Source: a virus
Taxonomy: Duplodnaviria > Caudoviricetes
Reading direction: 5' to 3' (one strand)
Length of the DNA: 64,000 nt
Virus record (IMG/VR): IMGVR_UViG_3300034062_006701
Part shown: positions 1-64,000 of the stretch, piece by piece
Position numbering within the stretch: position 1 is the first letter of the stretch
Layout: the number at the start of each line of letters is the position of its first letter
Position numbers and translations under genes: made by a program
The notes under the pieces: model-generated
Database searches by the model: none
The model's input: only the letters and a program-made list of their open reading frames with translations
What the model was told of the DNA's origin: nothing

Positions 1-1
1 T

Positions 2-721
2 GAGCAGGGTAAGTATCTATATGCACTAAGCGATTCATTACGCGGTATTAATAGCTTCGATGCCGTGGTGGAAAACAACGGATATACAGTATTTGCGGTA
101 ATGAGGCTTAATTCTGTAGAGGGTACACTATTTTCTTATGACCTTAATATGAATGAGGAGCTAAACCCAGTTACCGGTGATCAAGGTGATGGTGTGAATT
201 ACGTTCCTAATTTCAATATCTCATTTAACCAACCTAATGCATTGACTGTTGAGCAGGGTGATACAAGTTATTATTTTAAAACGAGTGCGACTGATGATTC
301 CGGTGGTATATATCAACCTACAACTATAAGCAACATATCACAAAACCTTACCGCTTACAGCTTATTTTCTGTAACAGTAAGCGGTACGTTAAACGCACAA
401 GCATATATAACAGCTGATACACTGATAGCGCGAAGACGCAATCAAAGCTATCAATACAATCTGAGTAGCTTTTTATCTGGTGGATTTAATAGCAGTACAG
501 TTCTTTACCCGCCAACCGGGCAATATATAGAACCAGGGACGTATGATAAAAAGTTAGTATACGCGTTACTCGGTAGAAGCAATGCCTATATTGATAGCTA
601 CTTAACAGATACCGAGATTTCAGAAATTATAATATATAATAAACCACTTGATCCTGTTTCTATAGCCAATGTACAAAACTATCTTGTTAATAAGTGGAAT
701 TTAACACTGCGAACTGACTAG
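2..721 (+). CDS. Virion protein with C-terminal LamG/concanavalin-like domain (5'-truncated by window edge)
   Basis: Frame is open from base 2 (EQGKYLYALSDS...). Ends EIIIYNKPLDPVSIANVQNYLVNKWNL, the typical C-terminal signature of phage LamG-like domains. Confidence 0.6.
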   Translation, partial: EQGKYLYALSDSLRGINSFDAVVENNGYTVFAVMRLNSVEGTLFSYDLNMNEELNPVTGDQGDGVNYVPNFNISFNQPNALTVEQGDTSYYFKTSATDDSGGIYQPTTISNISQNLTAYSLFSVTVSGTLNAQAYITADTLIARRRNQSYQYNLSSFLSGGFNSSTVLYPPTGQYIEPGTYDKKLVYALLGRSNAYIDSYLTDTEISEIIIYNKPLDPVSIANVQNYLVNKWNLTLRTD

Positions 722-738
722 TGTATTGTTTAATGTAT

Positions 739-746
739 TATAAATA
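739..746 (+). promoter_or_regulatory. T4-type late promoter TATAAATA
   Basis: Exact T4 late consensus, 5 nt before ATG 752. Confidence 0.75.
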
Positions 747-751
747 ATGAC

Positions 752-3700
752 ATGGAGGTTATTTCCCTTAATTCTACAAACTTTATCGGTCTCTCCACTG
801 CTTATACTCCAGATAAAACCGTAAAATTTGATCAGGAGGTATACTATACAGAACAGGGTGTTTCTCTACCTTTAGCGCAGGTTTTTACGGACATAAACGA
901 CAGCTCGACAAATAATTTCTCTAATCTATTTCTAACACAGGCAACAGCATTATCAAGCGTTGCATATATTGAAGATCTCGATCCGATTCTTGACGATAGT
1001 TTTACCACTTATTTAGCGGTTAATGCAATTGGTGGTATTAATGATAACACACGTTACCTGGTTGTAGAGGAGCCGGTGTTTACACAATCAGTTGCATCTA
1101 TTTCAATGTCAGGGGTACGCTCGAAAATAGATAATAGATATTTTTTCGATATAACATTTATCGATGGTAGGTATTGCAAGGTTGAACATGTTGTACAGAA
1201 TACCGTACGCTATCTTACCTGTGATATAGATGATCAATTATTTTTCTCCTTCAATTCAAATACAGATTACCTAGGTGAATTGAGTCCGCAGATTTTTGTG
1301 TATACATATGATAGAGAAGGTGATTTTCTTGTCTTATCAAAAACAATAAAAGATGTTCCGTACTTTTTAACATATAATTCATTGAGCGGTAATCTTGAAG
1401 CTGTACCGCCACTCACTGGTTCCAACACAGTACCGTATGCACCGAATGCAATTTTTGCATGTATACCGAGATCTGAAATTCCTAATGACACTAAGCTGGT
1501 TGACTCATGGGTAAGTTATCAAAACGATTTTAAAACAAATACACAAAACATAAACCCGTTACGTAGTTCAAAGGCAGTAAATACAAATTTGTTAATTAAT
1601 AGTGAATACAGTACTGTCACCGGCACTGAACTCGGTGTTAATGCATTGTCTCTTAAAAATACTAATACACCAGAAAATTTACAATCAAGAAACAATCCCT
1701 TTCAAGCTAATAAATCGCTCTTCTTAAATGAAAGTGATGTGGAACAGCGTGTATATAAAAAGCTTTTTACAGGTTCAAACCAAATTTTCGGTGACGATAA
1801 CATTACACTAGGATATGAATCCTATACTACTGATATATTACTACCAAAAGATAAGGTTACATATTTTCATGTTCCACAGATATTATATCCTTTCAAACAA
1901 ATTAATATTAGTGAATCAGGGTTAATAGAGGCAGGTGCTATAGCCGGTGATCACCCTGTTAAGTCAGATAAGATATTTAAAAAGCTTGCAGACGCAAAAT
2001 ATACTTCACCGTACGGTGAAGTTATTGACGAATCCAATGGAACGTTTTTATGCAGCTGGCTCTCGGGCAGTTCTGATATAAAGACTAAACCTATTTGGGT
2101 TGATAGATACTATAACCCTTCAAAAGTTACGTTTATCAATGCTCTTACAACGCGATCACTAAACGCGATTTCATATGACTCTGTATTTCAAGGCTTGGTT
2201 AAAGCAGCTGGTAACATACCGGGAACTGATGATGTTTTTGATACCCCTTCAAGTCTTGTTTTCGAGTCTGGTAGTTACTACGCATATCATCACTATGGTC
2301 CGAACGATGTAGTGAAATTTATTCAAACCTTTACACCGTACCTTATCGATAAAGGGATAGAGAGATTTTATTACACCAATCAGTCATCAGCTGTTCCTGA
2401 TGTTCGCAACGGTGAATATGTTTTTAACGGTAAAACGTATGGCGTTTCTAATCCTCTCTCTAGTATACAAATATCAAATCAATTTACCTTATCTTTTGAC
2501 ATGTTTAACAGTGATTGGTCTAAACCTTTAGGTTATCAAATATTTGGCAACTTCTTAGATGATGGGTTTGGTATTTTTAATCAAAATATCGTCACACCGA
2601 CGGTACTTGTAAATACAGTAACAGGTGTCAGTATTTTAAATACTGATTTAAGAGAGATAAAGAGCATAAACTTTACGTCTACACCGCGTGCATTTATACG
2701 TTCTAACTTTGGAGAAAATTATTCAGTAGTGTTTAATGACGGACTGCTTCGACAGTACACCTGCGACGATAATCCTGTTAATGAGACATTTTCACCTTTT
2801 CTTTCAAGTATTCTAGACTTTACAAATGATGATACAACAGCATACATCTTGTGCTCCAGTGCACCAGCATATACATTACTGGGTGTAAATTTGCAATCTA
2901 GCGCTATATCCGCTCTAAACCCGGCTCAATATACGGCTTATTTCGCGGCAGGAGCAGGTAGCGTTACTACAAATTTTGCAACTACAATAGAGAGATATAA
3001 CAATACCTTCTTTTTTACTCCGGGGACTGTATCACGTAGAATTTCAGATAAGATATATTATCTCACACAAGATAAAACAAAAATTCTCGAATGGAGTGAT
3101 ATTGGTTCGTCGACGACGGTAACAACTACCGCGTTTAGTTTAACAGGCACTAATAGCATCGCTGATTTTAATATAGATTTCGATGGCAATATTTGGATAT
3201 TGCAAAGTAAAAACGTATTTTACAAATATACGCAAAATAGAGAATTCCTATTATCTGGCACTCTTACATCCAACACATCATCATTAAAAACTGTTCAGCT
3301 CACCGGCAATGGTTCGAGAACATTTAAAATATCTAATAGCGGTTCAATTATACCGTCTGATTATATTGTAACAGTTGATGAAAGGTCGTTACGACCTATT
3401 TTCGATTATACCGTAACGGCAGATAGTATAACTTTCCTTTCACCTACTCTCTCCGGTAACATATACAGAGTGTCTCGACTTGTATACGAGGACACATATG
3501 CAAATTACAGAGTTAATTTTATAGCGGATTTTTATAACGGTGATTATAAGCGACATGTATTGTTTACCCGTGTTGGTTATAATGCACTAAATACTAGTAG
3601 CCTATCAGCACAAGCTTATCAATTTAATTTACTAGAAATGAACGGTACTCCTGTGATAAGCGCATTTGTTACTGCACCATCTGGCAATCCTGGACTGACA

Positions 3701-4372
3701 AATACTAACTTTATACGCGAATATGTGCAGGATGTCTACCCTGCAGCAAATTTAAATATTAACGCAATTACAAGAAACGTATATGATGATACTGATCTCT
3801 CTAATAACGAGATAGTGTTCAATCTTTCAGGGCTAGACCCTGGTTATCATCATTTTGCTGTACGGTTCGATGCATATCACGGGTTTATGTCGCTATTTGT
3901 GGATGGTCAAAAATCTGGTGATGTACAATTTGCGCCTAGAAAATATAAATTTAGTAATTTACTCTATCGACCGTTTCTTATCGGTACATCATGCTTTAAC
4001 AACTCCACACCTCTGTATCAGTATCTTAAGAAAGACTCTTATATTATAGATAATGTAAAAATCCGTAATCTTTATCTATACAGCATACCACTCAATGATT
4101 GTGATATTGTTATGCATGCACGTGAAAGTAGAGATATACAGGATATTCATTTTGATATTCCGTGTGGTAGACGTAATTACCTCGAAGAAATAGAGCGCTA
4201 TTTTAAAGCTACTATCCCGGGATCAAAATCTACGCAATATAATATTGTTTTACGTAATACTGGTATTACTAATGAAGAGTTAAGAAAAGCTCTCGAGGAA
4301 AGAATAGCTATAGTACTTGCTAACTCTGCTCCTGTCTATTCAAAACTAAATAAAATTAAGTGGGTGAATTAA
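752..4372 (+). CDS. Large virion/baseplate-associated protein with LamG-like domain(s)
   Basis: 1206 aa, S/T/N-rich and beta-rich. LamG-like segment HHFAVRFDAYHGFMSLFVDGQK...IRNLYLYSIPL. TATAAATA box 5 nt upstream. Confidence 0.6.
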   Translation: MEVISLNSTNFIGLSTAYTPDKTVKFDQEVYYTEQGVSLPLAQVFTDINDSSTNNFSNLFLTQATALSSVAYIEDLDPILDDSFTTYLAVNAIGGINDNTRYLVVEEPVFTQSVASISMSGVRSKIDNRYFFDITFIDGRYCKVEHVVQNTVRYLTCDIDDQLFFSFNSNTDYLGELSPQIFVYTYDREGDFLVLSKTIKDVPYFLTYNSLSGNLEAVPPLTGSNTVPYAPNAIFACIPRSEIPNDTKLVDSWVSYQNDFKTNTQNINPLRSSKAVNTNLLINSEYSTVTGTELGVNALSLKNTNTPENLQSRNNPFQANKSLFLNESDVEQRVYKKLFTGSNQIFGDDNITLGYESYTTDILLPKDKVTYFHVPQILYPFKQINISESGLIEAGAIAGDHPVKSDKIFKKLADAKYTSPYGEVIDESNGTFLCSWLSGSSDIKTKPIWVDRYYNPSKVTFINALTTRSLNAISYDSVFQGLVKAAGNIPGTDDVFDTPSSLVFESGSYYAYHHYGPNDVVKFIQTFTPYLIDKGIERFYYTNQSSAVPDVRNGEYVFNGKTYGVSNPLSSIQISNQFTLSFDMFNSDWSKPLGYQIFGNFLDDGFGIFNQNIVTPTVLVNTVTGVSILNTDLREIKSINFTSTPRAFIRSNFGENYSVVFNDGLLRQYTCDDNPVNETFSPFLSSILDFTNDDTTAYILCSSAPAYTLLGVNLQSSAISALNPAQYTAYFAAGAGSVTTNFATTIERYNNTFFFTPGTVSRRISDKIYYLTQDKTKILEWSDIGSSTTVTTTAFSLTGTNSIADFNIDFDGNIWILQSKNVFYKYTQNREFLLSGTLTSNTSSLKTVQLTGNGSRTFKISNSGSIIPSDYIVTVDERSLRPIFDYTVTADSITFLSPTLSGNIYRVSRLVYEDTYANYRVNFIADFYNGDYKRHVLFTRVGYNALNTSSLSAQAYQFNLLEMNGTPVISAFVTAPSGNPGLTNTNFIREYVQDVYPAANLNINAITRNVYDDTDLSNNEIVFNLSGLDPGYHHFAVRFDAYHGFMSLFVDGQKSGDVQFAPRKYKFSNLLYRPFLIGTSCFNNSTPLYQYLKKDSYIIDNVKIRNLYLYSIPLNDCDIVMHARESRDIQDIHFDIPCGRRNYLEEIERYFKATIPGSKSTQYNIVLRNTGITNEELRKALEERIAIVLANSAPVYSKLNKIKWVN

Positions 4373-4378
4373 AAAACA

Positions 4379-5998
4379 ATGAATATTAATAATATCATAG
4401 AGAATAATGGCATTATCTTTGATCGGTATCTAGGAACACCCCTAGAGTTACCATATTCAAACTTTGATGAAATTAAAATAAAGCAAAACGACACTGTTAC
4501 GAATTTTAATATTAATAATATTATATCAAAGCTTTACGATAACTACCTTTACCTGTATAAGATGTCTCATATTGCGTCTAACCTCATGCCACTTACTTCT
4601 ATTGCGACTGCAGGTGTTTTTAATAATATATTCTCATATTATAGAAATCTCAGTACAAGTCAATTTACAAGTCTTACTAGTGGTAATATAACAAATCTCG
4701 ATAACTGCAATGCATTATCTGTTCAGTATAATGCTGATTTAGATCAGTATGCAATTTTTGCGTCCTCTGGACCGTCGCTAGTTGTGTTTAATAGCGATAC
4801 AACGTTTACTAGCATTGTAACCGCTCTTAGTACAAATACTATCTTTGATGGATCAACTATTAAATGGGGCAAGATACAGGACTTTGCATTTGGTGATAAC
4901 ACGTCACTTTATGTACTTGATTTAAGTGCTAACTCTGTCATAAAATATAATGCAGCAGGGTTTGTTACAGATGATAACATATTAGGTAACACGTTAACAT
5001 ACGAAACCCGTATTGGTGGGTATGGTGGGTTTGATGATACAACAAAGTTTAACAGCCCTGAGAGTATTACATATTATAACTCAGAACTATATGTTCTCGA
5101 TTCTGGTAATAGTTGTATTAAGAAATATGATAAAAATTTAAACTGGTTAACAACGTATCGACTATTTAGAGACTTCTTATCCGCGTATCCCATACAAATA
5201 AACCACGATAGTAGCGGGTCACCGTATGTTGTAACGAATGCTAATATTGTTTACAAGTATAATGGTGATTTTACAGATAAGACTGTAATAGATATTGATC
5301 TTTTAACAGGTGATAAGGGAGCAGTTAAGCGGATTGTGTTTTCTCCTTCAGACAGCAATGTATTTTATCTATATACGGATAAAAATGTATATAAGAGTTT
5401 ATTGAGCAATCCTGATGACATTGTTGGTAAATATCTATTCAATCTCTTCAAAGTTAATACAGATGAAACAATACGTACCGTTTCATCTATTGCTAAAAGT
5501 GATAGTACTGGCTCATACGACTATAATTTTATTTTTAGCTCAGCAAACAACGTAGGTAAGATATCTATTTACAAAGATAATATTAATATTGTTAGCTTGC
5601 TTACTGATAGAGAATTTGATGTGTATGATCTTAATGAAATAAAAATTAATTCAGAAGAATATATACAAAACTGGGTAATTAATAAAGCGATTTCAAAATT
5701 GCTTATTAATCATATGAGACTTAGAGATGAAATCGCTAGTAAATTTCTTTTTAAAAAAGATCCCGCTAGTGGTGACACTTTATTTGTCGGTGAAAGGTAT
5801 TTGCTTCCGGGTGAATTTAGTTCTATACGGTTTCAGCAAGATTTAACAAATTATATAGGCATGAACGAAATATTTCAAAACAATATCATTAATAGACCTT
5901 TTGAGATTATTCACAATATTCAAACAAATATACTATCAGTTATAGCTGCTGAAGTTGAAAATTTTTATGATAAAACTCGAATTATAAATTTGAGTTAA
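4379..5998 (+). CDS. Virion protein with NHL-type beta-propeller
   Basis: NHL-like blades: FNSPESITYYNSELYVLDSGNSCIKKYD and IQDFAFGDNTSLYVLDLSANSVIKYN. Confidence 0.6.
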   Translation: MNINNIIENNGIIFDRYLGTPLELPYSNFDEIKIKQNDTVTNFNINNIISKLYDNYLYLYKMSHIASNLMPLTSIATAGVFNNIFSYYRNLSTSQFTSLTSGNITNLDNCNALSVQYNADLDQYAIFASSGPSLVVFNSDTTFTSIVTALSTNTIFDGSTIKWGKIQDFAFGDNTSLYVLDLSANSVIKYNAAGFVTDDNILGNTLTYETRIGGYGGFDDTTKFNSPESITYYNSELYVLDSGNSCIKKYDKNLNWLTTYRLFRDFLSAYPIQINHDSSGSPYVVTNANIVYKYNGDFTDKTVIDIDLLTGDKGAVKRIVFSPSDSNVFYLYTDKNVYKSLLSNPDDIVGKYLFNLFKVNTDETIRTVSSIAKSDSTGSYDYNFIFSSANNVGKISIYKDNINIVSLLTDREFDVYDLNEIKINSEEYIQNWVINKAISKLLINHMRLRDEIASKFLFKKDPASGDTLFVGERYLLPGEFSSIRFQQDLTNYIGMNEIFQNNIINRPFEIIHNIQTNILSVIAAEVENFYDKTRIINLS

Positions 5999-6031
5999 TT
6001 GAATTCAACGCTTCGATATTAAATAATCATA

Positions 6032-7879
6032 ATGGCTAATACTATTCAAGTTACATCTGACACCGTTGTCAAGCTTCTAATACGACGCGGTACAGACTTT
6101 GACCGTAAGAATGTAGTTCTATCGCAAGGCGAGCTAGGTTTTACAACAGACACTGAGAGACTATTTGCTGGCAACGGTGTTACACTTGGAGGTGTTATTG
6201 TTGGTAACAAATCTACTGTTACAAATGCAGGTAAAGAGACTATATCCAACCCATTTCCCGGTGATTCGGTATTTGAAACTCAAAATACTGACGGTGCGCC
6301 TACCAATTTATTATATATACTAAATAAGGACAATCTCTGGGTAAATGCACACCCTGTTTACGGTTCACCGTTTAGTTATACAACGGGTGAATTGCTCTTT
6401 AATTCACAGTATCTAACACTCGATACGGCTAAATCTATTTTAAACTTAAATGTAGATCTCTATACTGCTAATTTAAGTAGTAATCAAACATTTGTTTACG
6501 AATTACCAAGAAGAGGTATTAATGCAACAAATAAAACCTACGTTGATACGCTAGTAAGTGTAGCTACAGCAGGTGATCAGCTATATACTAGGAATTACGT
6601 TGGTAATAACTACGTACCCCTCAGCGGGGAAGCAACTGTATTCGGTACAATTAGCAGTACTACAAATATAACTGTACCTACATTACCTGTTCATGATAAT
6701 GATCTGACAAACAAGGTGTACGTTGATACAGAAATAAGCACATCCTCAAACGCCGACAGAACATTTGTCGGTAATAGGTATCTTCCTCTATCAGGTGGTA
6801 CATTAACTAATTCTGTTACTGCTGTCGTTCAAAGAAACAACGCGGCAGCGCTTCATATTAGACAATTAGGAACCGCACCGGCTCTAAGAATTGATAATAC
6901 CAATACTCTTAACGCTAACCAGCCGGCATTTATAGTAGACAACTACGGTAGTTTAGGTATTGGTATGACACCTGTACCAGGCAGCTCAACAAGACTAACT
7001 GTCGTTGGTAATGTTAGCGCTACAGGTAATATCAATACAGACAGCAATCTCTATACAGGTGGCCGTGTTGGTGTTGGTACTCTTACACCGACACAACAGC
7101 TTGATGTCATCGGTTACATTAAATCTACAGGCGTTGAGTCAGGTATTCGTATCGGAACGTCAGACTCAGGTTCTACAGGTCAATTTTCTGTCGATGGACA
7201 GAATACATATCTTGATTATTCCGCAAGTTTATTAATACGCAATGGTAGTGATTTTTCAGAAAAAATCCGCGTAACCGGTGATGGTAAAATTGGTGTTGGT
7301 GGTATAGAGCCAGTGACTAATCTACAGATTAACGATCCTGCAGGAGCGAGAGTGCGAGTAAGCGGTGCGAATGGCTCAGCTTTTGAACTTAATGATGCAA
7401 ATACTCGAATTGGTATACCCGCTACAAATACACTAGCTCTTTATACATCTAACAATGAGCGCGCTAGAATTGATCTGAATGGTAATGTTGGTATAGGTAC
7501 ATCGTCACCGGCTGCAAAACTAGATGTTAATGGCAATACACGTATAACTGGTACCCTTACAACGACAGGTGATATTAATGCAGGTGGTGACGTTACGGCG
7601 TTTACAACATCTGATGAGCGTTTAAAGAATAATATTACCCCGATATCCAGTGCTTTAGAGAAAATAGATCGAATCACCGGTGTTGAATACGATTGGAATA
7701 CCGAATTACAGTCAAATCGCACTGGACACGATGTCGGTGTGCTTGCACAAGAAATAGAGGCGATTATCCCAGAAGCTGTTACAACACGTGAAGATGGCTA
7801 CAAAGCAGTAAATTACGAAAAAATCATACCTCTCTTAATTCAAGCTATTAAGGAATTAAAGGCTAATACTACAAAATAA
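6032..7879 (+). CDS. Tail fibre with N-terminal attachment domain and C-terminal peptidase S74 autocleaving chaperone
   Basis: N-terminal LLIRRGT...LSQGELGFTTDTERLFAGNG. G(N/K)(V/I)G(I/V)G repeats. C-terminal SDERLKNNITPISSALEKIDRITGVEYDWN...VGVLAQEIE...VNYEKIIPLLIQAIKEL. Confidence 0.9.
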   Translation: MANTIQVTSDTVVKLLIRRGTDFDRKNVVLSQGELGFTTDTERLFAGNGVTLGGVIVGNKSTVTNAGKETISNPFPGDSVFETQNTDGAPTNLLYILNKDNLWVNAHPVYGSPFSYTTGELLFNSQYLTLDTAKSILNLNVDLYTANLSSNQTFVYELPRRGINATNKTYVDTLVSVATAGDQLYTRNYVGNNYVPLSGEATVFGTISSTTNITVPTLPVHDNDLTNKVYVDTEISTSSNADRTFVGNRYLPLSGGTLTNSVTAVVQRNNAAALHIRQLGTAPALRIDNTNTLNANQPAFIVDNYGSLGIGMTPVPGSSTRLTVVGNVSATGNINTDSNLYTGGRVGVGTLTPTQQLDVIGYIKSTGVESGIRIGTSDSGSTGQFSVDGQNTYLDYSASLLIRNGSDFSEKIRVTGDGKIGVGGIEPVTNLQINDPAGARVRVSGANGSAFELNDANTRIGIPATNTLALYTSNNERARIDLNGNVGIGTSSPAAKLDVNGNTRITGTLTTTGDINAGGDVTAFTTSDERLKNNITPISSALEKIDRITGVEYDWNTELQSNRTGHDVGVLAQEIEAIIPEAVTTREDGYKAVNYEKIIPLLIQAIKELKANTTK

Positions 7880-7880
7880 T

Positions 7881-7888
7881 TATAAATA
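7881..7888 (+). promoter_or_regulatory. T4-type late promoter TATAAATA
   Basis: 9 nt before ATG 7898. Confidence 0.7.
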
Positions 7889-7897
7889 ATTAGGTAT

Positions 7898-9169
7898 ATG
7901 GCTAATAACTATGGACCTCTGCCAGTATCTGGACCGATTTCTCTCGAGGATATTGCCGATGTATTTTTCTTATATAAGGCATATCCGGATATTGTAAGGG
8001 GCCGGTTAGTCGATATGACTGACTATTACGGTGATAAGATCAAATATTATACACCGTTGCAGCCGCCTATCCCTGTAGAAGCCTCGAGAGAGCTAAGTAT
8101 ATCTGATTTTAAAGGAAAGCAATACGGTTTACTCGTTGATGTATTCATTAATGCGCCGATAAACAATTATAATTTATATGACTATGCGCAAGCGCGTGTA
8201 AATGTACTATACCCGGGATTTTTACTTTCTAATCCCACGATACCTTTTTTTATTACATTAACAAACAATAGTCGTGTTGGCTCTACAAGTGTGAGTCTAC
8301 CCGCTCTTAGCATAGGTACAAGTTCAAATAATGTAAATAGTCTCAATCAATATTCAACTGTATCCTTCGTTAATAATGGATCCGTAGTCGGGGCCCCGCA
8401 GCCAAATGGTGCGAGATCTCATACCTATGGACCTGGTGGCCATGGTCTGACTATACCTGTAGGCGTGGCAAGTGTTAATGTACGTGTTGTTGCAGGTGGT
8501 GGTGGTGGTGGTACTGGGCAGGAGGTGAATAATGGAGGTGCAGGCGGGGGCGGAGGTTCAGGTGGTACTAGGGCCGGTACAATTTCTGTTTCACCGGGTG
8601 GTGTAATGAGTATAAGTGTTGGTGGTGGTGGTCGCGGTGGTCAGTCCGGTGGTCGTGGCACGTCTGCGGGTGGTAATGGCGGCGGTGGTACTACAGTTTC
8701 ATATGGCGGTGCTTCTGTTTCGGCCGGAGGAGGAAGCGGAGGTGGCGGTGGCGGTCAAGGATCCGGTGGTAGCGGTGGTAGCGGTGGTTCTCCTAATGGT
8801 GCGCGAGGTGGTAATGGTCAAGGCGGTGGTAATGACCACGCAAGTGGGTCAGGCGGTGGAGGCGGAGGCTCTGTATATGGTGGTTACGGTACCGGTGGTG
8901 GTGGAGCGTCATTTTATGATCGATCAGGTTCGCTTGGCTGGTCAGGGAGCAACGGCGGAGGCGGTGTAGCTGTTCTTGATTATATTATTAACGTACCGGG
9001 CGGTCCTGCCGTTCAGCTCACACGACCAACAACAATTACTAATAACGGTCTTTTAGAGGGAGGCACAAGCAGTATAGGAAGCACTGGTGTCCCGGGTCCT
9101 TATATAATAGGATACAGTAACGTTCGTAATAAACCTGTGGGTGGGAGAGTTTTGGGGACTGTTCAATAG
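7898..9169 (+). CDS. Glycine-rich tail-fibre-tip adhesin (gp38-like)
   Basis: Directly follows the fibre. N-terminal LPVSGPISLEDI, long poly-Gly segments, TITNNG motifs. TATAAATA box upstream. Confidence 0.6.
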   Translation: MANNYGPLPVSGPISLEDIADVFFLYKAYPDIVRGRLVDMTDYYGDKIKYYTPLQPPIPVEASRELSISDFKGKQYGLLVDVFINAPINNYNLYDYAQARVNVLYPGFLLSNPTIPFFITLTNNSRVGSTSVSLPALSIGTSSNNVNSLNQYSTVSFVNNGSVVGAPQPNGARSHTYGPGGHGLTIPVGVASVNVRVVAGGGGGGTGQEVNNGGAGGGGGSGGTRAGTISVSPGGVMSISVGGGGRGGQSGGRGTSAGGNGGGGTTVSYGGASVSAGGGSGGGGGGQGSGGSGGSGGSPNGARGGNGQGGGNDHASGSGGGGGGSVYGGYGTGGGGASFYDRSGSLGWSGSNGGGGVAVLDYIINVPGGPAVQLTRPTTITNNGLLEGGTSSIGSTGVPGPYIIGYSNVRNKPVGGRVLGTVQ

Positions 9170-9210
9170 TACCGTTTGATGTTTTGAGTAAATTAAATAA
9201 ATATATTAAT

Positions 9211-9780
9211 ATGAAAAGATTAGCTTTAGTGTGTATGCTTTTAACAGGGTGTACCGTATACACCGAAAAACAAACAGAAGCAGTAAGTCAGTCTGTTTAT
9301 GCTACTAAAGATTCCATTGATTTAGCTAGAATTGATTTGGCTGAGAGTTATATCAGTGAAACTACAAAATTAATTAACCCTCCTAAGAAAAGAATTCAAA
9401 TTAGTGCTGTTTATCAAAAACCAATACAGGTTAATGACTCAAAACAGAGGATTGTAATTGTTCCAGAACAATATAAGAGTGATAAAGTTGTAGTAGTTAA
9501 CTCTACGGATTACGATAATCTTTTAAAGGATAAGGATATTGCTATTCAATTAAAGAAAGACAATGAGCTCTTAACAAAAGCTAGATCTGAATTTGATGCT
9601 GAACGTACAAAGCAACAAGAAATGAGAGACAGGATGGTAAAAGATCTTAACATTATGCAAAAGAAGTTAGTAGAGAAGGATTTAGCTATTCTTTGGCGAA
9701 ATATTATTATCGTAGCTCTTCTTGGCGTGATTGGTGGTTATGTCTACCTTAGAATGAATAGTGGGTTTAAACTTTTTTAA
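9211..9780 (+). CDS. Lipoprotein with C-terminal TM helix; candidate unimolecular spanin
   Basis: Start reassigned to ATG 9211. MKRLALVCMLLTG-C lipobox, coiled-coil-like middle, C-terminal hydrophobic ILWRNIIIVALLGVIGGYVYL. Immediately upstream of the holin-like and endolysin genes. Confidence 0.6.
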   Translation: MKRLALVCMLLTGCTVYTEKQTEAVSQSVYATKDSIDLARIDLAESYISETTKLINPPKKRIQISAVYQKPIQVNDSKQRIVIVPEQYKSDKVVVVNSTDYDNLLKDKDIAIQLKKDNELLTKARSEFDAERTKQQEMRDRMVKDLNIMQKKLVEKDLAILWRNIIIVALLGVIGGYVYLRMNSGFKLF

Positions 9781-9795
9781 AAGATAAATATCTAT

Positions 9796-10227
9796 ATGTG
9801 GCAGAATATTGTCAATATAGCTAAATCCACGACTGCATTCTTGCAGAATGGTGTTGCTCCACCCAATACACCTACTGTGTTAAAAACAAAGATGGAGAAT
9901 ACTAATCATCTTTCTTCGAAGAAATTCTTTATTATCTTCACATCAGTCTTAATGTTAGCTGCTCTATATTACTCTAGTGTTGCTATTCTTTTAGCTATAC
10001 AGATGCCAGAGCATGTAACAGCTTTTGTGACTCTTTTTTCTAAGACCATAGAGATATTTGCCATTATCATTGCCTCATATCTCGGTGTTCAAGCTGCTGT
10101 AGAGTTAAAATATAACAGTGCTTCAAACGCTGAAGTAAAGGGAGAAGTTATAGTAGAACAGAAGGAAGTAATTTTAACTCACAATACAAAAGAAGACGAT
10201 TATGATATTTCGGGGGTAATAATATGA
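9796..10227 (+). CDS. Holin-like membrane protein (about 2 TM helices)
   Basis: Two hydrophobic stretches (KKFFIIFTSVLMLAALYYSSVAILLAI; IEIFAIIIASYLGVQAAV) and a charged C-terminus. ATGA overlap with the endolysin gene. Confidence 0.55.
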   Translation: MWQNIVNIAKSTTAFLQNGVAPPNTPTVLKTKMENTNHLSSKKFFIIFTSVLMLAALYYSSVAILLAIQMPEHVTAFVTLFSKTIEIFAIIIASYLGVQAAVELKYNSASNAEVKGEVIVEQKEVILTHNTKEDDYDISGVII

Positions 10228-10835
10228 AAAAACCATCACCTAAAGCATTAGATTTAATTTTAAAATATGAAGTAGGCGGAGGTAAATCATACTATGATAA
10301 ATTTTTAGCTAAACCTACATGGCCAGGAGGGGCTAGTGGAATGACTCTTGGAATAGGAATCGATTGCGCGTACTACACACCTACTGAATTAGAAAAGATA
10401 TTTAATTTCCTGCCAAAGAAGCAATTAGATATTGTTAAAGGTGCATCTGGTAAGAAAGGACAGTCTGGTAAAGATTACACAAGTCAACATAAGAATAGTG
10501 GCATAGTAGTAGCTTGGGATCAAGCATTAGATATTTTCAATAATCTTATCTGGACAAAGTTTTCTAGACTTGCTGAAAGAGCGTTTCCTGGTTTAGATCA
10601 ACTCTGCGATGATGCTTATGGCGCTATTGTGTCTTTAGTGTTCAATAGAGGTTCTTCACTGACTGGAGACAGTCGTGTAGAGATGAGGAACATAAGAGAC
10701 TTGGTTCCGAAGAAGAACTATAAGGGGATTGCTAAGGAATTTCGTAAGATGAAAAGAATCTGGGAAGGTAAAGGCTTAGATGGTCTTCTTGAGCGAAGAG
10801 AGGCGGAAGCTAAATTAGTGGAAACATGCATGTAG
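10224..10835 (+). CDS. Endolysin, pesticin-type/lysozyme-superfamily muramidase
   Basis: ILKYEVG...PTWPGGASGMTLGIGID, AIVSLVFNRG and terminal GLLERREAEAKL match the lysozyme-fold pattern. Confidence 0.75.
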   Translation: MKKPSPKALDLILKYEVGGGKSYYDKFLAKPTWPGGASGMTLGIGIDCAYYTPTELEKIFNFLPKKQLDIVKGASGKKGQSGKDYTSQHKNSGIVVAWDQALDIFNNLIWTKFSRLAERAFPGLDQLCDDAYGAIVSLVFNRGSSLTGDSRVEMRNIRDLVPKKNYKGIAKEFRKMKRIWEGKGLDGLLERREAEAKLVETCM

Positions 10836-11035
10836 ACTATAATAGATTTTTTAATATTGAAGACAGTTGTCCTGACAATATACCGAATTGCGAGGCATTA
10901 CGTGAGCAGTATAAGCATGAACTCAGTGAAATATCTGTTCAGGGATGTACAAATTGTACTATGAGTAAATTGAAGGTTAAATATCTCGAGCTAATATGGC
11001 AGGCTTTTATGAATAACCACGGTCAAGGTAATTAG
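10826..11035 (+). CDS. Small Cys-containing hypothetical protein
   Basis: 69 aa with C-x6-C and CxxC (CTNC). Overlaps the endolysin stop. Confidence 0.5.
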   Translation: MHVDYNRFFNIEDSCPDNIPNCEALREQYKHELSEISVQGCTNCTMSKLKVKYLELIWQAFMNNHGQGN

Positions 11036-11036
11036 T

Positions 11037-11507
11037 TTAACTTTTTTCGAAATGTTTATAATATCTATAATACTTCTTTAGATACGCGCGTGCAAACCTT
11101 CGTGCATCAACTTCGTATTCATTCCTAAAATATGCGTGCGAGTTTCGCTGTACATCTTCCTCATCGTACGTTAATTTCGTCCAACTAACCTTGTATATTT
11201 TGCTTTGCATCCAATGACGAAATTCATGTAGAAAATGATCAAAAATAGCGAGCTTCATTTGCTTATTTGATTTTGCATTATCATCGGGCTTGTCACATAG
11301 ACAAATTTTGTCGGTAGTGAATGTATACTCACTGGCATCAGCACCGTAGAGTACTTGAATGGTTAGTGTCTTTGTTCGTGTTAGAATTGTTGGTTCAATC
11401 TCACTATAGAGGAGAGTCAAAGCCGCTTCCATAGCCAAGCAATTAATCTTATGCTCTTCAAGCCATAAGAATGTTTTTTCTGTTGGTTTAAATTTAAACA
11501 ATAACAT
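11037..11507 (-). CDS. Zincin-like metallopeptidase domain protein
   Basis: FLHEFRHWMQ (HExxH) with downstream NEYEVDARRFA supplying a likely third ligand. Confidence 0.65.
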   Translation of the reverse strand: MLLFKFKPTEKTFLWLEEHKINCLAMEAALTLLYSEIEPTILTRTKTLTIQVLYGADASEYTFTTDKICLCDKPDDNAKSNKQMKLAIFDHFLHEFRHWMQSKIYKVSWTKLTYDEEDVQRNSHAYFRNEYEVDARRFARAYLKKYYRYYKHFEKS

Positions 11508-11547
11508 TTTGTTGAAATCTGGTTATATTAGTATAATATATACATAT

Positions 11548-11733
11548 ATGGGAAATACAAGTAGCGAGAATGAACTTATTGAGGTAGAGACAGAACTTAC
11601 AATATCGGATATAAAAACACTCGATGGTATTATTGATGCTTGTTTGGATGTTAAGCTTTTTAAAGACGAGAGTATACAAATAGTCAGAGATTTAAGTTCA
11701 AAAATTAAATCTCTTATTGTTTCTTTAGAATAA
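11548..11733 (+). CDS. Small hypothetical protein
   Basis: ATG 11548 lies 10 nt after TATAAT (11532-11537). In-frame ORF to TAA. Confidence 0.45.
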   Translation: MGNTSSENELIEVETELTISDIKTLDGIIDACLDVKLFKDESIQIVRDLSSKIKSLIVSLE

Positions 11734-11739
11734 TTTACT

Positions 11740-12423
11740 ATGCTTGTCTTTGATCCCATACAACACACGTATAAGAACGCATATACCGGTGACAAATATA
11801 CATCTGCGACAACTTTGCTGCATAAGTTCAAGAAACCGTTCGAGGCTGATCTTATTGCTGAAAGGGTAGCGAAGAAAGAAAAAACAACTGTTGAAGAAAT
11901 TAAGTTAAAGTGGAAGAAGAGTAACGATGAGAGTAAAGAGTATGGTACAGCAATACATGCTGCTATTGAACAATACAATAAATTAGGTACATACGATGTA
12001 TCATTTGTTGATGTGGTACAAGCCTATATAGATTTAAATATTATTAATAAAGGGGATGATCTTTTAATAGAGCATCAGGTATATAATCACGAGTATAAGG
12101 TTGCTGGTACAGCAGATATCATACGTGTAGAGGATAAAGGTGGTTTTAGTGTATTTGACATTAAGACAAATAAGAAATTTAATCTTTATAGCCAATACAA
12201 TGATTACCTCTTGACACCTCTCGAACACTTACCCGCCTGTGAGTACTCTATATACGGTTTACAACTCTCTCTCTATGCGTATATGTTTCAAAATATTACA
12301 GGTAGACGAGTTAATCAGCTCGGTGTAATGTATTATGATAGAAATACCTGTAAATTTACATATTATCCTATTAATTATATGAAGCATGAAATTGAAGCTA
12401 TGTTAAAGTGTTGCGGAAAATGA
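11740..12423 (+). CDS. PD-(D/E)XK superfamily nuclease (RecB/Cas4-like exonuclease fold)
   Basis: GTAIHAAIE...VAGTADII...FDIKT...YGLQLSLYAY motifs. Confidence 0.85.
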   Translation: MLVFDPIQHTYKNAYTGDKYTSATTLLHKFKKPFEADLIAERVAKKEKTTVEEIKLKWKKSNDESKEYGTAIHAAIEQYNKLGTYDVSFVDVVQAYIDLNIINKGDDLLIEHQVYNHEYKVAGTADIIRVEDKGGFSVFDIKTNKKFNLYSQYNDYLLTPLEHLPACEYSIYGLQLSLYAYMFQNITGRRVNQLGVMYYDRNTCKFTYYPINYMKHEIEAMLKCCGK

Positions 12424-12899
12424 AATTTATAGATCTTATATTACAAAACAGTCAAATAAAAGAGGCTAAGCTTTACGGTCCGGCTAAAAAAGCAGCAGAT
12501 CGACCAGAAACAGGTATAACTATACAGACCCCGTCTGCGTTTCATGTAATTAAGGATTGTGCTACAATAACTACCAAATATTTACCACACTTTGTATTTG
12601 GTCATTATGCAAATCCGTTTGAAGTATTAAAGGGTAAGTTTATAAAAAATGATATTATAGAGTTTGTAAATGAGGCAAACTCTGATATTGTTCTTTTTCA
12701 ACTACTGATACTCATATTAGATAAAATTAATAAAAACCCCTTGTTTAAACAACCAGTGAACGTTCCGACAGATGTACTTACAACTGCAGTTACCGCAGAT
12801 CCCTATGGTGATTATGAGTCCTATCTACCTATAGCTCAAGCTACTATACAGACTGATACTGTATCATTGCTATGCTCTGCTTTTAACGTGAAGGAATAA
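12420..12899 (+). CDS. Hypothetical protein
   Basis: ATGA-coupled to the nuclease stop. Begins MKFIDLILQNSQIKEA. Confidence 0.55.
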   Translation: MKFIDLILQNSQIKEAKLYGPAKKAADRPETGITIQTPSAFHVIKDCATITTKYLPHFVFGHYANPFEVLKGKFIKNDIIEFVNEANSDIVLFQLLILILDKINKNPLFKQPVNVPTDVLTTAVTADPYGDYESYLPIAQATIQTDTVSLLCSAFNVKE

Positions 12900-12907
12900 A
12901 TAATATT

Positions 12908-13264
12908 GTGAGACTAATTACACCTCTTCTTGAAATACAGAATCAATTAAGAATTTTTCATTGGCAGACATCGAGCTATGCTCAGCATAAAGCGTTCGGG
13001 AAGGCATATGAAAGCTTAGATACTTTAATTGATGACTTTGTAGAGGTCTTTATTGGTAAATACGGTAAAACAAAGGCGAGTATAAAATATAGTATTGAAT
13101 TATCGAATTTTGATGATGGTTATCTTACGGTGATTGATTCATACATCTCATATTTGACCGCATTAACTAGTGAGCTAAAGGATATTGATACAGATTTGCT
13201 TAATATTCGTGACGAAATGCTTGCTACGTTAAATACGCTAAAATATCTGCTTACTCTTAATTAA
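12908..13264 (+). CDS. Ferritin/Dps-like four-helix-bundle protein (DUF5856-like)
   Basis: QLRIFHWQTSSYAQHKAFGKAYESLDTLIDDFVEVFIGKYG resembles the Dps H-W/H/D-E pattern. TAAATA box 5 nt before GTG. Confidence 0.7.
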   Translation: MRLITPLLEIQNQLRIFHWQTSSYAQHKAFGKAYESLDTLIDDFVEVFIGKYGKTKASIKYSIELSNFDDGYLTVIDSYISYLTALTSELKDIDTDLLNIRDEMLATLNTLKYLLTLN

Positions 13265-16200
13265 GCTGTCACGTCGTAACCGAATGTAAAGGTGTTATCT
13301 GCGGCGTTAAAGTAACCTGCTGCAGATCCAAGCGTTGTATACGTTTCGAGATATGGGCTGCCTTGCGGGTTACCAAAAGTAATGTCATATACATCTATAA
13401 CAGGTGTGTGTAAGGTACATGTAATGTTCTGTACTGTGTTATTAACGTATCTAAATCGTGTAGTTACAATGTAGAAGCAATCTGCTGTATCTTTACCGAG
13501 GTATGTAAGGGTATAAAAGCCTGTTTCAGGGCTAAAGTTAAATACTGGCTTTTCAATTTCCACAATATTGAGTTCAATACCTTTACCGTTCAATGAGAAT
13601 ACACTTAAATCGTTGAATACAAGATCTGATACCGCTTTTGCAGGGTATATTTCACTTATTTGCTGGTTATTTAAATTAATTCTGTATATCGTGGGGTATA
13701 CAACCTTATAATTTGAAGCGCTTAAACTATCACGTAATAAAGTTGTCTTACAGAACATAAGAGTGTTGTCACTTTCGTTGAACCACACATTAGAGAACCG
13801 TTCTAAGTCCGGTAATTCACCGCGGTTAAAGTATCTAAATTCATTTACCGATCCGGTAATACTGTTTGTATTATAGTCAAACTGCAGTCTATCGAAAATT
13901 AAATAGTTCTCTGTTTCAAGCTGCAAGACATCGTAGTAAACTTCAAAATTAATGAGCTTGTTGTATATTTCTTCTTTTATGTTCTGTGGATAATTTAATA
14001 GCGCTGCACTTAATGTAGCAGATGCCGGTCCAATGGTTGTACTGTTAGCGTTTCTAAAGTAAAGATCACCGTATTCTACAGCTCTTGTGTAGTAGAGCGG
14101 TTTCTTTGTAGAAACTGTATTAATTGATGTGTCTAACACTGTTTCATGGCCGGTCTGTCTTATATCTTTAAAATTGGACGGCTCTGTGTATGAATGTGTA
14201 TAAGAACCTAATGTACAGGGTTCGCTGTCCAACGAGTCTATATAAAATACATTTCCATCATAATCAAACCCGTTATATGAAAGAGCATCTAAACTAAAGT
14301 CAGGTTGATACGTAAATGTACCAACACCATAAGGTGCGTTAGGCGCGGGTGCACCGTCAGTTAATTCGTTATAATATAGTAAACCGGTATTCGGGTTATA
14401 TGATACAATGTCACTCGGAACATCTGGTAACATACCGTTATTATTCTTTGTAAAGTATAAGCCATCCTTTACTGTACATGTATATGTCGTTGTGACAAAA
14501 TCTTCAAAAAGATCTTCATATAAGAAATTACTCGCGAAATCATATGATGTGATAATAGTAGGATTACCACCATCGGAAAAGCTTGCTGGTTCTGATACAC
14601 TCGTGTTTAATACGACGCCAGAAAATATCTTACCATTTGATGCTGTACCTGCAACAGTATAATTAAAATTATATCCTTGACCGCATAGAGAATCGAAGAA
14701 AGTGTAGCCATCGAAAATATAATTAACTAATGCTCTAGGACGTGAAATATCGGAGACACGGCTCATCTCTGATACGCTCTTATAAAGAGCATATTCATTA
14801 CCGTAGACGTCACCCTTATACTGAAATAGAGTCTTATTCAGAGTTAGTAGATTGCTTTGTCGTAGATCTATTGGGTATTGGCTAATTAATTCTAACGGGT
14901 ATACATCGGGATTGCTCCATAGTGTATCTTGACTACCTGTAAAGAAATCCTGCGAGTCAATATATCGTGAGACACCGAAGTTTGTATGATTTAACGTTTG
15001 TTCACGTGATTGATATGCGCGAAATGTTTGAAAGTACGGATCTGTACTGGCGTCACCAAACTTATATTGGTTTGAATAATCAGTCTTATTAAAATAATTT
15101 TCTTCAAAAAACGTTAAAGGTGATTTGAACTCCAGCTTTGTATTACCAGAAATATTTCCGTACTTAGCGGGATCCGGAAAGTAGTAGACAGTATCTGGTG
15201 ACAGTGCATCGACGTTAACGAATGATGTGAATTTAAAATTAGTAAAATTAGCTAGTCCGATTTTATCAGGTTTAAAGAATAAACCAAGCTCGTACCCGGT
15301 TTTGAGAAATTCTTCACTCGGTACTGCAGCAATAGAGGGGTAACGCTTGTTTAAATAGTTTGCAAACTCTGTATCAGCGGTAAATAGTTGACCGGATGTA
15401 AAGGCTGTTGTTGTATCTGTTACAATATAATAAAAATCTGACCCGATATATTTGGTGATTTCTTGAGATTTGTTTACTAGATTTAAGTTATTTACGTCAC
15501 CGTCATTTACAGTGCTGATGAAGTCACTGTCTTTTAGTAGATTTAACTGAGAAGAGTTTACAAGCGGGTCTATAGTAAAATTACCGTCAAGCTCTATAAG
15601 ATAAAACGGATAGGAAAGAATTGACCGCAGAATGCTCTGATCAAAATTACCGAACAGATATGGATCTACATCATTTTGATTTAAATTAAAATAATCATTT
15701 CTTAACCCGGTATTTGTATCGTAAGCAGAGGCAGGTAACGTCGGACTTAAATCATAATAATCCGCATACGTATCATATAAATCCTCTACATCTATAACGA
15801 TATTATTGCGTACGTCAGCTAGGGATAAATTTAACGTACTGAATAAATCAACAATATCCTGTGCCTGCAGAGCTTTTGTGAGGTTTACATAAATTAAATC
15901 TGCAATACCGGTATTTGATCCCTTTAAGTTAAAACTCAAGGCAGAAGTCTGAACATCATCTCTTAATGTACTGTAATAAATGCAAATATCTTTAATTTTT
16001 TTTGCAAAGAAAGGTACAGCGATTGCAAGGTCTCGGTTATTACTAATGTCGATATTTTTGAGATATCTTTTTTCGTCAGTTGTTGTATAGTTAATGACGA
16101 TGTCATTAATAAGATTTGTGTAATATTTTTGTATCTCTGTTACAGCTTCTTGCTTTGTGATATCCTTTGCAGCATACCAATTTGTAAGATATGATTGATA

Positions 16201-16362
16201 TCTCGTCAAAAAATCACCAGTTGTGGTGAGCAGTTCTGTATTGCGTTTGAGCCATTCTGTAAATGTTAACGGTTGTAGCGTATCAACGGGATTATCGACA
16301 GGTATACGTGCCGTAATTGAATCGTTTATTCTTTCATCTATAAATTGTAACGCATCGGCCAT
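13261..16362 (-). CDS. Large virion structural protein (baseplate-associated)
   Basis: 1033 aa, Y/N/D/T-rich. Follows the gp25-gp6-gp7-like run and has its own TAAATA box. Confidence 0.55.
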   Translation of the reverse strand: MADALQFIDERINDSITARIPVDNPVDTLQPLTFTEWLKRNTELLTTTGDFLTRYQSYLTNWYAAKDITKQEAVTEIQKYYTNLINDIVINYTTTDEKRYLKNIDISNNRDLAIAVPFFAKKIKDICIYYSTLRDDVQTSALSFNLKGSNTGIADLIYVNLTKALQAQDIVDLFSTLNLSLADVRNNIVIDVEDLYDTYADYYDLSPTLPASAYDTNTGLRNDYFNLNQNDVDPYLFGNFDQSILRSILSYPFYLIELDGNFTIDPLVNSSQLNLLKDSDFISTVNDGDVNNLNLVNKSQEITKYIGSDFYYIVTDTTTAFTSGQLFTADTEFANYLNKRYPSIAAVPSEEFLKTGYELGLFFKPDKIGLANFTNFKFTSFVNVDALSPDTVYYFPDPAKYGNISGNTKLEFKSPLTFFEENYFNKTDYSNQYKFGDASTDPYFQTFRAYQSREQTLNHTNFGVSRYIDSQDFFTGSQDTLWSNPDVYPLELISQYPIDLRQSNLLTLNKTLFQYKGDVYGNEYALYKSVSEMSRVSDISRPRALVNYIFDGYTFFDSLCGQGYNFNYTVAGTASNGKIFSGVVLNTSVSEPASFSDGGNPTIITSYDFASNFLYEDLFEDFVTTTYTCTVKDGLYFTKNNNGMLPDVPSDIVSYNPNTGLLYYNELTDGAPAPNAPYGVGTFTYQPDFSLDALSYNGFDYDGNVFYIDSLDSEPCTLGSYTHSYTEPSNFKDIRQTGHETVLDTSINTVSTKKPLYYTRAVEYGDLYFRNANSTTIGPASATLSAALLNYPQNIKEEIYNKLINFEVYYDVLQLETENYLIFDRLQFDYNTNSITGSVNEFRYFNRGELPDLERFSNVWFNESDNTLMFCKTTLLRDSLSASNYKVVYPTIYRINLNNQQISEIYPAKAVSDLVFNDLSVFSLNGKGIELNIVEIEKPVFNFSPETGFYTLTYLGKDTADCFYIVTTRFRYVNNTVQNITCTLHTPVIDVYDITFGNPQGSPYLETYTTLGSAAGYFNAADNTFTFGYDVTA

Positions 16363-16382
16363 ACACTATTATTTAACAGAAA

Positions 16383-19300
16383 CTAGCTGTTATAGGTAAC
16401 ATCAACACCAGAAGTAAATAACCGGAAGCCTTTTGTTAATTCATAGCTAAGAATATTTTGTATTATTCCATCATCCGTACTCCATGTATCATAAGAGCTG
16501 TTCGTCGGTGCGAGAGTTGTAAATACACTATTCCAATCTATTACATTGTCATAATACTCATCGCTATATTTAGAATTGTATTGATAAAAATTGTAATAAT
16601 TTCCTATTTCAGTACCGGATATCGATGCTGGTGCTGTGAGTCCCCAACCCCAACTAGGTGTATATGACGATAGAGGGAGAGGTATTGTTGATTCTGTGAA
16701 GTAGTTTGTATTTACAATAGTATATACGTCAGAGAAGAGTTCTTTTGCTACAATTGGTATACCTGGTACAATATAACTAGAAGTTATATCTAATTTTGCA
16801 CTTAAATTTATACCGTACGTGTCGTTTGGCATTGTTGTACCACGGTTATCGAAATTAAGAGCGTATTTATTTCTTGATCCCCAGAGCTTGCTCTGCTTTA
16901 TGGATAACATGTCTACTATACGTTTTAATTGCGGCGGGTATAGGTAATTATACTCCTCAAAATCAACAGTTAATTCCTTACAGAGTGAAAGAAGTGAGTC
17001 GATATTAACTTTATCAACATCAGCTTTATTGTCGACAAAATTAGCGATTTTTTCGTATACTGTTTTACCTAATTCATATGGCTGCGATGCAGCGTTACCA
17101 ACAATTACACCGAGAAATTTATCAAAAAATACTTCTTTATCGAGAAGTGACTCCTGGTACCGTAGAGAATTATAGTATCCAGACGCGTCCCAGCTCTCGT
17201 TTATTTTTGCAATACCGTATTTACCGCTTGACGGGTATATATTGAATAAATTGGAAGACCCGGTAATGGTTCTCACTGTAGTGACAGGTGCCGCGTATTT
17301 GTTTATCCAACGGTAACCATTCCAGTCTCCAGTGGCTTGAAATTCCTGAAGACCGTCACTGTATTGATTTGGTAGAACCTCAATTGGGGTGGTATAGCTA
17401 CTAAGTACAGGTAGACCTGCTGATGGGAATACGAGATCAGCGACAGTAACATAGGATAACTGAGGCTGAGGTATCGTATTACCATTGATCATGTATAACT
17501 TTCGATCGAAATTATTAATAACCCAAATATTATTAGATGTATCGCAAGTTATACCACCAATACTACAAATATAATTTGTTTTGTTATTACCTACACCCGC
17601 GATATAATCGGTGCGTTCGTTTGTAAACGCGTCAACTTTTGTTATTAATTCCCTGTCATGAGAAACCCATGCATTTTGACTTCCGTCTACTGTAATATTA
17701 CCAATCTGCTGAAATCCGCTTAGAGGGAACCCATTTTGTATATTACCATCTAAATCAAACTTGTATAGGTAGTCATTAAACTCGCCGAATACAGATCCAC
17801 GTACGTTATGGTTTCTAGCAGTTACCCATACGTAGTTATTTCTATCTATACAAACCTCTACTGGGGCAATACCTGCCGGGAATTGTATCTCCTTTTTTGT
17901 TTCAGCAAATATTGTAAAATTGTTGGTACCTTGGTATTTGATTAGGTAATTGAAAATAGGATGTGTATATGTAATCCATATATCGTTATTACGGTCGGTA
18001 TCAATTGATGACGGTAGTATTAAGTTTTCACCAGCAAAGCCTTCGTTATTTAAATAATCGGAACTCAGTGCATAACTAAAGTTAGTGGCGCCTGATGGTG
18101 TTGCTACTGCAGTAACTACATTACGTGTTGAATCTATTTTTATAGCAGATCCGCTCTCGAGCAATGTTACCCAAATATTTTCATCTCTATCAATAACAAT
18201 ACCGTTAGGCGCAGCTGCAGCAGAAATAAGATTCGATCCTGTAGTTCTATAATCAATATCAACAATTTGATTATTGATCAGTGTCGGTACCGCCGAAAGA
18301 TTATATAGACCATTCTCAACCGGGTTACCATATACGTCATATTTAAATATTCTATCATTAACAGCGTCAGCGAACCATGTCTCGTAATCATCTGAGCTCT
18401 TATCGGTGCCGACTGGTGATACAGCTACAGCGAATGCATTTCTATTATCTGCAACAGGAATTACAGATTGATCGTTAATTAATGTGACTGTCTTTGTGTG
18501 TGTAAATTCATTATAATTCACCTCTCGTAATACTCTTATTGCGGAATTATATTGAGGTACTAGGACCCAGCCGAGCAATGAATCCTTTTCATAATGAGGT
18601 GGCTCTATAACAACTACACCAGCCGTCAGAATACAATTTTCTGAAGACTGTGATGAAACAAAATATCCTTTATAGAATGCGCCGAGACTCTGTGGTGATT
18701 GACGGGTGAAGTCTTCGTAAAATTTTACTCCTTCAAGAGGATAATATTGATCACCGCTCAAATATGAAATACCTGTTTCTATATTATAGAACTCCGGTGG
18801 CAAGAGGGGGGGATTTGCTGATGATGAAGAAAGTGGTGGGTAGTTTTTTGTTGTGAACCCATGTTTGTCTTTAAATTTTATTACGTACGGTATTTCCGTC
18901 TCTTGCCATGAAACATTCGGTATTTCAAATTTTGTCGTAGATAGTGTTCCTTCACCGTCTATTCCTGTTGTAGTTATTGAAAGACGGTCTGCTGAATTAA
19001 ACCTAACTTTTAAAGCAGGGAATACAGCAGGTTCTATATTCTGAAAACCTGCTATCGGGTAATCTACGTATTTAAACGTTTGCATTCGTTGTGTATAAGC
19101 ATCGTTAAATTTAGAATTATCAAGTGTTGCGAATATAATAATAGGGTTATTCTCTGTAAGTAGAGCATTCGGTCGTTCATCAGTATACCAAAATTTACCT
19201 GTACCTGTAATACCAACAAATACACTACCGACATCTGATGCATTGCACCGCACTATTTGATTGTCTTGAAGCTTAACGTACATTTCTGTATGTGCAGCTG

Positions 19301-19916
19301 TTAAGCTTTCTATTTCAAGATATTCTGTTTCACCGGTTGGTGTTTTATTCTCACGATAGAATCGACTTAAACTACGTAAATGGTCCCACTTATCAGTAAC
19401 ATCGAGAGGTGTGTAGTTGTAATCACCAGCAGCACCAGATGCGTACAGATTTATCGTATACCCCGTCCCACTCAACGCATTATAATTTTGCCAACTATCA
19501 TACACGTTTACATATAGTGGATCGGATAATCTACCTGCGGGTACATCATATATTAACCCTCTATAATCTTGAAAATTAATTTGTGTTGAAATATAGTCAT
19601 ATATTTGTACAGTACAAGAAAATGTACTATCATATGCGTTACCGTCACTATCAAATATTGTTAGCGTGACAGTATATTGACCTGGCCATTTATATGTATG
19701 TGTTGGTCTTAGATCGGTTGAAAATGTACCGTCACCGAAGTCCCATCTTAAATTTTTGTTTGATATAATTCTTGTACCTGACAGTATATTAGAAGTTGTA
19801 AAATCAGGTATAAAATTGAGAGGTGTAATGTCGAGTGTGTATGCAGATAGGGTACTTGTCCCGTTATAGTCAAGAACTTCAAAATAGACATATGTATCTT
19901 GAATATTGTATGTCAT
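16383..19916 (-). CDS. Baseplate wedge protein (gp7-like position) with PKD domain and beta-propeller
   Basis: PKD motif WDFGDGTFSTDLRPTHTYKWPGQYTVTLTI. Repeated D(R)xxNIW(V/I) blades. TAATG-coupled to gp6. Confidence 0.6.
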   Translation of the reverse strand: MTYNIQDTYVYFEVLDYNGTSTLSAYTLDITPLNFIPDFTTSNILSGTRIISNKNLRWDFGDGTFSTDLRPTHTYKWPGQYTVTLTIFDSDGNAYDSTFSCTVQIYDYISTQINFQDYRGLIYDVPAGRLSDPLYVNVYDSWQNYNALSGTGYTINLYASGAAGDYNYTPLDVTDKWDHLRSLSRFYRENKTPTGETEYLEIESLTAAHTEMYVKLQDNQIVRCNASDVGSVFVGITGTGKFWYTDERPNALLTENNPIIIFATLDNSKFNDAYTQRMQTFKYVDYPIAGFQNIEPAVFPALKVRFNSADRLSITTTGIDGEGTLSTTKFEIPNVSWQETEIPYVIKFKDKHGFTTKNYPPLSSSSANPPLLPPEFYNIETGISYLSGDQYYPLEGVKFYEDFTRQSPQSLGAFYKGYFVSSQSSENCILTAGVVVIEPPHYEKDSLLGWVLVPQYNSAIRVLREVNYNEFTHTKTVTLINDQSVIPVADNRNAFAVAVSPVGTDKSSDDYETWFADAVNDRIFKYDVYGNPVENGLYNLSAVPTLINNQIVDIDYRTTGSNLISAAAAPNGIVIDRDENIWVTLLESGSAIKIDSTRNVVTAVATPSGATNFSYALSSDYLNNEGFAGENLILPSSIDTDRNNDIWITYTHPIFNYLIKYQGTNNFTIFAETKKEIQFPAGIAPVEVCIDRNNYVWVTARNHNVRGSVFGEFNDYLYKFDLDGNIQNGFPLSGFQQIGNITVDGSQNAWVSHDRELITKVDAFTNERTDYIAGVGNNKTNYICSIGGITCDTSNNIWVINNFDRKLYMINGNTIPQPQLSYVTVADLVFPSAGLPVLSSYTTPIEVLPNQYSDGLQEFQATGDWNGYRWINKYAAPVTTVRTITGSSNLFNIYPSSGKYGIAKINESWDASGYYNSLRYQESLLDKEVFFDKFLGVIVGNAASQPYELGKTVYEKIANFVDNKADVDKVNIDSLLSLCKELTVDFEEYNYLYPPQLKRIVDMLSIKQSKLWGSRNKYALNFDNRGTTMPNDTYGINLSAKLDITSSYIVPGIPIVAKELFSDVYTIVNTNYFTESTIPLPLSSYTPSWGWGLTAPASISGTEIGNYYNFYQYNSKYSDEYYDNVIDWNSVFTTLAPTNSSYDTWSTDDGIIQNILSYELTKGFRLFTSGVDVTYNS

Positions 19917-29771: not shown

Positions 29772-31067
29772 CTATATGCCGAAATTAACTGATGAAGGAT
29801 GTGTAGCGGCGTAAAATGGACTACCAGCAGCTGCACGTTCAGGGAGGGTCGTAGCGGTTGACGTTGTGGTAGGAACGACTCCCGGTGTAGCTATAGCTGT
29901 TTCCACCACATTGTGATTACTAATCATATGTTGCATGAAGTTTTTTGTATTTGCTGTCATACTTTTAAGCGATATTCTTACACGGTATGCATCAGGTATA
30001 ATCGCCTTCATAGGTGTGGATCCGCTTGTATAGCCTAAAAATTGACCAGCTACATCTCCTAAGAACGATGACGTGCTATTGCTTGTAGGTACATTAATAG
30101 TCATTTCACGTCTTGATCCCATAAAGTCAATAGTTATTGCTGTTATATAACAAAACGGGAAAAACTTTGTACCTGGTATCTCTACTTGATATATTACCGG
30201 TTGATCAACAGTATTTTTGCCTGTCTTACCTGGTCTGTTTTGATACACAAGTAGAAATAAAAATTGCCAATTTTTAATTACGTCATCATATGTAACTTCA
30301 CCAGTATTGATTAATGGAAATTCAATATTAATATCTTCACCTTCTGTCGGGTAATTATAAAATTTTGTTTTTTCAATATAAGTGATTTGTGTAGGTGCAT
30401 TGATTGAAGCAGTGACCTCAGCTGCTTCTGTTACCATTCCAAGAAGAGGAGCTGCTGCATCTCCTAGACCACCTACCTTACCGGATTCAGAAAAGGAATT
30501 AGCTTGATTAGCGTAGTTGTTATCAAAATACGGTAGAACATATACCCATCCAGTAGGATCTGTTAGATATAAGTTACGATATGGCTCAAGCCATTTACTC
30601 TTATTAACAGTTGGGTTATTATCATCACCAAACTGATCTGTAAACCTACCGATAAAAGTATCAATCTGATCGGGCGCGGCTGCTGCTGCATTTTTTAATT
30701 TTCCAATAAAATCGCTTATGTTAGGTTGATTGTTATTACTTGCAAATTGCTGTATGTTTGCGAGAGTTACTGTTGAATTGTTAAATGTCTCACCGAGGGA
30801 GTACTTAAGCTGACTAACAAGCGCGTTTGTGCGTAATTTTCTTTCAGTCAAGATAACTCTCGGCACTTCCTGTCTAGCTTCACCGAGCTTAGAATATGTC
30901 CAGTAAAAGTCCCTAACAACATTAATCTGTGTAGTTGTTGCACCTACACCTGTATTTGTTGAGTTAGCAACGCTCACAGGCTTAATAGTGGGGAGTGAAA
31001 GGGTGGGTTGACTAACACTACCGAGACCGGTATTATTATTTACAAACCCCCATAAAAAGTTTGGCAT
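29772..31067 (-). CDS. Baseplate tail-tube junction protein (gp48-like)
   Basis: Lies between tape measure and gp53. Tube-fold-like C-terminal PVIYQVEIPG...CYITAITIDF. Confidence 0.5.
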   Translation of the reverse strand: MPNFLWGFVNNNTGLGSVSQPTLSLPTIKPVSVANSTNTGVGATTTQINVVRDFYWTYSKLGEARQEVPRVILTERKLRTNALVSQLKYSLGETFNNSTVTLANIQQFASNNNQPNISDFIGKLKNAAAAAPDQIDTFIGRFTDQFGDDNNPTVNKSKWLEPYRNLYLTDPTGWVYVLPYFDNNYANQANSFSESGKVGGLGDAAAPLLGMVTEAAEVTASINAPTQITYIEKTKFYNYPTEGEDINIEFPLINTGEVTYDDVIKNWQFLFLLVYQNRPGKTGKNTVDQPVIYQVEIPGTKFFPFCYITAITIDFMGSRREMTINVPTSNSTSSFLGDVAGQFLGYTSGSTPMKAIIPDAYRVRISLKSMTANTKNFMQHMISNHNVVETAIATPGVVPTTTSTATTLPERAAAGSPFYAATHPSSVNFGI

Positions 31068-31085
31068 ATTATTATTTATTCAATG

Positions 31086-33662
31086 CTATCTTGACAACAA
31101 AGATTCCCTAAACATCATACTCGTAACAGGATTTGACATAAATGTCGTCGGGCTGCTAACATTGTTAACAGTTACCGATTTACCTGTGTTTTCTTTAAAG
31201 GCTCTAAACGCTTCTACTAGCTCCTTAGTATTATCGGATGTCTTTTTTTGTTGTTCGAGTTGACTAATGAAATATTTTGTTTGAGATTGAAATGCTTTAA
31301 TAAGAGCTTCTTGATCAAACTTATTTCCCTCCATATATGTCTGAGCTTCAGGTGTTAGCTTCTGCTCTGTCGATGGCTTAATATTGGGTAAGTTTATTAT
31401 CTTGCCCTGATTTTCAACTCCTCTAATAACTGGCACATTATTGGTAGAATCTGCTTCAAGTTTATTATTAGTTGTAAAAGGTGTTGCATCTCTACTTGCG
31501 GCCGATGCTTTTGTTTTAGCTAATACATCAGGTTTTGTCTCTTGCTTTTCTTGTTTACCATCAACAGTTATAGGTGTTGTAGGTGGTAGAGTTGTAGTTG
31601 CTGCGGAGGCAGTTGTCGCGACATTAATACCAAGTACCTCAGCGACTTTTTGTTTTAAACTCCACTTACCCACTTTAATGTCAGGAATCATATCTAAGAC
31701 AGCTCTAAGTAAACTGTCCTTTATAGTTGACCAAAAATCCGCAATATTATTAGTAGCAGTTACAGAGACAGCTTTTGCCCCACCAATAAGTAGATCACCT
31801 ATGACGCGTAGTGGCTCTAACGCTTCACCTAAATACCCAAACGCATCGAGCCATCTACCATCACCGATGGATTCGCCTGCTTGTATGAGAGGACCTATAA
31901 TAGGTATGCTTTTAGCTTTATCATAGAGCCATTTTCCTGCTGTCACTAACCAGTCACCTGCTACAGGTGCATATTCTTGTGCTTTTTCAAGTAACATTCC
32001 CCCGATATATTGAAGAGGTTCTATAGCGCTTCCAAGGTAATTAAACCCTGCTTCCCAATCACCATTAAAAATTGATTCACCTGCTTTTATGAGTGGTCCT
32101 ATAACAGGTATTTCTTTAGCTTTATCATAAAGCCATTTTCCAGCTGTTGCGGTCCAATTACCTACAGCTTTTAAAACAGGTGGAGCATATGTCTTTACCC
32201 CTTGTAGTATTACACTACCTATTTGCTGTAAAGGTGCTATAGCTTCACTGAGATATTTAAACCCTGTGTCCCAATCACCATCAAAAATAGACTTACCAGC
32301 TTTCATGAGTGGTCCGATTACCGGTACAGATTTTAATTTATCGTAAATCCATCCGCCCATATCTTTAAGTATGTCTAGCTTTTTAGTTGTTCTTTCTTTT
32401 CCTTTTGTCTCCCCTGCTTTAAAATCCAAGAATGCGTTAAGTGCGTCAAGACCTAGTGATATAGGTATCGCTAGAGGCGCTGCAGGTGTTAAAAAGAAGA
32501 GACCTGTTAGAGCGTTCAATACATCAACGACTCCACCGACAGTATCACCATTTTGAAACCGCGAATATGCAAATCCTAAACTTATTAAACTACCAATAAG
32601 AGGTATCTTCTTTAAAAAAGAACTAGTAATACCTTTTAATAATCCTTTACCACTTACTTTTGTTAGTGCTTTAAAACCTACAGCGAGAGCGCTATCACCC
32701 AACAGCTTTTTAAGTCCCTTAAATGGACCATCGTCCATCAGTCCGCTAAATAATCCCATTATTCCTCCAATAGTTGCACCAACACCGGCAATTACTGGAA
32801 GCAAATATTTAAAAAATTCACCAATTGTCTCTAAGAAGCCTTTTGGTTTTTCTTTTTCTTTCGGGCGATTACCCTTTGCAACACCGTCAATCAAATCATT
32901 ATTATCTTCATGCTGTCGATCAAAGAACGGCTTAAGAGTGTCACCGATTATATTTTGTAACTTAACTTCTGTTTCCGGTGGTATAACGATTTCGAGACTT
33001 TCTTTGTGATATGGGGATATAGGTTCAGAGGAAGGGTCTTTTTCCTCTTTATTTTTTTTAAAAACACTAAAGAGCGATGAAAAAAGGTTGGTTGGTTCTT
33101 TGGTTGTCTCTTTTTGTTTTTCTTTTTTTGATTCAACAGGCATAACACCGTCTTTTTGTTTTTCAGCTTGTTGTAATTTATCTTCCTTGGGTTGAGTGAG
33201 AGACTTTGCAATAGTTGTTAATAGACTTGCAGCGACGGAATCATGCACTATTTGAGCTTTTTGCTCTGTTGGATTAATTAAGCGTACAGGTAATACCTTT
33301 AAACCGGTGGGTACGTCTTTTGACGAAGAAGAGACTAGTGTAATGTCGTCAAGCTTACTATTCTCTTTAGTTTTTTTAGTCTCCTTTTTTACTTCTGTTT
33401 TCTCCGTCTTTTCTTTTTCTGATGTTTTTACTTTATCAGGTGTTGATTTGTTTAGAAATTTGACCATTTCGTTCAGCTTACTGGTCGTGGCACGCTGATA
33501 TTCAACGATTGATTCTACCTTCTGACCGATTAGTTGCTGTACATTTTTTAGAGTATCAGTCTGCAGGGACTGTAAATTAATAATCCGCTCAAACGAGCTA
33601 TTTAGATCGGGTACGCTCCCGTTAAGAGCTTCTTGAAGCTGGTCAAATGTAATGCCGTCCAT
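31086..33662 (-). CDS. Tape measure protein (gp29-like)
   Basis: 858 aa. Hydrophobic segments, KKIPLIGSLISLGFAYSRF motif, and internal W-rich amphipathic repeats. Confidence 0.75.
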   Translation of the reverse strand: MDGITFDQLQEALNGSVPDLNSSFERIINLQSLQTDTLKNVQQLIGQKVESIVEYQRATTSKLNEMVKFLNKSTPDKVKTSEKEKTEKTEVKKETKKTKENSKLDDITLVSSSSKDVPTGLKVLPVRLINPTEQKAQIVHDSVAASLLTTIAKSLTQPKEDKLQQAEKQKDGVMPVESKKEKQKETTKEPTNLFSSLFSVFKKNKEEKDPSSEPISPYHKESLEIVIPPETEVKLQNIIGDTLKPFFDRQHEDNNDLIDGVAKGNRPKEKEKPKGFLETIGEFFKYLLPVIAGVGATIGGIMGLFSGLMDDGPFKGLKKLLGDSALAVGFKALTKVSGKGLLKGITSSFLKKIPLIGSLISLGFAYSRFQNGDTVGGVVDVLNALTGLFFLTPAAPLAIPISLGLDALNAFLDFKAGETKGKERTTKKLDILKDMGGWIYDKLKSVPVIGPLMKAGKSIFDGDWDTGFKYLSEAIAPLQQIGSVILQGVKTYAPPVLKAVGNWTATAGKWLYDKAKEIPVIGPLIKAGESIFNGDWEAGFNYLGSAIEPLQYIGGMLLEKAQEYAPVAGDWLVTAGKWLYDKAKSIPIIGPLIQAGESIGDGRWLDAFGYLGEALEPLRVIGDLLIGGAKAVSVTATNNIADFWSTIKDSLLRAVLDMIPDIKVGKWSLKQKVAEVLGINVATTASAATTTLPPTTPITVDGKQEKQETKPDVLAKTKASAASRDATPFTTNNKLEADSTNNVPVIRGVENQGKIINLPNIKPSTEQKLTPEAQTYMEGNKFDQEALIKAFQSQTKYFISQLEQQKKTSDNTKELVEAFRAFKENTGKSVTVNNVSSPTTFMSNPVTSMMFRESLLSR
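31790..32351 (-). repeat. Three imperfect 68-72 aa tandem repeats in the tape measure gene
   Basis: W(I/L)YDK..IP(V/I)IGPL..AG.SI.DG.W...F.YL..A..PL recurs. Trp codons at 32351, 32135 and 31931 give spacings of 216 and 204 nt. Confidence 0.9.
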
Positions 33663-33669
33663 CTGTTAT

Positions 33670-33677
33670 TATTTATA
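33670..33677 (-). promoter_or_regulatory. T4-type late promoter TATAAATA
   Basis: 7 nt before the tape measure ATG. Confidence 0.75.
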
Positions 33678-33704
33678 ATAACAGATAAGGACTTAATGTA
33701 AGTA

Positions 33705-34463
33705 TTATATACTGAAGAAGCTGCCGTCGATTTCTATCGAGATGTCTCCGTATGTAGTAAACTTACTTTCAAGATCTCTATAGTTTTTAATGAACTGTAA
33801 GATTTTATTGGTAAGAGTGGACGGTATTTTCTCTATAATAGATATTTTTTCATCTATTTTAAGTGTATTGAATGGTACAGCTTGATTAACAGCAGGCAAC
33901 TTAAACGTTACCGTTTTTATATATTTTATAATTTCATATACAAAAAGCTCACCTACGAGTGATTTAATATCTCTATCCTGTATCGTTTTAAGTTTATTAA
34001 TCGTTAGGTTGCTAATATCTCTGTCATATCCTAGACGTGGTACTTCGAGATCAATACTAATATCGCTTGCCTCTATGCTAGAGGTAAAAACGTCTGTTAC
34101 AGGAATTGCTGCTATGTCTTTAATGATATCATGTAAATTAATTGTTGTGTCTCCGCTCACATACTCGCTATTCAAACCGTTAGCGCGCAACGCGATTGCA
34201 ATTGCTGAGCGGTCAAACGCATAAAGAGTATTTACATCTATCTTGTCAATTACATTGTCATGAATAATGTTAAAAAAATTAACAATAAAGGATAGTTTAG
34301 TTAGTGTTTCGTCAACAGATGATTTGAGAAGATCCTTCTGTTGCTTGAGATTGAGATTCTTGAACTTAATTGTTTTCTTGAGAGAGGGAACATACACATC
34401 AATACCTGTCGATTCATTTAATGAATCAAGTTGTTTAAGAATGTCATTAATGTTGGTACTCAT
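33705..34463 (-). CDS. Baseplate hub assembly protein (gp26-like)
   Basis: YVPSLKKTIKFKNLNLKQQKDLL and DRSAIAIALR echo gp26 patterns. Confidence 0.65.
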   Translation of the reverse strand: MSTNINDILKQLDSLNESTGIDVYVPSLKKTIKFKNLNLKQQKDLLKSSVDETLTKLSFIVNFFNIIHDNVIDKIDVNTLYAFDRSAIAIALRANGLNSEYVSGDTTINLHDIIKDIAAIPVTDVFTSSIEASDISIDLEVPRLGYDRDISNLTINKLKTIQDRDIKSLVGELFVYEIIKYIKTVTFKLPAVNQAVPFNTLKIDEKISIIEKIPSTLTNKILQFIKNYRDLESKFTTYGDISIEIDGSFFSI

Positions 34464-34475
34464 AATAATATATAA

Positions 34476-35357
34476 TTACGGTGCATGGAGATTCAACCCT
34501 TTATTAGCTTTGTTACGAGATTCTTCATCTCGTTTTTCGTCTTTAAACAGATTAATGTAGATATTGAGTTCTGCTAATGTTGAATTTTTGATTAAATCAA
34601 AATCTATGTGTAATTTGCTTATAAGGAAATATTCTAATTCGTATAGAGAAATAAGTCCTCGTTTAAAACACATCTTTAAAAAATCTAAAATAGAGTTTGC
34701 AAATAGATTAAGTGGAACCTGAATATTATTGTTTTCGTTAGTATACGGTGATAATATATCTAATAGTTTTATATCACGTATAGTATTACTGAGGTATAAG
34801 ACGTAGTCACTTATATCCTTAAGCACTGACATTGGTAGATGCTCAATAAGTGTGTGTTTATCTACTGTAACATCATTACCATTAATTGTAAGTTTCTTTA
34901 TAACAGCGCTGATAAGGTTAAAATCTTCTTGATCTAGGGTTATTTTACCAGGCATTCCTAATTCTATAATTAATTTATTGTCGTTATATGTTTTTTTAGT
35001 AGAGTATATATCAGAAGAAAGATTAAGTGTAGATAAATTATTAATTATATCAAATATTTGAATGTTTGTATTAAACGTTTTGTCTGTAGCAGGGCATGTT
35101 ACTGTCAATTCTAGATCGGGTGATATACAGACAGCACGGATAGTGAGTAAAACTATAATCTTATCTATAAAAGTAAAGAGAGAAGTGTCACCTTCACAGG
35201 AATTTTTTATTAAATCTTCAAAGAAATCAATAGTAACATGATTGTTATCATTAGTTAATGTCTTTACTAACTGCTTGTAATCAAAATACAAGAGCTCTTT
35301 GATATTAATTACCTTATTACAGGAAGGAAGCTTAGCTGTATAAGTAAATCGTCTCAC
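34476..35357 (-). CDS. Second gp26-like protein with gp51-like C-terminus
   Basis: LPSCNKVINIKEL...LLTIRAVCISPDLELTVTCP. C-terminal LYELEYFLISKLHIDFDLIKNSTLAELNIYINL resembles gp51. Confidence 0.6.
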   Translation of the reverse strand: MRRFTYTAKLPSCNKVINIKELLYFDYKQLVKTLTNDNNHVTIDFFEDLIKNSCEGDTSLFTFIDKIIVLLTIRAVCISPDLELTVTCPATDKTFNTNIQIFDIINNLSTLNLSSDIYSTKKTYNDNKLIIELGMPGKITLDQEDFNLISAVIKKLTINGNDVTVDKHTLIEHLPMSVLKDISDYVLYLSNTIRDIKLLDILSPYTNENNNIQVPLNLFANSILDFLKMCFKRGLISLYELEYFLISKLHIDFDLIKNSTLAELNIYINLFKDEKRDEESRNKANKGLNLHAP

Positions 35358-35392
35358 ATGAGATACTTAAACATGTGACGGAGAAACGCCAA

Positions 35393-36289
35393 TTAAACCG
35401 GTGAGTTGAAGCCTTTAAATAGACTTGGATTACCTATTGAAGGTGCACCATTTTGAGCAAAATTATTAATAATATCAATAATTGGTAGGTATAGATTGTT
35501 TGATACAGTGTAATTTGAGTACGTCCACCGTGTATTAAAGTTCATTAGCTTTTCTTCCGTATATTCTAGCGTTTCCTCGTTAACCGTAAACGGTACACAG
35601 TTATAAAAATTCCAAATTTTTCTAGGTACCTGTGAGACACCAGCTCGTGTGCGTGTATATTGCATGATATGCACGTTAACTTTCATGTTTTTAAGCGCTT
35701 CGTTAGCGTCATTGGGATTTCTAGCAACAAAACCGTAATGTGATGCAAGTATTACCCAAGGTCTGATTACGAAATCTATAAATGATGTGTTTGTTTCACG
35801 GAATTGAAGATCAAGTACGGGAGCTTCAAGATTTCTACCACCTGCAATGACGCCTGGTAAAAATCCTCTGTTGTTATCTACAGAGGCACTTTCTACAGCG
35901 TATCCTTCATTGGGTATAGTAACAGAACTTGCAAATAAACAACCAATAACTTTTTGTAAAGGAAATGATGTCAGTATATTCTTCGCACCGTCTATATCGA
36001 AGCCGGTCTTCGATCCATCTATACGTTCAAGACCCTGTATTAAAGATGACTTAAGACCTGATGGGTACCTGTCAATTAACACTATCCATTGTGTCGACAT
36101 TGGAATCGAGGTAAACCATGATTCCATTTGCGTGAGAAAGTAATCACGTGTACTAATAATTGGTACACCGGGTAGATTTAACCCAAGTAATTGTGTTATT
36201 TGTGGCGCAAATAGCGGATTAGATCCAGAGCCGATACCGGCAATATTCTGTCCTAGACTATTAAGTGCACTACTAAAGGGGTCGTTCAC
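35393..36289 (-). CDS. Baseplate tail-tube initiator (gp54-like, tube fold)
   Basis: Tube-fold pattern LDLQFRETN...WNFYNCVPFTVNEETLEY. Directly follows the tube gene. Confidence 0.6.
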   Translation of the reverse strand: MNDPFSSALNSLGQNIAGIGSGSNPLFAPQITQLLGLNLPGVPIISTRDYFLTQMESWFTSIPMSTQWIVLIDRYPSGLKSSLIQGLERIDGSKTGFDIDGAKNILTSFPLQKVIGCLFASSVTIPNEGYAVESASVDNNRGFLPGVIAGGRNLEAPVLDLQFRETNTSFIDFVIRPWVILASHYGFVARNPNDANEALKNMKVNVHIMQYTRTRAGVSQVPRKIWNFYNCVPFTVNEETLEYTEEKLMNFNTRWTYSNYTVSNNLYLPIIDIINNFAQNGAPSIGNPSLFKGFNSPV

Positions 36290-36317
36290 TTAATTATTTA
36301 GCTTATAAGCTAATCTT

Positions 36318-36884
36318 TTAGGGTGATGTTCTTGTAAAGTAATGATATGCCATTGTAGCAGTAAACTCAATTGTTTGACCTGTACCAGCAGCCATTGAAT
36401 ATGTAAGAGCACCGACACTACGTGGTGAAACACCGATGAGTGAATACTCTGCAACTCTTTCCATCTTATTATTAAGCTGGAGTAAGTTGATAACGGATGT
36501 CTGCTTAGGCGTGAGGTAATCACCTGTACTGTTTGCATCATCAAACGTGTAGCGTGACCAATCCTCGAATTTCTGTCTGAGCTGTGAATTTGCGTCAGCA
36601 TAGAACGTTAAGCCATATCCTTCAGATCCTGGATACACTGCGTTACCAGGTAGATTGAAGTTAAGACCCATGTAAGGTACTGCAACGTTGGTAATAGCTC
36701 TCTCAGGTAGTGTTGCTGTCTTTGCATACACAAGATCGTCATCACCGAATGTTATAACGTTCCCTGCAGCGTCTGTTGCACCACCTGTACTGATTGAAAG
36801 TACACGAAAGTTAAAATCACGAGCAAATTCACGGTTTGCTGCTACTCTATAAAAATCTTGAATTAATTGATTAGTATCGGCCAT
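36318..36884 (-). CDS. gp19: Tail tube protein gp19
   Basis: AKTATLPERAITNVAVPYMG...LRQKFEDW...YSLIGVSPRSVGALTY. Follows the sheath gene. Confidence 0.9.
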   Translation of the reverse strand: MADTNQLIQDFYRVAANREFARDFNFRVLSISTGGATDAAGNVITFGDDDLVYAKTATLPERAITNVAVPYMGLNFNLPGNAVYPGSEGYGLTFYADANSQLRQKFEDWSRYTFDDANSTGDYLTPKQTSVINLLQLNNKMERVAEYSLIGVSPRSVGALTYSMAAGTGQTIEFTATMAYHYFTRTSP

Positions 36885-36916
36885 ATTATGTAATTATTTA
36901 GGGTTTCTTGGTTACT

Positions 36917-39367
36917 TTATGCTACGATTTCAGAGAAGTTTTGGCTTGTTCTTGTTGCGTAGAAGTTAACTAGTATGAACTCAGCTGTTCTAACCGGTTT
37001 GATATAAACATCAATTACGAGTGTATTATCATCAATCACAGAAGATGTATTGTTTCTTTCGTCACAGATTAGCAAGTAATCATATAAACCAGCTGTATTC
37101 TTTGCATTATCAAAGATTGGTGTGAGTAGGTTTTTAATCTGTGTTCTCGTAAAGAGCGTATTAGGCTCAAATACGAATGCTCTTGCAACAGTGTTAGTCT
37201 GATTTTCGAGAGTTAAGAACAGTCTACGAACATTAATGCGATCAAAGGCACTTGGCTGCTTCTGTGCTGTCTTTTGTCCGTAGATTACAAATCCTTCATT
37301 CGGGAAGAATACTACAGGGTTAAGTGCAATCTTGTAGAGCTGGTCGCGTTGCTTTTGCTTTGGATAAAACGCGAGATCTGTTATACCTGTTACTACACCG
37401 CGTGTAAACCCAGCAGGTGCAGACCAAGGCCGGTAATTCGCATCTGTACCAGCTATCGCAGCTGCAGCAAAGCCGGAGAACGGTACCCATACCTGTCTAT
37501 TCGAGGCTTGATCCGCTACCTTGACTGCGTTAGCGTAGATGGCTGTGTAGCTATTGTTTATGAATGAGAATTGGTTGCGGAGCGGCCAGTAGATGTTGTC
37601 CGAGAAATTATTCGTCGGGTCATCTAAAGTCTTAACACCGTTCTCAACAAGTATATTCGTTAATGGGTCAGCAATAAAGAGGTGATCCTTACGACGGCTT
37701 GCAGCAAAGCTTACAAACTGACTTGCTACAGCTGCGTAATTTTGAGCGATAGCTGTATTTACACCAGATCCATCCTGAGCTGTAAGTCCGTTGACATCGG
37801 TACCGACATATGGTACACTATCATCGAAGTAGCCAGACGTAGCAGGGTTAAATGAATTTGCGTAGACTGTACCAAGACCTCCTTCGAGTGTTAGTGAGAG
37901 AGGATATATCTCGCTATTCTCGATAGTATTAAACATGTTAGTTAGCTTCTGTGGTACATTACCTATCTTTTGTGTTGAAAGATCAATGGTACTGTAATCA
38001 CCGAGAGCTATAAGCTTATCGTTTGAACCATATGTATTTACTAGAGCTCCATAAGCACCTGATGTTGCACCCATTCTTGTTGCGTATGTATCAATGAATG
38101 GTGGAAGCGGAATGTTGTTCAGTGCGCTAGCGCTTAATACATCGACAGCTGTTGGTGTAATACGAGGTGCGCTTAGGAAACGAACACGACGTGTCGGTAC
38201 CCCTTGTGCGTCTAACCATGTTCCAATGTTCTTACCTGAGATAAATGGGTTAACAATTGTTACGATATTTGAAGACGCATCATCAACATTTTCTACATAA
38301 TAGCTGATTGCCGGTCCACCGTTTGTATCATTAATCTGACGATAGTAGTCGAAGGATGCATTATAGCTTTCCTGTAAAATGTAGTCAAGCTGAATTGTAT
38401 CGGGTGAGAATGTTGATTGACGGAGCTTAAATACACCGAGGTTAATAGTGTCGTTATAGTTACTGGATGATGTATCGAATGTCGCGATGTTTTCAACAAC
38501 TTCAGATACACTATTGCTTATACCTGACGATGTAGCGGAGAGCGCGAAATTTAAGCGCTGACTTGGTACGTTAATGTAATTTGCTGGAGATATAAACGTA
38601 CTCGTGTTGTTTACCGAATTTACACCGTTGAAGTTATCAAATGATGTTGAAGGGTTAAGGGCAGAATTATCAATAATTCCGAGATAAGATCCTTCAAAAC
38701 GTGAGTTGATTGATGACTGTGACTTGTTTAATACGACGAGACCGGCATTACCGAGACTTGAAAGTGTATTAAATGATGTTACAGGGCTTGCATCTGGTCC
38801 GCTAATTGTTGCGGATAGACCGGCGGAGGATGACCATGCAAATGCATCTCCGCGAAGAACAGATAGATACTGTTCCTCTGAAAGAGTTACGTGTGTAGGT
38901 GCACCGAAATTGTATGTAATTCCTGTAGCGGAAGCAGGGTAACTGAGGTTAGTAGATGTAAGTGTTACAAACCCTGTACCGGTAACAGAAGGATAGCCTG
39001 TAGCATTAAGACTGTCAATAAAGCCGGCGGAGAGCTGAGTAACGACAACCGGGTAAACAAGAGCGCTGTACTGGTTTGAATAACCAAGTCCTGCGTTTTC
39101 ACCGTACGGTAGACGATATACAGTTACGTTTGATGGTGATTGGAAGACAGCCTTTGTTGTATGATAGAAATATCTTTCAGCTGCATTCGTCGGTGTACCA
39201 AAAATCTGTTCGAATTCTGATAACGTGCTAACTTGTACCGGGTCGGATGATGGGCCTTTTGAGGCGAAGCCAGTTACTAAAACATTTGTTTGTGAGCCTA
39301 GATTTGCTCTGAGTGAAAGATCGACTTCACTGATCTGAACTCCAGGACTTTGAATTGTACGTGCCAT
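36917..39367 (-). CDS. gp18: Tail sheath protein gp18
   Basis: SPGVQISEVDLS; PWSAPAGFTRG; RDQLYKIALNPV; SAFDRINVRRLF; IKPVRTAEFILVNFYATRT. Confidence 0.97.
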   Translation of the reverse strand: MARTIQSPGVQISEVDLSLRANLGSQTNVLVTGFASKGPSSDPVQVSTLSEFEQIFGTPTNAAERYFYHTTKAVFQSPSNVTVYRLPYGENAGLGYSNQYSALVYPVVVTQLSAGFIDSLNATGYPSVTGTGFVTLTSTNLSYPASATGITYNFGAPTHVTLSEEQYLSVLRGDAFAWSSSAGLSATISGPDASPVTSFNTLSSLGNAGLVVLNKSQSSINSRFEGSYLGIIDNSALNPSTSFDNFNGVNSVNNTSTFISPANYINVPSQRLNFALSATSSGISNSVSEVVENIATFDTSSSNYNDTINLGVFKLRQSTFSPDTIQLDYILQESYNASFDYYRQINDTNGGPAISYYVENVDDASSNIVTIVNPFISGKNIGTWLDAQGVPTRRVRFLSAPRITPTAVDVLSASALNNIPLPPFIDTYATRMGATSGAYGALVNTYGSNDKLIALGDYSTIDLSTQKIGNVPQKLTNMFNTIENSEIYPLSLTLEGGLGTVYANSFNPATSGYFDDSVPYVGTDVNGLTAQDGSGVNTAIAQNYAAVASQFVSFAASRRKDHLFIADPLTNILVENGVKTLDDPTNNFSDNIYWPLRNQFSFINNSYTAIYANAVKVADQASNRQVWVPFSGFAAAAIAGTDANYRPWSAPAGFTRGVVTGITDLAFYPKQKQRDQLYKIALNPVVFFPNEGFVIYGQKTAQKQPSAFDRINVRRLFLTLENQTNTVARAFVFEPNTLFTRTQIKNLLTPIFDNAKNTAGLYDYLLICDERNNTSSVIDDNTLVIDVYIKPVRTAEFILVNFYATRTSQNFSEIVA

Positions 39368-39373
39368 ATAAAG

Positions 39374-39381
39374 TATTTATA
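39374..39381 (-). promoter_or_regulatory. T4-type late promoter TATAAATA
   Basis: 6 nt before the sheath ATG. Confidence 0.8.
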
Positions 39382-39410
39382 ATTTACTGAGAAATTTTTT
39401 AAACAAATTA

Positions 39411-40031
39411 TTAATTTTCTGTCTCAGTAAGTGGTTGGATCAATAATTGCGAGTAATTTAGTGTGAAACTCGACTCCACTTCACCAGCGTCTCTATATGA
39501 ATAATTAATACCACCTATAGCTGATGGAAACGCATCGGTGTACTTGAACTCTATAACACGTTTATCATATTCATCTAATCCAAATATAGAGATTGTTGAT
39601 TTATATTGATAGAAAGATGAATTTACACCGTTATTTACTGTTGATCTGGTAGGTGTTGTGAGTTGCTTGCTATCATATAAGCCATCTGCGCTGTTATTGA
39701 GCATGTCGAGCCAAGTATATATCACCCAGTAATTATTAAACCGATTATCTACAGTGAAATTTACATTAATAGGGGGATAGGGTTCACGTGAATGACTAGT
39801 GTGACTTAGAGTTTGACCACCGTATCTTGTCTGTATCGCGGGTACAGATACATCGGGAATTACTGTACCGTATACTGAAAATTGTAAAGTGTCAGGTAGT
39901 ATTGTTTCTGCTGTTCTTTCAAATTTAGTAGCGATCTGTCTCAACGCTAACGGTATATTCATTACCATTAGAAACTTGTCTTTTCTCGTCTTATTGAATG
40001 GACTCTGCGTGTATGTAATGTTGTTTCCCAT
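39411..40031 (-). CDS. gp3: Tail tube terminator gp3-like
   Basis: LQFSVYGTVIPDVSVP...INVNFTVDNRFNNYWVIYTWL...FKYTDAFPSAIGGINY. Confidence 0.7.
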   Translation of the reverse strand: MGNNITYTQSPFNKTRKDKFLMVMNIPLALRQIATKFERTAETILPDTLQFSVYGTVIPDVSVPAIQTRYGGQTLSHTSHSREPYPPINVNFTVDNRFNNYWVIYTWLDMLNNSADGLYDSKQLTTPTRSTVNNGVNSSFYQYKSTISIFGLDEYDKRVIEFKYTDAFPSAIGGINYSYRDAGEVESSFTLNYSQLLIQPLTETEN

Positions 40032-40037
40032 GTATGT

Positions 40038-41759
40038 TTAATTTAGATATGCCCATCCTTGTTGCTGAAGATATGTGAGATCTGTTTGATCTGGCTCGTT
40101 ACCTGTACTAATTAATATAGGCAGTGGAATTGCGTTGTCAGAGTCTCTCTCGTTACTATACATGGATGTAGGGTTAATAAAATATTTAATCCCATAGTCC
40201 ATAGACTTAATAACTTGCGGGCGCTTGTTGTCATCGAGCTCTACGATTTCATAATATTTTTCTGTAACTTCATTCTCTAAAATCATTAATGTCCAAATAA
40301 GACTCATAACCCTATCATCGTGGCTATCACTACCTGACTTTGCAGCCCATGTACCGTTCGGGTATCTTACAAATCCCTTGAGTTCAGCTAATGTTTTTAT
40401 GTCACGTATACGGACAACGTTAAGTTCATTAATCCAATAGCGCATATTAGTCACACCTTTGTATTTGGTGTTTGTATGCGCAACAACCCCAGGCTTGTTA
40501 AAAATTTTATCACCGGCCTTTGAACCGTAATTTACAATATTTTCATATCTTAGGTTATTTTTTAGCTGATCTACAACCTGTGCACCGCAATTATTTCGTT
40601 CAATTAATGCCGGGGGGTTTCCCCAGTGTTGTAGAATTTCATGTAGTTTTGTTGTAAAATTGTATGGGCTAATGTTACGGTTATGGTAAATTGCAACCTG
40701 TTCTATATTACGTAAATCGGTAATATCTAGAACCTGTACGACAGATGCAGCTTCACCGACACCCTCAGCTACATCGACACCAACTACATATAACCGCTCC
40801 TTATCTGGTTCTCTCCATAATAGATAATGTCCTTCATCAAACACAAATGTCGGCTCTGCGCATTCTGCCTTTAACTTTTCGAAGAATGCTTCGTCAATAG
40901 CGCTCTCACCAGTTTGTAGGAAAGTATTGCCAAATTCTTGGTCAAACTTTTCTCTACTACCCATCTCGCGAATGGTTTTATTTTTCCATTTTTCATCTCT
41001 ACCCGGCACCTCCCACCAATCAACACGTTCTGCTTTCCACCCATTATGTTTTTCAGGGTCCTGCTCCATAGCTCCTGAATACAGATCATGAAATAAATTA
41101 CCTGTGCCGTTTGGTGTACTAGCTACAAATATTTTTGATTTTTTAGATGAAGATATAATAGGGTATACAGATGCCCAAAATTCCTCTACTAAATGATTAT
41201 CAATAAAGGCTAGCTCATCAAGTAAAACAACGTTTACAGAATCACCTCTACCTGCATCACTGCTTGTGGTACTGATACCAATACTCGACCCATTTGCTAA
41301 AGACATTGATGTTTTACCATATTCAATGACACCTGGCTTTAAATAGTTCGGTAGTTTTTCATATGCCATTCTAACACGCTTAAAGATATTAATAGCGGTC
41401 GACTCTTTATTTGCCACAATAAGCACGCGTTGATCTTCTTGGAAACAAACGATCCAAAGAGCGTAAATTGTGAAGAGAGTCGTTTTACCACTCTGTCTAC
41501 TTGATAACATACACACAAACCGACTGTCACGTAGTGATCGGAGAATTCTCTTTTGATATAAATGAAGCTGAATCTTTATTTTACCTTGATCGAGATTAGT
41601 AATATAAAAGAAGTTCTCTGCAAAATATAAAATGTTTTTTTTACATTTTTCAATATCCTTAACCCATTCAGGGTTTGCACCATAATCAAACATTGCGTCT
41701 GGTGTCGGTAGACTTTCATTACCTAGATAAAACTGCTGTTTCTCTTTTTTATTAGCCAT
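40038..41759 (-). CDS. gp17: Terminase large subunit gp17
   Basis: SRQSGKTT, Walker B LLDELAF, ASTPNG, nuclease GVDVAEG and HDDRVMS. Start taken as ATG 41759; 41780 is the alternative. Confidence 0.97.
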   Translation of the reverse strand: MANKKEKQQFYLGNESLPTPDAMFDYGANPEWVKDIEKCKKNILYFAENFFYITNLDQGKIKIQLHLYQKRILRSLRDSRFVCMLSSRQSGKTTLFTIYALWIVCFQEDQRVLIVANKESTAINIFKRVRMAYEKLPNYLKPGVIEYGKTSMSLANGSSIGISTTSSDAGRGDSVNVVLLDELAFIDNHLVEEFWASVYPIISSSKKSKIFVASTPNGTGNLFHDLYSGAMEQDPEKHNGWKAERVDWWEVPGRDEKWKNKTIREMGSREKFDQEFGNTFLQTGESAIDEAFFEKLKAECAEPTFVFDEGHYLLWREPDKERLYVVGVDVAEGVGEAASVVQVLDITDLRNIEQVAIYHNRNISPYNFTTKLHEILQHWGNPPALIERNNCGAQVVDQLKNNLRYENIVNYGSKAGDKIFNKPGVVAHTNTKYKGVTNMRYWINELNVVRIRDIKTLAELKGFVRYPNGTWAAKSGSDSHDDRVMSLIWTLMILENEVTEKYYEIVELDDNKRPQVIKSMDYGIKYFINPTSMYSNERDSDNAIPLPILISTGNEPDQTDLTYLQQQGWAYLN

Positions 41760-41763
41760 TTGA

Positions 41764-41771
41764 TATAAATA
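41764..41771 (+). promoter_or_regulatory. T4-type late promoter TATAAATA
   Basis: 11 nt before ATG 41783. Confidence 0.7.
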
Positions 41772-41782
41772 ATTAAGCATTT

Positions 41783-42658
41783 ATGAACAAAACACGCAAT
41801 CTCGTTGAAATGGGTGAATTTTATTCTTCAACCGTACTTACAGAGTCTAAGAAGAACAGCCAGTCTAAATTCCCTGGCAAGGATACATTTACAAAGCCTG
41901 GTAAGACTGTCGATGCAGAAACAGTAAAGACAGGAAAAGCATTTAATGATGCAGGTCCTGTCCGCAACAACAAAGAAGCTCTCGTAAAGGCGCAGGAGCC
42001 TGTTGCCGTGAAAGATAAGGAAACATTTACAGGTGTGGAAAATTTTTCTCAAGTATCTGGAAAAAAATTAAAGGAGAATATAAATACTTTTATGAACAAA
42101 TCTATTTTTGATCGCTTATACGAGGACGTAATGTCCGATAACATTAATTCACCAGCTGATCTCGAACAGGCTGACGCAGAGGCTCTTGAGCTTCCTGGTA
42201 CAGAGGTTGAGGAAGGCGAAGTAACAATCACACTTGATCGCGAGCTCGCAAAGAAGCTTCATGACGTTCTTATGACCGTTCTTGACTCAGAAGAAGAAGC
42301 GCCTGAGACTGAAGAAGAAGGTGCACCTGAAGAGGGTGAAATCTCTGATGAGGCAGCTGAAGATGAGCATGAAGATGAAGAGCATGAAGATGAAGAGCAT
42401 AAGGCAAAGTATGAAGCAACTGAACTCACTGAGCTTCCAGCTAGCAAAGGTCACTCTTTAACAGGTAAGAGCAACAAGGTTCACGGTACAGCTACAAGTC
42501 TTGTATCAAAGGGTGAGGGTGAAGGCAAGGTTAAGGGTGAAATCGATGCAAAGGGCTCTGATCTTAGCGACAGCAAGGGTCATTCCTTAACAAGCAAGAA
42601 CAATAAGGTTACATCAAAGACATCCAAAGTTGGATCATACCTCGCGGGTCTTAAGTAA
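41783..42658 (+). CDS. Acidic late protein, possible prohead core/internal protein
   Basis: Glu-rich middle, Lys/Ser/Gly-rich tail, several (L/I)xE sites. TATAAATA upstream and a strong terminator downstream. Confidence 0.65.
   Translation: MNKTRNLVEMGEFYSSTVLTESKKNSQSKFPGKDTFTKPGKTVDAETVKTGKAFNDAGPVRNNKEALVKAQEPVAVKDKETFTGVENFSQVSGKKLKENINTFMNKSIFDRLYEDVMSDNINSPADLEQADAEALELPGTEVEEGEVTITLDRELAKKLHDVLMTVLDSEEEAPETEEEGAPEEGEISDEAAEDEHEDEEHEDEEHKAKYEATELTELPASKGHSLTGKSNKVHGTATSLVSKGEGEGKVKGEIDAKGSDLSDSKGHSLTSKNNKVTSKTSKVGSYLAGLK
42079..42086 (+). promoter_or_regulatory. Internal T4-type late promoter TATAAATA
   Basis: Lies inside a CDS, 5 nt before an in-frame ATG. Confidence 0.6.
42092..42658 (+). 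CDS. Putative nested in-frame short isoform (MNKSIFDRLYE...)
   Basis: TATAAATA at 42079-42086, then 5 nt, then in-frame ATG 42092 (309 nt from 41783). Confidence 0.55.
   Translation: MNKSIFDRLYEDVMSDNINSPADLEQADAEALELPGTEVEEGEVTITLDRELAKKLHDVLMTVLDSEEEAPETEEEGAPEEGEISDEAAEDEHEDEEHEDEEHKAKYEATELTELPASKGHSLTGKSNKVHGTATSLVSKGEGEGKVKGEIDAKGSDLSDSKGHSLTSKNNKVTSKTSKVGSYLAGLK
42443..42610 (+). repeat. Duplicated SKGHSLTxKxNKV motif
   Basis: Copies start at 42443 and 42572, 129 nt apart. A 15-nt GAAGATGAAGAGCAT tandem also occurs at about 42371-42400. Confidence 0.8.
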
Positions 42659-42684
42659 TATTAACAAAAAATAGATTATAAATT

Positions 42685-42716
42685 AAAAGGGCCTTAGCAA
42701 TAAGGCCCTTTTTTTT
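42685..42716 (+). terminator. Intrinsic terminator
   Basis: AAAAGGGCCTTA-GCAA-TAAGGCCCTTTT hairpin with GNRA loop, running into a T tract. Confidence 0.9.
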
Positions 42717-42730
42717 GCTTAAATACTTAC

Positions 42731-43111
42731 GTGAATAGTTTCAAAGTTTTTTTTGAGCGTAATAACTTTAACCCGAACATAAACAGTAAGGGTGATTTTG
42801 TAAAATCTAGGCATCTAAATATTACAGGTGTTCCTGATCATAGTCCCACCAGTCGTCAATCAAAGAATGTAGCTAAATTTGTGCCTGATAGTCATCGCAC
42901 TATACATTCCAATAATAAACTCAAAGCATTACTTAACAATGGTAGCACAGCACCGGTGAAGATAACTGACGCTGATGTCCGTCAAATTGAAGCAGAATTT
43001 CCACCGGTTAAATACGATCCAAGCAAACCAAAAAAGCTTGGCAATACAGGTGTAGTTCTAAGATATGATCATGCACTTAATAGCCCTGTAATCGAAAAGC
43101 CTGCCACATAA
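42731..43111 (+). CDS. Hypothetical late protein with capsid-targeting-like leader
   Basis: GTG start, MNSFKVFFE-R. TAAATA 5 nt upstream. TAATG-coupled to gp14. Confidence 0.6.
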   Translation: MNSFKVFFERNNFNPNINSKGDFVKSRHLNITGVPDHSPTSRQSKNVAKFVPDSHRTIHSNNKLKALLNNGSTAPVKITDADVRQIEAEFPPVKYDPSKPKKLGNTGVVLRYDHALNSPVIEKPAT

Positions 43112-43845
43112 TGAGTACTATAACAAAAGAATATTACACAGGTGATCCTGAGCCAAAGGTATATCCTCTTACATTTGAGGATAATACTTGCTTCCGTTAT
43201 ACTGACAAAGAAAATAACGCAAGTGAGCGTATTATATATTCTAATTACTGGCGTGAACAGATTAACCTCTACGGACAAAAAATACAATACTATGTAAATA
43301 CGTTTAGCACGCTTTCTGCGGACATGCTTTACGGTGAACAACCAACACAACAATTTGCACCGCCGCTTCCACTCATTATTGCAGTTAACCTTAATGAGAA
43401 TGCTCTCATGCTTAGTAAATACGGTCTATTATCAGAAGATGAAGTTACTGCATTTGTTCATATTAGTGCTTTTTATGATCGCTTTGGCTGGGGAAGAGAA
43501 CCGAAGTCTGGCGATGTATTTCAGTTATCAGAATACGGGAGTGATAGACCGGGTGGCAGAGATGGTAGGTTTTACGAAATTACTGAACGCCTCGATCAGG
43601 ATATTGCTCAAATAAATCCTTTAGCCGGTCATTACGTCTGGCTAATAAAGGCAAAACGGTTTGAATGGTCCTTTGAGCCTGGTTTATCAGGAAGCGCAGT
43701 TAATCAACAGGTGTATGATGATACACTTGCCCCTGGTGTTCTAGGTGCACAGAAGCCATACACGTTTGATGTAAATCAGGCATCTCGCAATATTTTCGAC
43801 TACACGCAGACCGATTATAGTGATGTGTACGGCGGGTACATGTAA
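43111..43845 (+). CDS. gp14: Neck / head-completion protein gp14
   Basis: DMLYGEQPTQQF, MLSKYGLLSEDEVTAFV, PKSGDVF, FYEITE, YVWLIKAKRFEWSFE. Confidence 0.85.
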   Translation: MSTITKEYYTGDPEPKVYPLTFEDNTCFRYTDKENNASERIIYSNYWREQINLYGQKIQYYVNTFSTLSADMLYGEQPTQQFAPPLPLIIAVNLNENALMLSKYGLLSEDEVTAFVHISAFYDRFGWGREPKSGDVFQLSEYGSDRPGGRDGRFYEITERLDQDIAQINPLAGHYVWLIKAKRFEWSFEPGLSGSAVNQQVYDDTLAPGVLGAQKPYTFDVNQASRNIFDYTQTDYSDVYGGYM

Positions 43846-44124
43846 TTAAATGTCGTTACTTCTCGATGCATAACGAGCATCATAATCAGGCAAAATTTCA
43901 TTACGCAGCCCTGCAATAAATAGATCAGCTTCACGCGCAGAATTAAATTGCATTTCAACGTTGCTTTTATCTGCACCTGTGAATGTGTACTGTAGACCTG
44001 TATCACAGCTCTTGATTGTAGCTAAGCGATATGCAGTGTTTACTGAAAATACGTTTTCTTTTGATTTGTAGCCGCGTTTTGGATCTGGTTTTACGCTAAA
44101 GCTAGTGCCTGTGATGTAGTGCAT
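43846..44124 (-). CDS. Hypothetical protein
   Basis: Fills the coding gap in a minus-strand run. Confidence 0.5.
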   Translation of the reverse strand: MHYITGTSFSVKPDPKRGYKSKENVFSVNTAYRLATIKSCDTGLQYTFTGADKSNVEMQFNSAREADLFIAGLRNEILPDYDARYASRSNDI

Positions 44125-44402
44125 GGTATACGGACGTTATTAATTTCTTTAATACGTTCAATCTCTTCTAAATCAGATTTCATAGAAAGAAAACGCTCAT
44201 CGATATATTTCTGAAACGCTAAGGGCTTAATCCAATCTATATCATTACCTGGAGAACGTCGTTTGAGTTGCTCCACTCTCTTCCCAACAAGATCAATTCC
44301 TTCTAGCAGACAAAGCCATCTTGCGTATTCATCATACGACATGCTGTGTTGGCTTGCTTCAACTTCTACATTACTTGTTCTTTTTGACGATATCGATTGC
44401 AT
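44091..44402 (-). CDS. Hypothetical protein (start may be ATG 44342)
   Basis: ORF in a minus-strand run. Core YDEYARWLCLLEGI...WIKPLAFQKYIDERF looks like real protein. Confidence 0.55.
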   Translation of the reverse strand: MQSISSKRTSNVEVEASQHSMSYDEYARWLCLLEGIDLVGKRVEQLKRRSPGNDIDWIKPLAFQKYIDERFLSMKSDLEEIERIKEINNVRIPCTTSQALALA

Positions 44403-44814
44403 ATCCGAGTATTATGTAGGAAAATTTAAGAACGTCAATAATATTCTCACTCTTATTCAAAGTACATGTCAATGTATGTAATGATGTAAGATTACCAATG
44501 ATACTAATAATATTTTTTTTGTATGTATTAACGATTTCTGGTTTTATATCTTCATTTATTTTACTTTCAGCTATCGCTTTAATCATAGTCTCACAATAAA
44601 GATGTAAGAGATTATTAATGTAATTAATACCTGCTGTGTCTTTTTTATAGAAAGCTAATCCTTCTTCTAATGATTTATAATATTGAGACGGTGTTATCTG
44701 TCGTATACGACTCTCTATTTCGTTAAATGAAACGGTGCTTTCAGACGACTGAGGGATAAACGGATCTGATACTCTATCAACCGTTAATTCATTAATACTA
44801 TCGGGTATGTTCAT
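44371..44814 (-). CDS. Hypothetical protein
   Basis: ATGA-coupled to the upstream membrane protein. Confidence 0.55.
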   Translation of the reverse strand: MNIPDSINELTVDRVSDPFIPQSSESTVSFNEIESRIRQITPSQYYKSLEEGLAFYKKDTAGINYINNLLHLYCETMIKAIAESKINEDIKPEIVNTYKKNIISIIGNLTSLHTLTCTLNKSENIIDVLKFSYIILGYAIDIVKKNK

Positions 44815-45224
44815 ACTTTACTGTTGGGAATAGGAGGTAACTCTATATTTGCAATAGTTTCTGTAATTAACGCTGTCTCAGGCACTATATATACACCGAT
44901 ATGTTTCGTGCAGTGATTGCATTTATATGAATTATTTGTGTTGAGAACGATAGGTACATACTCTGTTTTCTTGAGAGAACATGGGCATGTGACTTCGAGT
45001 CCCTGTAAGGAGAATTCCTTTATACGCTCATTTTCGAGTTGTTTATTTTTTAGTTGTACTACAGCCTCGAGACATAGGATAAATGCATAATACAAACCAA
45101 ACTGGCTAATGATACACGCCAAGAACCCCATTACAGCACTTATACCGAGCTGTTGTAATATTATTGAACCTACAGTCGCGACAGTGAGTAGTATTAAAAT
45201 TTGTGTGATGAATCTAGCTGCCAT
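44811..45224 (-). CDS. Membrane protein with C-terminal Zn-ribbon
   Basis: Two N-terminal hydrophobic helices, then CPC...CNHC. Confidence 0.6.
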   Translation of the reverse strand: MAARFITQILILLTVATVGSIILQQLGISAVMGFLACIISQFGLYYAFILCLEAVVQLKNKQLENERIKEFSLQGLEVTCPCSLKKTEYVPIVLNTNNSYKCNHCTKHIGVYIVPETALITETIANIELPPIPNSKV

Positions 45225-45252
45225 TATCTATTAATATAGATCATTTAATCAA

Positions 45253-45627
45253 TTAATCAAGACCGTCTTTTAATACAGTGAATATCTTTTTTAGTTCTGT
45301 GAGTGAATTATTGAGACAGTCAATTACGCTTTTAATCTCGGCAACAGCTTTATCGTCTTCTTTGATGTTCGGGTTATTAAGAGCTGTTTTAAACATGTTT
45401 ACACAGTTACTGTGATTTGTCATTAAATCACCTAGAACGGGAACGACATTAGGCAGTGGGTACGCTAGTAAGTCATCTGCCTTTGAATTGTTAGGGCTCT
45501 GATCAGATATATTACCAAACAGGTCTTTGAATTTCGTGCGCTGAGCGCTAAATTCACGACTTGCTTGTCCGGAAACCCATTTATTATAGTACGATACTGT
45601 ATCCTCAAATAGAACCTTCTTTTTCAT
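45253..45627 (-). CDS. Hypothetical late protein with capsid-targeting-like leader
   Basis: MKKKVLFE-D. TAAATA 7 nt upstream. Confidence 0.6.
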   Translation of the reverse strand: MKKKVLFEDTVSYYNKWVSGQASREFSAQRTKFKDLFGNISDQSPNNSKADDLLAYPLPNVVPVLGDLMTNHSNCVNMFKTALNNPNIKEDDKAVAEIKSVIDCLNNSLTELKKIFTVLKDGLD

Positions 45628-45661
45628 GTGAAATTATTTAATCGCTGCAATAAATACTATT

Positions 45662-46063
45662 ATGAGTTATTTTAAGTCAAGATTCGACTATATTTTAGAG
45701 GCTGACAGTGAAGAAGCGCCGGTGCCTTCAACGGACCGTGAAGCAATGGCTCAGCAACTTGATACAGCGGCTCCTGAAGATCTCGACGTACGGCCTGCCG
45801 AAAGAGCCGCACGAATTGATCACTCAAAATTAGAACAAGCTAATGCTCTTAACGATTGGATTAAACAGATAGATGTGTTTATAAATTTTTTAAACGGTAC
45901 AGACAGCACATCAATACAATCTCAACTACACGCTGCGTCTTGTGATACAATGTTTGAAGATATAGCGAGAAGTGAAAAAAAGAAAATTGCACGTCTTGCT
46001 GCTGAACTTAGCTCGCTTAGTGAGTCTTTCAAAGGTTATCTTATTTCATCAAACGATCGCTGA
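45662..46063 (+). CDS. Hypothetical late protein with capsid-targeting-like leader
   Basis: MSYFKSRFDYILE-A. TAAATA 5 nt upstream. Confidence 0.65.
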   Translation: MSYFKSRFDYILEADSEEAPVPSTDREAMAQQLDTAAPEDLDVRPAERAARIDHSKLEQANALNDWIKQIDVFINFLNGTDSTSIQSQLHAASCDTMFEDIARSEKKKIARLAAELSSLSESFKGYLISSNDR

Positions 46064-47080
46064 TAACATCAGCTTTGCTTTTAACCCGTTGTGTGAGTTT
46101 CTTATAAAGAAATCAGGCGATATTTGGTTAATGTTTGCAGCTATACAAACATCATTTATATCCTTATAAGATTTACCAATTTTTTCCGGCCACATAAATA
46201 CAGTCTCACCGTTATCTATTAATTTTTTAGTTTTCAATTTACTTGCTTTATCCAGCCATTGGCTGTCTAATACCCATATTCTTTTATGGAATTTGAGATT
46301 ATTGATTTGCGATTCCTGAATACCTGAAAACATTTTATCGCTCTTTTCTTGTATACCTGCAACAGCTGTACCGTTTTTCACAAAAAAAGCATCTATCGGA
46401 CCCTCAAATATAAAAATATATTCAAGATCGGCTGTTATTTCATTAATGTTGTAGAGAGACTTGTCACCGTTTATTTTGCTCAAATATTTCGGTGTCTTGT
46501 CTAAATTAGATTTAATAATTGTTCTAGATTGATAGAAGGTAATTTCATCTTCGGTGTTGTAAAACGGTATTACAAGACGATTCTTATGCACTTTATCAGT
46601 TAAAGAAATCCATAATGACCTTGGTCTATTAATAGCGGTATCGAGCTTACGCCGTTGTATTAATTCAATTGCCTCTTTAACTACGTGATTGTCTCTATGG
46701 TATTCCACCTGCATTGGATCAAAGAGATTAATGCAATCAAGAGGTAGCTTGTGCTCATGTTTCTCAGTTATACCTACAGGTTCTTCACGCGAGATATCTA
46801 CAGGTAATACATCATAGGTATTAATTTCATTGAGTATCTCCCTATAAGTCTGACCAGATAACTCCTGTATCCATTTTACCGGGTTACTGTACCAACCACA
46901 ATTGTGACAACAAATTACATTATCTTTCGTTAGATAGTAACATCTACGCTTCTTAAGCCAGGAGTTACCTTCACGACAAATAGGACATGAGCCTTGATAC
47001 GTATGATTATACCCATTGTGCTTTACACCACCTGAGTATGTATAAAACTTCTGTACAACGTATTCTTGAGGTATAGTCAC
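46049..47080 (-). CDS. gp61: DNA primase gp61
   Basis: Zn finger CPIC...CHNCG; RLVIPFY; TOPRIM FEGPIDAF and WVLD. Confidence 0.93.
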   Translation of the reverse strand: MTIPQEYVVQKFYTYSGGVKHNGYNHTYQGSCPICREGNSWLKKRRCYYLTKDNVICCHNCGWYSNPVKWIQELSGQTYREILNEINTYDVLPVDISREEPVGITEKHEHKLPLDCINLFDPMQVEYHRDNHVVKEAIELIQRRKLDTAINRPRSLWISLTDKVHKNRLVIPFYNTEDEITFYQSRTIIKSNLDKTPKYLSKINGDKSLYNINEITADLEYIFIFEGPIDAFFVKNGTAVAGIQEKSDKMFSGIQESQINNLKFHKRIWVLDSQWLDKASKLKTKKLIDNGETVFMWPEKIGKSYKDINDVCIAANINQISPDFFIRNSHNGLKAKLMLSAIV

Positions 47081-47087
47081 AAATATA

Positions 47088-47116
47088 ATTTTATATTATA
47101 TTTGCAAAGATAACAA
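47088..47116 (-). promoter_or_regulatory. Sigma70-like promoter for primase
   Basis: TTGTTA-17-TAAAAT, 7 nt before GTG. Confidence 0.55.
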
Positions 47117-47118
47117 GT

Positions 47119-47304
47119 CTATTTTTTGGTTTCTGAAATATCTCTTACAGAGACAATACCTTTACGAATAAAGGATCCAGAGGCGGGGTCAATATATTCT
47201 GCTTCAACGATTTCTTGTTGATTGCGAATATATGTCTTAAGTCTCGGCTTAACGGGTTCACCGCTAATAGGTGATTGAATAATCTTCGGTTGAATTAGAT
47301 CCAT
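47119..47304 (-). CDS. Small hypothetical protein
   Basis: 61 aa. TAAATA 5 nt upstream supports a real start. Confidence 0.6.
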   Translation of the reverse strand: MDLIQPKIIQSPISGEPVKPRLKTYIRNQQEIVEAEYIDPASGSFIRKGIVSVRDISETKK

Positions 47305-47312
47305 GTAATTAT

Positions 47313-47624
47313 TTAATCTTCACTGCGTTTCGATTCAACTTTGTTTTTTTTGTGTTGTAGCTTACAGGTCGCATAAACGTATCTGGGTAACCTCTCAACG
47401 ACCTCGAGTATATGCTCACTAATACCTATTACAAATTTCTCGTGCGAGATTACTCTGTTCTTCATATCAGGTAATGATAGGAAAGAATGTTCATCCTTCA
47501 CATCTTCGATGTATACCAGTAACTCACCGAGTAGCGCACCTTTAGTAACAGCATAAATATAGCCTGGATGCGGCTTTTTATTTTTCTTAAAAAGATTCTT
47601 AACCTTGTTCGCTAGTGTCTTCAT
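47313..47624 (-). CDS. Hypothetical protein
   Basis: ORF in the minus-strand run downstream of the clamp gene. Confidence 0.55.
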   Translation of the reverse strand: MKTLANKVKNLFKKNKKPHPGYIYAVTKGALLGELLVYIEDVKDEHSFLSLPDMKNRVISHEKFVIGISEHILEVVERLPRYVYATCKLQHKKNKVESKRSED

Positions 47625-47934
47625 CTATGTGATGATTATGAAAATATTTGTTAATTAACGTCACTAGTGAGTCTGCTTCTTGTTGATTCCGCGCCGATAT
47701 ACAGTGTATTGGTTCGCCGTCAAATGTATACCCAAGGATCATAAACGAAGATAAAAACTCCTCTACGACTGAAGAGAGTGTGCGCAAGTCTTTTTTAACG
47801 ATAGATTCATTTTTAAGCTTTTCCTGTAAAGAAGCAGCCATGGCTTGCTTAATTAGCTCTTTCGCTTGAGGATCAAGACTCGTGTCAAATTTCTTTAATT
47901 TTGTTTTTTTATTCTGCTTCTTGTCGCTCATCAT
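47599..47934 (-). CDS. Hypothetical protein
   Basis: TAAATA 6 nt before the second ATG (47931). Confidence 0.6.
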   Translation of the reverse strand: MMSDKKQNKKTKLKKFDTSLDPQAKELIKQAMAASLQEKLKNESIVKKDLRTLSSVVEEFLSSFMILGYTFDGEPIHCISARNQQEADSLVTLINKYFHNHHIDEDTSEQG

Positions 47935-48283
47935 TATTATTTAATCCCTTCGATATGTATCTAGAGCGACCGTGGTACACCGCGTTATTACAAACACCGT
48001 GTGAGAGAAGGTAGTCAATAATAACTTCAATGCTGTCTGTTTTTATACTAAAATTTTTCGGAATACGTGCACCACCGTCGTTTAATTCAAATAAGATCTC
48101 ACCGAGGTCATTCTTGTTATTATAGCATGTTATAATAACGGAGCTCTCACTAGGGTTAACCATTATTGTCCATCTACGGGGATCGCTTTTTGCATAAACG
48201 GAGAATAAGCGTAATACGATAAATCCATTGTCGCGTAAACGTTTAATAAAATAGCTAGGTGTTTTTATTTTGTTGTTACTCAT
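47909..48283 (-). CDS. Hypothetical protein
   Basis: Starts 8 nt after the clamp stop codon. Confidence 0.6.
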   Translation of the reverse strand: MSNNKIKTPSYFIKRLRDNGFIVLRLFSVYAKSDPRRWTIMVNPSESSVIITCYNNKNDLGEILFELNDGGARIPKNFSIKTDSIEVIIDYLLSHGVCNNAVYHGRSRYISKGLNNNDERQEAE

Positions 48284-48290
48284 ATGTATA

Positions 48291-49025
48291 TTAGTTTTGT
48301 AACGCAGATGCTATAAATTTAATTTTAGTATTATCTGTGTCTGATGTGAGGATTAATAATCCACGCTTTGATGCAATATCGACTGCTAGAGTTTTAAACT
48401 TCACACTAGAAATTATTCTAAATAATTCAAAATTCAAGGGTATATGTAAATTTATTTGTTCTCCAGTAAAATCTGTTGATATTTTAATCCCATATGAATC
48501 TGTATTAGCGCGAGACTTATCTGTTAATTCTCCGTACACATCACCGTCTTTAAATGATAGATAAATTTTATTTGTTTCTGTAGCTATTGAACTACCTTTA
48601 ATAAGAGAGCCTAAGGATATATGTGATATGGTAAATCTACCATCATATGGCATATCCGCCAATTTATCAAAATTAATCTGTTTCGATGTTTTGATAATAT
48701 TGTCTTCATAAAGATGATACTTAAACTTAACATCTGAAGAGGTATAACTAATATTATTAAGAGATACATCTAGATCACAACTCGATTCTTCAATGCATGA
48801 TAGCACACGGCACAGCTTTTTAACATCAGGTATGTTAAGGTTTTTTTGGCTTTCAAACCCAATATTAGTGTACTCTAAATACACAACAAGAGTATTATCA
48901 CTCGTTGTTATAATAGCAGAAACCTTATTTGGTGTTAGCTTTAATACAGCGCTATCTGCAACTCTGCTCACAGGTGCGAGGAAATTAGTTAAAAATTCTT
49001 CTCGGTTTTTTAAATTAAAAATCAT
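48291..49025 (-). CDS. gp45: Sliding clamp gp45
   Basis: 244 aa with two-domain beta-clamp-like periodicity (LNIPDVKKLCRVL; KFKYHL). Replisome context. Confidence 0.75.
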   Translation of the reverse strand: MIFNLKNREEFLTNFLAPVSRVADSAVLKLTPNKVSAIITTSDNTLVVYLEYTNIGFESQKNLNIPDVKKLCRVLSCIEESSCDLDVSLNNISYTSSDVKFKYHLYEDNIIKTSKQINFDKLADMPYDGRFTISHISLGSLIKGSSIATETNKIYLSFKDGDVYGELTDKSRANTDSYGIKISTDFTGEQINLHIPLNFELFRIISSVKFKTLAVDIASKRGLLILTSDTDNTKIKFIASALQN

Positions 49026-49030
49026 GATTT

Positions 49031-49059
49031 ATTATAAATTAATCTTGTAATAAAATCAA
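49031..49059 (-). promoter_or_regulatory. Sigma70-like promoter for sliding clamp
   Basis: TTGATT-17-TATAAT, 5 nt before ATG. Confidence 0.75.
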
Positions 49060-49072
49060 TTAGTTTGATTAG

Positions 49073-49522
49073 TCAGCTACCTTCTTTCTTACTGTTAAGA
49101 ATTGACTTGATATCTGTCTGTAGCTTTAATATCGTTTCTATTTTTTTCTCTATTGATTCAATACGCTCAAATACTTGTATGGTATATGGGTTATTATTGA
49201 AATCAAATTCAAGTTGATTCTTATCCTTTTCTTGCGTTGTAACTGGTACAGGTAGCGACGGCACGGCAATTGGAGTAAGTTGTGGGTGTTGTGTAACAGG
49301 TACGTTTTCTATCTGGGGTACATGTTGTATCTGTTGAGAGGGTGCTGGAGGAGCGATTGAGTTCAACACAGCATGTGGATTAAGAACCATGCCATTTAGT
49401 GTATTCGTCTTCGTAATTAGATTTTTATCTAATTCCTTTAGCTCACCCATGTTTTGACCCATAAACTGAAGCGTTAAGTACTTCAGTTCATCGGGTGATA
49501 GATTATCATTAAATGTATCCAT
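49073..49522 (-). CDS. Hypothetical protein (P/Q-rich, C-terminal coiled coil)
   Basis: TAATG-coupled to gp32. Confidence 0.6.
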   Translation of the reverse strand: MDTFNDNLSPDELKYLTLQFMGQNMGELKELDKNLITKTNTLNGMVLNPHAVLNSIAPPAPSQQIQHVPQIENVPVTQHPQLTPIAVPSLPVPVTTQEKDKNQLEFDFNNNPYTIQVFERIESIEKKIETILKLQTDIKSILNSKKEGS

Positions 49523-50388
49523 TAATCAAGTCCCTTGAGGAGATCATTAATATCATCATCATCAAGACTCGCAGGTACTGGTGCTTCCTTTACTGCGGGT
49601 GGTTGAGCGACGGGTTTTTCAATAATACGAGGTTGTGATTGAGTCTCGGTATTAGATTCTGTAGTAACCACATCTTCATTACAGTGATAGTGTAGATTAA
49701 GTGTCTCCTTTAATTCATCGTAGCTCTTAACCGCGAGGTATGATTCAAGATCAAAAACGTTACCGTAAATTTCATCGTACGAATCAGAATCTAATCCTGT
49801 AACCGCTTTAGGTAGAGCAAATTTAGATGAAACGTAAGTTGGAAAATCACCCTGCTTCTCTACCTTAATTCTAAGGCTACAACCAGCAGGGGAAAGATCA
49901 AAAATTCTCGGACCAAAATCCGCTGCATCGTCACCCTCAATGGCATCCATAATAATCTTGTTGAGCTGGCGACCAAATCGGAGAATTTTAATTTGACCGT
50001 TATTTTCTGGCTTAGTAGGATCGTTCTCTACGTAGACATTAACCATCCAATTTTCCTTACGATTCAACGCCTGTGCCTTCGCTTTATCTTCTTCTGTTCC
50101 TGATCGGCGAATACGATAACCTTCTTCCGCGATCGGATCGCGTTGATTCCACGTCGTAGGACTAACAACGTTAATCAACTTACCATCTGCAAAGCTTTTC
50201 CAGCTATATGAATAGTAATGCAAAAATGTCTTATTAGGGTCCTTAACGTTAGGCAATATACGTACAGTATATGTATTACCGGCTTCAGTTCTAAGGAAGT
50301 CCTTAAATTTTGTATTGGTGTTTTCGGTTTGCTTCGTAAGAGCAGATTTAATGCTATCGAACATTGATGATGTGAATGAGGTGGTCAT
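49522..50388 (-). CDS. gp32: Single-stranded DNA-binding protein gp32
   Basis: VRILP; WMVNVYVENDPTKPENNGQIKILRFGRQL; FDLSPAGCSLRIKV; acidic C-terminal LDDDDINDLLKGLD. Confidence 0.92.
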   Translation of the reverse strand: MTTSFTSSMFDSIKSALTKQTENTNTKFKDFLRTEAGNTYTVRILPNVKDPNKTFLHYYSYSWKSFADGKLINVVSPTTWNQRDPIAEEGYRIRRSGTEEDKAKAQALNRKENWMVNVYVENDPTKPENNGQIKILRFGRQLNKIIMDAIEGDDAADFGPRIFDLSPAGCSLRIKVEKQGDFPTYVSSKFALPKAVTGLDSDSYDEIYGNVFDLESYLAVKSYDELKETLNLHYHCNEDVVTTESNTETQSQPRIIEKPVAQPPAVKEAPVPASLDDDDINDLLKGLD

Positions 50389-50399
50389 ATTTTTATTTT

Positions 50400-50427
50400 A
50401 TAATAGGTTGGTTAGTTTAATTTTCAA
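50400..50427 (-). promoter_or_regulatory. Sigma70-like promoter for gp32
   Basis: TTGAAA-16-TATTAT, 11 nt before ATG. Confidence 0.55.
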
Positions 50428-51091
50428 GTTTATTTTCAAGTTTATTTTTTAGTTTTTGTATACCGGCTTTAACTAAGATCTTAGCTGTTTTACTTGCGAA
50501 GAACTTTAATCTAAACGTAGGTATATTGTTTAGGAATTCAATACCAAGTATAAACTCTAAAATATCGTTATCAACTAATTTTAATTGTTTATCAAATTGC
50601 GTGAACCCTAAAAGACAATAAACATTTACTCTATGTTCCTTGAGATGCAAGATAAAAGATGGTGTGTTATTACTTCGGTGTGTTATGTAATCGTCTATCT
50701 CAATGTCGTTGTCGTGACAGTAATTCGATATATATTTCAATGACTCTACTATATTAGTCAATTGCTCAGGAGCATCAGGATCGAGAAAAAGTTTTTTTCT
50801 TTGGTAAAGTGTATACGCTTTTGTTGCTTTAAGGGTAGTGTAGTATTCTATATCAAAGTAACTTTCATCAGGGTATATAACATAAGGAGCTTTAATAAAA
50901 TCGTCCAATGATATGTGGCTATGCTTTGTTAAAAATATTGAGATTTTTTTTAACTGTCTAATTATAACAGGGTCGATATTACTAAAATCTTTTCTGAACT
51001 TAAAGGGTTGTGATCTTTGAGATCGGGAAATTCTTAAATGAGTATTATAAATGTGCTGATCAAAATCTGTCAGGCTAAGTGCTACATCCAT
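50417..51091 (-). CDS. Possible helicase loader (gp59-like)
   Basis: 224 aa, basic. Between gp41 and gp32. FILHLKEHRVNVYCLLG loosely resembles the gp59 C-terminal half. Confidence 0.4.
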   Translation of the reverse strand: MDVALSLTDFDQHIYNTHLRISRSQRSQPFKFRKDFSNIDPVIIRQLKKISIFLTKHSHISLDDFIKAPYVIYPDESYFDIEYYTTLKATKAYTLYQRKKLFLDPDAPEQLTNIVESLKYISNYCHDNDIEIDDYITHRSNNTPSFILHLKEHRVNVYCLLGFTQFDKQLKLVDNDILEFILGIEFLNNIPTFRLKFFASKTAKILVKAGIQKLKNKLENKLEN

Positions 51092-51094
51092 TTA

Positions 51095-51418
51095 TTAGAT
51101 GGTAATCTTCTTTTTTGAGGAATTCAAGTATTTCATTACATATTTGCTTTTATATAGACCAGGATCAAACATCGTAAATGCTTGTACAACAGCGAAATCA
51201 CTATTTATATCACAATATATTTTAAATAAATCTCGTAATTCTTTTTTTTGAAGGATAAGTAAAAACACATTTGCTATATTCAATTTTTTTGCGTTTATTA
51301 ATGTAAGAAATGAACAAAATGAGAGGAATAAGTGTTCATACTCATAGTTTATTAATGTGCTGTTTATATTATCAGGCTTCACTAGATAACTAATTATCAG
51401 AAGCCTTATAAAAATCAA
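51095..51418 (-). CDS. Hypothetical protein (start may be GTG 51382)
   Basis: Fills the gap between helicase and the gp59-like gene. Confidence 0.5.
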   Translation of the reverse strand: MIFIRLLIISYLVKPDNINSTLINYEYEHLFLSFCSFLTLINAKKLNIANVFLLILQKKELRDLFKIYCDINSDFAVVQAFTMFDPGLYKSKYVMKYLNSSKKKITI

Positions 51419-51420
51419 TG

Positions 51421-52737
51421 TTATTCACTTGATAGAGAAGCGAGTGCATTAATAGTTGATGCACTCGCTGCAGTATCGTTTATATGCTCATCCTCACTCA
51501 ATGTCAGTGTTGAATAATCTATGCGCATAATGCATTGCCCGAAATTTGGTCCGAACCGATTTTTCATCATCCCCATTTTAATTACACCTAATTCACGGTC
51601 TGTCGGCTCCTGCCATATACTCATAAGGACATCAGCTGTGTGAGCAAGCCCCATACTCTCTGAAATAGTATTCATGCCTGGATCTGATGTACCATACCCG
51701 CTTCGGTTAAGCTGAGTCGCGGAGATGATAGGGCAATTAAAGATATATGTAAGTGACCGTAGTTGTTCGGTTATTTTTTTAACCTTTTCATAACTATTAC
51801 TTTCACCGGGGTAGTGAAGTAGATTGACGTAGTCGAGTACAATCGCGTCAAATTTCATACCCTTATTTCGTAATTTCTTAATATACGATTGAAGAAATCC
51901 GACAGTAATAGATGAAGGCGGAAACTCTTTAATTAAAATTTTAGCCTCAGGATTACCGGAAGCGTACTCTTCAAGAGCGTTCTTTAATGTTGGTACTTCT
52001 GTTTTAATTTTACTGAGAGGTATTTTTGTTATATTTGAGCTTAGTCTCTGCGCATATATCATTTCAGGCATTTCAAGTGAAATAAGTAACACACTCTTTC
52101 CTTGCTTTGCAATATTAATTGCTACATTACCGAGAAAAATACTCTTACCAATATTCGTTTCACCTGTAAACACATACATTGCTCTACCTTCCTGAAGAAA
52201 CCCTCCACCTATTCTTTCATCTAACCACGTCCAGCCTGTTGGGATAAAATTAACTTGTGAATTTAGATTATCGGCAATTGCATCTACTTCGTTAAACAGA
52301 TCTAATCCAACTTCTGTCGTTAGAGAAATATTACAAGCAACTTCAAACTTTTCTAAAACTTGCGTTGTATCCATGTCTGGCTTCTCAACGACTTCAAGCA
52401 TTGTATGATACACAGCTTTTTCCTTTAGAAAAGTTTCTGTATTTTGATACAGCTCATCAGTGTTAATATTTTTATCTATACCCTTAAATCCTTCGACGGT
52501 CCTTTTAAAGGAATCTTTGAGCTCTGTTGTTGTAAGACAGGCCTTTATTTCTGTTAACGTTGGGCATGTATTGCGCCTATTAAAAAAATCTTTTATAATT
52601 TCAAAAACCGGTTTAATGTCCTTATCCTTAAAGTAAGCCGGTTTCACATAATCAACGATAGAAGCAAGATACGTCTCGTCTGTTAGTGCTCTATGCACCA
52701 TGACCTTTTCAAAATAATCGTGATCAATCTTTGACAT
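51421..52737 (-). CDS. gp41: Replicative DNA helicase gp41 (DnaB family)
   Basis: Walker A GETNIGKS, ISLEM, IVLDYVNL, SATQLNRSG, SESMGLAHTAD, KNRFG. Confidence 0.95.
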   Translation of the reverse strand: MSKIDHDYFEKVMVHRALTDETYLASIVDYVKPAYFKDKDIKPVFEIIKDFFNRRNTCPTLTEIKACLTTTELKDSFKRTVEGFKGIDKNINTDELYQNTETFLKEKAVYHTMLEVVEKPDMDTTQVLEKFEVACNISLTTEVGLDLFNEVDAIADNLNSQVNFIPTGWTWLDERIGGGFLQEGRAMYVFTGETNIGKSIFLGNVAINIAKQGKSVLLISLEMPEMIYAQRLSSNITKIPLSKIKTEVPTLKNALEEYASGNPEAKILIKEFPPSSITVGFLQSYIKKLRNKGMKFDAIVLDYVNLLHYPGESNSYEKVKKITEQLRSLTYIFNCPIISATQLNRSGYGTSDPGMNTISESMGLAHTADVLMSIWQEPTDRELGVIKMGMMKNRFGPNFGQCIMRIDYSTLTLSEDEHINDTAASASTINALASLSSE

Positions 52738-52763
52738 TCACTCTATAATATTACCTTATGCTA

Positions 52764-53444
52764 TTAATAGCTAGCATACTCTTGTAAAAACTTTGATTGG
52801 TTTTCAACGAATGTTTTATCATTAATATCTCTCAACCCAGGTGAATTATGGTACGATAAAATCGGTACAACTCCAATCTTAAGTTTTTTCTTATTAGCGT
52901 CTATGCAACTCGAGATATCGTAATGGTGAAATGTATAGTTCTCGTTGAACATCCATTTTACTTCTTTAGTTTTGTTGACGTTAACCGACATAAATGCACC
53001 ATCAATTATTGCAACTCTTGCAGGACTTGGTCCGAAATTTGTTATAGATGTTGTTACACCATCTGGTAGGTAATGACCTGCAAAGCCTCTTAAATTATTA
53101 CCATGAAAGCCTCCGCACATGATATGCCATAGCGCTGGAGCTTTAATAACGGGGTTTAAACCCCCGGCTAAACCAATGATATCGTATTGCTTGTGACCTT
53201 CTTCAAGTTTTGTGAGAAAGCCTGCATCATCAATCCACATATCATCATGGATAAATAGAATTTGTGAGTAGTTCTTAGTAAGAAATTTATTGTACGCCTC
53301 CGATAAGCCTGTTTTATTTTTTGTAACAAATTGCAGTTTATCTAAGAACATTCCACTATTAGACTTCTCGAGTTTAGCGAGGCTTTTATAAAGAAGGGTT
53401 TCCTTATAGTCAGAGTGTTGTGTGCATGAGACAATAGCTATCAT
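52764..53444 (-). CDS. GT-A (family 2-like) glycosyltransferase
   Basis: LSEAYN, FIHDD, IIGLAG, IDGAFM, FHHYDISSC, H-x-S-x-G. Confidence 0.8.
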   Translation of the reverse strand: MIAIVSCTQHSDYKETLLYKSLAKLEKSNSGMFLDKLQFVTKNKTGLSEAYNKFLTKNYSQILFIHDDMWIDDAGFLTKLEEGHKQYDIIGLAGGLNPVIKAPALWHIMCGGFHGNNLRGFAGHYLPDGVTTSITNFGPSPARVAIIDGAFMSVNVNKTKEVKWMFNENYTFHHYDISSCIDANKKKLKIGVVPILSYHNSPGLRDINDKTFVENQSKFLQEYASY

Positions 53445-54127
53445 ATAATAAAAAAGGGTGAATTCTTAATAAAACCGCCAACGGATGTTAATCCTTCCGG
53501 AGTTAACAAATACAATACACCTTCTTCGAGTGGTTCAAGGTTGTTGTCTGGTAGTGAAGAAAAATCATTCGTAAGGAGGTTAGCATATAATGTACTGCCA
53601 GAGCGTGCAATATAAATGTTATGTGATGTTTTACTATATATCCAGAGTCCGAATGTACCTTCAAGCTTCGATAGTGCTGTGCATATTACTTCAACTTCAT
53701 TTCCCGGACACTGTTCTGAATATTTTTCAATTAAAGCAGGTATTACTGATGAGTCCACTTCATTGTATTTTGAAGTATCCTTTATAAGGGCTTTAAGCTT
53801 TAAATCATTAGTCAAAACACCATTATGTGCAACTACCCATTCTCCGCAATAAAATGGATGAGAAGTACTTTCATCAAAGATGCGCTTTGCGCTTGTCGGC
53901 GCCTGGGTGTGTCCGAGATAGAAATAGAAATCTGATGGCTTCATCTGAATATCACTGTTGTTTATAGTCATATTCTTTGACAGCTCGATAGCTCCTTCTT
54001 TCTTTATACATGCATCATACGTGTGGCTAAGAAATAAACCGCCGTATGCGAAGGTACCTCGTTCTCTACCCTTTTGATACAGCTTCGAATATACATTAAA
54101 ATTTGCACTTCCAAAAATTGAACACAT
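53441..54127 (-). CDS. Class II (Ntn) glutamine amidotransferase
   Basis: N-terminal M-C-S-I-F-G nucleophile Cys; LGHTQAPT; HPF; AHNGVLTN; VDSSVI. Confidence 0.88.
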   Translation of the reverse strand: MCSIFGSANFNVYSKLYQKGRERGTFAYGGLFLSHTYDACIKKEGAIELSKNMTINNSDIQMKPSDFYFYLGHTQAPTSAKRIFDESTSHPFYCGEWVVAHNGVLTNDLKLKALIKDTSKYNEVDSSVIPALIEKYSEQCPGNEVEVICTALSKLEGTFGLWIYSKTSHNIYIARSGSTLYANLLTNDFSSLPDNNLEPLEEGVLYLLTPEGLTSVGGFIKNSPFFII

Positions 54128-54168
54128 CTTAATAATATTATACTGTTAAGAATAAATAATTCAAGCAT

Positions 54169-55047
54169 ATGAATACAGACGTTAACCTTATTTTTGAAGC
54201 TTATAGAAATAATATTCTCGGTGAAATGGCCTTACAGGTAAAAGATAAGACAAACGCTGAAAAATCACTTATAGATGCGATTACACACGGCATTGAAACA
54301 AGAACCGGTGATACCTATCTTTTTAAGGGACTACAGGGAGAAGAGTTAAAGCAGAGGGTAGAAGAGTTAGTTGTACCTATCATCAGAGACCTCTTCCAGG
54401 ATGGCGTGTATGCAGGTCGTTCAAGTGGAGATCTTAAAGAGTTAGAATATGATCTTCTCGAGAAGTTAGCGGCTTCAAACCCGAGAGCGAAGTCTCAGTA
54501 TACAGCGAGAATTTTAAGAAGCTTTATCGCTAGCGTCGTTGATGAGGTTGAAGGTTCTGTAGAGCAGGGCGAAACAATAGAAAATGCTTCCGATGATATC
54601 GCAGACGCTGTTGTTGACGGGGCAGAGAAGTCAGACGAAATTGCTCAGTCAGAAGCTCCAAGTGATTCAGAACAAGAACCGGTAGCAGCTCCATCAGACC
54701 GTATTACAACAAGAATTGAAAAACTAATCGCTGATCTCGTTGATGATTCAGGTGTTCTCGAGACAGGTGTCGTTAAGGACGTGGGGCAGCAAATTCTTGA
54801 TAGCGGTGGTCTTGGTCTTCAGGAGGGTCAAATTACCGGTAAGGTTAAAGCTATCGTCAATGACCTCGTTAAAAAGCAGGTATTTGAAAGAAAGGGCCAG
54901 TATTTAAAGCTCGGCAGTAATTTTGAAAAATTCGAGCAAGGTGGTAGTGACTCTTCTGTTTTATCCGATGAAGATTTAATAACTACTGTCACTGGCTACG
55001 GTCAACGACCAACATCAGGTCGCGAGTTCTGGGGTGGACAAGAATAA
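54169..55047 (+). CDS. Acidic late protein with capsid-targeting-like leader and possible C-terminal winged helix
   Basis: MNTDVNLIFE-AY. TAAATA upstream. C-terminal VKAIVNDLVKKQVFERKGQYLKLG resembles a helix plus wing. Confidence 0.65.
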   Translation: MNTDVNLIFEAYRNNILGEMALQVKDKTNAEKSLIDAITHGIETRTGDTYLFKGLQGEELKQRVEELVVPIIRDLFQDGVYAGRSSGDLKELEYDLLEKLAASNPRAKSQYTARILRSFIASVVDEVEGSVEQGETIENASDDIADAVVDGAEKSDEIAQSEAPSDSEQEPVAAPSDRITTRIEKLIADLVDDSGVLETGVVKDVGQQILDSGGLGLQEGQITGKVKAIVNDLVKKQVFERKGQYLKLGSNFEKFEQGGSDSSVLSDEDLITTVTGYGQRPTSGREFWGGQE

Positions 55048-55053
55048 TTCGAT

Positions 55054-55752
55054 CTAGTCGATTAACTTCTCCCATGGAATACTCTTTGAATAAGAGAGTG
55101 GGTCTCTAGTTCCTGCTTGTATAAACCCTTGAAGGCGTAAAGAGCAAGCCGTGCATTCACCGCACGCTGTGTCAGTACCTTCATAACAAGTCCATGTCTG
55201 GTTAAAATCAACGCCTAATGATATACCCATTTCAATAATTTCCTGCTTTGATTTTGTAATTAACGGTGCCTCTATATTAATTTTATTCATGCGATTTAAC
55301 TTTATAACATCGTTAATTGCATGAATAAATGAATCCGCACCATCCCAAAAACCTGCAACACTATCAGCCTGTGCGGCTCCGTGATAAACAGTACTTGCAC
55401 CAAAGCTCTCTGCAAACGAGCATGCAATACTTAACAACATCATGTTTCTAAACGGTACATAATTTACTGTTTGCGCCTCGCCGCATACGTCTCTTGTCTT
55501 AGCTACATTAATACTGTGGTCAGTTAGTGACGATGCACCTATGTCCTTAAAAAATGGTAAGTTAATAATTTGATGCTTGCGGATTTTATCCTTTAAAGCA
55601 TTTACCTGAAATTGTGCGCATTCGAGCTCTTTAATATGTCTCTGACCATAATCAAAAGAGATAGCATACACGTCGTCATAATTCGCAGCTGCATGGTGTA
55701 GTAACACAGTACTATCCATACCACCGGAAATTGGCACAACAACGCCGCTCAT
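55054..55752 (-). CDS. queC: QueC-family 7-cyano-7-deazaguanine synthase
   Basis: SGGMDS PP-loop, FDYGQRH, YVPFRN, Zn site TWTCY...CGECTAC..R. Confidence 0.92.
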   Translation of the reverse strand: MSGVVVPISGGMDSTVLLHHAAANYDDVYAISFDYGQRHIKELECAQFQVNALKDKIRKHQIINLPFFKDIGASSLTDHSINVAKTRDVCGEAQTVNYVPFRNMMLLSIACSFAESFGASTVYHGAAQADSVAGFWDGADSFIHAINDVIKLNRMNKINIEAPLITKSKQEIIEMGISLGVDFNQTWTCYEGTDTACGECTACSLRLQGFIQAGTRDPLSYSKSIPWEKLID

Positions 55753-56882
55753 TATTCTACTTCTGCCTCAACTGTATCATCCACAATCTCACTATCAGCT
55801 TGATGGTATCTGTAATCTTCCTTAAGAGCTTTATCGAGCGCAGGTATTATAAATTCTTCATAAAAATTTGCATCTTTAGTAAAGTTTTTGGCATACCCGA
55901 GCTTATCACCTTTCTTATACTTACCACCATCAACACCAATTGTGTATGTTGCACCGTTTTGTTCTACAATACCACGTGAAGCAGCCATTGCGAGAAGACC
56001 GCTATACTTATTGAGGCCTGACTTAAATGAGAGATACATTTCAATCTCAAGAAATTGAGGAATAAATCGGTTCTTTGCAGTTAATGCACGGAGAGTTACT
56101 CCACTGTATTTGTTGGCTTCTGATAGTTTTTCATCTTCAACGTTAGAGAACTCACCTTCACCGGCTTTCTCATTTCTCTTCGCAAGCTGTACTAGGATGC
56201 TCGCCATATAAACCGGGCCAGATCCGCCAGCCTGTGACTTAATCAACGATGGATACATCGCTGCAGGGTCAGAATATGTATGATTAACAAATAATATTGT
56301 TGTTTGCGCTTTTGCAGCCTTATAGGTTAGTGTTCGAAGCATCGATTTCAATGCTTTAGCGCGCATACCCATATCCACCGCAGACTTGTCCTTCAATGCG
56401 TCGTCAAGTTCCTTTTGTGATGCTAGATTACCCAGACTATCAATGCAGATTATTATCTTACCATGTTGGTTATTCGCTATCACTTTATCTAAAAGTGCTG
56501 ATACTTGATTACGACACTTCTCGATTGTATCGATTGGTACGTATTTCACTCTTTCAGGATCAAGACCTACACCGCGTACAGAGTTTTTATCAACAGCGAT
56601 CTCAGAGTCAAAAATAACCGGGATAACACCCTTTTTCTGAGCGTTTGCAAGAATCTTACCTGTAATGAGAGTTTTACCTGTACCGGATTCACCGCTAAAG
56701 CCTATAATTCTACCCTTAGGTACTCCGCCATTTCGAAGATCACCAGTAAGAATAGCATTTAAGGCATAGCACCCTGTATCAAAGCATTCAGTAAAGTTAC
56801 TAAGAGCGTTTTCAGAGAGAAAACATGCATCTGAATTATGCTCGTCAATGATTGCTAGAGTCTTGAGTAGGTCTTTATCCAT
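55752..56882 (-). CDS. uvsX: RecA-like recombinase UvsX
   Basis: DTGCYALNAILTG, Walker A GESGTGKT, FDSE, IDSLGNL, VNHTY. Confidence 0.93.
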   Translation of the reverse strand: MDKDLLKTLAIIDEHNSDACFLSENALSNFTECFDTGCYALNAILTGDLRNGGVPKGRIIGFSGESGTGKTLITGKILANAQKKGVIPVIFDSEIAVDKNSVRGVGLDPERVKYVPIDTIEKCRNQVSALLDKVIANNQHGKIIICIDSLGNLASQKELDDALKDKSAVDMGMRAKALKSMLRTLTYKAAKAQTTILFVNHTYSDPAAMYPSLIKSQAGGSGPVYMASILVQLAKRNEKAGEGEFSNVEDEKLSEANKYSGVTLRALTAKNRFIPQFLEIEMYLSFKSGLNKYSGLLAMAASRGIVEQNGATYTIGVDGGKYKKGDKLGYAKNFTKDANFYEEFIIPALDKALKEDYRYHQADSEIVDDTVEAEVE

Positions 56883-56889
56883 ATCACAT

Positions 56890-56917
56890 ATTGTAGTATA
56901 TCAAATAATGTAATCAA
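56890..56917 (-). promoter_or_regulatory. Sigma70-like promoter for uvsX-queC
   Basis: TTGATT-16-TACAAT, 7 nt before ATG, abutting the upstream terminator. Confidence 0.65.
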
Positions 56918-56955
56918 CAAAAAAAAAAACACCCGTAGCTATAGCTACGGGTGTT
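56918..56955 (-). terminator. Intrinsic terminator built on a perfect 28-bp palindrome
   Basis: AACACCCGTAGCTATAGCTACGGGTGTT (56928-56955) with an A-run on its left, giving a long U tract on the minus strand. Confidence 0.9.
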
Positions 56956-56981
56956 AATCTGGTTTCGATTCAGATTACGAA

Positions 56982-57347
56982 TTACTCTTCATCAAAAAGT
57001 CGCACTACCTGTGGCTCATCTGACGTAACGAGCGATGAAGGTGCAGCGAAGAGCTTTGTGTACTGCTCTACAAGACGTGGATCGTTGTCAACGTCTACAC
57101 CAAGAACGACGCTCGAATAATGGTACTTCCATACCGTTCCATTTTCCTTTGACTTCTCACCAACAAATTCACGGAAGTAGAGAGGAATCGTCTGAACGTT
57201 AAGCTGTCCCTGTTGTGTTGGCTGAACGTGAATAATAGCGGGATTCTTTACGGTAAAAGAATGTCCGTTATCAACGTCGCTACCAAACTCACCAATAATG
57301 GTGCGGCCAATGTGATCGATAAATGTAATAAGATTTGTATTGCTCAT
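56982..57347 (-). CDS. Small beta-rich protein, possibly Sm-like fold
   Basis: LITFIDHIGRTIIGE...FTVKNPAIIHV pattern and acidic/hydrophobic tail VVRLFDEE. Has its own promoter and terminator. Confidence 0.55.
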   Translation of the reverse strand: MSNTNLITFIDHIGRTIIGEFGSDVDNGHSFTVKNPAIIHVQPTQQGQLNVQTIPLYFREFVGEKSKENGTVWKYHYSSVVLGVDVDNDPRLVEQYTKLFAAPSSLVTSDEPQVVRLFDEE

Positions 57348-57385
57348 ATGTCGTATATATTATATATGCATAATCGAAAAATCAA

Positions 57386-59974
57386 CTACTCCATTCCTAA
57401 AAGATCAAATAAATCAATCTGTGCATCATTACCAGGTTTTTTAACCGTCCAGTTTACTGATTCATAAAAACGTTCGATTACCGAGTATATAATTTTTTCA
57501 AACATTTTTTCGTAATCAATTTCAAATATAGATTGAAACTCCTTAGGGTAATAATATTTGTAACCGATTGCAGATAAACCAAAGCTGTTCGGTTTTCTTA
57601 CGTAAAAATACCGTACCTTATCTCCCGATACTATTTTCTCATATTTTCTCTCAATGCCAAGACGATCTATTAGGATGTTATGGTAGTATGCAGCTTTAAC
57701 ATGGCTTGGCATGCCTTTGACTGTCTCGAATTCATTACTACGGTTTGCATACTTTTCATATCCCTTAACCCCCATAACAAATGCAACATCCTCTATAGGT
57801 AATTGTTTAAATATTTCATATGTCTCGTTAAAGACTTTATTTGTTTGATGATAATCCTTCGTAAGAAGCATGGTTTCAATAATTTTCTTTACATAGGGCT
57901 TAATCGGTGTAGGCATTGTTGTTCGAACAACTTCAACACCGGTGTATTTAAACTTCTTACCAGGTATACCTTCTACATCGAGAGTATGTAAAACGTATCG
58001 TTTCTTTTGAAGAAACAAACCAACATCGGCAATAGCTTCACGCTTAAACACGAGACGACAGTCCTTGGAACCAAGAGCTCTTTTACCCCACAATGTAATT
58101 TCTCGGTTGAGATATTCTTCAATATCTGATACTGCTTTATAGTATTGAGGTGTAATATTACCGGCGTTGTCATGTACAGGTATATTCTGTCTCTCGATTA
58201 AGTGCTTGATGGAAATATATGAACTGTCTGTGTCATTATATATGATGGGGTTATGTTTTATAAGCTCCTCATCACTAAGACCGGTGTTGGTTTTTATGTA
58301 CTCGGTAAGAATACGGTTTGATTCCTTAATAACAGCCTGACCTGTAAGTGTGATTGATTCGGCTAATTCATCGTCACCGAGCGGACTATGCTTGTTCCCG
58401 AAGTAACCATATACCGTATTGACGAGAATCTTGATTGTGTGCTGATGTATATTGAGCCTATCTATTTCAAGCTGATTATTGGCATATTCCTCTGTACCTT
58501 CAGTTAGGGTAAGTGATTTCTTCTTTGCCTTTGTTAATAATTTTTTAATTTCAACTCGCTTTTGATAATAGTGATCGACTGTATCAGGTATAATGCCTTT
58601 TTCTTTTTGCGTAAATAAGATTTTCGCACGCGATATTGCAATTTCCTCTTGCTGTACGAATTTAGCAAACTTATCATGTGTCAATGTAAACGTTTGTCCA
58701 TTAACGTGCTTAATCGTTACATTATCGTTCGTCTTATCGATAATTTTACCTATCTTAGTCTCAGGGGATAGGTTTAAGGTAATCATTGTGTTCGGATATA
58801 GACTATTAGCATCGAATGATACGACATGTTCTTGAAACCCTCTCTGTGGTTCACCTACATATGCACCGGCGTTTAGTTTGTCTTCACGTATATCCTTAAT
58901 AAAGGTAGGTATACGCTTGTCTCTAAGACGTGCACGAATTGCGCATAGACCGGTAATAACAGAGAGTGATCCAAGAGCACCTTCAAATGTAGTCAATCCA
59001 GCGTATGCGATCATACGTAAAAGCTGTATATATTGTAACTTCTGTTCAAGACGAACAAGCAGATTAACGTCTTGAATATTGTAATCGACAAATAGTTCCC
59101 AGTTAGTATCGGCTAGTTCTGAAAGATTCAGATCACCGTAATCAACCTTGCGTTCACCGAGCTCTACCTCTCCTACCGCATCGAGCTTATACGATTCACG
59201 TAGCGTCTGACAGAACCGTTTGTATATTTCAAGATAGTCGACAAGTGATACACCTTCTACATGCCATCTTACCTGTTCTTTACCGAATTTACCCATAAAC
59301 GCTCTTGAGCGTAGAGAACCAATAGGTGATAACCGTTGAACTGCTTCTTCACCGAGAACCTTTCTAATTCGATTGATAATATAAGGTATATCAAAAAACT
59401 CTGAATTCCATCCCGACAGAATATCAGGGTAATCTTTTACAAAGAAATCTAAAAACTTCTTTAGGAGATCTTCTTCCGTTTTACATTCAACGTAGATGAC
59501 ATCTGGTGATTTAGCTGTATACGGCTTTAGTCCCCATGAATAGAATTTTCTCGTCAAAGAATCATATACTGTTATGATATTAATAACATCACAAGGGTCT
59601 TGTGGATTTGGGAAATCATTAGGTGAGTATGTTTCGATATCAATGTAGTATACTTTGAGTGGTTGTTTTGAAAACTCTGTACCTTCACTCTCTCTCCAAT
59701 ATGCATCAATAAGAAACTGCTGGTATATACCTAAATTTTCAAAAACACGCGTTACCTTATTATCTTTAAGATAACGTGAACGTTCATATTGATTTTTAAA
59801 ACGCTTCTTCTTTAATTTCGTATTAAATATACTTACGGCATCCGGTGCATTGTTCGTCTCAAGATAAACATACGGCTCGTATGTTGATGGAACGGTAATA
59901 CGCTTACCGTTTTCATCCCATGTATAAAGATTTATAGTTTGACTTTGAGGAGAATATGATATGTTCCTATACAC
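57386..59974 (-). CDS. gp43: Family B DNA polymerase gp43
   Basis: Exonuclease DIET, GWNSEFFDIPY, YNIQD. Polymerase SFDANSLYP, KILVNTVYG, YNDTDS, KKRY. Confidence 0.97.
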   Translation of the reverse strand: MYRNISYSPQSQTINLYTWDENGKRITVPSTYEPYVYLETNNAPDAVSIFNTKLKKKRFKNQYERSRYLKDNKVTRVFENLGIYQQFLIDAYWRESEGTEFSKQPLKVYYIDIETYSPNDFPNPQDPCDVINIITVYDSLTRKFYSWGLKPYTAKSPDVIYVECKTEEDLLKKFLDFFVKDYPDILSGWNSEFFDIPYIINRIRKVLGEEAVQRLSPIGSLRSRAFMGKFGKEQVRWHVEGVSLVDYLEIYKRFCQTLRESYKLDAVGEVELGERKVDYGDLNLSELADTNWELFVDYNIQDVNLLVRLEQKLQYIQLLRMIAYAGLTTFEGALGSLSVITGLCAIRARLRDKRIPTFIKDIREDKLNAGAYVGEPQRGFQEHVVSFDANSLYPNTMITLNLSPETKIGKIIDKTNDNVTIKHVNGQTFTLTHDKFAKFVQQEEIAISRAKILFTQKEKGIIPDTVDHYYQKRVEIKKLLTKAKKKSLTLTEGTEEYANNQLEIDRLNIHQHTIKILVNTVYGYFGNKHSPLGDDELAESITLTGQAVIKESNRILTEYIKTNTGLSDEELIKHNPIIYNDTDSSYISIKHLIERQNIPVHDNAGNITPQYYKAVSDIEEYLNREITLWGKRALGSKDCRLVFKREAIADVGLFLQKKRYVLHTLDVEGIPGKKFKYTGVEVVRTTMPTPIKPYVKKIIETMLLTKDYHQTNKVFNETYEIFKQLPIEDVAFVMGVKGYEKYANRSNEFETVKGMPSHVKAAYYHNILIDRLGIERKYEKIVSGDKVRYFYVRKPNSFGLSAIGYKYYYPKEFQSIFEIDYEKMFEKIIYSVIERFYESVNWTVKKPGNDAQIDLFDLLGME

Positions 59975-59980
59975 ACTAAT

Positions 59981-60009
59981 AGTATATTATACTACATATG
60001 CGTGATCAA
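59981..60009 (-). promoter_or_regulatory. Sigma70-like promoter for DNA polymerase
   Basis: TTGATC-17-TATACT, 6 nt before GTG. Confidence 0.7.
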
Positions 60010-61223
60010 GCTACAATACCGTTTACGGCGTTGAGCAGTTTCCTGTCACGGTGTCCGAAGGGAAGTGTATGAAGCTCAACATATTTGTTAATATTATCCT
60101 CATTCTCGAGCCAGCGACCATCAGCTAGTTTCCGCATTTTTGATGATATATTCATGTACCGGCCTTTCTTTGAAAGGACATCATCAACGATATCTATCAT
60201 CTCCTCGCCAGTATCAAACTTGTACGGAGCATTTTCGTACGTGACAATGTTCTGGCACGCAATAGGAAGACCGTAACTACATGCTTCAACAAACTTAAGA
60301 TCTGACTTTGCTTTATTGAACGTATTGTCCTGGAGAGGTGCAACCATCATGTTGACATTTAAGTTCGCAATCTTCTCTGGATACCTGTAGAGTGTCTCCC
60401 AGGGGTGATACTCGAATTCTCTACTCTGTATAAGATCTTGCAACGGGAGAGGATATGCACCTAAGAACACCCATTGATACTTGTCTTTTGTTGCACGGAT
60501 AACACGATTAACATGAGCGAAGTCATCATTCTGACCTACGCGGTTATCTACATCAAAGTGTGCTCCAGAGCCTGCGTATAGAATGCGTGGTTTTTTCTGA
60601 TAACGGTCGTAGTTATCAGAAATCTTCTTTTCATTATAAAAATTACCCATCCAAAACTTTGGCGGGTAATTCGGTATTACAGTGACGTTTTTATTGGACG
60701 TCTTGCTCATGTAATACTCCTTCATGAAATCACATGTTACTGTAACTTCATCACATAGCTCCATAATTTCCTGTGCTGTTTTTCGTATTTGTGGGTCAGT
60801 AAACGCGGGTTTAAATTTATTGTATTCCGGGATATCCTCACTGAATACAAGATCGTCAATCTCGTAAATAATTCTAAAACCTAGATCTTTACTAAGCTTC
60901 TTTAAAAATTTAATAAATTCTAATTGATGTACTGTAGCTTGTCTTTGTATGCGAACACATTCAGCACCTCTAAAGTAATTGGGATCAAAACACATCATCG
61001 TACTACCGTGAACGACCATTTTCTGATGTGCATTTAGAATATGCTCAGGCCAGATCATTCGCCAAAAACCACACCCACTATAGTCAGCATAATAATTCAT
61101 TACACGTTTAAGTGTTAGTTCTGGTGGTTGTGGTATAATAGGCGCTACAGGCTGTATCGGTTGCAGTCCAAAAGGTGAAACAAACGGCGACGCAAACGGT
61201 GATACAAAGGGACTTGAATTCAT
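60006..61223 (-). CDS. GT-B-type glycosyltransferase
   Basis: ADYSGCGFWRMIWP, YEIDD, VTVIPNY, APLQDNTFNKAKSDLKFVEACSYGLPI. Confidence 0.85.
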   Translation of the reverse strand: MNSSPFVSPFASPFVSPFGLQPIQPVAPIIPQPPELTLKRVMNYYADYSGCGFWRMIWPEHILNAHQKMVVHGSTMMCFDPNYFRGAECVRIQRQATVHQLEFIKFLKKLSKDLGFRIIYEIDDLVFSEDIPEYNKFKPAFTDPQIRKTAQEIMELCDEVTVTCDFMKEYYMSKTSNKNVTVIPNYPPKFWMGNFYNEKKISDNYDRYQKKPRILYAGSGAHFDVDNRVGQNDDFAHVNRVIRATKDKYQWVFLGAYPLPLQDLIQSREFEYHPWETLYRYPEKIANLNVNMMVAPLQDNTFNKAKSDLKFVEACSYGLPIACQNIVTYENAPYKFDTGEEMIDIVDDVLSKKGRYMNISSKMRKLADGRWLENEDNINKYVELHTLPFGHRDRKLLNAVNGIVA

Positions 61224-61233
61224 GTATGTTTAA

Positions 61234-63045
61234 TTATAGTAGCGAATCTACGTAATCCAGGCGTCTTGTTATACCATTACTCTTTTCTAAGAAAATAACA
61301 TCACCTGTTGCCGCCTTAATGCTTTCTTTTCTATGGCTAATAACCATTATACTTTCATTGTACTTATCAACACGCTCCTTAAGAACACTAATGACTAATT
61401 CAATTCCCCGGGCATCGAGGCTTGAATCAAATAGCTCATCGTAGATACTAAAATTAAAGCATACATCTCCCTGTAATCTCCTCATATCCATAAAAGTGAA
61501 TAAACACGCGAGATCAATATTCTTTCGCTCAGCACCGCTAAAGTTAAAATACGAACACTCTTTACCTTTATTGTCGACAATCTCTTCTTCAAAGTATTCA
61601 TTAAACTTGCACGTACAATTTGCATCCATTTTCTGAAGATAATAAGCTAACTTACTATTGAATAACTGTAATATTTTCTGCACTATATACGACTTGACGC
61701 CTTCTTCTGATACTACAAATTTTACGACATCGAGAACATTGGTCATCGTTTTAATGTTTTCTAACTCTACATTAATTTTATTAAATTCTGCTTCCTTGTC
61801 AAGTATTAGCTGATCATATTGTGTTGATGCCTGATCAAGATCTATAAGATCCTGGTCAAGCATTATCTGCCATTCATTTAGCTGTATGAGACGTGATTCA
61901 TGGTTCTTGAAGTCACGCATTTCAAGGTTATGTGCATGTATACTTTCTTCAAGCTTGTTAATTTTTAAATTAATCTTATTTTTCTTTTCAATAAGCGTCT
62001 TTTCCTCAACCTCATGCTCTTTAATTTTTGATTCATGGTCGCATATATGCTCGTATATCTTTTTCTTCTCACTTTCTATGTGATCTTTATCACCATCTTT
62101 TATCGTGCGTAGACATGTAGGGCAAGTTTCCTTATTTGTACCAACGACAGAAATTTGTTTCTGAGCTTGATTTATAAGTGTAGTACTTTCACTCTTACGA
62201 TGTCTTACACCCTGTATTAATGAGTCAATTTTTGATATACCATCTCTTAGAGTATTAATGTTACTTCTAATATCAGCAATATCTTTTTCATTAAAATCAT
62301 TTAGTTTGTTTTTTATATCGACAATTTCAAGCGCGTTATTCTTTTTTCGCTGTATATATTTCTCTCGTTTATTTTCACGTTCTTTTATCGCACTGTCGCG
62401 TTGATTTCGATAACTTTCTAACGTCTTTTGAATTTCATCATACCGTGTACCGTAAATATCGAGTGATCTTTTATTTTCATTTAAATCATTTTTTAGTAAA
62501 TTAGACATGCTACTAAAAACACTCAAATTAAAAATATCTTCAATAAACCTTCTCTTTTCTTGCTTCTTTTTAGCCATAAACGGTATTGTATTGTTTATGG
62601 TCATAATTACACAGTTCTGAAATACTTCAGGTGTACAATTAAACTTTTTCATTATAAAAGACGTTGTATTAGAAATGCTATCACGCGTCTTATCTTCACC
62701 GTTAATGTAAATAAAACATTTAGATGGCTCTAACATACGTATAATCTTAATATCTTCGGTTACATCTAAATTTTTAACTGTCGCTTCTAATATAACCTCG
62801 CAGTTTTTTTTGTTAATATTATTGACAATATAATCCTTTTTTAGATCTCTTAGTGTTTCACCAAAGATTGCAAAATATACACCGTCAGCGATAGTTGATT
62901 TACCTACACCGTTTTGCCGGTCTTCCTTATCTTTGTTAATTCCGGTTATAATGTGGAGACCACGTTTAAAATCAATTGATACCGGTGTATTGCCGACTGA
63001 TAAAAAATTCTTTAATGTTATGTTTTTAAAATTTATGCTTTTCAT
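61234..63045 (-). CDS. gp46: Recombination endonuclease ATPase subunit gp46 (Rad50/SbcC-like)
   Basis: KNFLSVGN, NGVGKST, CPTC hook, FSGAERK signature, DELFDSSLD, VISH. Confidence 0.95.
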   Translation of the reverse strand: MKSINFKNITLKNFLSVGNTPVSIDFKRGLHIITGINKDKEDRQNGVGKSTIADGVYFAIFGETLRDLKKDYIVNNINKKNCEVILEATVKNLDVTEDIKIIRMLEPSKCFIYINGEDKTRDSISNTTSFIMKKFNCTPEVFQNCVIMTINNTIPFMAKKKQEKRRFIEDIFNLSVFSSMSNLLKNDLNENKRSLDIYGTRYDEIQKTLESYRNQRDSAIKERENKREKYIQRKKNNALEIVDIKNKLNDFNEKDIADIRSNINTLRDGISKIDSLIQGVRHRKSESTTLINQAQKQISVVGTNKETCPTCLRTIKDGDKDHIESEKKKIYEHICDHESKIKEHEVEEKTLIEKKNKINLKINKLEESIHAHNLEMRDFKNHESRLIQLNEWQIMLDQDLIDLDQASTQYDQLILDKEAEFNKINVELENIKTMTNVLDVVKFVVSEEGVKSYIVQKILQLFNSKLAYYLQKMDANCTCKFNEYFEEEIVDNKGKECSYFNFSGAERKNIDLACLFTFMDMRRLQGDVCFNFSIYDELFDSSLDARGIELVISVLKERVDKYNESIMVISHRKESIKAATGDVIFLEKSNGITRRLDYVDSLL

Positions 63046-63998
63046 ATCTCACTTGCTCGTTTATATAAATCTGAACAGTACTGTATTATACTGTCTTTAT
63101 TTTCAATATCTAATACTCTTACAAATTCCTCTATTGTCGCTTCCATATCAACACCTGTTGTATCATAATTTTTGTCGTCAATATTATAGTTATTTTCTGT
63201 ATATGTATAGTCTGTAGTAAACGATAAAGGTCTGTATCCTGAAAACTTCTGTATTAAAGTATCAATGACTTCGCTATTCGCTTTTTTATCTACAACAAAT
63301 TTTACAAAGTTACCGTTAATTATTTGATTAATGTCAGAGCTCGTTATATTTTTTGTATTTGTTAGTTCTGTGAGAGATATTTTTTTATGCTTTGGTGATA
63401 GATTGTTTTCGACAAAATCATACTTCATTTTTTCAATATCTAAAATATAGATACCCTTTGTACTGCCAGTATCACCGAAATCCATTTCAAAAGGATTGCC
63501 TACATATATAATTGTACCGTTATCATATTTGCGTTCATCTCTAAGATGAAAGTGACCGGACATAATTAAATTTGATTTTTTAAGTAAATCCTGAGTTTTC
63601 ATGCCATGATCACATGTCTTGAAACTGTTCATCTTAAAGCTTTCGATCTCTAGGTGACCGAAAATAATATCCGCATCTTCAAGGTTAGAGATATCAGCGC
63701 TCCACGGAAGAAAGATACAAGTTCTGCCAAATAACCTGGTAACTGTTGTTTCACTTAATATTTTTATATTGTTCCTGCCACCTAAAATAGAAAGTGAATT
63801 AATATCAGAACGCTGCTTGTAATATGAATCGTGATTACCGACGATCATTATTATATTGAAATCTTTTAATTTTTCTAAAATCACACTCGCAACATGAAGA
63901 GTGGATACGGAGACATCACTACGATGGTGATAAAAATCTCCGAGAAATATAATGTCTTGAATTTTTCGTTGCTGCAATTCTACAATAAACCAATCACA
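63042..63998 (-). CDS. gp47: Recombination endonuclease gp47 (Mre11/SbcD-like), 5'-truncated
   Basis: LGDFYHHR, VGNHD, FGHLE, SGHFH, YVGNPF. Frame is open to the window edge (CDWFIVELQQR). Confidence 0.93.
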   Translation of the reverse strand, partial: CDWFIVELQQRKIQDIIFLGDFYHHRSDVSVSTLHVASVILEKLKDFNIIMIVGNHDSYYKQRSDINSLSILGGRNNIKILSETTVTRLFGRTCIFLPWSADISNLEDADIIFGHLEIESFKMNSFKTCDHGMKTQDLLKKSNLIMSGHFHLRDERKYDNGTIIYVGNPFEMDFGDTGSTKGIYILDIEKMKYDFVENNLSPKHKKISLTELTNTKNITSSDINQIINGNFVKFVVDKKANSEVIDTLIQKFSGYRPLSFTTDYTYTENNYNIDDKNYDTTGVDMEATIEEFVRVLDIENKDSIIQYCSDLYKRASEI

Positions 63999-64000
63999 CC

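Follow-up and report, generated by a model that had tools for sequence, protein, structure and literature searches.

Candidate T4-type late promoters at the start codons of virion genes in an uncultured freshwater myophage

Late transcription and leaderless genes in described systems

Late transcription in T4 is a textbook system, and so is leaderless translation. Leaderless genes of Actinobacteria and Deinococcus-Thermus carry a -10 box whose short distance to the ATG or GTG start is constant. In T4, the sliding clamp serves as an activator of late transcription, alongside the gp55 sigma factor and the gp33 co-activator; the late promoter TATAAATA spans positions -13 to -6, with flipped bases at -12, -9, and -8 (PMC7892883). 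The sequence downstream of the T4 late boxes is A/T-rich (PMC2988020). In the literature consulted, leaderless phage programmes were found for Thermus phages only: most transcripts of YS40 (phiYS40) and Lalka27a are leaderless, their 5' end being the initiator A or G (bioRxiv 10.64898/2026.04.20.719267). Prediction of late promoters in pelagimyophages was unsuccessful in a comparative study (PMC7029224). T4-type late transcription and leaderless translation are not known to have been described together.

The stretch of DNA analysed here (the window; 64,000 nucleotides, IMG/VR record IMGVR_UViG_3300034062_006701) comes from an uncultured freshwater phage, a distant T4-like myophage, and carries virion genes and a replication module. 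Its clade shares with T4 the core hexamer TAAATA, a preference for A or T at -12, no -35 element, and A/T-rich downstream sequence, and the phage also has in common with T4 a gp55 homologue, a gp45-type clamp, and the location of the boxes before virion genes. However, T4 boxes are found 12 to 73 nt (mostly 21 to 28 nt) before the annotated late-gene starts, most of which have a clear Shine-Dalgarno (SD) sequence, whereas the commonest distance here is 5 nt, with no SD signal, in agreement with the initial annotation, which had described the arrangement as unlike that of T4. SD-containing leaders are, however, no part of what defines T4-type late transcription. Further, the T4 box has eight invariant bases and that of the window clade only six. 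The T4 co-activator gp33, a small, divergent protein, has no counterpart detected here: its profile (phrog_254) matched none of nine small window proteins and gave only a chance-level match in five relatives.

The Thermus phages phiYS40 and Lalka27a have the same layout as the one proposed here, including the use of GTG, but theirs is RNA-mapped, whereas ours is read from DNA sequence. They are different phages from another host phylum, and their late promoters have another consensus (TAGGGT in Lalka27a) that is not of the gp55/TATAAATA type. The leaderless genes of Actinobacteria and Deinococcus-Thermus show the same signature, a -10 element roughly 6 nt away from a start codon that begins with a purine, and no SD sequence, but the -10-like element here would be a phage-sigma box. 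The myophage HTVC008M of Pelagibacter (SAR11), whose terminase and DNA polymerase are about 35% and 31% identical to those of the window phage, has genes for gp55, a clamp, and the ribosomal protein bS21. Its genome measures 147 kb, and the first 100 kb contain at least 10 annotated genes with TAAATA exactly 5 nt before ATG, while an annotation-free scan finds 11 sites at 5 to 7 nt per 100 kb; TATAAT precedes the ATG by 6 nt in at least one early gene. Its capsid, sheath, tube, and portal genes have AGGAG-type leaders, which makes for a mixed architecture, intermediate with respect to the window clade. Structural or replication regions of T4, cyanophage S-SZBM1, Caulobacter phage Cr30, and phage C48C1 were also compared. 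There, the box either stands at a greater distance from the start or is missing, and many starts follow an SD-like sequence.

TAAATA boxes before start codons in the window

The initial annotation listed 23 TAAATA boxes upstream of start codons. All 23 pairs are present at the positions given there, and its tally of spacers (nucleotides from the end of TAAATA to the first base of the start codon) holds, with 11 at exactly 5 nt and 19 at 5 to 7 nt. The boxes stand before the genes for sheath, tube, fibre, and other virion-module proteins, and only one is in the replication module. In the following, spans include the box and the start codon.

Six of the 5-nt boxes are on the plus strand: 741..754 (box 741-746, ATG 752, a 1206-aa virion-module protein), 9785..9798 (ATG 9796, 143 aa), 12897..12910 (GTG 12908, 118 aa), 45651..45664 (ATG 45662, 133 aa), and two with additional features. 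At 42081..42094, the full 8-mer TATAAATA precedes ATG 42092, which lies in frame inside the gene 41783-42658; this is possibly an internal late promoter that yields a 188-aa isoform. At 42685..42733, a strong intrinsic terminator (42685-42712) is followed at once by a box (42720-42725) and GTG 42731. On the minus strand, 5-nt spacers are found at 22285..22298 (GTG 22287, 167 aa), which is divergent from the box of ATG 22357, at 29736..29749 (ATG 29738, 120 aa), at 31065..31078 (ATG 31067, 431 aa), where orthologues retain the box and its spacing, at 36287..36300 (GTG 36289, 298 aa), and at 47302..47315 (ATG 47304, 61 aa).

Spacers of 6 nt precede the tail fibre with a Peptidase_S74 chaperone domain (6020..6034, plus strand, ATG 6032) and the tail sheath (39365..39379, minus strand, ATG 39367). 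At 47929..47943 (minus strand, box 47938-47943), the start is either ATG 47931, at 6 nt, or ATG 47934, at 3 nt, giving a protein of 110 or 111 aa, respectively. The 7-nt class includes 9198..9213 (ATG 9211) and 22344..22359 (ATG 22357, 197 aa) on the plus strand and 16360..16375 (ATG 16362, 1033 aa), 33660..33675 (ATG 33662, 858 aa), and 45625..45640 (ATG 45627, 124 aa; divergent from the box of ATG 45662) on the minus strand. ATG 9211 lies in frame within the open reading frame 9184-9780, whose first start is a TTG, and is probably the real start of that gene. Thus, two of the 23 listed starts, 9211 and 42092, are in-frame alternatives and not the first start of their open reading frames.

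The remaining four starts have spacers of 9 to 11 nt. These are ATG 7898 (7883..7900, plus strand, 9 nt, 423 aa), which falls into a near-leaderless class; ATG 36884 of the 188-aa tail-tube-like protein (36882..36900, minus strand, 10 nt); ATG 54169 (54153..54171, plus strand, 10 nt, 292 aa), with the sole box of this type in the replication module; and ATG 41783 (41766..41785, plus strand, 11 nt, 291 aa), arranged back to back with the start of the terminase gene (41780).

Positional enrichment over shuffled, AT-matched controls is clear. For a gene set of 63 chosen starts, whose 20 upstream nucleotides are 77% A+T, TAAATA is found 3 to 11 nt before 21 starts, against 0.46 expected from its genome-wide frequency and 2.3 +/- 1.5 (maximum 10) in 5000 local shuffles in which these 20 nt were permuted separately for each gene. 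At 5 to 7 nt, it precedes 16 chosen starts against 0.79 expected; the Poisson P values are about 1e-13 (3 to 11 nt, 21 versus 2.3) and 6e-16 (5 to 7 nt). Among the hexamers of the 22 upstream nucleotides, TAAATA also shows the strongest enrichment (21 versus 0.86), and its 14 composition-matched permutations occur only 1 to 8 times at 5 to 7 nt, where TAAATA occurs 19 times. The window as a whole shows no enrichment (103 copies versus 129 +/- 11 expected), so that the signal is a positional one. Of the 103 copies, 81 fall within genes, counting both strands, and the hexamer by itself cannot define a promoter.

SD motifs are at background level before the 63 starts (GGAG in none, GAGG in 1, AGGA in 2), in line with the initial annotation, which saw none in the spacers of its 23 boxes, and the clade-wide SD-like signal is likewise near background.

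Relatives, late-transcription genes, and early promoters

At least 133 related IMG/VR stretches were found, and the clade statistics come from an annotation-free scan of the best 80 of these uncultured contigs, 962 kb in total. The G+C content is 28 to 39% in the 12 long clade loci measured. Start codons follow TAAATA at 5 nt in 322 cases, at 6 nt in 115, and at 7 nt in 48, on a background that is mostly below 30 per spacer position and about 10 on average. The 321 unique sites include 262 ATG, 57 GTG, and 2 TTG codons. In a logo of 208 unique sites of the 5-nt class, where TAAATA is invariant by construction, position -12 is A in 58% and T in 32%, position -1 is T in 72% and C in 15%, the spacer is A/T-rich, and nothing further upstream is conserved. 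Position -3 is mostly T in the clade sites, and 77% of the 6-nt sites have A as the fifth base following the box. The density of box sites is 28 to 56 per 100 kb in the clade, compared with 0 to 2 sites (0 to 4 per 100 kb) in four control phage regions.

Orthologues keep the box and its spacing while the upstream flank diverges. For the tail sheath gene (39367), both are retained by most orthologues, over a range of identities from 86% to about 54%; in a few distant ones, the spacer is longer or there is a leader with an SD sequence. The TAAATA-N5-GTG arrangement of 36289 is retained down to about 60% identity, with SD-containing leaders in more distant orthologues. The tail-tube-like gene (36884), which has a 10-nt spacer here, has one of 5 to 6 nt in its more distant orthologues.

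A search beyond the window, as suggested in the initial annotation, found the late-sigma gene gp55 about 110 nt past its end (L089:8327-8938). Its product matches T4 gp55 with an E value of 1.6e-9 and HTVC008M gp55 with 41% identity and an E value of 1e-23; the corresponding family, phrog_234, is matched in all 5 long related contigs (E about 1e-27). The T4 residues compared in the alignment were N13, L54, R57, F86, H95, Y97, and T99 of the DNA pocket and E70, D74, and E77, which contact RNA polymerase. The homologue retains L54, F86, Y97, T99, E70, and D74, has V at the position of E77, and has changes at three of the seven pocket positions (N13S, R57A, and H95F), suggesting that the promoter geometry could be off by 1 to 2 bases. 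Phe in place of H95 is also found in the cyanophage and in HTVC008M. Relative to T4 gp55, the protein is extended by about 60 aa at its N terminus. The gp45-type sliding clamp (48291..49025, minus strand) shows Atlas structural matches to gp45-slide_C and PCNA clusters (TM 0.79 to 0.85) and weak sequence similarity to the clamp of HTVC008M (22% identity, E 1e-4); the clamp profile phrog_223 detected nothing in the relatives.

Replication genes have boxes of a different class at the same position. These are early-type promoters of the sigma70 kind (TTGAnn, 16 to 17 nt, TAnnnT, then 5 to 11 nt to the start) with a spacer peak at 6 nt, and all three of the following are on the minus strand: TTGATT-17-TATAAT (49023..49059) ends 5 nt before the clamp ATG 49025, TTGATT-16-TACAAT (56880..56917) ends 7 nt before the UvsX ATG 56882, and TTGATC-17-TATACT (59972..60009) ends 6 nt before the DNA polymerase GTG 59974. 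The near-leaderless layout of these genes is a point that the initial annotation did not include.

Strong intrinsic terminators are rare, with only two in 60 kb (the one at 42685-42712 and another at 56928..56955 on the minus strand), so that transcripts are probably nested and 3'-coterminal. Only about one-third of the genes have a TAAATA box of their own. Among same-strand genes more than 10 nt from their neighbour, 22 of 23 have a box no more than 12 nt from the start. When the gap is 10 nt or less, 15 of 27 genes have no box and directly adjoin or overlap the stop codon of the gene before them; neither a box nor coupling is seen for the terminase gene and a few others. The proposal in the initial annotation that late genes are transcribed one by one, as largely monocistronic mRNAs, is not supported by these counts; nested polycistronic transcripts with translational coupling fit better.

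Proposed expression, alternatives, and significance

The motif position, its enrichment and conservation, the lack of an SD signal, and the presence of gp55 and gp45 are the observations from which we infer the transcription start, leaderless translation, and coupling. Probably, the TAAATA boxes are T4-family late promoters placed at the start codon, which give rise to leaderless or near-leaderless mRNAs, with coupling for the genes that have no box and with nested transcripts. Host RNA polymerase with phage gp55 would read TAAATA as a -10-like element that needs no -35, assisted by the phage sliding clamp. The box is best read as a gp55-type late promoter, as proposed in the initial annotation, and with the TATAAATA geometry of T4, +1 would coincide with the A of an ATG that follows a 5-nt spacer. 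With this start position, extrapolated from E. coli and T4, the messages of the virion genes (about 20 starts) most likely begin on the AUG itself, unlike those of T4, and the four spacers of 9 to 11 nt would leave leaders of 4 to 6 nt. Clade-wide, the placement of the boxes suggests that transcription begins on the start codon or a few bases away, so that late virion mRNAs would have a 5'-AUG or 5'-GUG or else a leader of 0 to 6 nt with no SD sequence. The replication genes would be likewise near-leaderless, from host sigma70-type promoters. Genes with no box at ATGA, TAATG, or gaps of up to 10 nt are presumably translated by termination-reinitiation, and each promoter of the nested set would mainly serve the cistron at its 5' end. 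All this assumes a host able to translate leaderless mRNA.

The alternative that survives best, although we regard it as unlikely, keeps the late promoters but has leaders of 1 to 6 nt, from a variable start or one nearer the box, and translation by a host-specific SD-independent 30S pathway and not by a 70S-type one on a 5'-AUG. It would account for the spacers of 6, 7, and 9 to 11 nt, for the early boxes 5 to 11 nt from the start, and for the partly unconserved gp55 pocket, and the prevalent A at the fifth base of the 6-nt sites could be an alternative +1. However, exactly 5 nt dominates (322 of the 485 clade sites at 5 to 7 nt), which agrees with the T4 +1, the pyrimidine at -1 and the purine of the start codon suit initiation on that codon, and TTG starts are virtually excluded.

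Still less probable is that TAAATA acts in translation, as an A/U-rich non-SD element that recruits ribosomes within long leaders or polycistronic RNAs, which a few upstream promoters would supply. In its favour, the lack of an SD sequence calls for another signal, read-through RNAs over these sites must exist because terminators are rare, and the hexamer keeps a constant distance to the start codon. Against this stand the identity of the hexamer with the T4-family late promoter core in a phage that encodes gp55 and gp45, and its restriction to virion genes, with sigma70 -35/-10 pairs in its place at replication genes. In T4, S-SZBM1, Cr30, HTVC008M, and distant clade members, the box is found upstream of SD-containing leaders, which indicates that, like a promoter, it works wherever the start codon may lie. 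The start context of the SD-less Bacteroidota is A-rich and Kozak-like, unlike the T at -3 here.

Finally, chance or artefact, for which the A+T-rich upstream sequence and the in-frame TAA stop created by a 6-nt spacer (favouring the next ATG as the called start) might speak, is effectively refuted by the local shuffles, the permuted hexamers, the sharp 5-nt peak in the annotation-free clade scan, and the control phage regions, and the TAA is out of frame in the main 5-nt class.

The host is probably not an actinobacterium, since WhiB was not found and relatives encode bS21. The bS21 gene is present in 3 of the 5 long relatives, where its ATG is overlapped by a preceding 12-codon open reading frame with a late box, predicted to be leaderless. 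To our knowledge, Actinobacteria have no bS21; the bS21 family matched 6 control genomes, and the Corynebacterium control was not among them. A wider reading, which we hold to be doubtful, is that the aquatic T4-like clade, a widespread one, expresses all its genes without SD sequences, by 5'-terminal AUG or GUG or by reinitiation at stop overlaps, and that bS21 may belong to this strategy by remodelling host ribosomes late in infection in favour of phage messages translated independently of SD sequences.

If TAAATA boxes are indeed late promoters at the start codon, late promoters and correct starts could be located by a simple rule throughout a very large group of aquatic myophages that are uncultured; in the window phage, gene callers would then be choosing wrong starts, such as 9184 rather than 9211. 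The same reading would explain why virion genes need either a promoter of their own or a stop-start overlap, and it would give the unexplained phage bS21 genes a testable context. HTVC008M and its host Pelagibacter HTCC1062 are available in culture and suited to a direct test. The hosts, like SAR11 for HTVC008M, would have to translate 5'-AUG and 5'-GUG messages efficiently, and, should the wider bS21 reading be true as well, efficient initiation on leaderless mRNA would have to be a property of abundant planktonic hosts.

A distant T4-like myophage and its uncultured relatives

The 64-kb window (36% G+C) comes from a distant T4-like myophage. Its structural genes encode a T4-type large terminase, tail sheath and tube-like proteins, a T4 baseplate protein, and an S74-chaperone tail fiber, and its replication module consists of primase, gp32, gp41 helicase, UvsX, family-B DNA polymerase, and gp46/gp47. 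In the window as a whole, no gene could be recognized as encoding the capsid or the portal. Four large virion-module proteins (389, 551, 559, and 431 aa) are encoded on the minus strand at 24858-31067; Pfam, PHROGs, and PDB sequence searches with them returned only sub-threshold or weak partial matches, so that the capsid and portal genes could not be located. QueC-like and glutamine-amidotransferase genes at 53441-55752, along with a GTP cyclohydrolase I gene just outside the window (positions 864-1532 of L089, the stretch that runs past the window end), represent the 7-deazaguanine pathway and suggest modified DNA.

The window sequence recurs in two contigs, one from a JGI freshwater metagenome (121 kb) and one from ENA (221,633 bp). 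A DNA similarity search against 50,697 phage records produced no match. The nearest cultured phages share at most 40% identity in the terminase and at most 31% in the DNA polymerase. IMG/VR contains at least 133 related stretches, from which the best 80 loci (962 kb; 56-90% terminase identity) were kept for analysis.

Probable late promoters adjoining start codons

The arrangement of TAAATA boxes and start codons is real and highly non-random. All 23 box-to-start pairs listed in the initial annotation are present, with the spacers given there. When only the first start of each non-overlapping ORF is counted, a box lies 3 to 11 nt upstream in 21 of 63 cases; the other two on the list (9211 and 42092) are ATGs that lie in frame within longer ORFs. 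The genome-wide frequency of the hexamer predicts 0.46 such boxes, and 5,000 shuffles of each gene's own 20 upstream bases (77% A+T) give 2.3 ± 1.5, with a maximum of 10. At 5 to 7 nt, there are 16 boxes versus 0.79 in the shuffles; four boxes have spacers of 9 to 11 nt. Before starts, no hexamer is more enriched than TAAATA, which is clearly separate from its 14 permutations; over the whole window, it is slightly under-represented (103 versus 129 ± 11). As 81 of these 103 copies sit within genes, functional promoters must be defined by additional context. Shine-Dalgarno (SD) motifs before the 63 starts are no more frequent than in the background, and GGAG is found in none, in agreement with the initial annotation, which saw no such motif in the spacers of its listed pairs.

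TAAATA is the core hexamer of the T4-family late promoter, and a gp55 homologue of 203 aa is encoded about 110 to 720 nt beyond the window end (L089:8327-8938), where it adjoins gp47 in a gene neighborhood that is roughly that of T4. It is matched by T4 gp55 with an E value of 1.6e-9 and shows 41% identity to gp55 of the Pelagibacter phage HTVC008M; the late-sigma family is matched in all five long related contigs (E ~1e-27). The homologue retains four of the seven DNA-pocket residues of T4 gp55 (L54, F86, Y97, and T99, with R57, H95, and N13 changed) and two of the three acidic residues that bind RNA polymerase (E70 and D74); the T4 residues are those given in PMC7892883. Unlike the T4, cyanophage, and HTVC008M proteins, the homologue is extended at its N-terminus by about 60 aa, and its ORF shares about 50 nt with the UvsW-like helicase gene before it and lacks a promoter box. 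A sliding clamp gene (48291-49025) was found by Atlas structure; the gp45 family profile phrog_223 matched nothing in the relatives. The gp33 profile, phrog_254, gave nothing convincing among nine small window proteins or in five relatives; of the two factors whose homologues the initial annotation had proposed to look for, gp55 was found and gp33 was not. The assignment of the boxes as late promoters is well supported.

In the cryo-EM structure of the T4 late open complex, the bases at -12, -9, and -8 are flipped (PMC7892883; see also PMC2988020), which places TATAAATA at -13 to -6. With this geometry, a 5-nt spacer would put the A of the ATG at +1. An annotation-free scan of the 962 kb of relatives, in which each box was paired with the first ATG, GTG, or TTG opening at least 80 codons, yielded 322 sites with a 5-nt spacer, 115 with 6 nt, and 48 with 7 nt, over a background that averages about 10 per position and mostly stays below 30. 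The start codons at 321 unique sites are ATG (262), GTG (57), and TTG (2). Most sites of the 5-nt class have a pyrimidine at position -1 (T in 72%, C in 15%), which fits the preference of RNA polymerase for a pyrimidine at -1 and a purine at +1; the spacer is A/T-rich, like the stretch downstream of T4 late boxes, and position -12 is A or T. For the sheath, tube, 36289, 45627, 45662, and 41783 genes, most orthologues keep box and spacing, often down to about 50% N-terminal identity, while the flank just upstream of the box diverges freely. Leaderless expression, with leaders of 0 to 2 nt in the 5- to 7-nt class, would be the most economical reading of this sequence pattern and, in our judgment, a likely one.

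At 42079-42094, one of the listed pairs has the full T4 8-mer TATAAATA 5 nt before ATG 42092, which lies in frame within gene 41783-42658. This site could act as an internal late promoter for an isoform of 188 aa, much as T4 gene 17 has internal starts.

Proposed transcript architecture

The replication genes are preceded by sigma70-type boxes (TTGAnn, 16 to 17 nt, TAnnnT) whose distance from the start is 5 to 11 nt, with 5 nt at the clamp gene, 6 nt at the DNA polymerase gene, and 7 nt at both the UvsX and the primase gene. Among the relatives, the peak for this class is at 6 nt (72 sites versus a background of about 10 to 15 per position), which corresponds to the canonical +1.

A box no more than 12 nt from the start is found in 22 of the 23 same-strand genes that have an upstream gap of more than 10 nt (12 exact late boxes, 5 late boxes with one mismatch, and 5 of the sigma70 type). 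The single exception is ORF 9184-9780, whose first start is a TTG without a signal; its internal ATG 9211, 7 nt downstream of a late box, is likelier to be the start. Among the 27 genes whose gap is at most 10 nt, in contrast, 15 lack a box and begin at or within the stop before them. Strong intrinsic terminators number only two in 60 kb (42685-42712 and 56928-56955), other terminator-like matches being weak and only modestly above the shuffle expectation. With this dichotomy and so few strong terminators, the best model is not one gene per monocistronic mRNA, and the monocistronic reading of the initial annotation is to be dropped. Transcripts would instead be nested and 3'-coterminal, with the 5'-terminal cistron translated leaderlessly and tightly abutting cistrons translated via re-initiation.

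The large terminase gene (within 40038-41785) has its ATG at 41780 on the minus strand, with a distance of 2 nt to that of the divergent gene 41783, so that the upstream region of each lies within the coding sequence of the other. Neither a late nor a sigma70-type box precedes the terminase gene in the window phage or in any relative.

Phyletic distribution and candidate hosts

The T4 structural region that was examined has its boxes 12 to 73 nt ahead of annotated starts, mostly followed by an SD sequence. The examined regions of cyanophage S-SZBM1, Caulobacter phage Cr30, and phage C48C1 contain no boxes 5 to 7 nt before annotated starts, and SD-like sequences precede many of their starts. 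The alternative that the box is a translation signal linked to the start codon is disfavored, since elsewhere the same box stands at variable distances before SD leaders and hence behaves as a promoter. Sites with a 5- to 7-nt spacer number 28 to 56 per 100 kb in the clade of related contigs, 0 to 4 in four controls, and 11 in HTVC008M. The latter has TAAATA-N5-ATG at no fewer than 10 annotated genes, whereas its capsid, sheath, tube, and portal genes carry SD leaders. In a few distant sub-lineages of the clade, a GGAGG or AGGAG leader comes after the box at the same gene (sheath in L035 and L037; 36289 in L045, L056, L069, L078, L080, and L082), indicating that orthologous genes have switched between predicted leaderless and SD-led expression within the clade. 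A few early genes of HTVC008M and C48C1 also have TATAAT 6 to 7 nt before the ATG, examples being endonuclease V (76476) in HTVC008M and primase and DNA polymerase in C48C1; leaderless expression may thus occur sporadically in early genes more widely than in late ones.

As for the host, WhiB, an actinophage marker, is absent from five relatives, and bS21 genes, found in three of five long relatives, count weakly against an actinobacterial host. The lack of SD motifs brought Bacteroidota into consideration, but they were rejected, as the canonical TTGAnn-16/17-TAnnnT early promoters, from which those of Bacteroidota differ, argue against them. Scans of 185,579 species genomes for bS21 and the terminase returned nothing. 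In three relatives (minus strand; L099:1459-1740, L100:1459-1730, and L101:1465-1735), a conserved ORF of 12 codons, MKF[I/L]NSKNFNxx, lies upstream of bS21 and 4 nt after a TAAATA box, and its stop overlaps the bS21 ATG (ATGA). This ORF has the appearance of a leader peptide that is itself leaderless and is coupled to bS21.

The literature searched contained no account of leaderless late transcription in T4-like phages. The transcriptomes of Thermus phages YS40 and Lalka27a are documented as mostly leaderless. Late-promoter prediction was unsuccessful in a comparative study of pelagimyophages (PMC7029224), and the Melnitz paper located late promoters by BLAST with TATAAAT, with no remark on leaders at that point. 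T4-type late promoters and leaderless phage mRNAs, each known, would be combined here in a variant that is common to a large uncultured clade and partly to HTVC008M.

Follow-up and report, generated by a model that had tools for sequence, protein, structure and literature searches.

The stretch of DNA analysed here (64,000 nt, hereafter the window) is part of a ~220-kb genome of an uncultured freshwater T4-like myovirus. A JGI contig matches the window at 100% identity and also overlaps, again at 100%, a 221.6-kb contig that carries Portal_T4, gp13, Peptidase_S77, scaffold and Gp23 genes; a near-identity DNA search of GenBank phages gave no match to the window. A first-pass annotation had listed eight ORFs whose products begin with a short leader ending in Glu, and all eight were found with the N-termini it quoted. 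They are named below by their start positions, and a slash marks a putative cut site.

22344..22950, + strand: late box 22344-22349; leader MKKRFLKLYE 22357-22386; 197-aa basic protein
41766..42658, + strand: late box 41766-41771; leader MNKTRNLVE 41783-41809; 291-aa acidic, mostly low-complexity protein
42079..42658, + strand: putative nested isoform; TATAAATA 42079-42086, ATG at 42092, leader MNKSIFDRLYE, 188 aa
42720..43111, + strand: late box 42720-42725; GTG start, leader (M)NSFKVFFE; 126-aa basic protein, pI 9.9
45253..45640, - strand: late box 45635-45640; leader MKKKVLFE 45604-45627; 124-aa protein
45651..46063, + strand: late box 45651-45656; leader MSYFKSRFDYILE/AD 45662-45700; 133 aa
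54153..55047, + strand: late box 54153-54158; leader MNTDVNLIFE/AY 54169-54198; 292-aa acidic protein
12420..12899, + strand: 159-aa ORF starting MKFIDLILQNSQIKE; unsupported as a member of the set

As that annotation had reported, a TAAATA box lies upstream of seven of the eight starts and is absent at 12420; at each of the seven it takes the T4-like late form [TA]TAAATA, 5-11 nt 5' of the start codon, as on structural genes. Several of the ORFs had also been called antisense to replication genes: they are indeed found on the opposite strand among minus-strand genes, but the overlaps involve only 3' ends, by 4-15 nt. The candidates, which are mostly acidic, had been described as otherwise unrelated orphans. 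Pfam and PHROG searches gave no match for any of them, nor any homology to T4 IPI, IPII, IPIII or Alt; PDB-sequence profile searches were likewise without a match, and BLAST among the cargo parts found no mutual similarity. The leaders fall into several (at least three) dissimilar styles; a nucleotide-level motif common to them was looked for and not seen, and their Leu and Glu codons vary from gene to gene.

The gene at 54169 is an opposite-strand gene inside a 7-deazaguanine gene cluster. Its overall identity to relatives (29-33%) is the lowest in the window, and its leader, M-N-x-D-x-x-L-I-F-E-[AQ]-Y, is nearly invariant across ~100 homologues. The AF2 model has two winged-helix-like domains with an acidic linker between them; fold searches with this model gave no match at E<=0.001 and only a weak winged-helix-like resemblance. 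For 22357, F-x-x-[LI]-[YF]-E-[SA] is kept in ~115 homologues with synonymous variation in the leader. Its AF2 model is a small beta-barrel with an extended conserved tail; fold searches found no match at E<=0.001, only a weak small beta-barrel resemblance, and an Atlas feature search returned weak, unnamed matches only. The T4 baseplate protein gp53 was considered for this gene because of its size and neighbours, and was dropped when Foldseek against the PDB gave no match at E<=0.001 and listed no chain of the T4 baseplate in its top rows.

The two close-set genes at 45627 and 45662 also vary synonymously in their leaders. At 45627, LFE, VFE or INE is kept in 10/10 orthologues, and conservation extends beyond the Glu. 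The 45662 protein consists of the leader, a variable Pro/Ala/Glu linker and a conserved helical C-terminal domain; in its alignment (A1), M1, F4, F8, L12, E13, A14 and D15 are invariant and are followed by the indel-rich linker. A terminator-like site (46059-46073) lies at the end of this gene.

The 41783 gene is divergent from TerL, with a strong terminator (42685-42712) 3' of the ORF. Its protein, for which tblastn against GenBank phages gave no match, has a second site, LTE-21, and a number of short conserved motifs with a final Glu. No nucleotide of the leader varies, which probably reflects overlap with the region upstream of TerL; the conservation of the leader is therefore confounded, and DNA-level constraint alone could explain it. 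At 42092 translation would start from an ATG inside the 41783-42658 ORF, in the same frame and 5 nt past a perfect TATAAATA that sits inside the codons for ENINTF of that ORF; relatives, the distant L017-L021 included, preserve the box, the start and the leader. At 42731 the reported leader is present, though the start codon is GTG and not ATG. This gene, directly upstream of a gp14-like neck gene, is fast-evolving, with only one relative detected by tblastn at 1e-5. At the same locus in 11 relatives most proteins start M-[KN]-S-F-K-x-[FY]-x-x-E, and two (G003 and L012) are without the Glu.

The start of 12420 overlaps the end of an exonuclease gene. It had been offered as a weak member, and we rejected it: it is without a late box, and conservation is even across its first 50 residues, no part of them standing out as a leader.

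We scored the motif as h-x-E or [LI]-x-E with the Glu at residues 7-14. The h-x-E form occurs in 11 of the 22 late-box genes of the window, where shuffling of each gene's own first 20 residues gives 3.2 expected (P<0.0005), and in 5 of 41 other genes vs 4.5 expected (late vs other, Fisher p=0.0016); about 3 of the 11 are thus to be expected by chance. The stricter [LI]xE was found in 10/22 late-box vs 3/41 other window genes (p=0.0007), in 12/44 vs 14/119 of the relatives' gene families without a window homologue, and in 22/66 vs 17/160 for the two combined (p=8e-5). Leaders equally frequent on non-late genes would have spoken against the first-pass annotation; enrichment is confined to late-box genes, and the linkage with TAAATA that it had proposed to examine was seen in the window and in the relatives alike. 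The motif peaks at residues 6-15. When all 20 residues were tested at P1, only Glu was enriched (22 observed vs 5.5 expected, z=7.7), Asp (6 vs 5.0) and Gln (6 vs 4.7) being near expectation; at P3 only Ile and Leu were enriched, each with 11 observed vs 2.4-3.3 expected. The consensus that emerged, with nothing assumed beforehand, is identical to the cleavage motif of T4 gp21, published as L/I-X-E (PMC9026906). P3 is Leu or Ile at six of the seven late-box starts, the exception being the Phe of 42731.

Conservation separates the genes of the first-pass annotation from chance matches, which lose the Glu. For 22357, 41783, 45627, 45662 and 54169, all orthologues keep both P3 and the Glu; the conservation filter passes 6/17 late vs 1/36 non-late genes (p=0.003). 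The matches in 12908, 21784, 31086, 16383, 44371 and 52764, whose Glu is not conserved, were set aside as chance. Inside four leaders codons vary synonymously, which indicates that selection acts on the protein. Taken together, these data support, indirectly but strongly, a real class of leaders specific to late genes: about seven unrelated late proteins open with a short, conserved stretch whose last three residues are Leu/Ile-x-Glu.

A gp21-type protease (Peptidase_S77) is encoded in the same genome, identified by PF03420 on a 222-aa gene of the 221.6-kb contig; it is also present in the relative G001 (E=1.2e-34). The protease itself begins MSLRLLVE, and 80 relatives share LLVE-8 without exception. 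In the capsid protein, conservation runs as far as ...CFE or LNE, the sequence beyond being hypervariable, and a 189-aa protein starting MKTNNINE/A immediately follows the protease in the head module. As a control, the N-termini of T4 (NC_000866) were read in the same way, the IPII leader being taken from a 100% match of the N-terminal query stretch to T4 records. Sites were found in gp67 (LIE-6), gp68 (IPE-6), gp21 (LIE-9), gp22 (IAE-9), gp24 (LRE-10), Alt (ITE-6), Inh (IAE-9) and IPII (IAE-10), so that every T4 prohead-core or internal protein checked has [LI]xE ending at residue 4-10. When the S77 protease and the leader region of 45662 were modelled as a complex, the score fell below the threshold, which speaks neither for nor against the pairing.

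We favour the reading, with a probability of roughly 0.6, that the leaders are T4-style propeptides or capsid-targeting leaders. Leu/Ile-x-Glu being the cut site of the T4-type head protease, the proteins are probably loaded into the capsid like T4 internal proteins. At least six to seven late genes would then be single-gene units (TAAATA box, nearly leaderless mRNA, ORF and often a terminator), the products of which would begin with a propeptide of 8-13 residues ending in Leu/Ile-x-Glu. In analogy to T4, the propeptide would dock the nascent protein on the scaffolding core during prohead assembly; the gp21-type protease would then cut after the Glu; and the mature protein would share the fate either of internal or ejected proteins, which stay with the DNA inside the head, or of core proteins, which are degraded and expelled. 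We infer these steps of core binding, cleavage, packaging and ejection from the T4 precedent. The proposal of tagged late-gene cassettes is supported in part, the leader class being late-gene-specific, its consensus the gp21 motif and a gp21-type protease encoded; 12420 falls outside the set.

Mixed roles are expected for the cargos. Of the candidates, 54169 and 42731 alone show the rate of change that arms-race cargo would be expected to have, and they are the best candidates for injected effectors; 45627, 45662, 22357 and 41783/42092, conserved and syntenic, could equally well be components of the prohead core or of assembly. This leads to the strongest alternative, which is possible though in our judgement unlikely: the leaders would be real gp21-type propeptides and the proteins would be prohead-core, scaffold-accessory or protease-regulating parts like T4 gp67, gp68 and Inh, consumed in head maturation and not injected. 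It departs from the favoured reading only in the fate of the cargo. Every relative examined has the four genes 45627, 45662, 22357 and 41783, in synteny and at 50-73% identity, the acidic, low-complexity 41783 with its Glu-ending motifs resembles a scaffold cut into pieces, T4 core proteins have the same N-terminal sites, and the MKTNNINE/A protein lies directly after the protease. Against this, 30-75 kb separate the candidate genes from the head module, which in T4 contains the core genes; 54169 and 42731 change as rapidly as tail fibres do, an unusual pace for assembly proteins; and 54169 is predicted to have folded winged-helix-like domains, not scaffold-like coiled coils.

A further explanation, which we consider improbable, is that the N-terminal peptides serve some other late function (a site for another protease, docking for chaperone, tail or membrane assembly, or a stability signal) and resemble gp21 sites by coincidence. 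The several dissimilar leader families would fit it, as would residues past the tripeptide (LIFEAY, F-x-x-L-x-E) that are more conserved than a cleavage site alone needs; yet a targeting sequence also needs residues beyond the cut site, CTS positions 4 and 7 directing targeting in T4 (PMC9026906), and the exact Glu-only and Ile/Leu-only specificity fits gp21. No other known system predicts the motif at that position only in late genes. Chance or nucleotide-level constraint with no protein signal (promoters, leaderless-mRNA translation starts, overlapping signals) is highly improbable: the loose tripeptide is common (expected in ~3/22 late genes and 4-5/41 others) and the 41783 leader is DNA-invariant within the region upstream of TerL, but the shuffle tests, replicated in independent families, the strict residue specificity at P1 and P3, the free synonymous variation in four leaders and the Leu and Glu codons that differ between genes largely refute it for the class as a whole, so that it remains only for 41783.

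Capsid-targeting sequences (CTS), internal proteins and gp21 processing are an established concept, so that propeptide leaders here would be an advance in extension and scale, not in kind. The T4 IPI, IPII and IPIII are late proteins with a ~10-residue N-terminal peptide ending in Ile/Leu-x-Glu, and T4 internal proteins are divergent, mutually unrelated cargos with only the leader in common (PMC3012670, PMC9026906); the candidates share with them unrelated cargos behind a leader, an encoded gp21-type protease and some fast-evolving cargos. They differ in that the leaders resemble the T4 CTS in the cleavage tripeptide only and come in at least three dissimilar styles, vs one in T4; in that no known internal protein is homologous to the cargos, most of which are acidic and larger (124-292 aa), T4 internal proteins being described as basic (PMC9026906); in that the genes occur one by one on the opposite strand, dispersed among genes for replication and DNA modification; in the nested second start with its own leader; and in that the candidates are known from sequence alone. 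T4 gp67, gp68, gp22, Inh, Alt, gp24 and gp21 are alike in their early [LI]xE, the gp21 N-terminus MNEPQLLIE/T being comparable to MSLRLLVE/T of the protease here, and the acidic multi-site 41783 resembles a core protein cut into fragments. The T4 core and minor head genes lie in or beside the head module, unlike the candidates, which also have no homology to them.

In phage P1 the N-terminal signal of the anti-restriction protein DarB suffices to load a protein, foreign ones included, into the head, and the capsid protein is cut after Glu (E120/S121) (PMC9024508). The P1 Dar system is alike in its N-terminal loading signal and Glu-directed cut, but the signal is within the first 30 residues, loading is stepwise via other Dar proteins, and a family of short L/I-x-E leaders is not described. 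As a parallel, the giant phages phiKZ and SPN3US load a large number of head proteins, which a diverged gp21 homologue trims after Glu, and paralogues have identical N-termini with the remainder diverged (PMC5694885). Their propeptides, however, are mostly >100 residues with an S/A/G-x-E motif, whereas those here are short, as in T4, with L/I-x-E.

More speculatively, and with considerable doubt, this abundant freshwater T4-like clade may load a cargo far larger and more modular than that of T4, with at least 20 unrelated proteins per genome tagged by several leader families; the families could set copy number, head position or ejection order, and new cargos could be recruited by gaining a late box and a leader. 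If so, the clade would be a natural library for reading the capsid-targeting recognition code. If the propeptide reading is right, the many natural leader variants could help to work out what the prohead core recognises; 54169 and 42731 would be candidates to act in host takeover or counter-defence, in a lake phage clade that is widespread; and the packaged, possibly injected, proteins of uncultured T4-like phages could be listed from sequence alone, by searching for genes that have a late box and whose products carry, at residues 7-14, an N-terminal [LI]-x-Glu conserved in relatives. The tail sheath and a helicase carry a conserved h-x-E near the N-terminus for unrelated reasons; the ISE of the sheath was rejected as a leader, being a conserved feature of the sheath N-terminus.

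Each of the open reading frames that the first-pass annotation had proposed to encode a short N-terminal leader ending in a hydrophobic residue, any residue and Glu (h-x-E) was found in the window with the N-terminus quoted for it; none of these candidates, named here by start coordinate, had a Pfam or PHROG match. The claim that all but 12420 possess their own TAAATA late box was borne out, with TAAATA situated 5–11 nt upstream of seven starts (22357, 41783, 42092, 42731, 45627, 45662 and 54169) in the same arrangement as on structural genes; the start codon of 42731 is GTG. Frame 12420, listed as a weak member, had no TAAATA box and nothing leader-specific, and was dropped. The 42092 start is in-frame and internal to ORF 41783–42658, and is preceded by the following box.

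42079–42086, perfect TATAAATA, inside the ENINTF codons of 41783–42658; the in-frame ATG (42092) is 5 nt downstream

Judged from the sequence, this nested start would yield a 188-aa isoform bearing its own leader (a gene within a gene); its box, start and leader were kept even in distant relatives. Between 41783 and 42731 is a strong bidirectional intrinsic terminator (42685–42712; 12-bp stem, T runs on both sides), directly followed by the late box of 42731, an arrangement kept in relatives. Across the whole window, late boxes were 5–7 nt, and TATAAT-like early boxes about 6–9 nt, upstream of start codons, and no Shine-Dalgarno sequence was seen at late-box or early-box genes; nearly leaderless mRNAs are therefore implied for both classes.

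Leader frequency was assessed for the 63 genes called in the window, 22 of which have TAAATA 2–16 nt before the start (“late”), by scoring h-x-E with Glu at residues 7–14 against a null in which the first 20 residues of each protein were shuffled among themselves. The motif was present in 11/22 late genes (3.2 expected; P<0.0005) and 5/41 others (4.5 expected). The leaders were not equally frequent on non-late genes: [LI]-x-E occurred in 10/22 late vs 3/41 other genes (p=0.0007), in agreement with the initial proposal. For gene families without a homologue in the window, taken from three related IMG/VR contigs, the motif was found in 12/44 late (3.9 expected) vs 14/119 other genes (11.7 expected); combining both sets, [LI]-x-E occurred in 22/66 late vs 17/160 others (p=8e-5), and the sites clustered at residues 6–15 in late genes only. 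When all 20 residues were scanned at the last motif position, Glu alone was enriched (z=7.7; 22 observed vs 5.5 expected), whereas counts of Asp and Gln matched expectation; at the first position Ile and Leu alone were enriched. Analysis without prior assumptions thus gives L/I-x-E, recovering the gp21-type consensus suggested at the outset. The T4 prohead protease gp21 has this L/I-x-E specificity, and Asp replacing Glu blocks processing (PMC9026906).

Conserved tripeptides were found in 6/17 late vs 1/36 non-late genes (p=0.003). The hydrophobic residue and Glu were kept in all orthologues of 22357, 41783, 45627, 45662 and 54169; the remaining conserved cases were the sheath (a conserved N-terminal sheath feature) and the helicase. 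Chance tripeptides in 12908, 21784, 31086, 16383, 44371 and 52764, where Glu was not conserved, were rejected. In 45662, M1, F4, F8, L12, E13, A14 and D15 were invariant, followed by an indel-rich linker and then a conserved domain. Frame 54169, at 29–33% identity to its orthologues the lowest in the window, has a leader (M-N-x-D-x-x-L-I-F-E-[AQ]-Y) nearly invariant in about 100 homologues, and F-x-x-[LI]-[YF]-E-[SA] of 22357 was kept in about 115. At the 42731 locus most relatives begin M-[KN]-S-F-K-x-[FY]-x-x-E, on a basic, fast-diverging protein; Glu was absent in two relatives. Because codons vary synonymously within four leaders, selection on protein is indicated for these; in the 41783 leader the DNA itself does not vary, probably owing to its position in the upstream region of the divergent TerL gene, so that its conservation is ambiguous. 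TerL (minus, start 41780) and 41783 (plus) diverge 2 nt apart, the upstream signal of each being inside the first codons of the other, and the region (41740–41830) is nucleotide-invariant in 11 relatives. Among 27 leader-bearing proteins of this genome and its relatives, the cargos (the remainder of each protein after the leader Glu) showed BLAST similarity between orthologous pairs only.

A Peptidase_S77 gene was found within a T4-like head module on the related contig G001. The window's own genome was extended through a JGI contig 100% identical to the window to a 221.6-kb ENA contig, joined on an 11.6-kb overlap (100% identical), placing a head module ~33 kb past the window end: gp15, Portal_T4, gp13, Peptidase_S77, a 189-aa protein, a scaffold-like protein (293 aa) in which h-x-E occurs some twenty times, and Gp23. 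The protease begins MSLRLLVE/T and the 189-aa protein MKTNNINE/A (slash, leader end). In 80 metagenomic relatives LLVE-8 of the protease was invariant; the capsid protein was conserved to ...CFE (in distant members LNE, INE, VNE or LRE) and hypervariable directly after, as expected of a propeptide boundary. Here gp13 adjoins the portal, not the gp14-like gene (in the window at 43111), and between gp13 and the protease are inserted genes for a Cys/His-rich protein of 324 aa and for a TnsA-like endonuclease (PF08722; L139:15453–16872). Further late ORFs within the 38 kb past the window begin MKFLDRINAQIQLLE/AD, MQCLFERYFIE, MMKFDRLMFE/S and MVSEFDNLARVALNE/A. Six small late ORFs, clustered and divergently arranged, occur in G001 at 17339–21798 (stretches L035/L024), with leaders in the style M-x-x-D/E-Y-x-x-I/L-x-E-A/S-Y on low-complexity bodies; this cluster resembles an internal-protein locus.

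The best-supported reading is that the leaders are T4-style propeptides or capsid-targeting leaders. Nearly leaderless late transcripts would give leader-bearing proteins, which would dock on the prohead core, where the S77 protease would cut them after the leader Glu; docking and everything that follows it are inferred by analogy with T4 (PMC3012670, PMC9026906, PMC5694885). In the T4 record, used as a control, an [LI]xE that ends at residue 4–10 is present in gp67, gp68, gp21, gp22, gp24, Alt and Inh, gp23 has LTE-65, and the ten-residue IPII leader ends IAE. Since the mechanism proposed is the known one of T4, with further precedents in DarB of P1 and in giant-phage ejection proteins, the leaders extend a known mechanism rather than define a new one; our literature search turned up no account of such a leader census in uncultured T4-like phages.

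A given cargo may be kept in the head and injected, or may be a core component that is destroyed. A core or assembly role is quite possible for the conserved, syntenic 45627, 45662, 22357 and 41783; fast-evolving 54169 and 42731 better fit an internal-protein, arms-race pattern, and anti-defence activity of the cargos is speculation. Structure prediction revealed no cargo function. The 54169 model (pLDDT 67) looks like two winged-helix-like domains connected through a disordered acidic linker, and its structural matches were all weak; that of 22357 (pLDDT 69) is a small beta-barrel with a long, conserved extended tail, had no significant structural match, and bore no likeness to T4 baseplate proteins, so that the candidate gp53 assignment was dropped. 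The acidic, low-complexity product of 41783 contains several short conserved motifs that end in Glu, and 42731 is small and basic.

The phage is a highly divergent T4-like myovirus represented in freshwater metagenomes only, and the window covers part of its genome. GenBank phages gave no near DNA match, and the large terminase shares only 37–40% identity with its counterparts in T4-like phages of Sinorhizobium and Agrobacterium; proteins identical to the window's were found on contigs up to about 221 kb. PHROG and Pfam matches identified tail fibre, baseplate wedge and hub, sheath, tube, TerL, a gp14-like neck protein, primase, gp32, helicase, clamp loader, DNA polymerase and SbcC in the window, the head module being outside it. 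Two tube-family proteins (Phage_TTP_2; 39411–40031 and 36318–36884) flank the sheath gene, the second of them possibly a paralogue that serves as tube initiator or cap. Genes of the 7-deazaguanine pathway occur around 54169 (52764–56882: QueC, class-II amidotransferase, Glyco_tranf_2_5) and past the window (L135/L137/L138/L139: GTP cyclohydrolase I, QueD-like PTPS, a radical-SAM-like Fer4_12 protein, QueF), which suggests a modified guanine in the phage DNA. Glycosyltransferase and methyltransferase genes, about ten in number and all in the same orientation, are situated 14–24 kb past the window end (L138:6976–16956).

Follow-up and report, generated by a model that had tools for sequence, protein, structure and literature searches.

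A conserved late-promoter box inside a coding sequence points to two co-terminal isoforms of one gene in uncultured T4-like phages

Introduction

Can a single reading frame of a T4-like phage carry, within its own codons, a second promoter that opens directly onto an in-frame start codon and yields a shorter, co-terminal protein? This question is raised by a 291-codon gene of an uncultured freshwater T4-like myophage, in which the initial annotation had noticed a late-promoter-type box closely followed by an in-frame ATG, and had proposed either two co-terminal isoforms made from separate transcripts or the joining of two tagged genes once a stop codon was lost. Nested genes are familiar in other phages. 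In lambda C/Nu3, Mu I/Z and P2 gpO a scaffold is nested in a protease gene, and these cases, as well as T7 4A/4B and phiX174 A/A*, give a co-terminal C-terminal isoform from an in-frame internal start; all of them differ from the layout considered here in that one mRNA carries both starts, the internal one having a ribosome-binding site of its own, and no separate promoter is involved. The late promoter of phage T4 is built of an 8-bp TATA box located about one helical turn 5′ of the transcription start and followed by an AT-rich segment (PMC2988020).

Results

A promoter-like box and an in-frame ATG lie within the gene

The window, i.e. the whole 64-kb stretch of DNA that was analysed, has a G+C content of about 36% and gave no DNA match to cultured phages. 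Its gene content includes a sheath gene (36917-39367), two tube-like genes and, on the minus strand, a large terminase, identified by its tblastn match to T4-like terminases. The gene under study is flanked by the divergent terminase gene on one side and a neck gene (PHROG ‘head closure Hc2’) on the other, with the following features.

41783-42658, plus strand: long open reading frame of 291 aa, comprising an N-terminal extension (residues 1-103) and a core (residues 104-291)
42092-42658, plus strand: nested in-frame open reading frame of the predicted short isoform, 188 aa, beginning MNKSIFDRLYEDVM
41764-41771, plus strand: putative upstream late-promoter box TATAAATA of the long form, 11 nt 5′ of ATG 41783
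42079-42086, plus strand: putative internal late-promoter box TATAAATA in codons Asn99-Ile100-Asn101-Thr102, with the conserved core TAAATA at 42081-42086
42060-42067, plus strand: A-tract GAAAAAAA, 25-32 nt 5′ of the internal ATG, in Glu/Gly-Lys codons
42685-42720, plus strand: intrinsic terminator, with a hairpin at 42685-42712 (12-bp stem, 4-nt loop) and a T run
40038-41758, minus strand: divergent large terminase gene, listed with the open reading frame start ATG 41780
739-754, 9788-9798, 29739-29751 (minus), 39368-39381 (minus) and 45649-45664: examples of gene starts preceded by TAAATA

The box of the long form (41764-41771) falls within the short spacer separating the gene from the divergent terminase gene. 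Judged from the comparison with conserved relatives, the terminase probably starts at ATG 41758 (MANKKEKQQ...) and not at 41780, an assignment on which the ‘...gccat’ conserved directly 5′ of the long-form box in relatives also bears. A terminase start at 41758 would leave a 24-nt divergent spacer (41758-41782) that holds the TATAAATA box of the long form.

Both internal elements described by the initial annotation were found, namely a perfect TATAAATA at 42079-42086 inside the codons for E-N-I-N-T-F, and, after the 5-nt spacer CTTTT, the in-frame ATG at 42092-42094 (Met104), which opens the 188-aa frame. A distance of 5 nt was indeed the modal one, since 20 TAAATA boxes in the window stand 3-11 nt before gene starts that lack a Shine-Dalgarno sequence, nine of them at exactly 5 nt. 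The late genes of the window share the consensus [A/T]TAAATA[A/C]T-N3-ATG, likewise without Shine-Dalgarno sequence, and the internal box matches it. A hydrophobic-x-E leader is present in both products as well, as LVE at residues 7-9 and LYE at residues 112-114. The MNK start shared by the two products had also been pointed out; it is common to both here but is not conserved in relatives, whose long forms start with MNK, MNQ, MNG, MNL or MTR and whose short starts read MNK, MSK, MTK or MK, and because of this the match is regarded as incidental.

Taken by itself, the pattern in a single window is weak evidence, because TATAAATA is not enriched there (8 observed versus 12.6 expected), and it is the comparison with relatives that settles its significance. 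TAAATA occurs in 103 copies on both strands of the window, about 40 of which are intragenic and on the same strand as the gene that holds them; the internal box is the only one of these followed by an in-frame ATG at 5 nt, while the chance expectation of such a pattern in a single window is roughly 0.3. The intragenic copies are presumably silent or weak, and the hexamer alone does not make a promoter. A second candidate nested start was seen in the 1206-aa open reading frame 752-4372, at 1578-1591, where an in-frame TTG stands 5 nt after an intragenic TAAATA.

The box, its spacing and the ATG are conserved among relatives

Homologues of the protein were collected by a word-indexed search, which found 290, nearly all of them full length (270-340 aa), and by an exhaustive search, which yielded 370 clusters at 50% identity. 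Two sets of loci were compared at the DNA level: a first set of 80 IMG/VR loci, 79 of them with the motif, which provided 63 unique long-form coding sequences, and a second set, seeded with distant members, which added 49 further unique loci. Met104 is invariant throughout, i.e. in an alignment of 40 sequences with identities as low as 46%, in the 63 unique coding sequences and in the 49 distant loci, and the best-conserved block of the 40-sequence alignment, I-N-[N/T]-F-M-[N/S]-K-S-I-F-D-[R/K]-L-[Y/F]-E-D-V-M, surrounds it. All 79 motif loci read ...ATA AAT A[A/C]T xxT ATG, with the frame open for 92-122 codons upstream and the box-to-ATG spacing being 5 nt in every one of them.

At the codon level, Ile100 is encoded by ATA in 63/63 unique sequences (versus 29% ATA usage gene-wide), Asn101 by AAT in 63/63 (versus 64% AAT usage) and Lys94, a codon of the A-tract, by AAA in 63/63 (versus 52% AAA usage). 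These three are the only conserved degenerate columns without synonymous change in the 63 sequences, whereas all others show mixed codons. A synplot-like scan with a sliding window of seven codons displayed one trough of synonymous diversity, with an observed/expected ratio of 0.10 at codon 103; it spans codons 91-109, versus ratios of 0.7-1.3 over the rest of the gene. The family median dS is about 1.4, and synonymous sites are saturated elsewhere.

The distant loci behave in the same manner. TAAATA is kept in 49/49 of them, followed by the ATG after 5 nt (43/49) or 8 nt (6/49), and Asn is preceded by I, L or V, for which only xTA codons (ATA, CTA, TTA or GTA) are used. Since Leu and Val are always CTA, TTA or GTA, the hexamer survives amino-acid replacement. 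Between the Met and the conserved KS-FD block the distance varies by 0-3 residues, with indels occurring after the ATG and none between box and ATG; with this spacing variable and that of box to ATG fixed, the ATG is therefore tied to the box, not to the protein. The initial annotation had named conservation of the box at synonymous sites as a check on its reading, and the box proved conserved, as attested by the trough and by the xTA codon kept for I, L and V alike. These alignments show strong selection at the nucleotide level on the internal box, on the ATG and on the distance between them. An A5-7 tract is also kept at the same distance from the ATG in distant relatives, and the A-tract at 42060-42067 probably belongs to the internal promoter as an upstream element.

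The nested start is the gene start in short-only relatives

At least seven relatives are short-only (L146, L165, L088, L121, probably L150, L179/L180 and L181), and their gene start is the same ATG, with TAAATA plus 5 or 8 nt before it. In the first five, L150 again with the qualifier probably, the frame 5′ of the ATG is closed within 5-20 codons, and the gene encodes 179-216 aa and lies 80-100 nt from the divergent terminase gene. The short-only loci have the same 107-aa and 222-aa genes downstream, and the upstream gene, where seen, is mostly the divergent terminase. As the short-only genes start at the same ATG with the same box, the nested start is a complete, working gene start there. Furthermore, their spacers, 51-100 nt in length, are A-tract-rich and contain no other promoter candidate, and therefore the box must serve transcription in these loci.

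The last phased A-tract in the short-only spacers is the counterpart of GAAAAAA at 42060-42067, which is kept as Glu-Lys codons in the long forms. In L146 (1420-1503) and L179 (1270-1377), three to four A-tracts phased at about 10 nt are located directly 5′ of the TAAATA box, which suggests that they could act as a curved-DNA or UP-like upstream element of the late promoter; the T4 late-promoter elements listed in PMC2988020 do not include phased A-tracts.

A quick tree, unrooted in effect, placed the short-only forms in at least two places among the long forms. The N-terminal extension is a variable module; the short isoform would represent the family core and the ~100-residue extension an optional, protein-coding add-on. 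In L102 (IMGVR_UViG_3300027782_006440), P0146 and P0175 the conserved box and ATG are preceded by far longer N-terminal extensions, of about 260-350 residues.

The fusion of two tagged genes by stop-codon loss, which the initial annotation had offered as its second option, is weakly supported; no relative carries a free-standing N-terminal gene. A split into two genes was likewise looked for among the relatives, and the one apparent case, L178, turned out to be a long form whose extension is interrupted by one nonsense codon; it also carries the sole box variant seen, TAAACA. Three further candidates for short or split homologues were rejected, P0031 and P0132 as contig-end truncations and L176 as a frameshifted copy.

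The long form is also under selection, and one terminator follows the gene

Sequence comparison shows that the long form, too, is real and under protein-level selection, because its extension has a dN/dS of 0.30 (codons 2-90; 0.34 for the core, codons 115-291) and a box of its own. A TAAATA box lies 3-13 nt (mode 6) upstream of the long-form ATG in 56 of the 61 unique relatives, and the other five have TATAAGTA. Moreover, conserved residues of the extension are encoded by varied codons (e.g. Gly58 and Pro59), and its indels are in multiples of three.

One strong terminator had been described as closing both products, and the hairpin with its T run is present at 42685-42712. When a terminator was defined as a hairpin with a folding energy of -7 kcal/mol or lower that abuts a T run within 110 nt of the stop codon, one was identified after the gene in 100/100 unique relatives. 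The next gene downstream has its own box (CTTAAATA + 5 nt + GTG 42731). With the terminator universal and the next gene so equipped, the putative internal promoter therefore does not serve downstream genes.

Two promoter classes stand at the same short distance from start codons

As in the T4 late promoter, an AT-rich segment follows the internal box, with the sequence CTTTT in this phage and the form [A/C]T[T/A]xT both in relatives and at the other late starts of the window. Homologues of T4 gp55 are encoded in the records of 5/5 long relatives (E ~1e-9, 36-42% identity), and none was found within the 64-kb window. No Shine-Dalgarno sequence at the internal start is conserved in relatives; the window itself has an AAGGAG 15 nt upstream, which the relatives do not share.

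Replication genes of the window (e.g. 55752-56882, 53441-54127 and 23881-24333, all on the minus strand) are preceded by sigma-70-like -35/-10 boxes 7-11 nt before the ATG. That two promoter classes occupy the same short distance argues that this position marks the message 5′ end, i.e. that the mRNA is leaderless. The short message is thus probably leaderless, and leaderless or near-leaderless messages seem to be the rule throughout this phage.

The protein is predicted to be mostly disordered

The 291-aa protein is acidic in its centre and ends in a C-terminal tail rich in Lys and Gly, in which a Lys-rich ‘KGxSLxGKxNKV’ is repeated. Its AlphaFold2 model, with a mean pLDDT of 53 and helices at residues 3-29, 108-117, 124-134 and 153-170, predicts that it is mostly disordered. 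No match was obtained with Pfam, PHROG (query and 21 distant members) or PDB sequence profiles, nor by tblastn in cultured phages; a search of the ESM Atlas gave nothing usable, and a comparison of residues 1-103 with 104-291 revealed no internal duplication.

The initial annotation had proposed a head-core protein whose stoichiometry is set by the two products. In T4 itself, the leaders of the prohead-core proteins gp67, gp21, gp22 and gp24 end with L/I-x-E at residues 6-10 (T4 record), similar to the long form with its LVE at residue 9 and the short form with its LYE at residue 11. In the 40-sequence alignment neither L112 nor E114 varies, and E9 is found in at least 90%; the [L]-x-E motif is short and weakly specific. 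The head-core role did not gain from the homology searches, since no homology to T4 core proteins was detected (gp22, gp67, gp68 and the internal proteins, by sequence or profile), and the gene lies outside the portal-protease-scaffold-capsid cluster. The head-core and stoichiometry idea is weakly supported, by the [LIV]-x-E motif, the disordered acidic/basic make-up and the gp21-type protease encoded by relatives. With low confidence we propose that the protein is a disordered component of the virion or of head assembly, which the gp21-type protease would trim after LVE9 and LYE114. In the relative G001 (L081 2111-3442), the gp21-type protease gene is followed by a gene for a Gly/Ala-rich protein of 443 aa, mostly of low complexity, which is a separate scaffold candidate in the position of the T4 scaffold gp22.

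Discussion

Two co-terminal isoforms of 291 and 188 aa made from separate transcripts, the first option of the initial annotation, provide the best reading of the selection on box and ATG, the short-only starts, the two boxes and the single terminator. We consider it likely that the isoforms come from two late promoters with one terminator, and production of the 188-residue short form next to the long one is very probable. In this mechanism, late transcription would proceed from two T4-type (gp55-dependent) promoters sharing one terminator. The first box (41764-41771) would give rise to the message for the 291-aa protein, while the second (42079-42086), aided by the A-tract about 30 nt 5′ of the ATG, would direct an internal transcription start, which the 5-nt spacer is predicted to place on, or adjacent to, the first base of ATG 42092. 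The message from the second box would be leaderless and monocistronic, and its translation would produce the 188-aa C-terminal isoform. We infer that the box is a promoter rather than a translation signal, that its transcript is leaderless and that both proteins accumulate.

The short isoform could also be made by internal translation initiation only, as in lambda C/Nu3 or T4 gene 21, namely that on the mRNA from the upstream promoter an A/U-rich stretch recruits ribosomes to the internal AUG, with the A-tract, TAAATA and the AAA-TCT-ATT-TTT after the ATG keeping the region unstructured. The absence of RNA structure around the internal start (z = 0.59), the synonymous constraint reaching past the ATG to about codon 109 and the annotation of T4 gene 21 with an internal translation start all agree with such a signal. 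It is nonetheless unlikely in view of the short-only spacers, where 51-100 nt offer no promoter candidate other than the box, of the hexamer being the late-promoter core before 20 other genes at the same spacing, of the sigma-70-like -10 boxes that occupy the same position before early genes, and of the lack of a conserved Shine-Dalgarno sequence. Quite improbable is a silent relic of an ancestral short gene, or some other DNA-level constraint, with only the 291-aa protein made: the short-only relatives do attest that this ATG has served, or still serves, as a gene start, and about 40 other same-strand intragenic TAAATA copies have no obvious role, yet a relic should decay at synonymous sites, and at a dS of about 1.4 the box is unchanged in ~110 unique sequences, through I/L/V replacements as well. 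It might finally be supposed that only the short gene is real and that the 103 upstream codons are an open untranslated leader and an annotation artefact, as the family core equals the short form and some relatives have no extension; the dN/dS of 0.30, the varied codons at conserved residues, the indels in threes and the extension's own TAAATA box before a conserved ATG speak so directly against this that we give it hardly any credence.

Nested co-terminal isoforms are already known in T4 and lambda, and what is distinctive of the present gene is the putative promoter fused to the internal start codon, together with unusually clear comparative evidence. A close likeness is T4 gene 17 of the same phage family, where internal promoters and in-frame starts lead to co-terminal isoforms of a late protein, three shorter in-frame products being given in RefSeq with ‘internal transcription and in-frame translation of gene 17’; it encodes, however, another protein, the terminase, and no TATAAATA is present near the T4 internal starts. 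T4 genes 49 and 21 also give nested co-terminal products from one frame (T4 RefSeq), but gene 21 is annotated as internal translation initiation only, and the short form of gene 49 starts at an internal GTG without a box. Gene 49 was rejected as a case of an internal late promoter, its late-promoter-like box lying upstream of the long start. The nested genes of lambda, Mu, P2, T7 and phiX174 have no sequence relationship to the gene described here.

As for the promoter itself, the T4 late promoter (TATAAATA, gp55/gp33/gp45) is matched by the perfect 8-mer and the AT-rich segment after it, and gp55 homologues occur in relatives; it differs in that here only the 6-mer TAAATA is conserved in the clade and that the box stands 5 nt from the start codon, implying a leaderless mRNA. 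T4 messages, in contrast, have leaders and Shine-Dalgarno sites, whereas this 5-nt arrangement of box and ATG is conserved in >100 relatives. The locus adds independent comparative support for TAAATA-N5-ATG as a unit of transcription and translation start in uncultured aquatic T4-like phages, where the idea of a leaderless layout had earlier rested on spacing statistics alone. It also offers a clean example of a probable promoter inside a coding sequence, visible as a trough at synonymous sites and as a forced I/L/V-Asn dipeptide.

A further proposal, more speculative and in our view rather doubtful, is that the short form would be the working head or virion protein, and the ~100-residue extension a module for regulation or targeting that can be detached. 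How much protein is tagged and how much untagged would then depend purely on the relative strengths of the two late promoters, one of which doubles as an obligatory Ile/Leu/Val-Asn dipeptide and fires a leaderless message. If true, protein sequence would be directly imposed by a DNA promoter in a whole clade of aquatic T4-like phages, and the repeated loss of the extension in short-only lineages would be a natural experiment tuning assembly stoichiometry.

For annotation, the gene should carry two products, and at contig ends gene callers already switch from one start to the other (P0031 and P0132). Elsewhere in the window, the open reading frame 9184-9780 is listed with the TTG start 9184, and AATAAATA + 7 nt + ATG 9211 looks like its true start.

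Follow-up and report, generated by a model that had tools for sequence, protein, structure and literature searches.

Why would a phage keep a stand-alone glutamine amidotransferase and a glycosyltransferase near queC, the gene for preQ0 (7-cyano-7-deazaguanine) synthase, and what might these two enzymes contribute to DNA modification? 7-Deazaguanine replacement is a major way in which phages escape restriction and CRISPR cutting, and to our knowledge the list of phage enzymes of this pathway has been thought nearly complete. We analyzed a 64,000-nucleotide stretch of a Caudoviricetes genome (IMG/VR record IMGVR_UViG_3300034062_006701; the whole stretch is referred to here as the window), in which ORF coordinates place uvsX, queC, a class II amidotransferase gene, a GT-A glycosyltransferase gene, and dnaB in this order on the minus strand. 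The first gene of the uvsX-queC unit, uvsX (55752..56882, minus strand), encodes a RecA-family recombinase (PF00154, E 3e-21; UvsX-like phrog_97, E 1e-61), and on its 5' side lie a promoter-like site (56890-56917) and a terminator-like hairpin (56928-56955). The queC ATG overlaps the uvsX stop by 1 nt (TAATG). The genes queC (55054..55752, minus strand) and the amidotransferase gene (53441..54127, minus strand) are separate and lie 927 nt apart, with an inverted ORF of 292 codons (54169..55047, plus strand) between them. Just 5' of the amidotransferase start, within a 41-nt divergent intergenic gap, is a sigma-70-like promoter, TTGAAT-16-TATAAT (54137..54164, minus strand), which is a consensus match only (10 of 12 positions). 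The stop codon of the amidotransferase gene (TGA) and the start codon (ATG) of the GT-A gene (52764..53444, minus strand) overlap as ATGA, GT-A being translationally coupled to the amidotransferase, and the gene for a DnaB-type replicative helicase (51421..52737, minus strand; PF03796, E 2e-27; phrog_19, E 7e-79) starts 26 nt 3' of the GT-A gene. The initial annotation had described queC as coupled to uvsX, with one inverted gene before a stand-alone class II amidotransferase whose stop overlaps the start of a GT-A gene directly upstream of the helicase, and our analysis confirmed this arrangement throughout.

The window is part of an uncultured, T4-like freshwater phage of approximately 220 kb with PolB. 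A 121-kb JGI metagenome contig matches the window with 100% identity across 20,560 nt, while a near-identity DNA search of cultured phages with the window returned nothing. QueC matches PF06508 (E 6e-63) and passes the TIGR00364 equivalog cut-off (184.5 vs 150.3 bits); it contains an SGGMDS PP-loop and a zinc motif (C-x8-C-x2-C-x2-C), and SGGMDS and C189, C197, C200, and C203 are invariant in the homologue alignment. The initial annotation did not see folE, queD, queE, or dpdA in the window, but we found all of them on the same genome outside it, together with queF and a gene for a DpdN-like formyltransferase. FolE (PF01227, E 8e-48), QueD (E 2e-14), and a QueE-like radical SAM enzyme (TIGR03963, E 8e-14) are encoded on the JGI contig 7-12 kb past the window end. 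An operon approximately 37-41 kb past the window end encodes a DpdA3-like protein, a Formyl_trans_N protein, a 115-aa protein, a P-loop kinase, and QueF. The DpdA3-like protein (270 aa, L014:7737-8549) is 41% identical (E 3e-54) to the DNA guanine transglycosylase (DpdA) of Flavobacterium phage immuto and 44% identical to a CP220 protein, QueF matches TIGR03138 (E 6e-53), and the DpdN-like formyltransferase matches Formyl_trans_N/PurN (E 2e-14). By these assignments, the phage encodes a predicted complete gene set for 7-deazaguanine DNA replacement, consisting of FolE, QueD, QueE, QueC, QueF, a DpdN-like enzyme, and DpdA3. Immuto, whose DNA is substituted with fdPreQ1 (PMC10516641), likewise has all seven pathway functions and the same DpdA3-DpdN-kinase-QueF order, although it is a 160-kb PolA phage. 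By analogy with the gene set and operon order of immuto, the DNA product here may be formyl-preQ1. No hydroxymethylase was seen in the approximately 105 kb examined. The same phage also has a separate island of approximately 14 glycosyl- and methyltransferase genes.

The amidotransferase (228 aa) begins with MCSIFG and matches GATase_6 (E 4e-9), and its Cys2 is invariant in 40 diverse homologues. Further invariants of the family are G24, H73, P91, N102, G103, and D125, and a C-terminal SPFF tail is conserved. In an HMM alignment N102, G103, and D125 correspond to GlmS N98 and G99, which form the oxyanion hole, and D123, which binds the amino group of glutamine. The AlphaFold model (pLDDT 92.5) best matches the GlmS glutaminase domain in the PDB (1xff, TM 0.73, E 9e-12) and has the four-layer alpha-beta-beta-alpha Ntn fold. 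These sequence features and this modeled fold identify the protein as a class II (Ntn) glutamine amidotransferase and a predicted glutaminase. It shares with PurF and GlmS the glutaminase fold, the Cys1, the Asn-Gly oxyanion hole, and the Asp, but differs from them in lacking a fused acceptor domain, in its family-specific C-terminal tail, and in having Gln75 in place of GlmS Arg73, which contacts the glutamine carboxylate. The family profile A2 scores the Gat domain of the R7M Gat-QueC at 56 bits, E. coli GlmS at 65-70 bits, and PurF at 49-53 bits; the amidotransferase thus shows no specific sequence kinship to the Gat domain and is no closer to it than to GlmS. Rosetta-stone fusions were sought in longer family members (P0371, P0389, P0390, and others), which contain the amidotransferase domain only, and a single-protein scan of IMG/VR returned nothing.

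We found that the amidotransferase is consistently linked to QueC. Among IMG/VR loci with enough flank, 54 of 55 and 47 of 47 have queC upstream of it on its own strand, directly abutting in 51, and every sufficiently long locus among 80 from metagenomes agrees, many of the counted loci being from related T4-like phages and thus not independent observations. The order queC, amidotransferase, GT-A and the overlap of the last two were present in all 26 related loci examined in detail and were seen again in 240 surveyed loci; since order and overlap recur across loci, the arrangement did not arise by chance. QueC and the amidotransferase are encoded by separate genes in all relatives, and in seven loci a DpdN-like formyltransferase gene lies between them. 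Linkage of the amidotransferase to queC thus holds in nearly all relatives with enough flank, and it extends to unrelated phages. The two genes overlap in KVP40 at the QueC stop and the amidotransferase start, and the pairing also occurs in nt-1, phi-Grn1, phi-ST2, VH7D, and pf16; these cultured-phage amidotransferases match the family profile over their full length (76-92 bits). A PolA phage has the order QueE-QueD-FolE-QueC-x-GATase-...-QueF-DpdN-kinase-DpdA, a 62-kb phage couples the amidotransferase to a TGT/DpdA gene, and locus L103 has the order QueD-GATase-GT-A. Our data support placing the amidotransferase alongside QueC in the 7-deazaguanine pathway, as a widespread companion of phage QueC that had so far gone unremarked.

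KVP40.0125 and pf16 gp77 (phrog_12378), the genes after queC in Schizotequatrovirus and Chakrabartyvirus, share with the window protein the position beside QueC, the H-x-QAPT motif, HNG, and the N-P-[FY]-[FY] C-terminal tail, but they are only 23-30% identical to it and are not followed by GT-A. PHROGs labels them as "unknown function", and they are not among the deazaguanine genes in the 2019 supplementary gene table (PMC6884629). A literature search on a QueC glutaminase and on DUF366/PF04017 found nothing useful. Our data add a conserved, free-standing, predicted glutaminase to the list of deazaguanine enzymes, one that is present even in the long-known cultured phages KVP40, nt-1, and pf16.

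We hypothesized that the amidotransferase is an accessory of the 7-deazaguanine pathway. FolE, QueD, QueE, and QueC would produce preQ0; the amidotransferase most likely hydrolyzes glutamine and passes the ammonia to QueC, which would make preQ0 synthesis glutamine-dependent; and QueF would then form preQ1, on which the DpdN-like formyltransferase and the DpdA3 DNA transglycosylase would act. A complex prediction for QueC and the amidotransferase points weakly in this direction, with an ipSAE of 0.56 (runs 0.56, 0.52, and 0.58; best of three controls 0.00). Of 80 solved complexes 58 pass the mark, as do 2 of 110 mismatched pairs; those that pass it at 0.60 or below are only 7 of the 80 complexes but both of the mismatches. 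The runs share at least 89% of contacts, and the partner pLDDT is at least 88. Several points weigh against this reading. Immuto makes fully substituted fdPreQ1 DNA with no detectable homologue of the amidotransferase or of GT-A, so the amidotransferase is not required for the pathway, and the position of GlmS Arg73 is Gln in the window clade, though Arg in distant family members. Bacterial QueC is active alone with free ammonia. Furthermore, GT-A could be the true partner of the amidotransferase, which is coupled to it, has a promoter-like site of its own, and is cut off from queC by the inverted gene. Taken as a whole, the reading of a complete pathway in which the amidotransferase feeds ammonia to QueC and GT-A, locked to the amidotransferase, sugars an intermediate or the DNA has in our judgment about an even chance of being correct. 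If the amidotransferase feeds QueC, phage preQ0 synthesis can run on glutamine, which would be relevant in nitrogen-poor waters and for pathway engineering.

Among the closest known systems is Gat-QueC (phage 9g, Queuovirinae, Crenarchaeota), in which a class II Ntn glutaminase and QueC likewise occur together in a 7-deazaguanine pathway and which, like the window amidotransferase, needs a free N-terminal Cys. Gat-QueC is one polypeptide, whereas here there are two proteins, with QueC followed by the amidotransferase in most relatives. We considered whether the two act together as a split archaeosine synthase that converts preQ0 to G+, with DpdA inserting dG+. When fused Gat-QueC acts with DpdA, dG+ is formed in E. 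coli (PMC6884629), and in cultured phages the amidotransferase has a single match at E<=1e-5, to the Gat half (27% identical) of a Gat-QueC. A complete 227-kb relative has QueC-GATase-GT-A and DpdA3 with neither QueF nor DpdN, and the 62-kb phage type shows no QueF within the 20 kb seen, so dG+ is possible in those phages. Both QueF and the DpdN-like enzyme encoded by the window genome, however, require preQ0 and preQ1, and the family profile scores the Gat domain below E. coli GlmS. Moreover, the DNA of phi-Grn1 and phi-ST2, which carry the QueC-amidotransferase pair, contains dPreQ1/mdPreQ1 and no dG+; dPreQ1 is also found in the DNA of a relative, phage 6E35.1a, a putative carrier of the amidotransferase. 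Since cultured carriers of the two-gene form contain dPreQ1 rather than archaeosine, we read the amidotransferase as a glutaminase for QueC, and a split archaeosine synthase appears unlikely. Of the two-chain GAT/QueC put forward by the initial annotation, the pairing itself is backed by conserved linkage and weakly by the complex prediction, while conversion of preQ0 to archaeosine is not supported, given QueF and DpdN in the genome, the DNA of the carriers, and the missing kinship to Gat. The amidotransferase would thus do the work of the Gat part of Gat-QueC in a two-chain form, while being neither its split descendant nor an archaeosine synthase.

The GT-A protein (226 aa, GT2-type) matches PF13712 over residues 4-221 with 38 bits, above the gathering threshold of 27. 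Its invariants are H66-D67-D68 (DxD), H173, Y175, D176, and H199, and its model (pLDDT 91.5) best matches majastridin-UDP (2qgi, TM 0.72), StrF (TM 0.70), and WbbL. The gene follows the amidotransferase gene in every IMG/VR locus with flank (70 of 70 and 66 of 66). This holds throughout the aquatic T4-like lineages, and outside them GT-A is absent, a nested pattern in which every GT-A homologue examined adjoined an amidotransferase; a tblastn search of cultured phages returned nothing. We conclude that GT-A is a predicted soluble nucleotide-sugar transferase that is genetically tied to the amidotransferase across aquatic T4-like phages. The T4 alpha- and beta-glucosyltransferases are likewise phage sugar transferases among replication genes of a phage with modified DNA, although they have a GT-B fold and act on hmC. 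We infer that the probable role of GT-A is to attach a sugar either to an intermediate of the pathway or to the modified DNA. The coupled GT-A gene marks a large group of aquatic phages as a place to seek a further, possibly sugar-bearing, modification.

Another view is that the amidotransferase and GT-A are the two chains of a PurF-like enzyme; in its favor, PurF, also a class II amidotransferase, produces a glycosylamine. Glutamine-derived ammonia would attack a nucleotide sugar at C1, yielding a glycosylamine, or GT-A would sugar an amide or amidine side chain, and the product would be a new sugar-bearing 7-deazaguanine side chain. The overlap of the two genes is kept in three contexts (UvsX-QueC...DnaB, QueC-GATase-GT-A-DUF366, and QueD-GATase-GT-A), the linkage is nested, with GT-A always beside the amidotransferase and the amidotransferase found with QueC in nearly all loci with enough flank, and GT-A resembles small-molecule transferases such as StrF. 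However, the amidotransferase occurs without GT-A in KVP40, pf16, PolA, and 62-kb phages and therefore has another client there, we know of no GT-A enzyme with ammonia as acceptor, and all lineages with GT-A belong to the aquatic T4-like phages, for which common ancestry could account for the linkage. We regard a PurF-like pair as improbable. It is similarly doubtful that an undescribed sugar-bearing 7-deazaguanine is the product of this pair, which is locked to QueC in hundreds of uncultured T4-like phages from fresh and marine waters; a PurF-like glycosylamine could in that case be attached to the carboxyl or nitrile at C7, or the C7 side chain could be glycosylated. If so, an abundant group of aquatic phages would carry a new class of glycosylated deazapurine in its DNA.

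It is quite unlikely that GT-A, and perhaps the amidotransferase, serves a non-base role (amino-sugar supply or virion or host glycosylation) and stays in the replication module by inherited synteny only. In favor of such a role, the glycosyl-/methyltransferase island indicates that the phage clearly glycosylates something else, the GlmS glutaminase domain is the nearest relative of the amidotransferase in sequence and structure, and polysaccharide and O-antigen transferases are structural neighbors of GT-A. Against it, the amidotransferase has no sugar-isomerase domain, its family occurs inside deazaguanine clusters of unrelated phages without such an island, and GT-A lies outside the island and stays with the amidotransferase and QueC, which flank a DpdN-like gene in the seven loci.

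A six-gene functional module, QueC-GATase-GT-A-DUF366-p123-p155, was also considered and was weakened by the resemblance of p123 to the gp62 clamp-loader subunit (phrog_225, E 9e-10), since this adjacency may be replication-module synteny. The inverted 292-aa ORF is acidic (55 D+E vs 31 K+R) and has no match in Pfam, PHROG, or NCBIfam. Because it is acidic, unmatched, and variable or absent in relatives, and because the true DpdA3 is located elsewhere, we ruled it out as a hidden DpdA. Its counterparts in relatives are only 25-59% identical or are missing, as in L187 and the A6 group, where the amidotransferase gene adjoins queC, and it is probably a variable insertion and not a pathway member.

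An ORF check of the window confirmed the six genes of the initial annotation at the coordinates it had assigned. UvsX (55752-56882, minus strand) and QueC (55054-55752, minus strand) share one base (TAATG), and QueC scores 184.5 bits against the 150.3-bit cut-off of its NCBIfam equivalog and retains both the PP-loop and the four-Cys zinc motif. The next ORF (54169-55047, plus strand) encodes an acidic 292-aa protein (55 D+E, 31 K+R) for which a family search gave no match. It is followed by the stand-alone amidotransferase (228 aa, 53441-54127, minus strand), which starts with Met-Cys and matches class II amidotransferase models, and by the GT-A glycosyltransferase (226 aa, 52764-53444, minus strand), which is above the PF13712 threshold and overlaps the amidotransferase stop (ATGA); DnaB begins 26 nt after the GT-A gene. 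A strong sigma-70-like site (TTGAAT-16-TATAAT) lies in the 41-nt gap ahead of the amidotransferase, and a hairpin terminator and a promoter-like site lie upstream of uvsX. These elements, which are consensus matches only, suggest two transcription units, uvsX-queC and amidotransferase-GT-A(-dnaB).

We found that the amidotransferase belongs to a family of 795 cluster representatives (E<=0.001), nearly all of them stand-alone proteins of ~205-240 aa. Its AlphaFold model (pLDDT 92.5) has the GlmS glutaminase domain as top structural match (TM 0.73), and C2, G24, H73, P91, N102, G103, and D125 are kept in 40 diverse homologues. The position of GlmS Arg73 is occupied by Gln in the window clade and by Arg in distant members, while the C-terminus of the family is a conserved S/N-P-F/Y-F/Y tail. 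The family profile matches proteins of the cultured phages KVP40, nt-1, phi-Grn1, phi-ST2, VH7D, ValKK3, and Pseudomonas pf16 over their full length (76-92 bits), with the tail in common. In these phages the amidotransferase gene is immediately 3' of queC; in KVP40 the queC stop and the amidotransferase start overlap. Cultured relatives in which the QueC-amidotransferase idea can be tested exist. PHROGs labels the cultured-phage family 'unknown function', and the 2019 reference paper on phage deazaguanine genes lists, in its supplementary gene table, the neighbouring genes but not that of the amidotransferase (PMC6884629).

Linkage of the amidotransferase with QueC held in relatives of the window phage and in more independent phage contexts. 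Across 80 metagenome loci, which represent one clade and hence one observation, the gene order wherever the contig was long enough is p405-PolB-p121-UvsX-QueC-(0.9-3 kb variable spacer)-amidotransferase-GT-A-DnaB. Scanning IMG/VR twice with sub-family alignments yielded 160 further loci. In the contiguous group (QueC-amidotransferase-GT-A), QueC is upstream in 54 of 55 loci, abutting in 51, and GT-A is downstream of the amidotransferase in 70 of 70. The corresponding counts in the T4-like spacer group are 47 of 47 and 66 of 66, and seven loci of this group have a DpdN-like formyltransferase between QueC and the amidotransferase. Since locus L187 reads UvsX-QueC-amidotransferase-GT-A-DnaB with no spacer, the inverted ORF of the window looks like an insertion. 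Lying in the variable spacer, this ORF retains 25-59% identity in relatives or is replaced there, and it is missing wherever queC abuts the amidotransferase; its product could be a DNA mimic or another accessory protein. A PolA phage carries QueE-QueD-FolE-QueC-x-amidotransferase-x-x-QueF-DpdN-x-kinase-DpdA3-like with no GT-A, and a short contig has the order QueD-amidotransferase-GT-A. In a 62-kb PolB phage type (L104:10001-11988, L106:1635-3621), the amidotransferase is translationally coupled to a TGT-family DpdA, with QueD, FolE, and QueC 5-9 kb upstream; this DpdA is unusually long (423-456 aa) and lies immediately ahead of the DNA polymerase.

A minimal GT2, the GT-A is soluble and carries an invariant HDD motif, and its confident model has majastridin-UDP, StrF, and WbbL as structural neighbours. 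In every aquatic T4-like arrangement it lies 3' of the amidotransferase, across three different flanking contexts, and no GT-A was found in KVP40, pf16, the PolA phage, or the 62-kb phage. This nested pattern, with GT-A confined to loci that have the amidotransferase and nearly every amidotransferase locus containing QueC, suggests that GT-A makes use of the amidotransferase or of what that enzyme produces. Conceivably the two form a PurF-like glycosylamine synthase, or GT-A sugars the C7 side chain. GT-A may instead stand beside the amidotransferase by inherited synteny or serve unrelated glycosylation; the window phage has many other transferases.

The window phage is a distant T4-like phage (gp32, UvsX, UvsY, gp46/47, gp15, gp20, gp23), with a PolB ~30% identical to that of cyanomyophages. 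Between gp46-like and PolB, a 405-aa protein (60006-61223, minus strand) has no Pfam match and is more strongly conserved than PolB across the clade (up to 94% vs 84% identity). Many freshwater metagenome contigs carry the exact amidotransferase, and one JGI contig (121,143 bp) matches the window at 100% identity across 20,560 nt. Past the window end this contig encodes FolE (~7.5 kb; PF01227 E 8e-48), QueD (~9.8 kb; PTPS E 2e-14), a QueE-like radical SAM enzyme (~11.7 kb), head genes, and, at ~37-41 kb, an operon that encodes, in turn, a 270-aa protein, a PurN-like formyltransferase, a 115-aa protein, a P-loop kinase, and a two-domain QueF. Its 270-aa product shares 41% identity (E 3e-54) with the protein annotated in Flavobacterium phage immuto as a DNA guanine transglycosylase, and 44% with a protein of CP220, a Campylobacter phage among those that encode DpdA3 (PMC10516641). 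The DpdA3/formyltransferase (DpdN)/kinase/QueF order matches that of immuto, whose DNA carries full formyl-preQ1 substitution (PMC10516641). The folE, queD, queE, and dpdA functions absent from the window are thus accounted for, and the 7-deazaguanine pathway, previously unproven, is proven at gene level. These pathway genes lie ~104.6 kb past the window start and, counted the other way, 116,945 nt ahead of the window; the sum of ~221.6 kb agrees with metagenome contigs of 221,633 and 221,709 bp, so the source genome is circularly permuted and ~221.6 kb.

Our data indicate that QueC is the only constant partner of the amidotransferase. QueC is also the sole ammonia-using enzyme of the 7-deazaguanine pathway, and the usual abutting or overlapping of the two genes is the arrangement of two subunits. 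The predicted complex of the two proteins scored ipSAE 0.56 (runs 0.56/0.52/0.58; best of three controls 0.00), with contact agreement of at least 89% and partner pLDDT of at least 88. The prediction supports the complex weakly. Of 80 solved complexes 58 pass the mark applied, as do 2 of 110 mismatched pairs; only 7 of those 80, and both passing mismatches, do so at 0.60 or under. We favour a reading in which the amidotransferase would be a glutaminase supplying ammonia to QueC, given its constant partnership, the presence of QueF and DpdN, the dPreQ1 carriers, and the profile scores. The two-chain GAT/QueC initially proposed is well supported by comparative genomics, with ammonia supply as the likely chemistry. 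That the pair makes archaeosine, the job of fused Gat-QueC (PMC6884629), is unlikely: QueF and DpdN are both encoded in the window genome; the DNA of phi-Grn1 and phi-ST2, which carry the pair, has dPreQ1/mdPreQ1 and zero dG+; dPreQ1 occurs in phage 6E35.1a (a relative only, not an established pair carrier); and the family profile does not rank the Gat domain of a Gat-QueC (56 bits) above GlmS (65-70 bits). As an ammonia-supplying glutaminase, the amidotransferase would resemble Gat-QueC in function but have been recruited independently of it, and it is non-essential to the pathway because immuto has no detectable homologue.

DpdA3 is present in 5 of 5 large IMG/VR genomes with the module, and QueF plus DpdN in three of them. 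No PF01227 FolE was found in three large relatives (L130, L149, and L141 records; two rated complete) with QueC-amidotransferase-GT-A and DpdA3. One complete 227-kb module genome has neither FolE, QueF, nor DpdN, so a DNA base other than the one predicted for the window phage is to be expected in it. P-loop (thymidylate-kinase-like) kinases, a weak DUF1599-like protein, and phosphoribosyltransferases recur in or near DpdA3/QueF operons (JGI contig, L014:9087-10016 and L014:1-10; immuto, L017:9843-10238 and 13481-14005; 62-kb phage, L104:2425-2943), a possible sign that the deazaguanine pathway has a nucleotide-level branch.

The JGI contig also carries, ~14-25 kb past the window end, an island of ~14 same-strand glycosyl-/methyltransferase genes (L007:15371 to L010:15394), including GT2, GT15 (mannosyltransferase-like, E 2e-32), Caps_synth/Gly_transf_sug, and RXYLT1_C-like genes, two methyltransferases, and several unassigned 250-280-aa proteins; it forms a large phage-encoded glycan-building set. 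A DUF366 protein (L010:15425-16874) is structurally similar, in its ESM Atlas model, to biotin/lipoate-protein ligases (TM 0.61-0.66), and the gene after it encodes a gp62-like clamp-loader subunit (phrog_225, E 9e-10). In another phage group both genes come directly after GT-A. A Tn7 TnsA-like N-domain endonuclease among the head genes (L012:14609-15076) and a SegE-type GIY-YIG endonuclease near uvsY (L005:6842-7267) are probably mobile homing endonucleases.
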